A DNA stretch of 64,000 nt. Source: Callorhinchus milii. Taxonomy: Eukaryota. Under the pieces are notes generated by a model. The model searched no databases. It had not been told where the DNA came from and worked only from the letters and a program-made list of their open reading frames with translations. Shown one piece after another: positions 1-64,000 of this stretch (position 1 is the first letter of the stretch; every line of letters starts with the position of its first letter). The translations under genes and the position numbers were made by a program. The DNA lies in assembly GCF_018977255.1 (NCBI RefSeq), contig NW_024704742.1:58468001-58532000 (forward strand). Reading direction: 5' to 3'.

Positions 1-227
1 AAATGCCTGATCCATTACTGACTGTAATTCACGCATAAATAACGTGGAGAAAAGAATGCAATTTTGCTTTTTTTTAAGTTACAATAAACCACACATTGCA
101 TGATGTGTGCATTTTGTAATCATTGACAAACAGCAGTTTTGGCTTTCACTTAATAACAAAGGTAGAGGCTAAGACCCCCGTCCATAAACACTTAGTATGT
201 AGAATGCAGAAAGGCCTTTTGGCCCAT

Positions 228-460
228 CAATAATAATAATAATCCTTGCATTTAGAACAACACCTTAGCACATCGTCAAGACATCTCAAAGTGATTCACA
301 GGATATACTGTAAAGCGGATTGACTATGTATGTTGTGGACACTTAAGTCTGCAGAGATGTTTTTCACCACATGAACCAATATAATAATAATCCTTGCTTA
401 TGATATAGCATCATCAAGACGTTTTAAGGATACTACTGCGAAGTGCAGTGACTGTGTACT
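228..460 (-). mobile_element. Two tandem SINE 3'-tail fragments; similar tails also near 1004, 1941, 8843, 11130, 18638, 24458, 25670, 25780, 35860, 48260, 54330, 56504, 62260 and 63230
   Basis: Recurrent (aat)n-ccttgcatttgatatagc...catctcaaag...cttcacag motif. Confidence 0.75.
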
Positions 461-1515
461 TATGTGAAAAATCCCACTCACTCTCGCCCTAAACATTTTT
501 TATTCCTCTTCTTCAAAGAACATAGCATTGATTTAAATGCTGCCTGTACTTTCATAGAAAAGGCAATGATTTGTTACCGAAACTAACAAATATTTGGTAA
601 ATTTCACCTGCTTGTGCAGGATTTAAGTACAAGCGAAACATAAATCTGAAAAATACAATCACAAACTTGTTTTATTTATTTTGATCATATTTAAGGTAAA
701 CATATCTCATAATAATTCCAAAATACGTTTCACTGGGAATCGTTACAGAACAATTATAATTCTGCTTGTTGCTCTGATTGGTTGGGCACAGTGAGATCTG
801 AAGTGATCTCTTTTGTAGCCTGTGTTAATCACGCTTGGCATATTCTGTAATATCACCGCCAGTTATCAAATCACTGTGTAACCTCCTAAATTCTAGGGCG
901 GCTCGCTCATAAATAACAAAATCTGTAAACTCCGAGAGTCTGTGAACATCACAGTGGTCAGGATGAGGTACATTATCTAGTTGAAACACGCAATCATGTA
1001 AATTAATAATAAAAATAATAATCCTTTCATTTGATGCAGCACCTTATCACAACGTTGAGCTGTCTCAAATCGCTTCGCAAAATATTTTGTAAAGTGGATT
1101 GATTATATTTTGTAGGCGAAACGCGGCAGTCAATTGAGCACTGCAGTCATGGTTTGAGTGATTATAATTTCAAAAACTTGATATATTTGGATGCCCCCAA
1201 GTGACAAGTGGAAACTGGAAGAATTACAAAAAGGTCCCAATTTCTATGATCTGTGTTGACATCCTCACATTTTAATTGTTTTAACAGCTGACTGCTGGCT
1301 CTCCAAGCTCGCCTTTATCCTGACTAATTTTGTCATCTCCACAGCAGTCAGAGTCAACAGAAGTGCTCTTTGCCTATTATTTGACATGTAATGTTTAAAT
1401 TGTTCAATGGATGTTTAAATGGTTCAATGGATTTATAGTCATTACTGGCACCAAAACGGTTTCTGGGAACTCCTGTAAAGACCAATGATTAATTAATTAA
1501 CTCCAGACTGTTTAC

Positions 1516-1751
1516 CCTCAATTTGCGTCCAAAGACACTGATTTTCCCTCTGATTTGTTCCTTTCTGAAACGCCACTCCACCAGGTTCAGACTGTTTTCC
1601 ACAGGAAGAGAGATGTTGCGTCTGGCGATGATTGGGTTCACTGTGCCGGCCAGAATGTGGGGCTCCGTCTGGAAGCTGGTGTCCATACCGTTGGCATACA
1701 TAACCCCAAGGGAGCTGTCATAACCAACCTGGTAACTGTTTTTCAGCTGAT
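1516..1751 (-). CDS. TENM3: Teneurin-3 coding exon (YD-shell region, [12 protein letters not shown]...VFGRKLR); gene continues left of the window
   Basis: Acceptor ctttag|ATCAGCTG, donor AGG|gtaaac; 236 nt, phase 1 to 0; translation matches teneurin [10 protein letters not shown]...[11 protein letters not shown]. Confidence 0.95.
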
Positions 1752-2594
1752 CTAAAGCACAAAGTGAATATTAATAATGTTTACATAAGGATAAGTATCC
1801 GTATTCGCAAAATGTTAGTCCTGCAGATTTAATACAATTCTGCATTAGCCAGTCACGTGCCGTTATTTTCATAGTCACTTATTTAAAATCAATAAAATAT
1901 TTAGCAGAATATTTTGGTGTCTCAGATATTCATGTAAAAATAATAATCATTGCATTTGATATAGCACCTTAGCACGCCATTTGAGAAACGCTTCCCAGAA
2001 TATACTGTAAAGTGAATTGACTGTATATTTTGTGGGCGAAATGTACATAATGGATCTGATAATAGTGGAACCCAGACTTAAACCAAGTACAACAAATCTA
2101 TGATTCCAGGTCCAATTCCACTGCAACTCCACTACAATAACTTCAAATTACGCAGGTTATTTCATTTCTGCTAGTCTGACAGAAATCTCAACGGCCTTCA
2201 CCCTCTGGGTGACTCATGAGCCATAATAACTAGACGAGAATTTTCAGACAAATATGTGAAAAAAAGTTCAAAATGACATTTAAAAAAAATGACATTAAAA
2301 AAATCCCTAATTTAAAAAAAAACAAATAAAGCCTTAGAGAAAGTACATTTCTGGCTTCAATAATTCCATTTGCCTCAGATTGCAATCTGTAACTTCAAAG
2401 CACATTACCATACCAATAGTATTAAGGTACTGGCTACATAGCAACCAAATGCTAAATGTTTTGATGCAAACCTTATGTATTTTATACCCTTTGGAATTCT
2501 GAATATATGCCCCCTGTCTTGCTGCGTTGGAGTTTCTGTAAGTATTGTATTGTGCTTTGCAGACTGTATCGATAAGGATCTATCGGGTATCCTC

Positions 2595-2852
2595 TGCTAG
2601 AGTGAAATTAGGAGGTAGTTTTTTCACCCAAAGAGTAATGGAAATCTGGAACTCTCTCCCCCAAAAGGCTGTGGATCCTGGATCCATTCACATCTTCAAG
2701 AGTGAGGTGGATAGCTATTTGTCAGGTCAGGATATTAAGGGATACGGGGCAAGGGTGGGTAATTGGAATTGAGGTAAAGATCACACCATGATCTTATAGA
2801 ATGGTGGAACAAGCTCGAAGGGCTGAATGGCTTAACCCTGTTTCTATGTTCT
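2595..2852 (+). mobile_element. CR1 3' fragment
   Basis: Encodes FFTQRVMEIWNSLPQKAV...FKSEVDSYL, the CR1 ORF2 C-terminus, followed by a CR1-type 3' UTR. Confidence 0.88.
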
Positions 2853-3389
2853 GTTTCTCTGAGATAACTGACAGTTTTTGAGTCTGAAGAGCAGTATCTT
2901 TTCCAATCACTCCTCATAGGAGTCTATAACACTGGGCATTAGGCTTGATACTCTCCTCTGTACTGCCTATCGAGGTATGGGAGGCCTCTTATGTAGCAGG
3001 GACCAAATCGGTTTCAAAGCTGTAGATCCAGCCTGATCAGAAGACTGCACAGCTTGAGAATGACTTATGGCAATCTGAATTCAGCTGATATAGAACATAG
3101 CACATATCCTATTCAGTCTGTTTATTGCTGCCTTATACTGTTTGGACATAGTGAGTTACTTGTCAGCTAAAATCCTGAGATTTCTTTAAATTAGCACCTC
3201 CTATAATAGGTTTACCTTCTCCTGTTTACCCCCATTTTCAACTGTCTTTTGGTCCATTGCAGTTTTCATTTGCTCCCTAAAACCCATTGCTATTGTAACA
3301 CATTATAACAAAATCAAGAGTTTATTTTCATCAGCTGTTCTCTCTTTTTCATTTCTCGCTCAATCTTTTTTCTACCTGCTTCCAAATAC

Positions 3390-3790
3390 AACAACAACAA
3401 ATTATACTTGTATAATGCCCTTCACGTCAGAAAGACATCCCAGGGGGCTGGACAATCAGGGGTTTTGGATCCGAGATGGGAGTTGGGGTCAGGAGGGGTG
3501 GAGAGCAGGGAGGATGGGGTTGGGAAGGTGGCCAAAGGCACAATCGAAGAGGAAAGTCTTTAGACAGGACTTGAAGGAGGCAAGAGAGGGGGTGAGGTGG
3601 AGGGATTGCAGGATAGAGTTCAAGAGTGTGGGGGCAGAGATGCTGAATGCCCCACCGCCAATGATGGGGTGGGAAGTGCGGGGGACTTGGAGCAGGCCAG
3701 TGTGTGCCGAGCGGAGAGAAAGGACAGGCCTATATGGGGTTAGGAGATTACAGAGGGAGTGGGGCGGGAGCTCGTGGAGGGCATGTACTC
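3390..3790 (-). mobile_element. L2-clade LINE 3' fragment
   Basis: Minus ORF LLTPYRPVLSLRSAHTGLLQVPR...GGGAFSISAPTLLNSI...FKSCLKTFLF; (TTG)n tail. Confidence 0.88.
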
Positions 3791-4138
3791 TGCCAATGGA
3801 TGGCCTGCTCCGGTCCCTTCTCACTATGTGCTTGTTAAGCCTTCGTCTTTATTCTTAATATCCCTTTCAATCAATTAACCTTCTGTTACTTCTGCACACT
3901 TCCCTTATTGTATGTCCCTACATAATGTTTCTGACGAGTGTCCATATGAATTTGAACAGTTTTGTGATAACATGTATTTTCTGTGTTTACTATTCCATAA
4001 ACTGTAATCACACCGTGGTATTGAGGATAGCACAAAATATTTGCCACACAAAAATAAATCCTGCCTCTGTCCCCCCTTTTATATTTGAAGTCATTGGCGT
4101 AAAATATTTGTGGTGTCAGCAGTAAATAGAATATATAC

Positions 4139-4314
4139 CTTGAACAATGGTGTAGAAGGCATCCACTGAAGAGAGATTGGTAGTGATGGTGACATCTTCG
4201 TCCCGGCTGGATGTTTCAATATTCACAGTGATTGCCTTCTCCATCTCACCATGGAGACTTGAGACCACACCAGTAGGAAATGTAACATTCGTCAGTCGGC
4301 CCTCGCTGTCGTAG
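4139..4314 (-). CDS. TENM3: Teneurin-3 coding exon (YD repeat, [15 protein letters not shown]...FYTIVQ)
   Basis: Acceptor ttcag|CTACGAC, donor CAAG|gtatat; 176 nt, phase 2 to 1. Confidence 0.96.
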
Positions 4315-5323
4315 CTGAATAAAACAATTATCAAAAGTAGTTCTTTAAAACCAGGACACTTAATGCAAGTGCCTAAAGTGAAGAATTAACATTATTTCTT
4401 ATCTACACCATTCATTAAAACTAAATTTAAGAGCAAAATGTGATCCTGGATCTCAAACAGCAAATTCCTATTAAATTTTAACGGGTGGAAGCCACTTGAG
4501 ATCAACTCTAGTAAGATAAAATCTCGCTTGCAGTTTTAGAACAGTTACTGAGCCCAACTGGTCACAGTGGCATAAAGCACTACAGTTAAAACCCAGTCTC
4601 TGAAATGCAAACCTACTAACATCGGCTGACCGAGCTTATAACCCAGAGGGTTGTTGTTTAAATTATTTAGTTCCCTCATACAACTATTCAGTAGATCCTT
4701 TTATGCATATGATTAATCTATTGGCTATTGCTGCTTCCTCCAACATACACTGCACTTTGCAACATACCTGGTACAACCTGACACTGCATGTTCCAATAGC
4801 TCGTCTACACCTGAGACTGCATAATCCAACATACTTGTACCTTATACAACCTGCAAAGCACATTCTTATAGATCACTTAAAATGACAAGTTGCATTTATA
4901 TAGAGCCCTTCATGCAGTATAGTGTCTTGGAGTTCTGAGACTACATTTGAGACTGCATATACCAATACATCACCTACACTTGAGTCTGCATGGTCCAACC
5001 TTGAACTGCACATTCCAAGACAACCATATACAACCAGAGGCTGCTGCTACCAACAGGTCATCTACAACCTGACAGTGCTCCTCCCAACAGGCACTTGCTG
5101 AAGCTTCTGAAGGGCTGGTTGGTATGAGGATGGGCAGAGGAGGAGGAGGAAGAGGAGGAGGATGGGGATAATGTTTGGAAAGGTTGTGTATGATGAGATG
5201 GAGTAAAGCTGTGTAAAACTGTGAAAAGTTTACTGGTAAAAAGTTAGTGCAACATTCAGAATGCAAGCTACCTAGACAAGACACATTGAACAGAAACAGA
5301 TAGTGATGAGTTTTGAATCTATA

Positions 5324-5880
5324 AACAACAACAACAACAAAATTACATTTGTATAGTGCCTTTCACGTCGGGAGGACGTCCCAAGGTGCTGGACATTCTG
5401 CCAGGATAGCAGTGGTCCTGGAGTCAAGGGTGGAGGCAGAGAGATAGAGTTTGATGTCATTTACTTACATATGGAAGTTGAACCCATGTCTATAGATAAT
5501 GTCACCAAGAGGGAGCATATAGATAATGAAGAGGAGGGAACCAAGGACAGAGCCCTGAGGAATGCCGCATGAACAGGTGCTGGGGCTAGAGGAGAAGCTG
5601 TTTGTGAGATGAGGTGAAGACGGCATGAGAGAGATAGGATCTGAACCATTCAAGAACAGAACCATGAAGGTTGAGAGGAGGTGGTGGAGGAGGATAGAGT
5701 GATCAACAGTATCAAAGGCAGCAGGGAGGTCAAGGAAGACGAGAAGGCAGAGGGAGTCCTGGTCGCAGATGGACAAAATTTAATTTGTCACTTTGACCAG
5801 GGCTGTTTCTGTGGTGTGGGTGACATGGAAACTTGATTGGAGGGGTTCGTGAAGGGAGTGGCGAGAGAGGAAGAAGTGAA
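5324..5880 (-). mobile_element. L2 LINE fragment with RT core joined directly to the 3' tail
   Basis: ORF 5465..5776 [20 protein letters not shown]...[24 protein letters not shown]; (TTG)n tail at 5324-5340. Confidence 0.9.
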
Positions 5881-6230
5881 GCTCGGAAGCAACAACTCCT
5901 TTCATAAAAGATATGAAAACAAGAATCAAAACTGTCACATTTCATTGTATAATATCTGAGAAACAAGACATCACTGCTTTTTCAATGTGAATCTTTTTGT
6001 CGATGATCAGTATATATGCACCAGCATTTGCGATCCATGAAAACATAAACCAAGGATTGAGAAATGACCACTTGCTTGATCAGGTCCATACCTTCAACCA
6101 CTCAAACATGCAACATCTATCCTATCATGAGCTTCACTCTATCTATTCAATCTCTTGAGGGAAGGAATTGTACACATCCAACACAAGTCCAAAGATGATC
6201 AAGCAAAGCATTTCAGAATAAAGAATAAAT

Positions 6231-6655
6231 TTTGCAATTAATACAGTGTCATCACTCCCCAACATCTCAAAGCACTTCACACAATAATGAGTTACTAACC
6301 GTACTCTTACGTAGCAGCTAATCTGCACCAGTAACATTGCATAAATGGCAATGGGATGAACAACTCATATTTCGCCCTTCACGTCAGAAAAGCTACATAA
6401 CAGTCAGTACCAGTTCAAAGTAACTCATTATTGTGTGAAATGCTTTGAGATGTTGGAGAGTGATGATGCTATATTAATTGCAAAATATGAATGTAAACTA
6501 AATTGAATTGTATAACCAAAACTTTCCTAAATTCAGTCACCTTATCAATAGGATGCCAGTACACCAGGGAAACTCATTAAAATTGTGCCTCAGGGATCCT
6601 TAATGCCCATCTGAACCACTGGAGCAGACAAGTGGGGCTCAATGGAAAGACAATG
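6231..6655 (-). mobile_element. DeuSINE-like copy interrupted by a mosaic insertion (about 6369-6560)
   Basis: SINE 3' part at 6231-6368 resumes at about 6560 (acaccagggaaactc...gggatccttaatgcccatctgaac), colinear with the 40194-40560 copy. Confidence 0.75.
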
Positions 6656-7583
6656 AATATTATACTGCCTCCACTTTTCAAAATGTGTCCCTTTCCTTAC
6701 AAAAAACACATCCCGTCACCCTGCTCAGGAGCATAGAAATCAATGTGTCTGGTGAACTATTTGTTCATATCTCAGCTGGCCTTATCCTGACTTCCTTCAA
6801 TCCTGTTATTGAGCAACAACACAATCAACAAAGCCATTCGTATGCTTTGAACTTGTAAAAATAGAAATGCCGAGCACTCTCATGTCCTCATCACAATGTT
6901 CCAGATCGCCGTTCTTCGGTGATCGAGAGAAATGATGACGCACAATTAAAACAACAAAGAGGTCACTGAACATGAATGTGAGTTGAATGTCAGCCACGAA
7001 CAAAGTATATTGCATTTCTCCTCCATCTGCTTGTGCCCTCAACTAGGACATCTGGGGAAACGGGGAGGGGTGAAAGCGAGAGAGAGAGAGAACAAAAGCA
7101 GAGAAAACAGTCTCTTACAGTGCTCGGTGATTGCCCATCCTATTGATAAGGTGACTGATTTAGGAAACATTTTTGGTTATGCAATTCAATTTACATTTAC
7201 ATTTCGCCCTTCACATCAGAAAGGCTTAACAAAGCTGGTTACATTTGGTTTAAAGTTCCCTTTCTTCCCAGCTGAGATCAGCTACCGCAGCCCATAGTGG
7301 GGGTAAAACTGCAATTACTCATAAACCCTTTAGAAGCCCTTGACGCTTCACTGGATACAAAAGTGAGATGTGTTTTTAGATGGCATTGAAAGGGAAAACG
7401 TAAGAGTAAATGGAAAATATCTGACACCAAAATGTAACATCAAAATCCCAGTTGTAGCACATTTGATCGAAAATGTTTACTTCAGTGATGGTGATAATTT
7501 TTAAATTGTACTCATCTGAAATTAAATACCAAAATAATCAGAGTACAAAGAAAATCTTAACAAGAGCATAAAGAAAATCTTAC

Positions 7584-8458
7584 TCGAAAAAAGTTGTCCA
7601 ACCGGTCTTGTCACTTTTTGTTGCCATGAGCCCACTATAGCTGTGGTAAGTGAATAAAACCAGCTCTTGACCCTGGGCTGTCATGCTTTTCAGTCCTCCA
7701 TTGGTGCCGATGGTTAGCCATATCACCTGGTTATCAGGGGATACTATTCTCACGGGCATCCGGTTGGGATCCCTTCGGATTCGCAGGATATTCCCGTTGT
7801 TGTCCGTCACTGCTGTGATGTCGTTCTCGTTGCTATAGCTGAAGTTGTAGAGGTAGTCACTTGTGATGAGGCTCTGAGTATACTGGTGAGTGCCATTGAT
7901 ATCAAAGATGTACAATTCCTGCTCTGAAGGGGAGGCTATCTTGTAATAATTCAATGAGTTCAGCACTGGCTTATTCTTGGAGGCTGCCCGGATACGAATG
8001 TTGCCCATGTCTGCAATATACAATGTGTCATCTGGAGAAACTGCCAGGGAGGACGGTGAGTTGAGCTTGGCTTCTTTGGCGTAGCCATCGCCAGACTGGT
8101 AACAGTCACAGCTGACATCATTCTTGCAGTCACAGTCTGAAGGCATGCCTGCAAGCAACGAGATCTCCCCATCTGTAGTTACCTGCCTCACACGGTTGAT
8201 CTTCTTTTCATCCGTCTCCGCAATGTAGAGGACCCCGCTGTAGGACACTGAGATAGCACTGGCAGACTCGAGCGCCGTGTGAACAGCTCGTTTTCCGAGT
8301 GAATATTCCACACCTGGAACCTGACAGTGCATGGGCCGGCCCGCAGCAATACGGACTTGGTGATTCTCTGTAATCTGAAGCACTATGTTGTTGTCTAGTA
8401 TATAGAGGGAGTTGTCCATTGGATTAATGGTCAGGTCTGTGGGCCATTCCAAGCGAAC
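7584..8458 (-). CDS. TENM3: Teneurin-3 large coding exon (end of NHL propeller and start of YD shell, VRLEWPTDL...GWTTFF)
   Basis: Acceptor tttcag|GTTCGC, donor GA|gtaaga; 875 nt open frame (ORF 7580..8452), phase 0 to 2. Confidence 0.97.
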
Positions 8459-9379
8459 CTGAAATTGGAAAGGTTTATTTTAATACTGAACTTCACATGG
8501 TCATAAGGAGCTACTCCAATCACATTAAAAACACTGGTTATATCTTCATATCTGCAAACAGACATTGACAATCACACTGCTTTTTTTAGACAACTGATGT
8601 AAAGGCTTTTTCAATAAACTAATTGACATCTCTATAAGATATTAAATGTATTTTAAACAGTAAAAAAGCACTCCCACAGTTTATGAACTGCTGAATCACT
8701 CTCCCAGAAAAGGCATTAATTTTCAACGTAAAGATTTATTGAAGGTAACTAATAGGAGCATTAGAAAAAATAGGACGCCAATACAAAACAGATTATACAG
8801 AGTAAAATGAGGAATCCAGAGAATATCTTTAGTTATTTTAGCAATAATAATAATAATTATTGCATTTGATATAGTGCCTTATCACATCAGTAAGACATCT
8901 CAAAGCACTTCACACAATTCATTGTAAAGTGAATTGACGTATTTATTTTGGTGGGCAAAACTCGGCTGCCAATTACGCACAGCAGTGTCCCACAAACAGT
9001 GGTGGATTGAATGACCAAATTGCCCATTTTTAAAAATAATAATAGGCAGTTTGCTAAAGCACAAACAGATTCTGTTTTGTATACATCGGGAAGCAATGTT
9101 ACAAAAAATTATGATGTGGCAGATGTACAAACATTTCAGATCCAGTTGGTTGTGACAGATGTAGGCAAACTATTTGACTTATAAATTGTGGGAGCATGAT
9201 TAGAGGGTCCAGGTTCAAAGGGGGATAAAAATCATGTGGAATCAGACTTTGGAATTCTAGTGTGTGTTGGAACTGGCTAAAACTGCACAGCTCACAAATG
9301 AGATCACTGTCTGGCAGGCTTCCTGCTGCTTGTTCAGCTTTGTTCACCCTATTCATTAGGGTTTTGCCTAGTAACATTG

Positions 9380-9975
9380 ACAACAACAACAACAAAATTA
9401 CATTTATAGAGCGCCTTTCACGTCGGGAGGACATCCCAAGGCGCTGGACAGTCAGGGGTCAGGACCTGAGCATGGAGGAGGGGTGGGGAAGGGGTGAGGG
9501 AAACCAGAGAGGTGGGAGGGCGACTGAAGGCACGATCGAAGGGGAGGGTCTTGAGACCGGCCTTAAAGGAGGCAAGGGAGGTGAAGGGACCGTGGGATGG
9601 AGTTCCAGAGTGTGGCTGAAAGCCCGGCCACCGATGGTAGGACGGGTCGGGCGGGAGACATGGAGCAGGCTGGAGCCCGCTGAACGGAGGGAGCAGGCAG
9701 GTTGGTAGGAAGTCAGCAGGTCAGAGAGGTAGGAGGGGGCAAGGCCATGGTTAGCCTTGAAAGTGAGGACGAGGATCTTGAATTCGATCCTCTGGGGGAT
9801 GGGGAGACAGTGGAGTCGGCCGAGGGTGGAAGTGATGGGGTCACGGAGCCTGGTGCGCGAGAGTACACGAGCTGCAGAGTTTTGGATGATCTGCAGCTTG
9901 TGAAGAGAAGAGTTGGGAAGGCCGATGAGGAGGGAATTGCCATAAGCGAGCCTTGATGTGATGAAGAGTCAAGAG
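9380..9975 (-). mobile_element. L2 LINE 3' portion (may extend to about 10185)
   Basis: Hand translation TSRLAYGNSLLIGLP...LQIIQNSAARVL...IPQRIEFKILVLTFKANHGLAPSYLSDLL; 3' stem-loop and (TTG)n tail. Confidence 0.92.
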
Positions 9976-10269
9976 GGAAGAATCCCTGCTCCCAGACTGT
10001 ACTTCGAAATCCTGACAATGAGCTCGGCTGGCTGGTCTGACATCAGCAATGCCTTGGAGAAGCGGATCTGCCTGGCTCAGAAACTGGGCTACACAGCTTT
10101 CCTCCAGGAGATAAAGTGAGTGGGGTGGTCTATTATAAGGGTAGGTTTTGAAATGATTAGTGGAGAGAAGGTGCTTCAAGGCCAAGTGTTTTTCATTATT
10201 CTATGCTTCTTTATTACTGTATGCTCTGAAAATCCTATTGGTTTGTATGCCAGAAATTACGTTTGTTCA

Positions 10270-10283
10270 CCATCAGATGGCGC
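10270..10283 (+). promoter_or_regulatory. Candidate CTCF core motif
   Basis: CCATCAGATGGCGC, one mismatch to CCASYAGRKGGCRS; motif match only. Confidence 0.35.
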
Positions 10284-10759
10284 TCTAACCATACTTTTAA
10301 GAAATCACTTCACCAATTCATTACAGTGTGTAAAGAATTTGAGCTTTTTCTTGATTATTCAATTTCATCCATGAGGACACAGTTGTCCAGTTAGATTTCT
10401 TTTCTCCTCACCACTCACAGCTTTCCAGACCTTAATCCAAGTCCACATTAGTCCTGTCTTGAAAGTTATTTGAATATTACAAGCTAAGCTTCCATTTCCC
10501 TAAAGAAGGCAGTGGTAGATTTATGTTGAATAAAACATTATTTACTTACACAATATGAAAATTGGGATATGTCTGTAAGATAACTTCAATAGTTACCATA
10601 ATCTGTGCAGGAAATAGCTCACTAGAACAATTGTCTTGAATTGATCAAATACTAAAGTACCCCATCTCCCAAATTTTTACTTTTTACTGCCTCAAAAAAG
10701 CTGACTTAAATTTCATTGTTATTTAAAACTTCACTGAAGGCGAGAACGGTAGCAAATAC

Positions 10760-10914
10760 CTGGCTTATATGCATGGTGGTGTCACAAGTCAAGGGCCGAG
10801 CTGACGTCAGGTCATTGGAGCCCAGTAGGGTGGATATTATTCCGTTCTGGTCCACCTTTCGGATCATGGTTCCATCCACAAAGTACATCAAACCATTCTT
10901 GTCGATGGCAATTC
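10760..10914 (-). CDS. TENM3: Teneurin-3 coding exon ([18 protein letters not shown]...TMHISQ)
   Basis: Acceptor accag|GAATTGCC, donor CAG|gtattt; 155 nt, phase 1 to 0. Confidence 0.96.
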
Positions 10915-13039
10915 CTGGTATCGAGACGAGAGATCACGGTAATAAAACACTGGCTTTGCGTATGGCTTGAACGTAACCCAGTCCGCTCTGTGGAGCTACT
11001 TCCCGGTAGTGGAACTCATTTTATTGTGGTAAAAGAAGAGGAAAAATTGGCAGGGTTGACCCCACCCTAACTGCGTGCATCTCCTCGATTAGGAGTGGGG
11101 ATGGGCACTGATATTAAGAACCCTTACATCGGATGTTGCACCTTATCATGTCGTTGAGGCATCTCAAAACTCTACACAGGGATTTTACTGTGAATTTAAG
11201 AACAGCCAATTTAAACACAGTAATGACTCACAAACAGCTATTAATTCAATGATCAATTATATCTGGGGAGATTGTTGGTGAAGGCACGGGGAAAAACTCC
11301 CTTCTATTTTTGAATAGTGCTGTGAGATCTTTAGTTGTCCATCTGAACAGGCAGAAAGGACATCTCAAGCGAAGGAAGGTACAGACAATGTAAAACAGCG
11401 TTGATCATAATGTTAATAATAATAACAGTTATAACAACAACAACAGCAATAATAATGATTGTAGTGTTGGCTGAGTTCCAAGTAGCAAAGCAGAGTTTGA
11501 ACCTGACCTTTCTGACTCAGTGGTGAGAGTGCCAGAAACTGGGCCAGGCTCAAACACTGGCTCCCTGACAGCCTGTGGAGACTCTCGTCTGTGTCCACTA
11601 TCTTGGTGTTGAGCTACAGAATCTTCAAAATGGGGAGGCAACGAAAGAGAATCTTTAAAACAAAAATCTGTGATCTCAGTTCTAACCTGCAAATGATCTC
11701 CTTGTGTAACCTCTCCTTCCCCTTTCCCCTCTCCCCCCATGCCATGTAAAACACATCCGAGTTTGGGTTCAGCTTCAAAGCATAACCAAATTCCAAGATA
11801 TAGTAAATGTACTGACTATGAAGGGTTGACTTACTTTGGCTTAAATTCAAATGATTTGTACCATCGAGCTTTCATGCTATGGCAAGCTGAAATCAATATG
11901 TCAGCACAGTTTTGATACATACTAGTTATTGTTACTGAGTTTATTAGAATGACTGAACTTTGCCTATGACTTCTAACCTACATCATAGATCAAAGTCATT
12001 GTAACTTAAGGATGGAGAGCAAAACTACAAGATTGAACATGCTCACTTTAAAGGTGAATTACTATTTTTAATCCAAACTGACGGTTTCCCCCTATAATTT
12101 CTCTCTTTCAGTCTCCCAGAACGACAGTCTGGGAGAACAAGATGTCAGTGACAGGCATCTCTTCAGCTTCCACCATTTACTAAGAGGCCTTGGAGTGTGA
12201 CAAAAAGTGAAATCTCTGTCGTCTCTCTTCCTCCTTGGGAACCAGTGGAAAATCATTGTGTTCTTAGTCTTAAAACTGCTGCTTTAAAATATAAGATCTG
12301 TGGGATTGTGGAAATATAGACTTCATTTGCAAGTCTTGTTTTTCAAGTCTCGAAAAAAGTGGTTTCCAAATAAAAATTGAATTCAAGGCTGTTTTCCAAA
12401 TTTACACACAATCTTAACTTTTTAAGACAATTAATGTTGAGCCTAAAGCATGAGGAATTTCAGTCTCTGTGCAGAGATCCACCCAGGTTGCCTGGCTTTC
12501 AGCAATTGCTCCCTCTTCTCCCTCCAATTATCCCTGTAAAAGTTATTGAAGTTGCAGACACATTGCAAAGCATAGAGCTCTCAAATGCTCTGGATTCCCC
12601 CCCACTCAGAACTCTCTATAATGCTCTATTCAGTGCACACTCTACACAATGAACCTGCAAGAATGGCACAGACCATCTATGAGTGAGCAATTCATGGAAA
12701 CAAATCCTATCCTCATTATAAAACTTACTTGCAGCACTGAAGGTCTCCAAATGAAAATACATGCAGCAGCACTCTCATTATAATCATCTCATTTATTGTG
12801 CTAACTTTGTTTCTCAGTTACCGCACTGTGGCCTCTAACTCTTTCATGTTCCGCAAACATATGAAACTTTCAACACAGTATGGGCCTCATTAGAACACAC
12901 CAACTTGCTTGACTATTTATGATCGATTCACTGTGAACACAGAGGCACGCACATTTCTCTGCTACCCACCTTCTGCACCTCACTCTGCTCAGTACCAAGA
13001 TGGCCATTCTTCTTATAAATTCCAGGCTATTTGACTTTG

Positions 13040-13290
13040 AGGATCAGGGCATCACAGCAGAGCCTGATTCTATCACCAGTCAGAAACACACTTCCCAACA
13101 GCGGTTGCTGGGCAGCAATCAGGAGTAGGAACAATAAACGGTTTGACTTCTCCCAGCTCAGAGGAGCTGAGGTCAGTTGTAATGTCTTAACTGCTACCTT
13201 GGCTGAGAGCAGCAGACTCTACACAAGGGATCAAACTTGTGACCTTCTGATCTTTATGATTAAGTGGTGGACCAGACAATGACTTTATCT
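13040..13290 (-). mobile_element. Old SINE of the same family as 28553-28800
   Basis: Reverse complement shares aggtcacaagtttgatccc...ctcagccaagg...gttcctactcctgattgct...caggctctgctgtgatgccc. Confidence 0.6.
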
Positions 13291-13497
13291 ATTGGGTCAT
13301 TCATTGGTGGAGCCAACCTTTTCGTAAAAGTTTTTCTAAACAGTAACAAACTGGTTGAGAGCAGGTTGCATGCAATCCTATTTTCAGTTTGCTCCAGGCA
13401 CCAGAACAAGCAAAGAATTCTCGACAACGTTAAGAATCCAGAACTTTACGACTGTGAGTGAATGGGATCGTTTTAGAGAAAGGGGAGGGAAATGTAC

Positions 13498-13730
13498 CTT
13501 TCGGACTCATCAGAGAGGCTTCGACAGCTTTGCCACCATCACCACATCGAGCTTCATCGAAGGGCAAACATTGTTCTCCAGTCCCCGCTATCACTTCCAC
13601 ATTTGCCGTCAGATCTTTAGCACCAGTCAGCGACTTTGGGTGATAGATGCGCCGAGTGTTGGTGTCCGAGATGTACAAGTCTCCAGTGACTGGATCAGTT
13701 GCCAGGAAATATCTGTGAGCTGGGTTATTG
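13498..13730 (-). CDS. TENM3: Teneurin-3 coding exon ([26 protein letters not shown]...LMSPK)
   Basis: Acceptor tcacag|CAATAAC, donor AAAG|gtacat; 233 nt, phase 2 to 1. Confidence 0.96.
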
Positions 13731-16700
13731 CTGTGAATATAATATTTTTTATGGGGGGTGAGGGGGGAAAAGAGGAGAGAATGAAGATAATGAAGATAAA
13801 TTGAAGCTGACTGGCTAATTGTTTATGAAAACAATATAATAATAATAACTCAAACAGGCAGAAGAGACCTGTGTGTAACATCTCTTCCAAAGGACACTAT
13901 CTCCCACAATGCAGCTCCCCCCATCACTATTTGGTCTCATCTATTAAATTTTGGTAAAATGCTGAGCAGAACTCTGGCATGTAGCAATAAAGAGCTGAAT
14001 GCAGCACTATCAGAACATTACTGCTATGGAGCAGGGTCGCATATCTGAAGCAGACAGATAAAACCTTTTCAGCTCCCCTTCCTATTTGTGGCCAGATGTA
14101 ATGTAATAATCAACACCGGCAACATGTTACCAGAAAGTTCCATCAGCATTAAAAGAGTGAGACACATCAGGAAAACATTCTAAGAGCATGACTTCTTCAA
14201 CTGTTAGTAGTGAGTTACATCAAAAAGGTTAAACTTTCAACCAAATGAGCGAGTCCCATCTCAAAGGAGTGACACAAAATAGTCCTGCATTTTCCCACTG
14301 CACTCAGGCAATGTATTTTGATTTTCCTGCACGGGTTTCAATGAAGGATGTTTCTATTCGCTCATTTTAAAAAATAAACTATCATCAGTATAATAGTGGA
14401 CTTTCACTTGATTTTAAAAAAATCTAAAAGTTGAGCTCTTGTACTCAATGTAAGTGTCAGAAAGATTGTTCTAAATATATTCAATAACTGTTACATTCAG
14501 ATACCCTTATATAACAGAGGTAACACAGAAACAGCAGCACAATCTCAGAATCCTAACACAGGAACAGTAGCACACATCTTAACTGATTAAGGTAAGGTAG
14601 GGCTTCAGTCATGGAAGGAGGTGTCTCAGAGGGGACCTTACAGAGATACATAACATTGTAAATGGGATAGAGAAAGAAAACCCAGGACAGTACTTTCAGA
14701 TATACCAATGCATTAGAGGAAGAGGACACCGATTTAATGGTGAAGGGCAATTTTACAAATTACACAATGAAGTATAGTAGATCTCTCTTTATAACACGAT
14801 AATTGGGTTTTGTAAAATGCCAAACAGCACTACATTAGGGCGCGATCGCCAGTCAGCACATTCGCATTCACTGTAAATGTGAGCAGAAAGCCTGTTCGTT
14901 CCAATGGCTGGTTGGCTATTAAAAGGCTCATTTCCGTGCACTTCTTGCAACACTATAAATGTACAAACACTATCAATGCAGTGCATCCAGCATCAATAGC
15001 CCCTTTAAATTTTGCAATGTTCTTTGAAGAACAGGCTACACCCCTGGGTCTAATAACATTAGATCAGTGCTGACTGACAGAGCTCTGTCTAGTCACTTCA
15101 TTGTGCATGCACAGAATACCATGAAGATCACGACAAGGGAGATTTTGGAGCAGGAAATATAACTACTGTTTCCTCCATCATATCCTTCGACTTCAAATCA
15201 CTTCTAGCAGTATGCACAAAGACAGGTTGGAGCTGTGAAAATTAGCCATAGCTTGTGAGGGAGTTGGAGTAACAGCAGAACAGTCACTGTGTAACTGAAT
15301 CAATTTCGCTCTGCAATCCGAGATATGAATATTGTAGAAGAACAACTTGCAACAACTTGCATTTATTTAGCGCCCTTCATGTGGGGTAGTGTCTCAGAGC
15401 GTTTAACATTGATGGAGCTTGAATCTGAGCCAAGGAGACAAGAGATGACATTATGCATGGTCAAAGAGGAAGGTCTTCAGGTGTGATTTGAAGACAAACA
15501 AGGAGGGGGCAAGGCAAAGGAATCGAGGCAGAGATATTCCAGAGCATATAGTTCCAGAATATGCAATCAATTTTCTATTTTGCACTGTTATACTATTTTT
15601 CAAAATCCGAATTTGTACATAATTTCAACATGTTTATTTCAACATTAATATTCAAGATATTCAATATTGCATTTAACTGAAGGTGAAACATTGAGAATAA
15701 AGAAATTGTCTATTATTTAGTGCGTAGCTGGGCAAAGAGACTTTCCCCTTTTTGTTTACCTACACATAAAGTCACAGAAAAATAGAAAGATTCTCAAAGA
15801 CGTTGTCAGGAAACAATTTTGGTGACAAATAGGATGTAATGAGAAATGACTCAATGGTAATTAAATGTGAGTGTGCATTGATGATAGATTCAAATTTATT
15901 GAATCATGTTCATTCCAATCATTTATCTTTCAAATCACTTTAATATCTCATGCTGACATCCAAGTGAAATGTGTGGCTTAATGGCTGCAACAAATCATTG
16001 GCACTGGCTGACCCTCTGACTATGTAGCAACACATCAGCCACCTACCAAGATGTGAATGTGTCTTCATTTTATTTAAATTTTTTGTTTCTGGAAAATTCT
16101 GGGAGTAAGCAAATTAAGTTTTTTGGCAAAGGACTGGCAAGCTGAAAGTTGGGTGCTCATTTCCCACCACCATTTGTATCTGAGTCTGTAGAAAGACCAA
16201 GTTCACAAAATCATAAGATTGGATAAAGAAGGTCCTTGACCCCATCTGATCTACTCCTTCCAGAATACCTACTCAACAGTCCACCATCACAGCATCAAGC
16301 TTTTTAGAAAATAAATCCTGTGTTATGGACCTCAATCACCTGGCAACCTGTTGTTAATTACCCTCTGGGTTTAAAAAAAAATTGATGTCTGTCCTGAAAT
16401 TACCCTTTTTCAACTCTAAACCGTGTCCTCTTGTTCTACTATATTGGTGCATCCTGAAGTTAGTGTTCTGGATTGACTTTTTCAACCCCACTTAGAATTT
16501 TAATACACCTTTATAAGGTCCTCTATGAGAGTGAAGAGCCCGAGCTCAAAATTGAACGAGTTGATGTGGAAGAGAAAGTGGAACAAGGGTCCTCCCACTT
16601 ACTGATAACAATACATCTCCAAGTAGCAGAGAAAGCCAGCATCAGGGGGAACGTTAGAAAGAGGTCAACAAGCATCTGTGTCTCTCTCTCTCACCAGGCC

Positions 16701-16817
16701 TGAATTGATGCAGGATAAGTTACACATAAACATTCAGGAATATTTTCAATTCCTTATCCTACACAAATTCAAAACAGTGGCAGCTAACAATTTGTAACAA
16801 TCAGTAGTCGGGAATCG

Positions 16818-18164
16818 TCTGTAGACTATAATATGGGACAATATAAATTCTCACTTTGAAAAATATGGTTTAATAAAGGACAGTCAACATGGATTTGTTA
16901 AAGGCAGATCATGTCTGACAAACCTAATAGAATGTTTTGATGAAGTGACTGAGGTTGGATGAAGGTAGTGCAGTAGACATAGTTTATCTAGATTTTCAAA
17001 AGGCATTTGACAAAGTGCCACATAAGAGACTTATAAACAAAATAGAAGCCCACGGTATTAAAGGGACTGTGGCAACATGGATCCAGAACTGGCTGGGAGA
17101 CAGAAAGCAGAGAGTGGTAGTAAACGGTTGCTTTTCTGACTGGAGTGAGGTGTGTATTGGTGACCCTCAGGGGTCGGTATTGGGACCACTGCTCTTTCTG
17201 ATCTATATTAATGATCTGGGCCTGGATATAGGGAGCACAATTTCCAAATTTGCAGACGATACTAAGCTAGGAAAAGTAGTTAATGGTGAGGAGGATAGCA
17301 CCAGACTCCAAGAGGATTCAGACAGATTGGTAAAATGGACAGAAATGTGGCAGATTAGATTTAATGTGGAGAAATGCGTGTGTTCCATTTTGGTAGGAAG
17401 AATGAGAGGCAGTATAAGCTGATGGTACAATCTTAAAGGGGAATGAACAGAGACCTAGGGGTCCACATAAGCAAATCTCTGAAGGTGGCAGGACAGGTAG
17501 GAAAAGCTGTTAAAAAAGCATATGGGATACTAAGTTTTATAAATAGGGGCATAGAATTCAAAAGTCAGAGGTTATATTGAATATTTATAAAATGCCGGTT
17601 AGGCCTCAGTTGGAGTACTGCGTTCAGTTCTGGGCACTGCACTTTAGGAAAGATGTTAGGGCATTGGAGAGGGTACAAAGGAGGTTTACCAGGATGGTAA
17701 CCGGAATAAAGGATCTTAGTTGTGAGGAGAGGTTAGGGAAACTAGAATGATTCTCCTTGGAGCAGAGAAGATTAAGAGGGGATTTAATAGAGGTTTTCAA
17801 AATCATGAGAGGATTTGATAGGTTGAACCGAGAAACACTGTTTCCATGTGGGTCAGTAACCCGAGGACACCGATTTAAGATAATTGTTAAAAGAAACAAA
17901 GGGGAGGTTAGGAAAAATGTTTTCACCCAGTGAGTTGTTTGGATCTGGAATGCATTACCTGAAAGGGTAGTGGAAGCCGATTCAATAACAACTTTTAAGA
18001 GAGAAGTAGATGGGTATTTGAGGAGAACAGGATTGCAGGGCTATGGAGAGAAAGCGAGCCAGTGGGATTGAGTTGGATTGCTCTTTTCGGAACTGGTGCA
18101 GACACGATGGACCGAATGGTCTCTTTCTGTGCTGTATGATTCTATGATTCTCTATGATTCTATG
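16818..18164 (+). mobile_element. 5'-truncated, decayed CR1-clade LINE (RT C-terminal half plus 3' UTR)
   Basis: ORF 16955..17422 has YLDFQKAFDKVPH, PQGSVLGPLLF and FADDTKL; frameshifts and stops; ends in (ATTCTATG)n tail. Confidence 0.95.
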
Positions 18165-18174
18165 TATTTTGCTG

Positions 18175-18296
18175 ATAGAAGGACTTTAAATGGTATGAGA
18201 ATGAGAATTTTGTTAGACTAAGTGTCTCATATAGAGAAAAACACCAGGGACATGATGGGCTGAATGGCCTGTTTCTATGCTGTAACTATTCTATGA
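18175..18296 (+). mobile_element. Second CR1 3'-end fragment abutting the larger CR1
   Basis: gatgggctgaatggcctgtttctatgctgtaactattctatg resembles the CR1 terminus at 18106-18164. Confidence 0.7.
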
Positions 18297-18510
18297 TGTA
18301 CAGAAGCTGGAGATCTGAACTACCAGTAGAGATATTGGAAATCTAGAGCAGGTCAATCAACATCAGAAAGATAAAGACAGGTTAAAGCTTTTGGATGGGA
18401 TTCAGTTCTTATCAATGATCATACCCAAAATACGACCCAGTTTTTGTTTTTCATTACTGCTGAGCCTGCTGTGTTATGTTTGTGTGGGACGAACTGATGG
18501 ACTGGGGACG

Positions 18511-18555
18511 ACGACGACTTAAATGGACACAACGACGACTTAAATGGACACAACA
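18511..18555. repeat. Tandem duplication of a 21-mer
   Basis: acgacgacttaaatggacaca x2. Confidence 0.85.
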
Positions 18556-19518
18556 CTTTGAGGACTTTGAAACTCTGCATTTTGAAACACTCTTTTTGTT
18601 TGCCTGTGTAACAACATAATTAGATTTTTAGCACACTATAATAATAATAATAATAATCCTTTGTATAGCTCCTTTCACAATGGTAGGATGTCTCAAAGCG
18701 CTTCACAGGATTTACTGTAATGTGCAATTGCTTTGTGTTTACTAGGCAAACCCGTGTGTGCCTTTGTGTGACATTAGCAGAATACATGTCTGGGTAGGAC
18801 CCAATTAATGTTAAGAGTATGGCAACCATTTGGGAGAAACACACTCCAAATGAGGTTTGGAGCAACAAGCAATTTTGTAGGCTGATTTAATTGTCATACA
18901 ATAAAACCAAAATGTGCTCAAGCATTAAGCCAGTAATCGCATCAAACTCAATTAACACCTTATGAATGATACTGAATCCATTAACACGGCAACTGAAAGC
19001 AGAAGAGGGCCCACTGAGACAGGCTAGCAAGGCCATTAATGGAGGGCAATGATTGGTGCTATGTTGGCATGGGGTCGTTTTCTTTTATTCACACTGTTAA
19101 TAAAAAACGAATTACAGAGAGAGCAGAATTTTTTAAAAAATGCTCAAATCATTAAAGGTGCATTAATTCCTGACCATCTGAGTTAAAATAAAGTGCTTTA
19201 TGCAAAATCCAGTAGTCATTTACTGATCCAAGGGGCTCAGCTAAACATCAGCCTGTCTATTTTTGACTACTGCTGTTATGCTATTGTCAGCGCTTAAGAG
19301 GCAAAAGGAAAAGCGAGCTGCCTTCTTTTAAAATACATGACAGTCAGGCTTTCCTTTCGTCAAAACCAGAAAAGCAGCCTCCTGCACTGTAAAACGTAGA
19401 TTAAAAAAACCATCATCTGCAGTCGGCCACTACTCTCAACGGGCGAAACACAAACCAGATGTATTATGAGTGGGTAAAAACAAACAACTGTGGGCCTGAT
19501 GGACACTATCTCACCGGT

Positions 19519-19750
19519 GAGGTAAAATTCCACCTGGCTCCAGATTTAATCTATTTCTGCAGCATTTTAGAGGTGCAGTGTTCTGTTGAATTCACTTTTA
19601 ACTTTGAAGTCCGTTTTCTGTAGTACTTAAAAGAAACTTGCAGAAAAACAGCTTCAAACTAAAAGACTGTATTCAAGAATTTGGGAAACTCTAGATGTTC
19701 TGAAATGTTACATTGAAGGAGTATATTTAGACCATGGTGGAATTTTCTAC
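19519..19750. mobile_element. Palindromic MITE-like element, copy 1
   Basis: Ends aaaattccacctggctccagattta / tatttagaccatggtggaatttt are inverted; interior is also self-complementary; homologous to 58662-58874. Confidence 0.7.
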
Positions 19751-21021
19751 TGTTAGATCTGACACTTTTTCTGCAATAATGTAGCAGAGATGGGGGGGAG
19801 GAAGGATCTTTTTGGTGTCTTGACACGCGGAAACCCATCATAATGCTTAAGAATCTCCAAACTAAACTGCTGAGGGTTTCACTGTGTGTATGGTATACAA
19901 GGTTTATGTTTGTGACCAGCTCCAATTGCCAGGATCGTGAGTGTTTTTTTCAGATTGTATGTTTGTTCTTTTAAATTGTTGAAATGATTCAACAGGGCAG
20001 ATAATTCAAATTTAGCCTGGGTTGTACATTTAGTTTAAACGTTACAATGGACAGCCAGGATTGGATTAAATTAAATCCTAAATAGTCATTGTGTAACTGA
20101 TTAAGCGCTCTGAGATCTGCCCCGCATGAAGGGAGCTATACAAATGCAGGTGATTATTGTTGTTGTTGTTGATTCCGCTCTGTTGAGAGATTTGGGGTGA
20201 AACGCATTTCAAAAGACAGTGAAAAACTTTGAAGGGAAAGAGAAAGCAAAAAGTATGGAACTGCGGTCCCCCAGGGATGAACAGAGAGAGACAGGCCAGA
20301 AAGATGAGGTCAAATCTGATCTGAAGGATTGCAGGGAAGCACAGGGGAGAAAGAGAGAGGCTGACAGGACTCATAAAATACAAGAGAATGGAAAAAAGAC
20401 AAACGAGACATGGAGCAATGCAAATGAATAGCACAAAATAAAGAGGCATAATTGAAATGTGGCCACTTCTGAGTGGAACTTGCAAAATTCATTCATAAGA
20501 TAACAAATTTAGAAGTAACAATTCCTGATTGAAGAAAGCCATGAACAAAAGAGTAGCTAAAACTCCTGCAAGTAAGGTAAGGATTTCCACAAATCCTAAT
20601 AGTAAAAATTCTACTTTGTTGCTGTTTGGAATGGCGTTGGAAAGAAGTGACTTTTTTGTGCCTTGTTATCAAATTTATCTAAAACACAATATGGTTTTAA
20701 AATTTTCCCATGGTCCTCGCTCCTTGACAGATCGACCCCAAAGGATTTGAAAACACTATTTGCACACTCCTTGGTCACTGAATTTGAAATATAATACACC
20801 TGAAGGTCTGAAAGGCAAATTCGATTCAGTGCAGATGTCCAGGATTGGGCCACCGCAATAGGGTTATGAAAACCCTTGACTTACAATCTCAGAATCCCTG
20901 TTGTTTTTGGTAGGCAAGCAAAATTACAGTCTGCGCATGGAGTAAGTTTAAAAGATGTTAAGCCATATAAGCAGAAACAGACAGCATAAAAAACCGAGAT
21001 CCTAACATTAGTATTACTTAC

Positions 21022-21042
21022 CTATGTCTAAAATCTTTATTT
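21022..21042 (-). CDS. TENM3: Teneurin-3 21-nt microexon, NHL splice insert B (R)NKDFRHS
   Basis: ttgctacctaag|AAATAAAGATTTTAGACATAG|gtaagt; symmetric phase 2-2; peptide equals the known vertebrate teneurin beta-propeller insert. Confidence 0.93.
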
Positions 21043-22215
21043 CTTAGGTAGCAATAAAGAGAAGGAAACAGTGAATTAGGTTTGGATAATAAAAGAGGTC
21101 TTCATAAATAAAGTGTATCAACAGCACCATCTCAAAGAAGTTTAAATGGTTAAATTATATCAGACGAACTGCAGTCACATCATTTTAACGTCATGCAAAC
21201 AGCAAACAGTTTCCAGGCAAATCAGTTTTGCCTCACTGCAAGCATGCACTAATGGAAACCTGCAGTGTAAATCGACTTTGACGTGTGCCTCGGCACATTG
21301 ACCGGACATTTGTTCATTTTATCCTTCACAAGAGGGCAGACAGACATTTTTGAACCTGATGGGACTGGTGTTAATGTGTGACCAGCAGTGACCTGAATTG
21401 CTGTTTCACTGTGAGGTTTCCTTATCAAGTCAATGAACTTTCATCTTCCTGCAACATTTCTTGAAAGGGCACAACAAATGAATACAGTTTAATCGGAAAG
21501 AAGTTGTACAATAGTAAATAGCAAATGGATTATTGAAACGATGCAGTTTAATTGGGTGCTAAGTCGGCATTAACTCTAGTAATCCTACATGCTTAGAGAA
21601 ATAGTCAAATTTCAGAAGTGGTACCACATGAGTCCCGAAAGAGACTGTGCTTTTTAATGTCTACCAATGGCTTCAGTGCAGGGGATTGTGTTCATGTCTG
21701 GAACAGGGGCTTCAAGATATCTGTAGCATTTGGCAATCACCCCTTGCCTTAGTCAGCTCCCCATCCCACTATTGCATAATTGAACATTTGGGTTCACGTG
21801 GCCCTGTCAGACAAGATTCAGAGACAAGTAAGAGCTGGCCAGGACCCAGTACAGTACAGAGAGCTCCTGCCGGGCACATCTGCCCATTACGGGATTAAGG
21901 GAACAGTCTTTCTCTGTAATATTTTTTCAATTTCCAAGACTTAAAAGGGACATAAATGATCTTCACTTCTTCGTCTATCCAAGCTTAAGCTAAACAGTGC
22001 TATCAACATTATTCCTGAAACTCTGTTTCAGTTATTCACCTTGTTTTACCCCTGGATGCACGGTTCCTCCTTCCACAAGTACTAATTTACCATGCGGTCT
22101 CTCATATTCTATGTATCTTTTTAAAACATGCTCGCTGCTTATTGAAGCTTTGTTTTTTTCAAAGTGATGTAGACACAGTGGCGATGCAGGACAAGTGATA
22201 TTACTCTGGACCTAC

Positions 22216-22465
22216 CTTAGCTCCAGAATGCTCGTCACATTTCCTGAAGGGTAGATACGACGGATGTAGTTAAAATCACCGACGTACAAGCTGCCGTCAA
22301 TCCCGCACGCCAAAGCTACAGGTGCCAGAAGCTTGTTCCCATCGGCTTGGCCATTGCAGCTTGGACATGAGATGCTGCGTCTCCGTCCACTACCCATAAT
22401 GCTATGGATCACAGCTGGCTGCTGAGATATAAATAGGTTCTCTCCATTTCCCTTATACAGGATAC
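22216..22465 (-). CDS. TENM3: Teneurin-3 coding exon ([17 protein letters not shown]...TSILEL)
   Basis: Acceptor attag|GTATCCTG, donor CTAAG|gtaggt; 250 nt, phase 1 to 2. Confidence 0.96.
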
Positions 22466-22973
22466 CTAATGTGAGAACGATAAGACTAACTTTATCACTG
22501 CCACAAACAATAAGGCATTTCTCTTGATTGCAAACTCATCATCATAAATCACAGCGCACGATTTCAATTTCACATTAGACCACACCAATCAAATCAATTG
22601 ATTAAGACAGTCTCTGCCTCAAGCACTTCAGGAAAGAGAATACAGATTAAATCACCTCCGACTATGAAGGCTGCATCAATCTTCAAATACTAAACTCATT
22701 AGACATTCACCTGTTGGTTTAGCCACTGCTATAGCATAAACAGCGAGATTCAATATCAGACATGTTGGCCAAGTGCACTGGATGAAGGTGGCGTTTATAT
22801 GTCGGGAAAAGGAAATTACATTTAAAATGGTATTTCAATTATGGCTGCTAATTATACGCAGCCTACCAATTAATTGTTCCAGGAAACGCTGTTCTCAAAG
22901 CAATGACGGAGAACAGCAGGGCCAAAATTAACTCTGATCGAACACAAGAGTAATCGACTTGGTAAAATGTTTT

Positions 22974-23390
22974 AATATTCCTTGCATTTGATATAGTGTC
23001 TAATGTCATCGAGACAACTCAAAGTACTTCACAGGATTTACCCTGAAGTGTAGTGACTATTTGTAGATCAATACAGCAGAAAATTTGCACTGAACAACCT
23101 CCCAGAAACTGCCATGGAGATAATTACCAATTTTAATCTGGACGATTGTTGGCTTGGATAATGAGAAAAACTACCTTCTGTTTTTGAATTGATTCTGTTT
23201 GGAATCTTTAGCGTCCACCCGAAAAGGCGGACAGGACCTTGGTTTATTGTCTCATCCGAAGGTCTAACAACACAGCAAATGCCCAGCACTGCACTGGAGT
23301 CTCGGCCAGCCCTAGATTCTGACTTCCAAGTCTTGACGTGGGGCTTGAATACATCCTTCTGACTCAAGAGGTGAGAGTGCTGCCAGCCAA
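22974..23390 (-). mobile_element. Older DeuSINE-like SINE, near full length
   Basis: Minus strand has tRNA-like head, Deu-domain-like ccttcggatgagacaataaaccaaggtcctgtc, and the same 3' tail as the young SINE. Confidence 0.8.
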
Positions 23391-26300
23391 GTTTTGTGGT
23401 TACTGCTGGACAGGATTTTATTTTTTAAAAAATGTATTAATTTTAGTCATTCTTGGGTTGTGAGCAACACTGGCAGAATCTGCAATCAAGAGGAGAAACT
23501 GTGACTTATATTTCCAAACCTAGCCAGATGCATAAAGGTCAAATTGTGTTGGGCCTTACTGGTTGAGATCAAGTAACTCAGCACCGACCAGGTATGAAAC
23601 CAGGTCTGCATGATTCTGCATCACACTATATGCGCTGTTTAAACCTCCTGAGATCTGTGTGTTGAGGATGTACACTTTGTATATTTTGGAAGTTTTTTTG
23701 TTTTAAAAAAAGCTTTTCATTTTCGTCCTATGTGCAATGAGACGTCTGCTGAAAGAGACACGTTATGATTAGTGTCCAACGCAGTTGCTAGCCAAGCAAG
23801 CTTCAGCCTGAGAAACCAGTTACCTGAGAAACTAGGTCAGCCGGGGAAGAGAGGGGATGTTGGTGGAGGGAGGGACAGAGAGAGATGAACTGCTGATTGA
23901 TAACCTGAAGATAGGATCGAACACTACAGAGCTGATTTTAAACCAGAGCACATGCTACAAACATTTCCTCTTTTAAAAGATAGCGGAAAAATAAAATTTA
24001 GTTGCAGAATAATTTCCAGTTGTTGACAGTAAAAAAAAATGCTGTGCCAGCAGGATCCCAGAAAGTTCAAATAATAGCTGGTCTTTTCAATGTGCTTTAA
24101 TAACATTTTATTGGCTGGTAAATCAGACCACATTGGGTGGTAGGATTTGCTTAATGCTAGTAGACGTTTGAACAACTCTTTGAGAGCCGCAATAAAATAC
24201 TGCATCAAAAATCATTTCCTATACATTTGTTTCCTTGTAGAGATTTAGAAACACAGTAATGTGATGCTGAGGGTTTGCCACAGATTTTGTAAAGATTTTT
24301 CTGTTGTTGAGCATTAAATCACTGCCCATCATATTAAGAAAGCTAACAAACACAATGTATTTTTCAGTTGATTTACAAAGTAGTGTGGATGAAGGCATGC
24401 TTTGTCGTTCAACGTTTGTTGAGAATCTGGAAATTACACATAAGTATTTTCTCAGGTGATAATAATCTTTGCATTTGATATAGTGCCTTATTACATCATT
24501 GATCCATCTCAAAGCTCTTCATAGACTATACTGTAAAATAAATTGACTGTATTTTATGGACAAAATGCAGCAGCCAATTGGTCACAGATATCCAGGGCAG
24601 AAAGATTTCTTTTAGCTTACTGAACCAGTTGCAGTGTTTCTCGCCCTGGTTTTTACAGCCCGTCTAAAAGGTTCAACCTCAGAACAGAACAAATCAGAAC
24701 ATTTTGCACATCGCTGCCGTGTGTGCTAAATTTAAGACTGACCATCCTGCCACAGTGCTCAGCATGCAGTCCCTGATCTGTGTAGGTAATAAAAACAGCA
24801 GCAACATCAAACTGACTCGAGATGCAAACATCATGTTCACTATGAATTATTTAGCAGTGCGAGTATGGTATTCTGACATTGAAGTTCTCCTTTGAAGACG
24901 AGAGAAGGAGCAATCTTCAGAGATGTCTTTTTATCATCACCTCCTGAAACAATTCAGTCTTGTTCCCACAGAGGGTGTGTACCATACACAGAGTCTGCTT
25001 TGACCCACAGCTCGTCACTTCCTGATTGTGTAGTTACACTGCTTGCAGTGCATAAAACATTCCATCTCCCTAAACCAAATCTGTGAGTGTCCACAAGAGA
25101 TAATGATAAATGTTAAGCAATTAAATTGGATGCTATCTCTGGATACTATCTGGATACTATTTGGGTTCTATCTTGCTTTCAATTTATGCATGTTCCAATA
25201 TATTGAGGCAAGGAATGAGTTTCTTAAGTGAAAGATGCTGCATCAAATACAAGAATTATTATCAAAGATTATTATTATACAGCCTGTGCACATCTACCGA
25301 GTCATAGTTTCATTGATTGTTGAATCCAGACCCCCTAAAAAACAACTAATTTTTATATAGCGTCCTTCACAATTGCATCTTGGCATCCCTGAAACCCAGT
25401 CTTCTGTACGTGAGCCTGGAAAAGGAGGCAACCAGCGGTGTACTGGTTGTTTCTGCAGGGAAATACATCAGCAATTTAGACAACAAGACCACACAGACAG
25501 TCATGAGATGAATGATCAATTAAACTGGAGAATTGTTGATCAGGCAAAACTCCCACTTTTGTTACCAATTAATAGATAAAGATTCAAGGTGCTTATTTGG
25601 ACCATTTATTGTTTTATAGGTTGCCTACAAATGTACATTCACTACACTTGAGAATAAAATCCTTGTTTAGCACTTTTAAGATGTTCTGGCAATCTTATAA
25701 AGCACTATATCAAATGCAATGATTTTTTTTTACAAGTTGGCTTTGCTACAAGGTTAGCCGAAGGCGAGTCACAGTAAAAATCCTATGAAGCACTTTGATG
25801 TGTCTCAGCGATGTGATAAAGCGCTATGTCATTGATAAAATGCAGGGATTAAAATAAGGTTATTCCCCAAAAAATACTTTTCACAAAATGGTACAGTACA
25901 TTGATATAAACTAGTTTTCAAAGCATCTTTCAAAATGTCAAGTGAAAGGTTGAAAGCTGCCAATTAGAGTTTATATTTTCATAGCAAATATTGATAGACT
26001 CAGTCAGTTCATGATCAGCAGCCTGTCAAATTTCCTCCCCATTCCCACTCAACGTTTTAAAGTTAATACTCAGATTGCTATTCTGTTTAGATCCCATCAA
26101 GGTGTAATGTGTTGCAAATGCTGGTTTTACAGCCATGCATGCTATAAGACCAGGTTCATACTCTGAACACACAGGGGAGCAGAAACCTCATAATATAATT
26201 TATTAATTTCTAATCAAACCCATCAGTTCGATGATTCATCCAAGGTGTGAAATAAAGTGTGATCTTCGCAATTGCTGCTGGAGCATCTATAGCCCTCCAT

Positions 26301-28039
26301 TTAGAAAATATCAAGTCTGAAACTGATATCAATAAGCCTACAGAGTCATTCAATAATGACTTCAATTATAAACATCTTCAATAAATTTTCCAAACATAAC
26401 TTGGTATTATCTGGCTCTGATTTCAAAATTAACTCTGCACTAGATTGGTGTCCGTTAACAGAACTGAAGATTAGTGCTGTTCTAAAAATAATAATTTGAA
26501 CACAGTACATTCAGTTATTCTGATATTGTATTATTGCCCATTGAAATATTGTTATAATTCCCTTTCAATTTTGTTGGTACAAAGGCCCCCCTATGTAGCA
26601 CCGCATCGCCTGCGGGTCCTGCTATCTGGAAGTATGATACACCTGATTTGGTGTATTTCCTAAAAAATTGACAATTTCCGGTTTATCAAATCATCATCGT
26701 ATCACTTCCTGCACGCTATGCGCAGGAAGCGTCACTGATGCCACTTCTTATGCAACTTCCTCAGCAGTCTCTCATTTCCCCCAGTCACTCAACCGTTTAG
26801 AGTTAATACTGAGATCATTTATTTATAAAAATCCCAGGTGTAATGTGTTGCCGAAATGCTGTTTGGTGTTACAGCTACAACAATAAATTGGTTTTATATA
26901 GCACCTTTCACTCGGGAGGACATCGCAAGGAACCTACTTGTGCTACAAGCCTAAATTCAGACTGTACCTGGAAATAAAATATTGTTTTGTGCCTCTTTTT
27001 ATAATGCAAACAAAGAGATATCGGACCCAGTCAACTAAGTTATAACAGGGTTTCCCGGTACTTTAATAATAATCCTTGGATTTGATATGGTATCTTTCAT
27101 GACTATGGTGGTTAGATGATCCATGATTGTCAAGTGATAAGGACACAATAAGTAATCTAGCCAGGAAGTGGAATGACCAGTGAAGGTTGCTGTTCCTGAT
27201 CACTATCCAGTGACTGCTGCTGCAAACTGTGTATGTGTGGAATTCAAGGAGGGAAGAAATGGTTTTAGGCTTAAGGCCAACACCTTAAAAATTACGATCA
27301 CGACAAGTATCCATAAGAGCACAGTTTCCAAAATAAGTCAAACTGTAGACTTTCAAGAGTCTGCACTTTCTTAAATTTTAAGATATTGCTTCTTAAAGAG
27401 GGGAGAAAATATAACATAATGGAATATTAATTCACGGATTGTTCGTGCACTTCTTTTTTTAAAAGTGATAAATCGGATAAATGACATTTCCACATTTGCT
27501 CCAAATAAGGCCTTGTTGAATTAATGTAACCCACTAAACAGCTTTGAAACAGGCTGTGACCGGCTTCTGGTGTACATTCACGTCACCCAACTGTGACCAT
27601 TACTTTTCTCCAAATAGCTGAGTTCCATAATTTTCAGCAAAAGAATCCTTCATGTCAGCACAGTCCATTATTACACCTGATTCATTCTGTAATTATTATG
27701 AAAAATTAGTGCCTTACAAGTCCCCTCAATAAAATATAAATGGGGCAACGAACAATATTTTATCGCCATTAGAATATTTATGACCGCTTCTTCTGGGTGT
27801 GAAAACATCTGCCATTTGCTGAGCTTGTCGTAAGAGCTAATCATGTCATTCATTCAATTAGTTGCAATTCACGTTAGAAAGTGATTGCCTGTCATTCAAA
27901 ATCCCGGGATAATATAAAGCATCCACTTATCTGCGCAAGAGTGAGTGGCACTGCCTTTATGCTCCTGATTTTTTTTCTTGGCGAATGCTCCGTGGGTCAG
28001 GATTCATTCGGTGACAAGATTTGTTTGAACGAAGAAGAC

Positions 28040-28200
28040 CCTTCGACCAATTTGATCTTGTCCTTCTAATGTACCCACCCTACTGTCCTCTCATTATAAC
28101 ATCAAGCTGTTTCTTAAATGAGTTCCGCATTCTAGCCTCAACTACCATTCCTGGTAACCTTTTTACATGTGTTAATAATCCTGTGGGTAAAGATTTTGCT
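28040..28200 (-). mobile_element. CR1 3' fragment
   Basis: Minus translation LPGMVVEARMRNSFKKQLDV resembles the CR1 ORF2 end. Confidence 0.65.
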
Positions 28201-28552
28201 GTGTAGCGACTGTGTATTTGTTGGCAAATGCAGCAGTTTGTGGGACATTGCTCTGTGCAAATTGGCTGCAGTGTTTGTCCACAAAACAGTCCACTCCACT
28301 GTGAAGGCATTCTCCTGATGTGAAAAGCGCTAAACCAAATGCAAGGATTATAAGGAGGATTATTATTAAAACATTTGTTTAAGAAATACCGTATGTTAGA
28401 CCCCATTATTGAGCATTCCGTAATAGACATATATACCATGTCAGTAAACAGAGAGATTTGTTGGCGCTGTTTCTATAATAGGACTTCCCACTGTAAACAG
28501 ATAATGCTAAGATTGTTACTTTACACAACTAATGCACCTCAATATATAACCT

Positions 28553-28800
28553 CTGATAGCTCAATCGGTAAAGTAACTGCTCTAGGTGAATCTGAAGCAA
28601 ACAAACTTGGAAGATCCCAAGTTAGATCCCTGAGCTTACTGATCCCAGCAACAGGTTCCCCTACAAACTGACTTCAGGGTCAATGAATAAAGATGGGGTG
28701 AAAAATCAGCCAGGATTCATGTTCTGATTACCAGCCAGTGGCAGTGTGGGTGAACATTGGGTGAGGAGAGATGTGAGGCTCAGTGTGATGTTTCCCATGG
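28553..28800 (+). mobile_element. Third, old tRNA-headed SINE family; relatives at about 13040-13290 (-), 27170-27270 (+), 32525-32720 (+)
   Basis: atagctcaatcggtaaa A-box-like head; shared body gaaaaatcagccagg...ttc(c)tgat...ccagtg...ggctcagtgtgatg. Confidence 0.6.
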
Positions 28801-29647
28801 TTATATAGCTAATATGGGTTATATAGATGAGCTCACATTCAAGAATGCCCATTTGGAGTCGGTTAAAGAGGGTGGCTTGTCTCTGTGGGACTATAACCAG
28901 CAAAGAGTCAACATTCTCAGGACAGGAAAAGAGAAACATGGATCTGGAAAATATGTTAGTCATTCGCCCTGTCAGTGAACGCAAAATGTCAGACATGCCT
29001 CACAGCAACTTGTTAAGATCTGGCAATATGATAGTGGCAGCTGTGCTGTGTAACACTCCACAGAAATGGGAGTTGGACTCCAAGGTTGCAGGCCAGAATG
29101 CTCAGCGCATTCTGGATTGAGGTTCAAATAGCTTATTTTCTTGTGCAAATTTTATGCATGGCGTTATATTGCCAGATTTTACCTAATACGCTAATTGGAG
29201 TTCCAACAAAGTAATGCTGCTGAAAACTGCTCATTTAAATGGAAAATAAAATTAGTGGATTTATAGCAGGAACATTATTTCTACTCAGTGGGGTAGGTTT
29301 GATAACAGTGTTTTTAAGAATGATTGCCCGCCTGGACCCAATTGAATTACTCCATTCTGACAAGTTAGTGAAAGGCAAATTGAAGTTCTGCCTCGTTTGA
29401 GTGGTTTTAATGCACGTAATTAAAATTGATCGCTTTCTGAAAATAGTCTTTGTAACACATTGAGATTGTTTTCCCTCTCCTGCGTTTCTCAGATGTGCAA
29501 GAGTACAAGACCCAGCGAATGAGTCCTACATCCATTGGCAACAGCTCCTAGCACTCTTGATCGTTTCAGTAAATTGTATCCACCGCACAAGATTGAGAAA
29601 ATTAAAAAGAAACAAATGTGAATGCTGGATATTGAAATAATAAATAA

Positions 29648-29932
29648 TAAATAATAATAATGATCTTATATCTTATTTGATATAGTGCCTTTTGGGATCC
29701 GTCACAGGATTTTACTGTGAAGTGTAGCGACTGTATTTTCCAGGTGAACGCAGCAGCCAATTTGGACACAGCAATGTCAGTACAGACATTCATAAAATGA
29801 ATATCCTCATTTTATTTGGGGATTGTTGGCCAGGACACTGGGTAAATTCCATTCTCTTTTTGAATAGCGCCACAGGATCATTAACATCTACCTGAACAAG
29901 CAAATGGTACCTCGGTTTAACATCTCATCCAA
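29648..29932 (-). mobile_element. DeuSINE-like copy
   Basis: (aat)n tail...gcagccaatttggacacagcaatgtc...ctcggtttaacatctcatcc. Confidence 0.8.
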
Positions 29933-30328
29933 CAATTATGAATTTGAGGGGTAAATCTCTTTAATTTTCCTCCTACTCTTGAAGCCAATCCCAAACTGTG
30001 GCTCAGGTTGATTCACCAACTTCTGTCTTACACATGTGTCACTGTAATATATCCTTAGGTGGCATGAAAATTAAAATTGCATGTGCTTCTGAACAGAACT
30101 ATTGCTTAGATAAGGATCTCCATGTTGGGGAAAGAGGTCAACTTGCATCAAACAAACCGCCCAATGGAAAACTGAAACTTTCAATGACTAAACACTTCAA
30201 AGCTACAGAGCCAGGTTAATGAGGCAGAGCTGCTATGAATAAGATCAACAAATCTGCTGATTCTTGCCCATCTATATCAAATGGTACAGATGGCCAGTGC
30301 TTTTCAACATTCAAATACAGTAACTTAC

Positions 30329-30472
30329 CATTTTGAACATCTAAAACGTGGTGCTTGTTGATTGACCAGCCGCCCATGTTTGAAGCATCCAGTTCGTAAC
30401 CCTGGAGAATAGCCGTTCTCTTCTCCCAGAGGATACGATCCAGGCAGGATTCATATTCATAACCAACAGAAA
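30329..30472 (-). CDS. TENM3: Teneurin-3 coding exon ([12 protein letters not shown]...HHVLDVQN)
   Basis: Acceptor cgctag|TTTCTGTT, donor AATG|gtaagt; 144 nt, phase 1 to 1. Confidence 0.96.
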
Positions 30473-31794
30473 CTAGCGGGGGAAAAAGATCATTATTGAA
30501 CAAATAATATTTTGTGCAAACTTTATAGAAACTAAAACATGACATGATAAAAACACAACTAAAACAGATATATTCAACTAGAATTTCTCCTGGTTAAATA
30601 GCACTGTGCTCCTGGTACATGTTGGCATTTCAAAATAAAAACACGCTGGTTTGTTTCTTATTTTTTCACCTCTTTGATCTATGTTATTATAATGAAGACA
30701 AGCTAGCCAGCCACTGTTGTGTCCCGAGGCTGCTCTATTTGCCTGCGTTAAACCAAATGCATCTCAAGATCACAAGATAGGTTCAGGTAAGGAGGCACTT
30801 CAGTTATTTGATCTCATCCTTCCAGAATTCAAATCCACTACATAGCAGGAGGAAAAGATCAATTTGGACCCATGCCTGTCCCTTTTACAATGTTCCGAGA
30901 ACCACCTTCCTGACTCACAGGAACTCGCTTCATGTTAGTGCACCAATTTGCTGTCCAAATGAATAGTTCTCAATTACACTGAAGACTGGAGATTGTGGGT
31001 CCTAGCCTCCAAGAGCTCCAACACATGAATAATGTAAACCCATTTAATTTGATGCCTGTTTTGTTTTCCAGGAACAGGCCTCAAACTTGCTTTGCAGCCC
31101 ATATTTTCACACAAAAGCTAAGGGTTGTACTTATCCAACCCATGACAGTGAAGGTAAGTTTTTATTTGATTTATTTATCACGCAAAAACATCCGAACGTC
31201 GATGTAGCAGAAATTGAATGGCTGCAAAAGATACTGGTCACACAGTATAAAGATTGTTAATCATACAATACTATGGATCAGCTTCCGGCTGAGTTCATTC
31301 ATGCCTTCCATTGTTCTTTGGTCAATGATTCCCTAGATTCATCAAACCTCATCTAGAATTGTCTGCCTAACTGCAACCAAAGAAAATGATCGAGCCAGAC
31401 AGCTGTGGGAACTTGACAGAGAGGTACAGCATTGCAGCAGTAAATCGATTAAAGTCTTCAAAAAAATACTTGAATAGACTTTCATCACCATGAGTTTTGT
31501 CTTCTCTGAAAAGGTGCAACGTCTCTTTGGTTCTGCAATCTCAATATTCTGTTCGCGAGTTCTGCAGTATACAATTGTCTGATTTGAAAAGACAGCTACT
31601 CAGTTAAAAATATTAAGATCGCCACAGAGATTCTGCAGGCTAGATTCTCAAAGTTCATGCCATTAATTAACATAAATGAGGAAAAAAGGCTCTTTTACAT
31701 AGCTTTAGGTAATGCTGCAGGGATCTGGGGAAACAGATTTTTTAAAAAATCGACATTATGACTTTTCACAGGAGAAGTTCTCCATCGAACTTAC

Positions 31795-32062
31795 CCACGG
31801 CCTCAGACAAGCCGTAGACTTTTTGGTTGTAGGCATCGGTTTTATCCCATGTGAAGATGTACGATAGGTTTGGTGACGCTGGGAACCATTTCTGGAACAG
31901 TCGGCCCACTACGGCCACCATCAGGTGAATCTTCATCAGGTTGAAAGGGATCGCATTCTGGGACATGGTGACTTTCAGAACTGGTTTGTACCCAGCAGCG
32001 CGTGAACTCAAGTAGGTAAGCTGCAAATCCGTGCCAGGAATCTCCGTCTCTTCATGAAGCAC
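31795..32062 (-). CDS. TENM3: Teneurin-3 coding exon ([13 protein letters not shown]...VYGLSEAV)
   Basis: Acceptor cgctag|GTGCTT, donor GTGG|gtaagt; 268 nt, phase 0 to 1. Confidence 0.96.
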
Positions 32063-33983
32063 CTAGCGGGTATCAAGTGAGACTTTGTTTACAGCAAAAG
32101 CAAAGGCCATGACTACGCACACAATCACTGGGGAGGTTTTAATCCAAAAATCACTTATTACATAGCTTTCATTTCAACTGTGATTTCTCAAGGGCAGGGA
32201 TTACCTGCACTCCATTAAACAGTACAGATGGGGCTGTCGATATGGAACGGGGAAATTTGATTGAAGAATGTAATTATGTCTGCACACAGTGCCGTGAAGT
32301 TTATATTGTATCACAGACCACAGGTGTGTGAACGTAAACCTTTTAATAAAATAAGTCATCAGGGTATGGTGGCGTGGTGATACCGCATGTTGGAGCATGA
32401 ATTGACTACGTGGCACCACGGCGCAGGAGGATGCAGGTGTAATCCTCTCTCATTCAGTCCAGCACCTTGGGATGTCCTCCCGCCGTGAAAGGCACTATAC
32501 AAATGTAATTTTGTATTGTATTGACTGAGTTCCCAATCTCAGCCTTGCTGGTGAAGTGCATATGTGTTAAGCAGAGGCCTAGCACCTCCTTACTATGGAG
32601 GTAAGAGGAGAAAGAGAGTGAAAAATCACAAGGGGAGCATTATTTTCATGCTACTGTTGTCCAATTTCTAACAGCTGGCTGGGAATGGTACTAGCACAGA
32701 TAGGCAACATGTTATCCGCATGGTCCTCAGTCACAATGCATGAACGACTCAAGCAGATGAGGGAGAGAACGGAGGAATATAATGTCAAACATAATCACAC
32801 ATTATATTGTGTGTGATCATAGGTAAGGAGCTGGATCATGTCATTAGCAGATAAATCCTCTATCTTTTCTTCATTTCATAAATCACAATATTTTAATACT
32901 CATGTAAACTAACTACTTCTACTGTTATATGTGATCCTCTACTACTTTATTTTCTCAACCTCAGTGGTGTCCTGCGCTACAGTACATGATCTTTCACTCA
33001 TTTCTTTCAGTAAACAAAAGATCCTGGCTGTCCATCACCCCACTGCAAAGCTTGAACTATATTGTGTGGCTTCATGGCATTAGAACATTATTAGCCACAC
33101 CAGAGTTCATAACTTTTCTTTCTTTCGTGAGATGGAGCTACCTTTTCGCTCAGAGAGTGATTTGGCTGTAAAAGATTTGTCAAGTACTTGGCGAAGGACT
33201 TACAGTCAGCAGAGACTAAGCAAAGCTAACACAGTCTTTATCAAGTGGAGTTGTCTTAATGTTTTCATTATTTTTCACTGATTTTTGTGGTCTTTAAAGT
33301 CGAAGGATGTCAATTCTGTGGGATAGTGGATTTGCTCTATTTTGTTTACTTACTAAAGCACAAGTCATATACAGTACAAGACTCACTCTTACACTACGTA
33401 AATGATGCACCTTAAATCGTGAGCTCAGTGTAACGTTTTTATGGTTCCGACAACAACCAATTGATCTATTTTCCTATGGGGTCAATTGGAAGATAGAGCA
33501 TTCCTAATTTCTTGTGCATAATTGACAGTGAAAGTGTTACCGAGCTCCCAGGTACTGAACCGGAACAGATTCTTGCAACCCTTGTCAACTACTGAATCAT
33601 GAATGGGGTCATAGTGAAACAATTGCCTGGTTTCTTCAGGTGGGATTATAGCTCACGTTCCCACCATGTGATCACATTTACATGATGTGCATCAAAACGA
33701 TCATTTCACTGGGATTTGTTTTGTTTGTGACAGGTAAGCAACTTGACAGAATTCAGATTCGGGAAAATTGTCCTATATTATAAAGTGAAGTAGGATACAA
33801 GAAAATTCATCCTAGTTCATCAGATTCCAAATTAATTTTAAACGTGAGTGAGGCAACAAACTTAGTGCCAAATCATGGCAGTTTTGACTTGTGGACTGAT
33901 GCCTTAAGTGTCTAATTTCACGTAGGGTCGTTCTAGTCAGCCAGCAGGGAAAGGAGGTGAATTTGATAAAAAGCGTTGGATAC

Positions 33984-34245
33984 CTGTGTTTCAGGAATAA
34001 TGGGGCTCTCTGAAGGAGATGAACGGAAAAAGGTGGATAAAGGAGAGGCCAAGATGATGGGATTTGGCCTCACAAATCCACTCAAGTCACAGCTGGGAAT
34101 TTCGTTCTCTTCCTTCTTCATGACCATAGTGTCCATAACATAAAAAACGTTCCATGGAATCCACACTGTGCGATATTGGGTAATGAACGGAACACGTTCA
34201 AAGCTAAGGGTTAGAGAGGCACCGCCATTTGCCACCAAGTCGAAC
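33984..34245 (-). CDS. TENM3: Teneurin-3 coding exon ([13 protein letters not shown]...SPIIPETQ)
   Basis: Acceptor ttcag|GTTCGAC, donor CAG|gtatcc; 262 nt, phase 2 to 0. Confidence 0.96.
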
Positions 34246-34464
34246 CTGAACATAAGGAGCAATGAGAATAGAAAATCAATACTTTGCCAGAGACAACCTG
34301 CATCACATAACAGAATATACAGTGCACCAATACCTAGTAACATTCCATTACAATTATCTTTAGAGAGGTGGAGTGGGTGGGTCGGGGGGTGGCACGATCA
34401 ATTTCCTGGTGGATTAATCAATTACCTGGTTTGAATTGGGGTGGGGGGGGGGGGTGGGGAAACT

Positions 34465-34965
34465 CCTCTTAGGTGTGTTTGCAGGTCTGGTCACCATTTT
34501 ACAAGAAGGATATTGTAGCATTGGAGAAAGGTCTGTGTAGATTTACAAGGATTTCATTAATTACAGTTAAGGGATACGGCTAAGATTGGACAGGTTGGAT
34601 CTTTTCTTTCTGGAGATGAGACCCGACAAATGTGCTTGTGAATTATAAAAGGATTAAATAAGGCAGATGTTGTTTCCCCTTGTTGGTGAATCCAAAACAA
34701 GGGAACATAAATGTAAGCTAGTCAGCTGCAAATCTAAAAGGGAGTTTAGGCGGAACCTCTTTACGCAGACGGTGATGGGAATCTGGAACTCACGCCGTGA
34801 GCGGTGGATGAATCAAAAATCATCTATGTATTTATGAAGAAATGATGAAAGAAATGATAGTAGACAGGTACAGGACAGGGGTGTGTGGATCAATAGTGTA
34901 TAAACACAGACTAATTGGGCTGCATAGACTGTTTCCGTGCTGCAAAGTTCTTTGTAATTCTATGC
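34465..34965 (+). mobile_element. Older CR1 3' fragment
   Basis: Colinear similarity to 17620-18160 (caggtctggtcaccatttt...ttacgcagacggtgatgggaatctggaactcac...aattctatg). Confidence 0.8.
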
Positions 34966-36493
34966 AAAATTATGGAAAAGGATTTCTCTCTGGCTGCTCT
35001 CTGTTCCTTCCTGCATTCTACTTAGTTGAAAATTGGATAACTTGCTCCTAATGGGAAGGGGAGAGGGGGAAACTGTGAGCGAATGTATTGCCGAACACTG
35101 ACAAGCCTCAACATTTAAATATAGGCTCAGCATAATAAAACTGTCATTTGTTACCGACGATTGGAAAAAAACATAGTATTTAAAATTGTGGTCTAATTAC
35201 AGGCAAATCCATTAGTGCCACAATATTTTGATCAGTGCGTGGGAAGAATGGCTGCAGGCTGCACTTCCAGAGGAATTTAGAAAATAATATCATTTTTTAA
35301 AAATCTATTGTCTTGAGTCCAGTGCCAGCTGGAAGAGGAGATGGCTGCTCTTTATGCTTCGCTTTGTGTCAAACTTCACATTGCATTCGAACAAAAGACA
35401 CTTTTTTGTTGTTCTCCGTGCGAGGTTTTAAAATGAGAAAAAACACAAATTTTTAACTTGTAAATACAGATAGGTTTGTATTTAGCTGAAAATCTTCCTG
35501 ACTTTCCAGCTTCCCAGCAGTGTGAAATGAAGATCAAATGCATCTGCCACAGAAATCTTGCAGTAATACAAAGGACTGTATCCGATATTCCCTGAAGCAA
35601 ATAATATTGATGCCTTTGCACAAATCCAAACCTGACAATTTCAGTTTGAAATCTCTGAAACTCATCTATTCATATCTGTTGATGAAATACTTCTCCAAAT
35701 ACCAAGAAAGTGAATCCCAGGATTTACTATCCTATTGATAGGTTCACACAGACGTGGGGTATTAAAATAACAGTTGAAAATACTCATCAATGCAAATGAA
35801 CTTTAACACAATATTTGTTCTATTTTCTTAAAAAAATGTTCTGGAACGATAATAGCAACAACTTGCACTTACAATAATCCGTAAATTTGGTTTACTTTTC
35901 ACATCAGGGAGATGTCTCCAAGCACTTCACAGAATAAACTGCACAGTTTTTTTTTGTATGGGCAAACACAAACAGTCATTTTGCACATAGCAATTTTCCA
36001 CAATGTCCCACCATAAAGTGAATGACCAATTTTATTTGAGGGATTGTCGGCCAGGAAACTGAGAGAAACTCACTTCTCTCCCTCATATGGTGTCCTTTAT
36101 GTAGGATATCATCTGGCAGTGCTTAACAATGAACGGGTTGGATGTTTAGCAAAGGAGAAAGGAAAGGGGTTGGGTGAATAGGAAAATGACCATACCTGTG
36201 GTCGAAGAGATAGGTTTTCATACAGCAATTAAGAAAGCAGACAGAGAGAGCATTGGCTGAGGGGTGAAAGAATAAGTTTCCAGAGATTCACCATGAAGTA
36301 ACTGAAGGTTCAGCCACCAATTGTTGGGGTAGGGGCAGGATATGCACTGAAGTCCCAAGTGAGTCAAGCAGATCAATAGGACTGATATCACTATTCCCAA
36401 CTGAGCACGTATCTTGTGTTAGGTATATCTAGCTGTTGTATTATTGCTGTCGGGTCGAATCAGGGTTTAATCTGAACCCATGTGCAAACTCAC

Positions 36494-36613
36494 ATGCCAT
36501 CATGCCGGGTGATGGTATAGCCATACTGTGGGTAGTGCAGAAAGGACACATTCACTCCAATGAGAGGGGTTCCATCTGCAGTAAGCACCTGTCCTCTGAT
36601 GACAGAGCCAAGG
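36494..36613 (-). CDS. TENM3: Teneurin-3 coding exon ([41 protein letters not shown]); this frame is absent from the ORF track
   Basis: Hand-translated; acceptor ccacag|CCTTGGC, donor GCAT|gtgagt; 120 nt, phase 2 to 2. Confidence 0.95.
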
Positions 36614-37059
36614 CTGTGGAGAGAGAGAAATAAAACAACAAAAGCATCAGTAGAGTTTCAATTCTAGATTGTGAGCAGGCGTGTTCTATCAGATTATGCT
36701 GTTTAGCAAAAAGGCCATTAAAAATATAGAGCCAAGGACACTTTGATTGCTCTAAGGGCATTTATCTTCATTAAACACCCCTAATTTTGTTTCAGATCCT
36801 TTGATTTATTGCAGGGATTCCCTTGACATTTTATTACGATCAATAATTTTATGATCCACGCTTCAGATTCATAAAGTATACAACTTCTTTAAATCTATGT
36901 TTTGTGTTTACACACAGCTTATTTTTCATCAAAGTTTTTTAATTAATAGTGATAAAGCTCGCAGAGGACAGCAAGGGGAAAATTTATAGAATTTCGGGTG
37001 AGGAGAGGCGGACAGGAATGTTACATTTTAAACCTGAAGAAAGTGCAGAAGCTAAAATA

Positions 37060-37430
37060 GAACAACAATTTACATAACATCGTTCACATTGCAAGGACAT
37101 CTCAAAGCATGTCATACAGTCGACTGGGAGCTTGTCCAAGGGAGGAGAACAGTTGAGGGGAGGTGGCAGTGGTCGAGGGGAAAGGGTTAAATATAGACAG
37201 AATTGTGGTGGTTGAAAAGGTAGTTCTTAAGGTGGGTTCTGAAGGCGGGGAGGGGGCAATGCAGAGGGTCTCCAAGATAAATGCCAGGAGATGGTGGCAA
37301 AATGTCTGAAAGCTCACCCACTACTGGTGGGATAAGGCGAGCACGACATGAAGCAGCCCAGTGTTTGTTGAGCAGTAGGGTTGTAGAAGGTCAAATAAGT
37401 CGGGTGAGGCAGGGCCGTGGATGGTATTTT
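37060..37430 (-). mobile_element. Degenerate L2 3' fragment
   Basis: Same layout as 3390-3790: tail, then purine-rich plus strand. Confidence 0.6.
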
Positions 37431-38199
37431 GTAAAACACGATTGCTCTGGCCACCCCATCAGGAGGATTAGGTCAGTTGGATTCCAGGAGGGTCCCATGC
37501 TCTGCAGTAATATGGTGAACTCCAGCTCTGGGAGAAGGTAGACAACTGTTTGTGTTCTCACTTTATCTTCAGGTCATTAGAAATTCATCAAAGCTAATCA
37601 AATATAATTTGTGCCTCGTTATTACAGTTGGTTACGATGTTATTAAATTTACGCTTTACTTCATTAGTCTGCTTTAAAGCCTTGAAAGTGCTTTGAAACT
37701 TGTCCATGTAGTCTGAAGCTTGGGAATCTACATGAGGATTTGTGGATTTACAGAGGTGGTGCTCTCAGCAGCAATCTGTAGATAAATTCAATTTCTCACA
37801 TGGCCCTGCCCTGCATTAGAAAACTGTAGTTAGGCTGCTTAATGCTCAACTAAATTATGTTGGCAGTGAAAAACGTAACATTTCATTAACAGATTTGAGG
37901 TGATACACAGAATGCGTTATGAACATTGCATTTCTCATCCCTTTATGCATTTTCCCCCTTCTCTCTTTCAGATCTCCTGCTGGCAAGCAGGGCACAGCTT
38001 TTCTGGTCTGTATCACATTTACTTTGTGGATAGCAACTCAGAGGTGAGCGAGTGAATGATTGGGTCCAACTTTTTTCTCCTCTATCCCTGTAGGAGAGAG
38101 TGCGTGGAACCAATGTTTTTACAACTTCTTCAACAATATGTTTGCAGAAGCTATTTTCACTTAAAAATATAAAAATTGCAATAAAATAATAACAAGCTT

Positions 38200-38445
38200 A
38201 AGACACAGCAGGCATCTTGGCCCTTAGCATCTATGCTAGTGCTAGCTCCCACAATGGAGTTACATGTATCTACTTTTATCAAACCCACCTGCTCTTTTTC
38301 TATAACCTTTAATATATTTCTCCTCAAATATTTATACGATTCCCTTTTAAATGTTGGTTTAGACTCAGCTTCAACATCCATTTGTGCTAATACATTCCAC
38401 ATTCTAACAACTCTGTGTTAAAAATAATTTTTTTCTGACCTCTTC
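38200..38445 (-). mobile_element. CR1 3' fragment
   Basis: Minus ORF WNVLAQMDVEAESKPTFKRESYKYL resembles the CR1 ORF2 end. Confidence 0.75.
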
Positions 38446-39201
38446 TCTATAAATCCTTTGATGTACAATTACCTAAGGACTTGAAAATCATTCATATGCA
38501 TGGTTCCTGGATTTATACATAACCAGGTGATAGGACGTAACACATTTAAAGGCTACAAGTATAAAAAGAAAATATAACACTGTAACTCTAACAGCTTTTA
38601 AATGATTTTCAGTCTGTTAATGGTAAGTTATTTCTCTTTTTGTAACTTTGTTAAAAATGCAATTTTTAAATTTTAAATTTCTAAACTCAGATCAGGAACA
38701 CTATAATTTGATAGGGGTTATACTCAAAGCTGTATTTCTGATCCTTCTTTAACTGAAGCCAGTTGCATTATATCTAAATAGACATAGCTTGTGTTTGCAT
38801 AGTAATGTTGCCTTTTGCTCTGTGCCTATTCCCAGTACTGTACTTCCATGTGGACTTGCATTAAAGCCAACTGGAAGGCACTGATGCGAATAAGGCAAAG
38901 CCCAGAGTTTTAAAGGAAATGTTCATATTAATGGGTTTTACACAACTCCCAATTTACCACGGAACTGCTTGTATACTGATTGCACTTTCTCTCAGAGCCG
39001 TTCTGCCCAGGGGGTGGAATAATTGACAAAAACACTGCCGGGGATTTCTGCGATTTAAAGCAGTGAACTGAAATATGCCTGAAGAACGAAAACACACTGA
39101 GAAGTTGTGAGAAATTTACAACTTTTGTAAAACAGACAACACTGAACACAACGATGTGCCATCTAATTTACCTGCACTCATTTCAGCAATAACACACTAA
39201 C

Positions 39202-39418
39202 CTTTTGTTGAAAGGATTTTCCCCATGTAGGACATGACTGCTGTCTGGTCCAATAAGAAATTTGATGCGATCATAGAAGGACTTGGCAGCTTGCTGAGAG
39301 GGTGGCTGCTGGCTTTGACCAATAATATCTAGCGGGTCAGGAGACCCGCGGCAGGAAGGCTGTTTCTGGCAGGAACTGTGTAAGCAGCAATCAGGATCCA
39401 TGCAATCTACAAGTCCAT
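39202..39418 (-). CDS. TENM3: Teneurin-3 coding exon (cysteine-rich region, [12 protein letters not shown]...GENPFNK)
   Basis: Acceptor ctgcag|ATGGACTT, donor AAAG|gttagt; 217 nt, phase 1 to 2; [12 protein letters not shown] segment is TENM3-like as recalled. Confidence 0.96.
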
Positions 39419-40193
39419 CTGCAGAATGGAAATCAGTCAAGGGAGAAATGTATTAGTCACTATTCATCCACCACATTTGAAGAGCCCCAACTGCCCAGTT
39501 GGTTTTGTTAACTCACAAAATGCCAAACATCACTAAGGCCAGTGGAAAGCAAACCTTTGTGCCTGTATTCATGGATTGTAAACAACACAATTATCTTTAA
39601 GTTGTAACAGAATGTTAGAGAGAGATCTACCTATTTTGAAAGTCATCATTTTGGAAGTGTTTTGGACTCCTTCCTGGTGACACAAAGGAGTAAATGAAGA
39701 ACAGGGACCCGGCTGAAGCGAGGGTAGCTACCCTAACTACTGGAGTGTCTCAAGTTAGGCTACCGCCACCCCACCCCCCCCACCCCACCGCTCCTGCTGA
39801 ATCAAACCCCTGCGGCTTCAGAAGTAAATTGTTTCAACCCTTAACACACATTACTCCCACATCCATGCTGACAAACCTAATAAATCAATGCACTTTGCCT
39901 CAAGCACAATGCAATCAAAATTGATCAATGGATTCACAAAACGCATTTGTGCATGTAAACCTTTGAATGCCTGATAAAAGCAATCCCCCCCCAAAAATAA
40001 AACTGGTTCATGCAACTATTTGATGAAAATTAATGACTACTAATAGCAAGCATTTACCTTTTAAAATGAGCACCAACAGTGAGACACTTTCACAAAATAA
40101 TGAGAGACCTTCTGATGCCATTTAGCCCATTCAATCTCATATTTCCCGGATACCCATCCTACTGTGTTTCCTTAGCATTTGAAAAGATGATAA

Positions 40194-40560
40194 AATAATA
40201 ATAATCTTTGCATTTGATGTAGTAGTTTTCACATCGAGAAGCCATCTCAAAGTGCTTCACACAATTTTTTGTAAAGCGTAGTGGCTGTATGTTTTGTAGG
40301 CCAACACAGCTACCAATTTGTACACAGCAATATCGCACAAACAGCCATGAAGTGAATGACCAATTTTATCTGGGGGTTGTTTGGGTAGGATACCAGGAGA
40401 AACTCCTTTCTCTTTTTGAATAGTGTTATGAAAACTTTTAACGTCCACCTGAACAGGCAGATGGGACCATAGTTTAACATCTCATCTGAATGGACTGTAT
40501 CTCAAACATTTCCCTAGCGCTACATTGAATGTCAGCTGACAAAGTGAGTTCAAAGTCCTG
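40194..40560 (-). mobile_element. DeuSINE-like copy
   Basis: Tail, body and gtttaacatctcatctgaa Deu-like core. Confidence 0.82.
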
Positions 40561-40741
40561 ACCAATAGATGCCCATTGATGAAACTGGATAGTAAGGTCT
40601 TTCTCACTGTACAAATACAATCTCAGTTGAACCTCTTTACCGGATAGAATTGTCTTGCAATTCTGGGGTTATTTCCCCAATTACAAGCTTTAAAGCGCAT
40701 TGGAATTTTTCACAACAGCATTGTGTTAACAGTTCAGTCTT

Positions 40742-41055
40742 GTAGTCCTGCAGCTCAGTGGTTAGAGCACTCGCCTTATAAGCGAGACACCTGGGTTCAA
40801 TTCCAGGCAGGGTGAAACCTTGGGCAAGTTTCCTTACTCCACACGCCTAATAATAATCCCTCCAAAACAAAACAATAATAAATTGGTCATTTTCAATCAA
40901 CGACTGTTTGTGGGACACTGCTGTGCGCAATTAGCTGCTGCGTTTCGCCCACAAATATTCAGTCAATTCACTTTACAGTCTATTCTGTGAAGCGCTTTGA
41001 GACGTCAAGAAGACGTGAAAAGCGCTATATCAAATGTAAGAATTATTATTATTAT
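40742..41055 (+). mobile_element. Young full-length tRNA-derived SINE (about 315 bp), copy 1
   Basis: A box AGCTCAGTGG, B box GTTCAATTC, L2-type 3' stem-loop and (ATT)n tail; closely similar to copies at 46986 and 60681. Confidence 0.93.
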
Positions 41056-41369
41056 AAGTGAGGTTGATACTATATCCCATTTTTTACAACAACTATAAAA
41101 TTGCACAATATTGTACTTTGAAAACTGCTTAGCAAAACAGTGGGGAACAGTATCAATTATTGTGCATACCTTATAATTAACTGGTAATGAATTCAAAGCC
41201 AATTCAAGGAAACATTATTTTAATTAAAGTTCAATAGGATGAGGGAAGTGTTTTGATCATTTGGAAGTGTTGTTCAGTGTCCGTGTCTTTTTATCTTTAA
41301 ACATTGGGAACAGCAGCTGAATTTTGCTTTCTTTTTCTAAGATCCAGCAGAGTTCTTTCTCGGACAAGG

Positions 41370-41675
41370 GAGTTTCTCCTGGTATCGTGATCAACAATCG
41401 CCCAGATAAAACTGATCATTGGTTTCATGGTTGTTTGTGGGACATTACTGTATGCAAATTGCCTGCTAAGGAACATAAGAACAGGAGTAGGCCATTGAGC
41501 CCCTTGAGCCTGTTCCGCTATTCTATTAGATCATGGTTGATCTATACCTCAACTTCAATTGAGTGTTTTGGCTACAAAATGCAGGCGTAACACTGTACAG
41601 TAAAAACCTGTGAAGCGCTTTGAGACATCCTCCCAACGAGAGAGTCACTTTATCAAATGTAAGCATTATTATGAA
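41370..41675 (+). mobile_element. DeuSINE-like 3' half with a nested antisense CR1 tail (about 41470-41560)
   Basis: SINE sequence breaks after caaattgcctgct and resumes at gtgttttggctacaaaat. Confidence 0.75.
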
Positions 41676-44600
41676 TTCTTGTCCGGTAACCATTCCCAGG
41701 ATCTTGTTTTCTGTATACCTGAATGTCAATTGGGAAAAATAGAGTAAAAATGATCAAGACCAAGAATGTGGTCTCTCTCCTCCACCTCAGTGCCATTTCC
41801 AGTCAGGGCGTGAGCAAGACACTTATATGCAAACCTTTAGAACTCTAAATCCTGTCAGGTTGCACAATAGCAGTTTGGAGTGATGTATATGTCCTTCAAC
41901 TTTTACCTCCATTCTTTGTGAAGTTTTGACCTCCACTCATCCGCTGGGGTCCAATGATATTACCATAATAGAGGCTCTGAGAGGGTCTTCTTTACCAGTT
42001 TCCTTCCTCTCCACTGTCTAACCCTTTTTAAAAATAGTCTTTCAAAAAGAATAGAGTTGAAATATAAAACACCGGTATTCACTTGATTCCCTTCCTTTGT
42101 ATTTACAGTGCAGTATTCTGCAGAGTAAATACAATTGCAGAACTAAAAGAGTTAATGTTTTCTTTTAGCACTGCTGTATAATTCCTCCCCCAGGAAATAT
42201 AGAGAGAAGTACAGAAAGAGGCACGCTGAAATTTAGTAATTCGTCTTTGTTAGATTATGTAAAGCAAATGTACATCTGGTGTGTAGTCTGCAGGTCATAA
42301 AACTGCATGAGATTGACACCCTCAGAACTAATCATCTGGAAATGCATTTTTACAAGCTTCTCTACGAACATCAATCAGAAACAAGAATCTCATTTTCAGC
42401 TGTTGAGAAGGAGCCTGAAGTGTTTGGTTATTTTGTGATGGAGTTTATCAGCTACTTGCTCGAGTGAGTGACGGATAGCTGCTGAACTGTTTTTTTCTCG
42501 AATTGAGAAGCTATTTGTCATTGTGCAATGTGTTCAAAGAGCCCAGAATTATTTACTTGCTTTAACTTCATTGCACTGCTGTTCAAGTAGTTCAGGCAAG
42601 ACTAGCTGTGCAGAATTGCATTGCAATGGGAGAATTGAGGTTTCTACTGGCTTGTCACATTGTGAAATGCACTTTGTACTGAATAGATCTTATCACATTA
42701 GAGCTATCTCCATTACAGAAACTGGTCAAAAAGCCAGGAAACTAATAATAGTAAATCTGAGATCTCAGCATCTCTGACAACAGTGGTTTTCAAATGAAAA
42801 TTATGGAATAAGATAGGTACATGGAAGATTTACACAAAGATTTTGTAGGATATCGTTACTGCTGGAATGTATGAGGGGCCTTAACTACAAGAAATAGAGG
42901 CATAGAATTTTTCAATAACTGCATTACCAGCATTTTGAGGTGATCATGCTCTGTTCTGGTGACTAAACAGTAGAACGCCATATGACTGACTACTTGCATA
43001 TCCGCTTATCCACATTGTGACCCTGAGATGTGGAAGGGAAGCTGGTGTGTGTTGTCAGCAAAACATTTTTAGTTTACATGTATGGCATGTGACTGTGAGT
43101 ACTGGTAGGAATGCACCCTGCATACTTAATTCTGGAGAGTATTAGGGGCTGGTTAATAAGAGCCAAGGTTTGGGGACTTTAGAGTGTACATTGGGATACT
43201 ACCAGAGTTTAACTAACTAAAACTACAATAGCTTGCCATTGAGAGTACTGTAAGGCAAGCTTTCTGTTGCTTATCCTATCCATAAGGAATTTGACTCGCA
43301 GAGTTAATAGAAGCTGAGAGGGGAGAGTCCCTGCTCCCAGTGACTGGATTGCCCCTCCAAATCCTGTTGATGAGCCAGACATACAAACACACACAAACAA
43401 CAGAGGCCGATATATACACTTTTTCCAGTTACCCAATTAGGCCAGTCCCAATTAATGCAGATATGGCATTCACTGCTGCAGTAACCTTTACCTTTACACG
43501 TAAGACCTAACAAAACATTCACTGCAGCTGTTGAATATTGTATGATAACCTTTGGTATACTAATATGTTATAATATTGTACAGTGTCACTATTCATTTGT
43601 AGTGTGGAGATAGTTGAACCATGCATAGAAATCATTCGAGAAAGCTCCAAGGATTAGTGGCAATTCATTTGTAATACGAAGAACATACACACAGGAGTGA
43701 GTTACCAGGCTATAACACATGAGACAACACAATGTCATAAACTGTGAGAGTGAACCCTACAGCTTCTAAGTGTGCTGCCATCGGAATCAAAATATTCATA
43801 TGAGATTTAGCGCTATTGATTTTTTTTGTAAATGGTGTTGGCAGTGCCAGCAGTGGGAATTAGACTGAGTGGCTGAACTGAGTGAGAATTGGCTGGAGGG
43901 ATTGGGTGCATTGGCTGTCACTATTGTATGATGTTGCACAAACTGATATGATGTTACTTGACTCAAATTGGGATAGAACACATTTTCTTATTCTGGACTT
44001 GCTTGAATTGTAACATTTTTATTTCTACTATAATAAAATATCACCCTTCCCCCTTCTCTCTTGCTTGGCGTCCAACCCCGCCATTGTGAAGCGCTCCAAG
44101 ACATTACCCTACACGGAAGGTGCTATATAAATCCAAGATGTTATTTTGCTGTTGAAAGGGTAAAAAAGTGCCAGACAAAAGTTTTTTTTTAGCATATCAT
44201 TCTGAATCAATCGTTTGCAATGACATTTTTTGAGAAAAATGTCATCCCTTCTTCTCTGAAGGAAGTGTCAGTGCTCAATTGAGGTTATCATGCATTGCTG
44301 TGAAGCAAACAGCAAAAAGATTCAATACCTTTGCGGGAGAGTGTGCACATTCCAATCCAGCCGGCCCCACAATGAAAAATTTGCTCCTTTGTGGTTTGCA
44401 TACCAGTATGCAGCCCAAGGTTATAAGCAGGGCAAAATCATTGACAAACTGAAATGCAAAAGCATTTAATCTGGAACAAGTACCGTAGCCCAACCAGGCC
44501 TCAGTAAGATCGATTAAAGAGGAATTTGAACCTTGCCTTGAGTATAATTGTGAATCCCTGGTAGTGATGGCTCAGTGAATTAGAATTGTGTTTTCAGTTC

Positions 44601-44974
44601 TGAAACATAAGTTCAAATAGGATGAAAATCTTTTTCTGACGGATGTAAAAGTTCTAAATGAAATCAGTCTTAAACTTGCTGCCTTCAGCTTGTATATGAA
44701 GGGCATGAAGAACAGTGCTTATAGGGTGTTCTAGCTCAAGTATGTAGCATTGGAAAGCAAGCAGAGGTAGGGGGCAAGGATGATTGGTCAGCCGGGTGAC
44801 TGACACATTCAGAAACCCAACACCATACTTAAGATATCTGAAGATCCACATATGTATGCCACATACACATGGAAATTTCCTTGTGGCTGGATTGGAATGT
44901 GCACACTCTCCCTGGAAGGATGTACCCAGAATGTGTGTTGGGGTACTGCTGGAGTTTAACAAATTAAAACATTA

Positions 44975-45180
44975 TATATAGCTTGGAATTGAAAGCACTC
45001 TCTGGCAAGCTTCCAGCTGCTTGTCCTGTGAGGACCGCCCAATTCATTGGGATTTGGGCTTGCAGGGTTAACAGGAGCCGAATGGGAGGAATTGCTACTC
45101 CTAGTGACATGGAGGGAACATGACACTCTCTTTGGCAGAAAGATGGTTGGGTAAACTGAAGGTTAGAGAGGCCCCAAGAC
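44975..45180. repeat. Unclassified interspersed repeat; relatives at about 9270-9375 and 43225-43370
   Basis: Shared ggca(a/g)gctt(t/c)c.g.tgctt.tc followed by cat.ggg.ttt...gcag.gttaa. Confidence 0.55.
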
Positions 45181-46985
45181 TGGAATGGAAAATAGAAATA
45201 GCATACAGGTGCAGTGTCAGCTGCTCTTCTGATGATGTAAATAACAGTTGTTGGACCGTGAAACTCCACCCTCCATCTGACCTATGCTGTACCTGACCTG
45301 GATGCACTTAATACAGACAGTGGGTACAAAACGTATAAAAACACATTCCTTAATATTCTTTAACATTTCACTTTCATTGCTTGGGTTTAGTTATTTTTTT
45401 GATAAAACAATCCTTGCATTGATATAGTGTGATTCACGTAAGGAGGATTCCTCCAAAGTGCCTCACTGAATTTGTGCAAATCAATGCATGTCTGGACTTT
45501 AAGCTTGTGGTCTCATACAAAACCACCTAGTTGAGTATACCTAGTTAGAAGGTTATGCTTGAAGGCTTAGTTGAGGAAGGGCAGGAGGAGGCTCATGTGG
45601 AGCATAAACACTGGCATAGACCAGTTGGACCGAATGGCCTGTTTCTTTGCTGTATATTCTAATATATTCTAATGTAATGTATACAAAACGACCAGTTGAA
45701 TATTTCTCTGCTAAAGTTGGCAATGATATTAATTATTTTGCCCTTGCATAACATTAGCTCACTGCAGTATTAATTTGGCTAAAGATCTGAATAGTAACTA
45801 AACCACTAACATTTCTGCAAAGCCATTGATTAATGATAAATTCAACATCCAATAGACATCTGCATTCAGGCAGAAACAATTCTGTTTACCGGGATATCTC
45901 AGCAGAGAATAAGTCAATTAAAGCTTGGTAAATTAATTGTCATTCACCTCAATATTACAGTCAATGGATCAGAAAGTCAAAATTGCCATCCCAAAAGTGC
46001 AACTGTTCACCAGCTTCTCATTGATGACTAATCCTTGACCTATTTTCAGAGGCTTCACACTTGAATTTGGAGTGCAGTGTCCCATTATTTTTATGCACAA
46101 TTTGACTGGATGCAATCAAAAAAATGTTCCCTTCACTGCATTGCACAGTGTTCCCTTTAGTGCAAATGCATTCAACTGAGTCAAGTGTGTGTGAGTTATA
46201 GGCAGTCCTTTGAACTGAGCTTTGCAACCTTTAAGCTAGGGATGCAGCACTCAATCATGGAGTTCACAATTGTCCTTCAATAGTTCACATTTAATGGTGA
46301 TAAGTTAAATGCACCATGAAATCCACTACATAAGCACCATACATTTGTTTTTAAAATTATTATTTTTCTAAAAAATATTATCAAGCAGTTATGCAGGAAT
46401 TCTTGAGTCAAGGAGCATTAAAGCTTGCATGGTACAATTAGGGTTTCATGGTAAACAGATATATATTATCAGGTTTTATATTCAGGTGCACCACTTGTCT
46501 ACAGGGCTGGTAACACCCCTAGGCCAAACAGTGGAGTGGATAAAATCAGATATTTCTGGTCCATGAACCAATGTGTTACACACAAAAGCAATTACTTTTT
46601 TGTTCTTTGTATCTCAGTTGATTGAAATCAACGTGAAAAATACAGCTTTTACACCAGTGCAACCTGAACCAACTTTTCTGATTACATTATAAATTAATTC
46701 CGTCTGCCTTGTCATTCAGGAGGAAATAAAATGAATCATCGCACTGTAATTGGCTGCTCATCTCATTGTTGTTTATGGGCTGTTGCTGGAAAAGATTAGC
46801 TGCCATGTTTGCCTATTTTACAATATTCACATCTTTCTTATAAATTTTACTTCCTAAACTCTGCGGGATGTTTATTTGAAAGGTACTAATGTACATGAGT
46901 GAAGGCTATTATCATTATTACACTCATTTGTAAGTTAGTAAAGTTATGCTACAAAATATTTCAATGTTACCAATACCTGAGGCTA

Positions 46986-47311
46986 TTAATAATCCTAATA
47001 ATAAGCCTTGCATTTGATATAGCGCTTTTCACGTCGGGAGGATGTCCCAAAGCGCTTCACAGAACACACTGTAAAGTGAATTGACTGTATATTTGTGGGC
47101 GAACGCGGCAGCCAATTGCGCATAGCAATGTCCCACAAACAGTCGTAGATTGAAAAAGACCAATTTATTATTGTTTTGGGTTTTGGAGGGATTATTATTG
47201 AGCTCAGTGTGGAGTAAGGAAACTTGCCCAAGGTTTCGCCCTCTGCCTGGAATTGAACTCAGGTCTCTCGCTTGCAAAGCAAGTGCTCTAACCACTGAGC
47301 TACAGGACTCC
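46986..47311 (-). mobile_element. Young full-length tRNA-derived SINE, copy 2
   Basis: Reverse complement begins GGAGTCCTGTAGCTCAGTGGTTAGAGCAC; same body and tail. Confidence 0.93.
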
Positions 47312-49778
47312 ACTATAAGTTAAACTAATCTAAGGTGGGGACTACCCCTTGTTTGGGTAGTTAGGACCTCTTCCAAACAAATATAATGGCTGCTGGTTAT
47401 ATGTGTGCACTTAAGTAGTTGATAGTATGCTTCAAACTCACTAATGATGCCTCATGTATTTCTCTTAACGGGTGTCAAGAGTAATTTGCCCACTACTTTA
47501 ATTCCTTGTATGTCTGGAAATGCTTTCCCCTCAAAGTAGGTCTGAAATAAGGAATGCCGTAAGGAAAAGGGTTGTAAGTAAGTACACCCTCTTAATATGT
47601 GAATGCAAACAGGAACGATGAACATACTTTACAACATTCAAAATGGGATTCTTAAATTATGGATATTGCAACTTCAAATCGAAGTCCAAAGAGAATTTAT
47701 TTTCCATTGCCGAAACATTTTTTACACCTAAATATTTCTATTTTTGCCTTGACTTTACGATTTTTCTATATATTAAACCCCATCCATTGCACTTCAAAAA
47801 TAACTGCTATTCCTAGTTTTTCTTCATGTCGTCCATCAAAGTGCTGAACACTAGACATCAACTTCACCAGCTAATCACTTCACCAGCACATTGTATTTAA
47901 TGAAAAACTCTCAGCATGCTACTAAGGTCTGACTGATGGGGTGCCGTGTTTGAAGTTTTCTTTTGCTTATTCATTTTTAAAGGCTTCATTTCATGTGTTC
48001 TTTAGTACCAGAATACCACACAATTGCAGATTTTTGAGTGCACAAGGAAGGAAACCTAAATATAGATTAAAGCCAACATGCTAGCCAATTTATTAGCATC
48101 TAATGTATTTCTCTATTCACAACAATTGAAGATGAAGTTACACTCAAACGTAAAGGAATACGAAATGAAAGTATTATGAATATTCAAATTGTTCCAATGT
48201 TCATGTCCCTTTACTTTATAACCTTCTGTGAGGGTTTTGGAGATGGGAGTTGTAATAAGATAATACTAATCCTTGTGTTTGATGTGGGAACCAATGATGC
48301 TGTCGAGATGCCTCAAAACACTTCACAGGATTTACTGTGAATGTATATTTTGCAGGGGAACATGGTACAGCAATGTTCCACAGGCGGTCATGAAGTGAAT
48401 GACTTTTTCTTATCTGGGGGTTGCAAACACTAACTAATAATTTTTGCACTCTGGATCATACCCACTCATGCCAAAATTGAAACGTATTTAATGGGGACAC
48501 CCTCTAAGCTGGCAAAGAAGAATAAACACAACTTTCTTCCCATCAAGTCTGCTTTCAACATTCCATCATAAGGGACTTACAGAATCTAAACTAAATGGGG
48601 ATCATGCTTTTGAGAACAGTTGTTGCAAAAAAAGTTACAAAATATTATATTTTCATCTGTAGAATGAAAAATTAGCAAATTAACAGCCGGTTCTAAGCAG
48701 CTACTTCCCGGATCCTTTCTCTGTGTTACTAATTGAAGCCAAGCTGCTGGGACACATGCCCACAATTGCAGATTGTGCTTGTCCTTGCTTCTAAAATACT
48801 GTTACAACCAAGTCTCTTACTGTGAAGGAAGTGCGCCTCCTGGGACCGTTTGTACAGGGAAATCTGTCCACAGTAAAGCCAACAGGCAAAGCAGGAAAAC
48901 AGCAAAATGACAAGATTCTGGCAGAGAAATGGCATGCAGCAAAGAAACCTGGATTCCTTGTTCATAGCGCAGGACACAACTGAAATATATTACTGCTGCA
49001 GGGGATTGAGTTTGTAAAAAGCCTTAAAAAGTGAGCTTTTTTTTTAAACAGATAAGAGGTGAGTTCTTCTGTAACATGTATCAAAAAGAATGATCGATGA
49101 CCTCTCACTCTGTAATGAACAATTGACATTATTAAACCTCTCCCTTAATGTTTAAGGTCTTTAAAAGTAATGACCAAGACTCATTACGTTATCTCCTACA
49201 AGCAGAGTTAAGCTGATCCAAAGCATCAAGAAGTTCATTAAAACATAATATTGCTACATACTATTAAAGAGACGTGGATTGCTGTCAACAGGGGTCTGGT
49301 GGTATTTTTTGACTCATTTGGTTCCTGCCATCAATGTTTTAACTCCTTGCAAAACAACATAGGACCCTTAACGTAGGTTAACATCTCGGGGTGTTTCACA
49401 AGGACGGGGTCGGATGCTGAGCAAGGTAGAAGGGGAAGGGATGGTGACTGTAGACACAGTTGAATAGGTTTTTGGGTGGAATCTGTAGTCGGGTAGAAAG
49501 GAACGAGGTGGAGAGGTAGAGAGATGCAGAAATTAAGGTTAAGATTAACAAGTTGCCCCTAGCTTTTTGCCGCTAAGTTGAATTTGAACTCTCGTTTTGT
49601 TTTGTCGAATGGTTTGTTAGAATCACATCTCTATTACGGGTCTGTAATCATCAGGATGCTAAACAGCTTTAAAATGCCAGGGATCATTCCATAATTTGCT
49701 TTTGTTCATTCAGGAGATTTTCTGTTGACCTCCACTGATGTTTCTACAGGTGAAGTGTTCACGTTTCTTTGCGCTTAC

Positions 49779-49925
49779 CTCCTTCATTGTCCTTGCTGTC
49801 GGAGCAAGCAGTCTCCATAGCAACATCGCATCCCGTTCCTCTCCACCCCATCTGGCAGACGCAGTGCCAGCCATTTTGGTCGAGGGTACATCTTCCATTA
49901 CTATTGCAAAGTCCAGGGCAACCTT
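49779..49925 (-). CDS. TENM3: Teneurin-3 coding exon (EGF8, [25 protein letters not shown]...SKDNEG)
   Basis: Acceptor tggcag|AAGGTTGC, donor GGAG|gtaagc; 147 nt, phase 1 to 1. Confidence 0.96.
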
Positions 49926-50221
49926 CTGCCAATGACAAAAGGACATAGATAATAAATACCAAACACACCACTTATGTTCTGCTCTGTTATGCAAGTAAAC
50001 AAGAATGAAAGAGCAGCAGCTACAAGCCTTTTTAAAAGCACGCAAATCATAATTTCACATGGATAAACTGTGGCCTTGTACAATAGAAACTGAACATTTG
50101 TTCCTCTTTGAAAGGACAAATATCTTACATTTTTCATGATGTACTGCAGAATAGTTCTAAGAGTAGTAATTGCAATAAAATGCCCAACTTTCAATGTGTA
50201 AGATTCATGTGAGGGTTTTAA

Positions 50222-50390
50222 GATATAGAATATTACGGCACAGAAGGAGGCCATTCGACCCATTGTGCCTGTGCCGGCTCTTTGGAAGAGCTACCCAGTC
50301 AGTCCCACTTCCCCCGCTCTTTCCCCATACCCCTGCAATTTTTTCCTTTTCAAGAATCTATCTGATTCCTTTTTGAATCTGTTTCCACCG
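50222..50390 (-). mobile_element. CR1 3' UTR fragment
   Basis: Reverse complement of CR1 terminus: gcacagaaggaggccattcgacccattgtgcctgtgccggctc. Confidence 0.8.
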
Positions 50391-52774
50391 TGACTGAAGA
50401 ATATAAATGGTCAAATAAGTATTTATGCGGAGGGTAATTAACGACTGGTACAGATTTCCAGGAAGGGTTTAAATCAGTCCAGTGTTCTGTTGAGATCAGG
50501 ACACTTGACTGATTTAAAATGTAGCTTGATGCTATGGTGGGGTAGTTGTCCTGGAGGGATGAAATGGACTGAAGGGTCTTCTTCACCTGAACCAATCTTG
50601 TGATCTTGGATAAGTGGAGAAGTCAGCTTTTGGTGAAAATGATCTCATAAGGAACAGGTTTTATACAGGAAAGTGTCAGATTTCATATTACCCTAATTCT
50701 TAGGATAATGTCATGGATACCACAGAGGACTAAATGCTCCAACAACTGTAATAGGGATAGCAGGGAAATAACACAGGAATAATGTGAGTAATGTCATGGA
50801 AGGATTGATTTCACCAACTTGCTTCAGTTTGCCTTATTATGATTGTCGTTCCTCGCTGAAAATGGTAGTTAGCATCGGGAATAACAATTCAGACAAACTT
50901 AACTCATATCAATTAGAATTTGGAATTAGGGAAACAGTGTGTCTCTGTATTGGTACAGAGTGCCGTCCTTTTAATTGTCGAATCTGATTTCAGAAACAAC
51001 CCAGACAGAGGAGAGCTCATCACTTTTGATTTGATGCCTGATACAAAATCCAAGTGAAACAAATTTAACCAGTTTGAACCTGATTCCCAGTGGAAATGAA
51101 TTCCAGGACAGAAGTGTCCCAAAATTGCCAAAACTTTTGTCTTAGAAAAGTTACAAGGACAGGCACTGTACTGTGTGTGGGAAGGTGCGAAGAAGGGTCA
51201 CATGTTTACAGTAAATAGTCTGCTGAGCTTGATGATGCAGCACAGTGCTAAGTCGAGCACTGACTGCATTTTGACTGACGATATGCTTGACCTGCAACTT
51301 CTGGCTGTTATGAAAGAGGTTCCTTTTCGCATAGTCTACCCTTCATTTGCTAATTCCAACAAGTGAAAACTCTTCTTGTGGAATGACTTAATCCATTCTG
51401 CATCCTATACACAACTTCAAACTTTCCTGCATAAAGAATATGAACAAGAATAAATTACTTAAAAAATTAAAAAGAAATTTTGTATGCAATAAAGCCTTGT
51501 TGGACCTCAATTTAGACAAAATAGGTTTGAGAGCTAGGGTAACATCTTCCCACCCCCTTTTCTCTCCACCCCTCTTGGCTCCAGGCCCCAGCTCAGGTGC
51601 AAACCCTTTACTGTCCACCACCTTGGAATGTCCTCCCGATGTGAAAGGTGCTGTATAAATTCAATTTGTTGTTGTAACAGAATGTAGCTTGCATCCTCAG
51701 GGCGTCATGATCTTATCTGATGGCATTTGAAGAGATGGCAATTTCCTGAATAGATTAAGGAAGGGGAGAGTGGTGGAGGACTCAGCCAATGTCCCATGAA
51801 GCATTTGTGGAGGAAAAAGGCCATGACTGAGCCAAGAAACAAGAAGACAAAAAACTGAAAGGAAAGGAGAGAATAAGGTAAAAATAAACCGAAAGGAACT
51901 AAATACAGCGGGCCCATTTCAGGTATCCAAGAAAATCTATGTCTGTACTTTAAGTTTTGTTTTAAAAAAATCTAAGGAAGATACAATAGTTATCTGGAAG
52001 AAAATAAGGAAACTTTAAAACATACAAAGGGCAAATCCAGTAGATAGCCACATCTAAAAGACTCAGTTTCTGAGCTCTGCCCATTATGCCCAGTCTCACC
52101 AAGTTCTATTTGCTTCCAGTATTTCAGAATCCTTGTTAAGATCTTCTTATTAAGGTCACCTTACAACTCTTCCCACACTATCTATGCTTGCTCCCCATTC
52201 ATTTTTCTTTGTCTAGTTTAGTGTTGGCCACTTAAGGCAAATATGAGAGACGCGTGACTAATGGAAGCACACACACAATACCTGTGTTTGTCTTCTGCAC
52301 CCAAAATTCACAGATGGAATCTATTCCTCTTGTAGGTTATGCAAATTGGGGCTTATTCATGTGAAATTATTGTAGCTAATAAATAGATGAACAACATATA
52401 GGAAGAGCATTTACTGCTACATTTTATTACAAAATAAGAATTTAAAATGTACACCCTTTTTAAAGGAATAAGCAAAGGCCAGGAAACAAGAGACAAAGCT
52501 CAGAGCACCTAACCTTTAACAAATTAGATTCAAGGTTGCAGATGGACTGAAGTGGACAGACAAGGGTTTCAACAGAAACAATAGCTTTGCACGTTGAACT
52601 ATTTAAGACAAACAGAAGCGTAATACCAGAAGAACCACAATTAACATAAAAAGACTGAACAGAAATAAAATGAGCATTGGAAATAAAACAAACAAACAAA
52701 AAAGAACTAATGCTCGAAGACAGAGAGCAGAGAGGGATTGTTCATAACAATCTCCCTGGGGCTTTTGTCTTTAC

Positions 52775-52795
52775 CTTTATATCCTATCTTGTCTG
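52775..52795 (-). CDS. TENM3: Teneurin-3 microexon, EGF splice site A second cassette (A)DKIGYK; 21 nt, or 18 nt (52775..52792) via NAGNAG
   Basis: tttttcctccttgtccataatag|CAG|ACAAGATAGGATATAAAG|gtaaag; phase 1-1; DKIGYK recalled from vertebrate TENM3 isoforms. Confidence 0.85.
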
Positions 52796-53593
52796 CTATT
52801 ATGGACAAGGAGGAAAAATTTGGAAACACAATTAAAAAGTGATGGCATATCCAGAATCTGTATTTATATAAATGGAATAAAAAAAGGATGCTTGCATTTG
52901 CAAAAATGTGAGTGAATTAAATAAAATCCCTACAGCTCTTTTTAATGCAGAAACTCTACTATCGAAGCTTTCACCTTAAATAGGACAAGTTTGGCAATGC
53001 AACTCCACAAACTCTTTTTTAAAGTGAATATATATTTCAGAAATGCTGTTAAAGCACACAAAATACTATTAATGAGAGATGAGGTGCCATGATCGTTAAA
53101 AACGTGTATCAAATTTGCTTTAAGCCACTTAACAGTTTCACACAGCGCTTCAAAATAATGTTTGACATTGTTACAATTGATTTCTTCTTTACTGATAAAA
53201 TTACTCTTTAAAAATGGTGTATTCTGTGACCCATTTTTTCCAGCAGTAACTACAGTAATAGTGATTACCAGGAACTAACTGTTCTCAATTACATTTCAGC
53301 GATTTTCAAATATTACAGTATGTGGGTTAGCAAAGGTACCACAATGTGTAAGAGTGCAAATATATCCAAAGCAATTCTATTTCTGCGAACTGACTTGTAG
53401 GATATACCGTCTGATAAAAGTATTGCTGATATAATTCAGTATTAAGGGCTTGTTAATGCACCCATTATCGATCCCAGAAACATGGACGAACGAAAGTGAG
53501 ATGACGATAGAGGGTTAGGTATCTGTTAACTTATTTACTCTATGTGCAAAGACTGCACAACAAACAAGAAGAAAGGAAAAAGGCATACAGTAC

Positions 53594-53620
53594 CTTTAAC
53601 TATTTTATCCAGAAAGTGTG
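53594..53620 (-). CDS. TENM3: Teneurin-3 27-nt microexon, EGF splice site A first cassette AHFLDKIVK
   Basis: tgttttatttctcaag|CACACTTTCTGGATAAAATAGTTAAAG|gtactg; phase 1-1; homologous to mammalian AHYLDKIVK. Confidence 0.92.
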
Positions 53621-55574
53621 CTTGAGAAATAAAACACAGACATTTCAGAACAATATTACACAGAGCAAGGAAATCACTGCATTTCTGCCTTTCACATGCA
53701 AATGATCCGTGCTGTTGCATTCAACAGGAGAAATCAACATTGGTGTAACCATGATAGGAACAGGTTGCAATTGTATTTAAGACAGTGTAACTTTTTTCAT
53801 ACAGTTCTACATTTGAATCTGCATAGAAGCAGCCTGTTCTCAATGCGCAAGATAGAGACTGACACACATTGCTGACAAAGGTCTTAATCGGTGAAGTAAT
53901 TCACAGGAAATCCTATGAATGGAGAGCAGCCCTGCTCCTTTCTGTCTTACTCATTTTGATTTAGAAATCAGAAGTGCAGTCTATTATTTTCAGAATAATT
54001 CCTTTTCAGAATACAGAGACAGCTTGCTTGGATCTATTCACGATAGGACACCATGGACTTAGAGCCAGTCTGTGATACAATAACCTTTAATACCATACAC
54101 CAAGCTAATCCTCTCAAATCTCAGATCTCAAAATAGCACATTGGAGTTTTTGGCAGGTTCGGTGGTAGAGACAAAGCCCATTTCTGGTTTCAAGAGGGAA
54201 GGAGACAACTATATGAAAGATAGAGCCTCGAATGGGTATGGGGTTAGGACTGAGTAGTAGAATTAAAAGAACAATTTGCTCTGAGAGCCCATGCAGACTC
54301 AATGGCCAAATGAAGAAGAACTTGAGGTTTTATACTACTAGATTGTATCAAAATATTTCAAAGTGTCTCACAGGATTTACTTCACAGAAATTAGTATAGT
54401 AACTTTTATTATGGGAAAGAATGACAACCATTTTGCCCACAGAATATCCCACGGACAGCCATGAGCCATGAGATCCATTTGTCTGGAGAACAAGACACTG
54501 AGAAAATTCTTTTTTTTAATAGTGTGTGGGATCTTTAGCATCCACCAGAAGAACACATAAATGGGTTAGGCCTTGGTTGAACTTTTCATCTGAAAAATGG
54601 CATCTCCAACAATGCAGGCGTAAGAGATAGGGAGGATGATGTTAATTCTGTGTATCAGCAAACAACAGACTAGTGATATTTAGGTGCCAATGTTTTGATG
54701 GCTAGGACACTGGGAGAAGCTCACTTCTCTTTTGGATCTTTATTATTGGTTAATTTTACCATTTTCATTTGTTAAGGATTATATTATATCATGCTCAGTA
54801 TCTGAAAGTCCAGCCTCCAATTCATTATATTCCTGACGAGCCAATAAAGCCTCTTCATTAACAATTAACCTCACTTTTACACCAATTCGTTGCAATGAAT
54901 AATAACCACCATCATTACTGCTCCATTAGAGAAATAAATAGACAGAACTCATCATCAGATCCAGATTATTCACTGTCAAGATATTAATAGGTCTGATGGA
55001 ATGGTAATAATGTACAACTGGGTACCCATTAAATCTGTTCAAGTTAAATCACTGAGCCCCTAAATCTGACTCAATTGCTCGACCACTGTTTTTTCATTTG
55101 TTAATTGTTATTGATTGCACATTCTCACCACTTCACAGAAACAGATGAATTTGTCATATGCAGTTTTTATTTGCATGAATCGGATGATTTAGTTATCGAA
55201 AATCTGCAGCGAACCTTTCCAAATTCCTCGTTGAGTTTATCTGTTTAATGTATACTGTAAATATTGTGATCACTTTATTGTCTTTCATCATCAGCCTGGA
55301 TTCCTATATCAAACATCTCAAGTAAAAATAATTTCATCTACATTCTTTTATCACTCCCAAGTGCCAATTTTGGCTCCCTGCTTGACGTTTACATCCTTGT
55401 ACCTCTCACGTAGCAGCAGTATTGGTGATTTAAAGCTGGTACATTGAAATTGCTGAATGGATACTTTAATATGATGGGAAAATGGTCAAAGCCCAGAAAG
55501 TGAAGGTAGCGGGGGGTGGGGGGAGCTGCTTTGAATTGTAGTACAAAGCTGAACCGCCAGGGGGGTCAGGGTAT

Positions 55575-56020
55575 CAATTGATGACATACTCACCTTTGAA
55601 TAGGAAGATTGTGGGTTCAAGCCCCAAGTAGTGACTTGGAACAATTGAGTCAGATTTAGGGGTTCAGTGATTCAACTTGAACGGATTTACTGAGTTCCAC
55701 ACTTGTCCATTACCATTAGACCTATTAATTCACATAGTTTAGGCTGATACTCCAAGGAAATGCTGAGGGTATGCTGTATTTTTGGAGATGTTGTCTTACA
55801 GATGAGACTTTAAATCAAGGTGCTATCTGTCTGGTCAAATAAACATTAATGATCCCATGGCACTATTGGAAAAGCGAAGGGAGTTTGTGGGCCAACAATC
55901 CCCCAATTAAAATTGGTCATTCACTTCATGACTGTTTGTGGGACATTGCTGTGTGCAAATTGGCTGCCGTGTTCACAAAATACATATTAACTACATTTCA
56001 AAGTATATTCTTTGAAGCCT
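55575..56020 (+). mobile_element. DeuSINE-like copy with an inverted local insertion at 55639-55729
   Basis: gtgggttcaagcccc B box; gatgagactttaaatcaagg...gatcccatggcactatt Deu-like core. Confidence 0.82.
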
Positions 56021-57447
56021 TTTATAGTAACATATTATATTGAAATATCTCAAAGCACTCTGCATGTCATAACTGTAGAGTGCAGTGACTGTATTTGCAG
56101 GCAAGCATACCAGCCTTTTGTATCAGCAAGTTCCACAGACAACCATTGTATTAATTAAAAAGAATTGTAGAAAATCAGCTTCCAAATGAAGATTGAATTT
56201 CATTTTCCAATATTCTGCACAACCTTAGTTTTAAGGGAATGGTCTTAAGGTCTAAGAATATGAGTAATATCAACCTCAGATGCAGAGGGAAGGCAGTTCA
56301 GCTATTTTTGTTCATTTGTGGCAACTTTTGCACCACTTGAACATTCTACAAAATTTATCTTCAATCATATAAAAGAAAAATAAGATCACAAGTCAACAAA
56401 AAATCCAAGTGGGATTTAGCCTCTCATTCCTGAATAGCTTCATTTTCACTACTGAAGTGAAGTGCCATATTTACACAATCTATTTCAGTGTGGCCTTGAA
56501 TAAAAATAATAATTATAATCCTTGCATTCAGTATAGCGCCTTTCCATGTCAGAAGGATGTCTCAAGGCGCTTCACAGGATTCACTGTGAACTGGAGTGAC
56601 TCTGTATTTGTAGGTAAATTCGTCAGCACAGTAGTGCACAGCAATGTCCCACAAACAGCCATGAAACAAATGACCAATTTTATTTGGGGAATTATCAGCC
56701 AGGACATGTGGAGAAAATAACTCTATTGTAGTAGTGACGTACTGGATTGGAAATACCTCCTTTCACCTGCAGGGCCTGGATGTGATTGCTATTCAGACTG
56801 ATAGGATGAAAGTCTCTCCTGTCCGATGGCACTACAGGTCCCAGATGAAATGATGTTGGACAGGCTCATTCCAGTGCTTTGTAGCTGCAGGCTCATAGCA
56901 CAAACCTGTCTATAATTTGGTACTAAATTGTCATGGTTCATTCCAATAGTGCCACGATGATGGTTCATTGCAGGAAACAAAAAGCCATTCTTTTGACATG
57001 AGGGTTTCAGATGGGTTATAATGGGAGTTTACCAAGTATTTAATCTGCGCTACATCTGAACATAACTGATAACAAATTGATAAATATATGAATGAATAAT
57101 AATTTGACACAGTGCCGTTGACTCTATTTTGTATGTGATGCTGAAACTTGGGTGTTAAAAGTGAAAAAAAACCTTGGATCCCTACCTTAATAAAGCATAA
57201 AATTTTGCCATGCCTCTATTCACAAAAAAGGTAAATAGGATTTAGTTCATTGAGATGCAGGGGAAGCCTTTCTTTTATGAATAGGATATCACTTCTTAAG
57301 AACTCTTTTGGAAAATGGTTTTTTAATTTTCTTTTAACAAATCTTACCTTGAGTAAATGGTTGAATATTTTTTAATGCATAGCTATTAATCGTTAAATGT
57401 TACAATTATTGGCCAGAATGCTGTTAAATGTGATGCCTTATACAAAT

Positions 57448-57845
57448 AATAATTATAATAATTCTTGCATTTCATGTAGTGTCTTTGCCATTGGGAGGAT
57501 GTCTCAAAGCATTTCACAGGATTTACTGTAAAGTGCTGTGACTACATTTTGTAGGCGAACGGGGCAGTCAATTTGCACACATCAATGTCCCATCAACAGT
57601 GCTGAAGTGAATGACCAAACTATCTGGAGGATTGTTGTTCAGGGCATTGTGAGAAACCCTCTTCTCTTTTCAAATAATGCCATGGGATCTTTAGCATCCA
57701 TTTGAACAGGCAGCCAAGAATGTTGTTTAACATGTCATCTGAAGGATGGTATCTCTGATAAAGGAGTGCTCCCTTAGCATTGCATTGGAGTGTTAAGTTA
57801 CGGGGCCTGAACACACAACCTGAGAGTGCTATCAACTGAGCCAAT
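57448..57845 (-). mobile_element. DeuSINE-like copy, near full length
   Basis: Tail...gccatgggatctttagcatcc...gtttaacatgtcatctgaagg...gagagtgctatcaactgagcca head. Confidence 0.82.
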
Positions 57846-58154
57846 TTGTATAAACCAGTATGTCTTGCTCATTTTGATTTAAAAATCAACAGTGCATTCT
57901 CTATTATTTTCAGAATAATTCCTTTTCAGAACTCAAACAGCTCACATGGAGGTGAGAGTGCTACCAACTGAGCCAGACCGATACTTATTAATACGTTTTT
58001 CTTTCAGTTTCAAAAAGGTAATGCTGGTCTCTGCTAACTGTACTAAAGTTCATGAGTGGGAAATTACGTCAAAAATTCAGTGGCACAGCTTTGCTGGATT
58101 TAGTGCTATATTTAAGAATGGAATCAACGACATTTCATGACGTGTACAGCACAT

Positions 58155-58420
58155 CAACAACTTGTACTTATATAGAGCCCTCCATATTATATACATATAT
58201 ATATATTGCGTCTCAGAGCACTTAACAGTGGCAGAACCCGACTCCGTAAGCACAGTTGAAAAGGAAGCTTTTCAGGCGGGGCTTGAAAAAGGGGAACGGG
58301 GGCAAGGCAGAGGGATTGAGGGAAAGCGTTTCAGAGTTTCGGGCATAGTGAATGAATACACGATCTCCATTGGTGGAGTGGAGGGCGCGAGGGACAAGCA
58401 GGAGCCTGATGCCAGTCAAG
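58155..58420 (-). mobile_element. Degenerate L2 3' fragment
   Basis: Minus ORF GDRVFIHYARNSETLSL...FFKPRLKSFLFNCAY. Confidence 0.75.
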
Positions 58421-58661
58421 AAGAGTGGTTTAGGAGGTCCCAGTTGATTTATAAAACAAGCTGTTTTGAATGGTCAATAATATAGCTTGAGGCTATACAT
58501 CAACAAATATATACTGTATACTGCAAACACTGCATTAAACTTGTGCATGTTAGGTGCACTATTAATATGCTAGCATTGAATGAATGAGAAAAGCAAAAGG
58601 TTTAGCTACATGCTTTGTATACAGACTACAGAGCTGCACTGTAAAACAACAAGCACTTTCA

Positions 58662-58874
58662 AGGGAGAGAAATTCTACCTGGGTCTAGATTTACTTTATT
58701 TGACCAATTGTTGAATTCAGTTCTTTACTTTGAAGTCAATTTTCTATAGTTCTTAAAAGAACTTACAGAAAATGGCTTAAAAATTCAAACTACTTTAACC
58801 GCTTACCACATTCTGGACATTATAAATGTTATAAAAATAGAGCAAATCTAGAGCTGGGTGGAATTTCTACTCCC
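58662..58874. mobile_element. Palindromic MITE-like element, copy 2
   Basis: gggagagaaattctacctgggtctagattt / aaatctagagctgggtggaatttctactccc terminal inverted repeats; core ctttgaagtc..ttttct.tagt.cttaaaagaa shared with copy 1. Confidence 0.7.
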
Positions 58875-59444
58875 AAAATGTTTTAACTTTGTTCCAGTCT
58901 TTCTAAAGAAACTGTAACATTTGCCATGTGCTGGATCACTCTGTGTGGGCTGAAACTAGTTACAGAGATTTTGGATCCCCACCATTTCATTAGCGCCTGA
59001 AAGTCATCAACTAGGGATTTCTCATAAATATCACTGTGCGCTTCTACTGTTCCTTTTGACAGTTTTCAAAAGACATGTCAACTTCTACTGCCTGACACTT
59101 CTTTGCAAGCAGCAGTACTCACTGTAATTCAGGTTAAGAAAACATGCTCCCCATTATAGCCTTGTTGTATTGCTATTATTTCAGAATTGTTTCAACTACA
59201 CCAAAGTACATTCTGAAGCCACCATTGGATCAGCACAGACAGCAGAAGAGCTCTTCCTGAGATTGAACACAAACTATGGCAATTGGCATAGTTGTTTTAA
59301 TACCCCAGATTATAGGGAAATCAAAAGTTTGAACACACCATGCATACTATATATATATATACAGGGGAATTAATTAACACAACATTTATCTACACTTACA
59401 GGTTTGGTATTTAACTATCATTTTTATATGCACATATTACTGTA

Positions 59445-59485
59445 TGTATATGTATATTATATATATATTATATTATATATTATAA
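59445..59485. repeat. TA-rich microsatellite
   Basis: tatgtatatgtatattatatatatattatattatatattata. Confidence 0.8.
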
Positions 59486-60094
59486 TTCTAGTCAGGATCA
59501 CGCTCATTCTGCAGAGTAACAATTAAAGAACTACAGTTTGTATTTTGCTTTGTGTGAAAAGGCTCCAGGCAAACACTACAAACAGATGGATATTTCCACC
59601 CGTGTTTGATGTTAAAGACTTTCCTATTTTTTAAAGCAGCATTGACAGGCCAGAACAGAAATGTATAGACTTCATGCAAATTGCCCAATTTACATGAAAA
59701 ATTAGTCAAAAATAGTTTGGCACTTAGACAAAGAATATTACACTGTGCTGGAGAAAAGATCAATTGTGCAATGCTCAATTAGGCTAAAATATTGATATGT
59801 AGCAGTTGTTGTTGACAACCACACCCACCCCTCCTTCTTAACAACCAACCTCTTGCATTTGAATTCAGCAAAAGAAGAAAAGAAAACATTGGGCACATTG
59901 TTATCTACAGCTGCAGCCATGTCTGTTTACTATATGATTTCACAACTATGTTTATACTAAAAAAAGGGGATTATCTGTCAGGACAGAGAAATACAAGGCG
60001 AGTTATTTTGTTTCTCCTTTTGGAGAAGAATTTTGCAAACAGGTAAGGATTTTAGGACAATTTATGTAGGTTCTGCTGGGACTGCTGACCAGGT

Positions 60095-60510
60095 GTCCCA
60101 TAGCTCAATTGGTAGCATTCCCACCTGAGGGTCAGAAAGTTCTAGCTTCAAGCATTACATATAAATTGTATTGCATTGTATTGGGACTTCAGCTCATAAT
60201 TAAGGTTGACACTCAACTACGGTACTGGGGAACCACTGCATTGTTGGAGGTACCGGCTAGGCTAAGATGTTAAATTGTCTGTTCTCAAGTGGCCATTAGG
60301 ATACCGTGATATTATTTTTCAGAACAACCTTCCAGATAAAATGAATCATTCACTTCATTGCTGTTTGTGGGATCTTGCTGAAAATAAATAATAATAATCC
60401 TTCCATTGATATAGCACCTTATTACTCCACTGAGATGTCTCAAAATACTTCACAAGATATACCATGAAGTGGTGTGACTGTATTTTTTTATGTGGGCAAA
60501 ATGGGAGTTA
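60095..60510. mobile_element. Plus-strand DeuSINE-like copy (to about 60380) abutting a minus-strand SINE tail fragment
   Basis: tagctcaattggtagcattcccacctgagggtcagaaag head; then aataataatccttccattgatatagcacc in the opposite orientation. Confidence 0.7.
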
Positions 60511-60680
60511 CTTACCAATAATCACTGTAAAGCATTTTGATTTATTCCAACATTGGATGATGCAGTTTTAAGGTGCATGGCATCACCTTCGTGGTAAGGC
60601 ACTTTAAAAATGCTATTTGCAATGTGTCCTGGAGAATTTCAAGATCATGGAGGCAAATACCTCACTCTCTGTTTTATATA

Positions 60681-60997
60681 GGAGTCCTGCAGCTCAGTGG
60701 TTAGAGCACTCACTTTGCAAGTGAGAGACCTGAGTTCAATTCCAGGCAGGCGAAACCTTGGGCAAGTTTCCTTACTCCAAATGCCTAATAATAATCCCTC
60801 CAAAACCAAAACCAATAATAAATTGGTCATTTTCAAGCTAAGACTGTTTGTGGGACATTGCTGTGCGCAATTGGCTGCCGCATTCGCCCACAAATATACA
60901 GTCAATTCACTTTACAGTGTGTTCTGTGAAGTGCTTTGGGACGTCCTCCCGACGTGAAAAGCGCTATATCAAATGCAAGGATTATTATTATTATTAT
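60681..60997 (+). mobile_element. Young full-length tRNA-derived SINE, copy 3
   Basis: GGAGTCCTGCAGCTCAGTGG...gcgctatatcaaatgcaagg(att)n. Confidence 0.93.
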
Positions 60998-63900
60998 ATT
61001 GAGCTCAATGCAAAGACAATGCAAAGTCTGAAAAGATGAGGCTTTGAAGAGTGTTGGTCAGCACTGTGAGGCAATGTTCCACATATATTGTGAACCTTAA
61101 AACTTAATATCCAAAGTTAATATGAAGGGTTTAACAAAAAAAAGTATCAATGGACAATTTGATTTTAGATCTTGTGAAGCCAGCGTGTGAACCTATGTCC
61201 TATCATTCTGAGGTGTTATGGTATCTACCAACACGTTACCATTGGACAGCACACGACAGTAAAGAACGGTGGAGATATAAGCAAAAGCGATACCAGGACT
61301 TTATTTTTAAATAAAGGCATTGACTTCACAAACAGCAACCCATCACTGTCAGCGCCTCCGCTGGCTGAGCAGCACTCTCTTTGTGTGGCAAGACGCACAG
61401 GCTGAACCTAGCATAATGGAATGATCTGTTCAATGAGAAGGCTTCATTCAGAGCAGGATGTTCCTATTAACAGTCTATGACTAGATGATTAGGGTTCTCC
61501 TTCCCTTCCAGCTACATGTTACCTAGACAGGAAACATTGAGGTGGCCAAACAGTTATCTTGAGTGAAAAATAGAAAAATTAGAAAATTAAAGCACTGCCT
61601 TTGGCAATAACATTTAACACATGCATTGAGGGCACCTTCTCTCCGAATGCCCCAATTCCTAGTAAACTGCTGATGAAACATTGAGCTCTGGAGGCTGTAG
61701 GTTATTTGAAGCAAACAGATCAGTACCTCTGTGTTTGTTAATGATCCTGTTCCCCACTGTATTGAAGCATTAGAATGAAAACAAATAGTGTGTTGTCCCC
61801 CGCTTCCACTTTGAGAGCAGCTTAAAGGAATTAGAATTTCCCCGAGGCAAGTTTCTGTGTGAATTGCCTAAATGTGTGTACATGAAAATCAATGTAGCTC
61901 AATAAACATGCCAGTGTTCAAGGCATTACAGGACGTAAGCACCACAACAATATTATCATTGAATTTTTTTTTCTTTTAGAAAGAAGGTTTAAGAGCTTGA
62001 TGGCTGGCCTTTCCTGCATGTAGTTCAGCAGAGGCCAGATCATTTGCAGAGAGACATATGCCAATGGGGAGAACATTAGAAAAAATATTTGGGACATGCT
62101 AAATTAAAAAACACAAAAATAGGAATACCAAGAATGGAAGAGGAACCAGGAGCAGGAATCCTATCTGGATCTCCTCTCCCAAACCCTTGGAAACCTTGGA
62201 TTCAGGGATCAGGCTGGCTCAGTTCATAGCACTCTTGGTTCTGGTCACAGTAAAATCATGTGAAGCCCTTTGAGAGTCTTGAAAATGTGATAAGGTGCTA
62301 TATCAAATGCAAGAATTATTATTATTTATAAGAAAGATAACCTTATGTAATTTTCTGGTTCATCTAACAAAAGACATTCTAAGTCCAATGTACATTAAGA
62401 CAAATGTGCAGAACTGTAAACGTTTCTGCTACTGCTGTACAATTATAACTGGGCTTCACAGTTTCCAATTTTAATCAGTAAACAGTGGCATTTATTGGAT
62501 TCTTCAGTTTTCTCCAAATAAAGGAAAATGATTTTTCTACCACTTTTGTTTATTGTTTTGAACAAAAATGGCCAAAGTCCAATCATAAGGTCACCAAAAA
62601 TATCACGTTTTGCCAAAGCAAATGTCAAAACTCAAGACTACAACTGCCTGCTGGGCAAATCATTAGAAGGTGGAAATATATAATTCTGTCATCTCTATGA
62701 GTAAAGCAGGAAGTGATATTAGTGGTGCTGCCTGCATATGTGATGTCAGTGGTTAATTTATGAACTGGCAGCTGAAAAGATCCATAAAAATTCAACTAAA
62801 ATCCAGGAAAAAAAATGACGGTCAAATAAACATCAGTATCATCTGTCAAAAATTAAGAAACATAACAGTCAAAAAATAGAACCCAAATTATAACAAAGGA
62901 GTTAGTTCAGGTTACTGGATTTTTGTAACAGAAATAATTACTCAGATCTCAAATCGTTACAAAATTGTTAAAAAAAAACACAGGAAAAACTGACATTCCT
63001 ATATAGGCTTCAGCCTGGATATTTAACTTCATGGCAGTCTTCAATAGGGAACGCTCTGTCGTTTTCACAAATTAAATTTAAAATTACAGTGTCAGAAAAC
63101 TGCTGTGCATTAATTGCACTGCCTTGAACAAGATGTTTCATGAATGTTTGAGCTGATACAATGTGCAGTTGATGACCAACACATAAATTTGCTACACTGT
63201 TCACCAACAAACAGTCAGTGCACTTCACAGAAAATCCTGTGAGGTGCTTTGGGATGTCCTGCTGATGTTAAATGGCTCCATATCAATTGCAATGATTACT
63301 TTTATTATTATTATTATTCTTAAACACCCCGTTGCTGTTCACTGTCCAACCTCACAAATTCCTTGATAAGGATTCCCATTAAAATTCCCTTTGACCTTCA
63401 GGAACTCTGCTCCGGAAGTACATGGTGTTGTGTGCATTCCCATTTGGTCGGTGTGACTGACATCCACTTACCAGAGGGAATCCTTATATGAGAGATTCAT
63501 TTCCTTATTAAGAATTCTATTAAAAAGGCAAATTACACCCCAATGTCCCTTGCTGATTTTGCTGCTGATGGTTTTGCTGCTCATCCCACATACTCCAAAT
63601 GTCTCTTGACATTCTAATGATTCAATCGTGAAGTAATGCACAATTTCATTCAATTATTACCCGATGACTTAATGTCGTCCATTCATTCTTGATGTGCAGT
63701 CTTTTCTGGGATGGATATTCATTGGGTATAACAAGAATGAAGCTTTAAGTAGATATAACTGTCTTGAGGTCTCCAGTCATACTTCTGCACCATTGCCTAA
63801 GAAACTTTCACTTTATTCGGAGATTCAGAAATGACAGATAGCCTGTTAAAAGGCATTGGTGAGGACTAAGGGAAAAATTATACTTCAAGCTTCTCAGGAA

Positions 63901-64000
63901 ATAAAGTTCTCAAAAGGTCATGGTGATAATGGATGTGGTTATAATAACTTGCATGAAGGCTATTAATTGATCATTCTTTTCGGTCGTCTCTGATAAATCT

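Follow-up and report, generated by a model that had tools for sequence, protein, structure and literature searches.

The 64-kb stretch of the Callorhinchus milii genome analysed here (hereafter the window) carries a teneurin-3 exon-bearing frame, and the introns of TENM3 contain six pairs of short copied sequences that make up five loci. Self-comparison of the sequence recovered six of the six pairs listed by an earlier sequence-only reading, which had counted at least five independent loci, with bit scores of 52-123 as opposed to a maximum of 42.8 among 40 block shuffles. A seventh copied segment (segment C, 6369-6394) had been overlooked. The interruption of a SINE at 6369-6555 and at 55639-55729 and the SINE-head position of the copy at 57861 were borne out as well; the claimed copy length of 65-115 bp has to be amended for the 44335 pair, whose perfect core is only 28 bp long. 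The features are as follows.

6217-6616, minus strand: old family-A SINE, host of the composite insert, with 21-28 consensus positions absent at the insert
6229-6315, minus strand: tail of this host SINE, donor of segment A'
6369-6394, plus strand: insert segment C, copied from 7201-7226 in direct orientation with 2 mismatches in 26
6392-6486, minus strand: insert segment A', copied in inverted orientation from 6229-6315 in the tail of the host SINE itself
6487-6489, no strand: 3-nt filler between A' and B'
6490-6555, minus strand: insert segment B', copied from 7136-7203 in inverted orientation
7136-7226, no strand: source of segments B' and C, with the remnant of an L2-type tail at 7187-7234
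7580-8479, minus strand: exon-bearing frame of teneurin-3 (NHL/YD-shell), which sets the gene context
26015-26133, plus strand: left arm of a direct pair
26761-26875, plus strand: right arm, adjoining an L2-type tail (26871-26932) at that tail's 3' end
44328-44410, minus strand: probable acceptor, inverted copy of 44849-44919, with a perfect core at 44335-44362
44849-44919, plus strand: probable donor, lying in a dispersed repeat whose read depth shows it to be high-copy
53943-54032, plus strand: donor of the 57861 insert, unbroken in one 2,976-nt contig of sample X3
54983-55080, plus strand: donor of the 55639 insert, in a single-copy bin (depth 12-21)
55573-56022, plus strand: old SINE hosting the 55639 insert
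55639-55729, minus strand: inverted insert of 91 bp, with a 3-of-4 microhomology at the left junction
57442-57843, minus strand: old SINE beside the 57861 insert; its inner head lacks about 14-15 nt found in other heads
57844-57860, no strand: 17-nt filler; its best local match (10 nt at 57438-57447) is not above background
57861-57950, plus strand: direct insert of 90 bp, copied from 53943-54032
57953-57975, minus strand: outer SINE head, identical to 57821-57843 at 22 of 23 positions (a 23-nt duplication flanking the insert)

The 187-bp insert at 6369-6555 is a chimera of three donors. Besides segment C, it comprises inverted copies represented by the pairs 6229-6296/6419-6486 (63/68 identical, extending to 6229-6315/6392-6486) and 6490-6555/7136-7203 (62/69 identical); microhomology is present at every internal junction, and the 8 nt at 6483-6490 repeat those at 6365-6372 in inverted orientation. 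The inverted copy at 55639-55729 (81/99 identical to 54983-55080) is absent from other SINE copies, and the host SINE resumes after it with little or no loss. The third SINE-associated copy, at 57861-57950, is direct (78/92 identical to 53943-54032); a high-depth SINE-family contig skips positions 57796-57955 in all four of four samples, and no piece spanning 57861-57950 was found among the matches listed for the sequencing samples. When the junctions of these three loci are read against an empty site reconstructed from other SINE copies, they display 2-4 nt microhomologies, a length that can arise by chance, together with filler, small deletions or the 23-nt duplication, and no polyA tail. 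In the three inverted segments with a known empty site, the microhomology lies on the donor-facing side.

The remaining two loci are less sharply delimited. The direct pair 26015-26133/26761-26875 is identical at 94/127 positions, while the inverted pair 44335-44362/44885-44912 matches at 28/28 positions and extends only weakly (61/83). The summed depth at 44892 is about 6,800-10,000, as compared with about 4-13 for single contigs. The arm at 44335 carries the minority base of its neighbor at 44885, a base found in at most about 10% of the family depth, and the 44885 arm probably served as its donor; this pair may be an old repeat that was later corrected, given its perfect core within flanks of 65-70% identity.

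Four of the seven copied segments are inverted, and six of the seven have their partner 0.44-3.8 kb away. The gaps between donor and acceptor are 580 bp (6490/7136), 627 bp (26015/26761), 438-522 bp (44335/44885), 558 bp (54983/55639) and 3,828 bp (53943/57861), so that all five loci fall inside the distance rule for repair-mediated duplications (>50 bp, <5 kb), with a donor distance of 0.44-0.75 kb at four of five. Two inverted pairs had been credited with nearly the same inner spacer (560 and 558 bp). Positions 6556-6565 belong to the host SINE and not to the copy, and a fixed 560-bp spacer common to inverted pairs was rejected in favor of the real values of 580 and 558 bp; a looser spacing cluster of ~520-630 bp (P about 0.01) is a post hoc observation.

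The copies are local. Among nine two-copy non-SINE pairs in the window, five lie within 5 kb (P=0.006) and four within 1 kb (P=1e-4), and each of the five tested inserts or arms scores 56-111 within 5 kb as opposed to 24-39 elsewhere in the window. The candidate 43191/44938 was not accepted as another local copy, since there is a third copy at 9296-10023; no local donor above background was found for the other SINE gaps at 11366, 25565, 54618 and 60160, and the insert at 41471 had no match other than a distant copy. At the three SINE-hosted loci, the arms diverge by 5-13%, compared with 34-58% expected at the age of the host (P<=4e-7), an age taken from a leave-one-out consensus and probably somewhat overstated. 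All three copies are thus younger than their host elements, and they remain so if only one arm evolved (P<=0.023).

The sequencing runs found, 13 in all, carry one species label, and no empty allele appeared among the matches listed for the samples examined. By read depth at 80% likeness, the donor at 54983 appears to have the insert as its only other genomic place; single-copy status is partly supported for the donor at 53943, whose depth bin includes a SINE edge. The assumption of unique arms held for the 54983 donor and failed for the 44885 arm, which lies in a high-copy repeat, and for the 6229/6419 arms, which are SINE tails. An Rfam scan detected three tRNA-like heads of young SINEs and nothing else, and a motif scan of metagenomes for host DNA, intended as a control, hit 119 loci, all of them lacking the SINE.

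The closest known class, repair-mediated duplication (SDSA-like, with donors under 5 kb), was described by Pace, Sen, Batzer and Feschotte (Pace et al., 2009; PMC2671141). As in that study, we find inserts of at least 50 bp within transposable elements (TEs), donors less than 5 kb away, junctions with microhomology, filler, deletion or short duplication, and chimeric acceptors; an inverted example, ACSBG2, is also given there (PMC2671141). The copies described here are shorter than the published mean of 162 bp, their donors are nearer than the published peak of about 1.2 kb, and our chimera has three segments as opposed to the two-donor chimeras reported (PMC2671141). The rule of Pace et al. 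(2009) calls for an insert of at least 50 bp in one TE whose halves lie within 30 consensus positions of each other, neither half exceeding 95% of the consensus. Two of the five loci (55639-55729 and 6369-6555) satisfy it; 57844-57952 probably fails at the 95% limit, and at 26761 and 44335 the rule is inapplicable. Doublets in the sense of Thomas et al. are reportedly short local non-tandem duplications, defined on near-identical short matches, for which an origin in break repair is said to have been proposed; our segments differ in being 5-19% diverged and, in four of seven cases, inverted. Inverted copies with microhomology and multi-template events are shared with MMBIR-type templated insertions (PMC8421209) and SD-MMEJ/Pol theta products (PMC7407515), which also occur as germline variants. 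The former search was limited to templates within 100 bp, and only segment A' (1/7) would qualify. Class 2 templated sequence insertions (PMC5110952) likewise place a DNA patch at a break; their templates are distant, while ours are local.

The pairs are likely to be repair-mediated duplications: individual double-strand breaks in the germline would each have left a neutral scar, and these scars would have reached fixation over a span of tens of millions of years. That break repair inserted locally templated DNA had already been proposed from the sequence, and the junction anatomy and the ages of the copies agree with it, although the class closest to them had not been named. From the observed copies, their junctions, their ages below those of the hosts and the single-copy status of one donor, we infer the break, its resection, the fold-back geometry and neutrality. 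A double-strand break would have been resected, and a 3' single-stranded end would anneal, by a microhomology of 2-4 nt, to DNA at a distance of 0.05-3.8 kb, folding back on its own strand to yield an inverted copy or using the other end or the sister chromatid as template for a direct one. After 26-120 nt had been copied, the end would dissociate, sometimes switch again, and be joined to the other end with filler, a small deletion or a short duplication as the outcome. At 6369-6555, both ends may have been extended and then annealed to give the three-donor chimera. Candidate enzymes are the SDSA machinery, Pol theta or MMBIR. In mouse germ cells, fold-back inverted inserts with microhomology require resection (PMC13532658).

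Capture during SINE/L2 retrotransposition, with reverse transcriptase jumping to neighboring DNA at insertion, would account for the location of three of the five loci within SINEs of family A (10.5% of the window; P=0.01) and of a fourth next to an L2-type tail. We regard it as unlikely, since the host SINEs are far older than the three copies they carry, even with one arm evolving, and two of these copies lie mid-element with SINE on both sides. There is slightly less chance still that the pairs are dispersed repeats of low copy number that happen to lie close together, or the terminal inverted repeats of MITEs. The high-copy 44885 arm and the SINE-tail nature of the 6229/6419 arms speak for this; so does the resemblance of all four distant two-copy pairs to dispersed repeats, with 2761/41471 and 30765/50558 being repeats that mimic two-copy pairs, so that two copies within the window are no proof of uniqueness. 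Against it, pairs are enriched at short distance, each of the 6229/6419 arms has the other as its best match by far in a set of 45 SINE pieces (score 105 as opposed to 60 and 49), and the 44335 arm shares the rare base of its neighbor. The single-copy depth of 54875-55339 (12-21) and of 44180-44644 inside the 44335 pair (13-19) means that no abundant MITE is involved at these two pairs. The earlier caveat about high-copy repeats is justified for the 44885 arm.

A similarly small probability attaches to the pairs having been made or polished, without a resected break, by template switches during replication or by gene conversion among neighboring repeats of greater age. Late correction would fit the 28-bp perfect core that the 44335 pair keeps within diverged flanks, a micro-inversion at a later time is permitted by the 8-nt inverted repeat around 6365-6490, and template switches are reported to be common in human evolution (PMC5453318). 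These processes alone leave unexplained how unique DNA was cleanly inserted into SINEs from donors 0.56-3.8 kb away that have no matching in-register repeat; a search for an in-register SINE that could have primed copying at the donor found none. On sequence evidence, such processes are only partly separable from break repair. Selected dsRNA stems that regulate the TENM3 pre-mRNA, in which long stems had been suggested to form, or an assembly artefact have a negligible probability. The inverted copies are predicted to form duplexes of -79 to -121 kcal/mol, but of the nine inverted matches spaced no more than 2 kb apart, six are ordinary SINE pairs whose predicted duplexes are as strong or stronger (-87 to -489 kcal/mol), which lends no support to a special role, and no recognised exon is bracketed by a pair, though small exons may be unrecognised. 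Arms that differ by 5-19% substitutions plus indels are not made by an assembler; 0.88-0.96 of the words of 5800-8600 are present in four independent samples, and one contig from the sequencing samples spans 54633-55871 and hence the 54983/55639 pair.

Each single event, read as a repair-mediated duplication, is ordinary and belongs to a known class; the density is the point of interest. It amounts to about 130 per Mb of TE DNA (95% CI 16-480) in one selected window, and comparing it with the 0.08-0.65 per Mb of TE DNA given for ten vertebrates, none of them cartilaginous (PMC2671141), sets such a window against published figures not obtained by the same method. That copies were fixed unusually often in the C. 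milii lineage, as had been surmised, is plausible. We see an even chance that this cartilaginous-fish genome holds repair-mediated duplications at least 10-fold, perhaps 100-fold, more densely than primates through a lineage-specific germline repair habit in which resected ends, perhaps those of meiotic breaks, fold back and copy a template. If so, the donor distance of 0.44-0.75 kb at four of the five loci would record resection length. The genome is famed for its slow base change, and a slow-substitution genome would then be steadily rewritten by local copying. Should the density hold genome-wide, local-duplication rates among vertebrates would vary far beyond the reported eightfold range, decoupled from the substitution rate, and studies of germline resection and template choice could draw on natural repair scars that are dated and number in the tens of thousands.

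The five loci of local copying in the window are real and are members of a known mutation class, repair-mediated duplication, of which 824 human cases with donors less than 5 kb away and a mean length of 162 bp have been described (Pace 2009, PMC2671141). All six copy pairs proposed in the sequence-only reading were recovered, together with one segment that it had missed:

6229/6419 and 6490/7136, inverted pairs at one locus; the missed segment, 6369-6394, is a direct copy of 7201-7226
26015/26761, direct pair
44335/44885, inverted pair
53943/57861, direct pair
54983/55639, inverted pair

Their scores range from 52 to 123 bits, compared with a maximum of 42.8 bits in 40 shuffles of the window. 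Partner distance was evaluated on self-match pairs with E<1e-5 after removal of SINE-SINE matches, a self-palindrome, 43191/44938 (a family of three copies) and 18032/50225 (multi-copy), and after merging two matches of one element. Five of the nine retained pairs lie no more than 5 kb apart (P=0.006) and four no more than 1 kb apart (P=1e-4). The other four are distant and repeat-like: one by an adjacent RT frame, one by its inverted ends, one by its position in a high-depth bin, and the fourth as what we take to be a CR1 3′ end. A 90-bp insert at 41471-41560, which cleanly splits a SINE and matches 2761-2851 at 82%, is presumably a CR1 3′ end and mimics a templated insert.

Copy number was assessed in four sequenced samples (X3-X6; ~0.9 Gb of contigs each), one of which could be the assembly source; words of 5800-8600 were present in them at 0.88-0.96. 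When their contigs were aligned to 44180-58100 at 80% likeness, the bin with donor 54983 had a depth of 12-21, compared with thousands in SINE bins, and a single X4 contig carried this donor and its insert without gaps. The bin with donor 53943, which takes in a SINE edge, reached 345-505, and an X3 contig traversed this donor unbroken. Within it, an X6 contig departs from the window at 53979, leaving 77 letters unaligned, and one from X4 stops at 53982, possibly reflecting an allele. Counter to the sequence-only reading, 44885-44912 falls within a repeat whose depth is ~6,800-10,000. At position 44892 the window has T but ~90% of this depth has A; the 44335 arm bears the base that matches the window and was therefore probably copied from, or corrected against, its neighbour 44885. 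Immediately before the 26761 arm, 26560-26760 is GC- and CpG-richer (CpG o/e 0.79).

The window carries part of a teneurin gene on its minus strand, whose largest exon scores 584 bits with Teneurin-3 vs 493 with Teneurin-2 and 468 with Teneurin-4. Repeats recognised with three profiles, plus manually added stretches, total at least 15,131 bp; 6,721 bp belong to the old SINE family A, which hosts three of the inserts. Other repeat features are:

40734-41059, 46988-47320 and 60671-60998, three young SINEs with tRNA heads, 88-92% similar
60102-60502, SINE head (+, to consensus ~267), then reversed tail (290-400); the 3′ third has apparently been micro-inverted in place
25438-25864 and 28191-28367, oppositely oriented SINE pieces that overlap slightly, as in 5′ inversions or fold-backs; two SINE tails at 25624-25864
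19522-19688 and 58663-58874, small MITE-like element with inverted ends, present twice
4704-5078, old, degenerate direct repeat, period ~170-250 bp
42097-42134 and 50468-50518, short imperfect palindromes

Arm divergence ranges from 5 to 19% across the pairs, which indicates that the copying events are of differing age. Family A copies diverge by 0.19-0.56 from a leave-one-out consensus (n=18) and in this level of divergence resemble SacSINE1-CM (mean 22.4%; PMC5499810). The SINE-hosted copies might have been captured during retrotransposition, in which case arms as old as the host should mismatch at 34-58% of positions; the observed mismatches (9/90, 11/88, 5/91 and 5/68) are far fewer. The arms at all three loci are thus younger than their hosts, which makes such capture unlikely. 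Local alignment lowers arm divergence and the window-derived consensus raises host age, two biases despite which the one-arm test gave P<=0.023. The uncertain clock of PMC5499810, a source that rejects a sixfold slower one, dates the events to 22-97 My.

At 55639, a 91-bp inverted copy lies inside a SINE that continues with little or no loss; at the left junction the flank ends in GAAC and the donor starts with GAGC. Read in SINE sense, the order at 57861 is an outer head, the copy (TC shared), a 17-nt filler and a second head, which is identical to the first at 22/23 positions and lacks ~14-15 nt. Ten nucleotides of the filler (57844-57860) recur inverted at 57438-57447, the 3′ junction of its SINE, a match not above background. 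The stretch 6369-6555 is a single insert replacing 21-28 consensus positions of its SINE, and comprises a 26-nt direct copy from 7201, the host's own tail inverted (GCT shared), a 3-nt filler and sequence copied from 7136 in inverted orientation, which has CA in common with the right flank. Wherever the empty site of an inverted segment is known (three segments), microhomology lies on the donor-facing side, as predicted if a resected 3′ end folded back. The chimera at 6369-6555 fits extension of both ends followed by their annealing (compare Figure 1 of Pace 2009, PMC2671141) or, alternatively, a later inversion between 8-nt repeats that lie at 6365 and at 6483.

The near-identical spacers of 560 and 558 bp noted previously dissolve on re-measurement, the former being 580. 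Partners are 0.44-0.75 kb apart in four of five loci (post hoc P ~0.01), and we infer a link between donor distance and resection. In mouse meiosis, resection extends over 1,100 nt on average (PMC7263140), near the human donor peak of 1.2 kb, which Pace 2009 (PMC2671141) warns may be an artefact, and at mouse meiotic breaks resection is required for local inverted inserts (PMC13532658). As to dsRNA stems, the four inverted pairs have predicted duplexes of -79 to -121 kcal/mol, compared with -87 to -489 kcal/mol for six inverted SINE pairs; the inverted young SINEs 40734-41059/46988-47320 form the strongest among those tested. A function for the loci is unlikely.

Two loci pass the TE-interruption rules, corresponding to 133 per Mb TE (95% CI 16-482) for 15 kb of TE or 80 (10-289) for 25 kb; counting 55639 alone lowers the estimate to 66 per Mb and its lower bound to about 2. 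Ten vertebrates have 0.08-0.65 per Mb TE DNA, counts stated as minimum (PMC2671141) and obtained with a conservative pipeline; method is the remaining doubt in this comparison. Window selection plays a part here: at 0.65 per Mb, two loci in 15 kb have P=5e-5, and ~15,000 windows would come close to yielding one such case. They would not do so for four loci within 64 kb (P=0.002 after correction for that number of windows) or for five (1.5e-5). Our literature search, with most subscription papers outside its scope, found no survey of such duplications in cartilaginous fish. Substitution is slow (PMC3964593, PMC10587355), which widens the time span in which copies stay detectable, but the span of 22-97 My approximates the primate span covered by Pace 2009 (PMC2671141). 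A density excess in this genome is testable and about an even bet and, if true, would be of interest to specialists.
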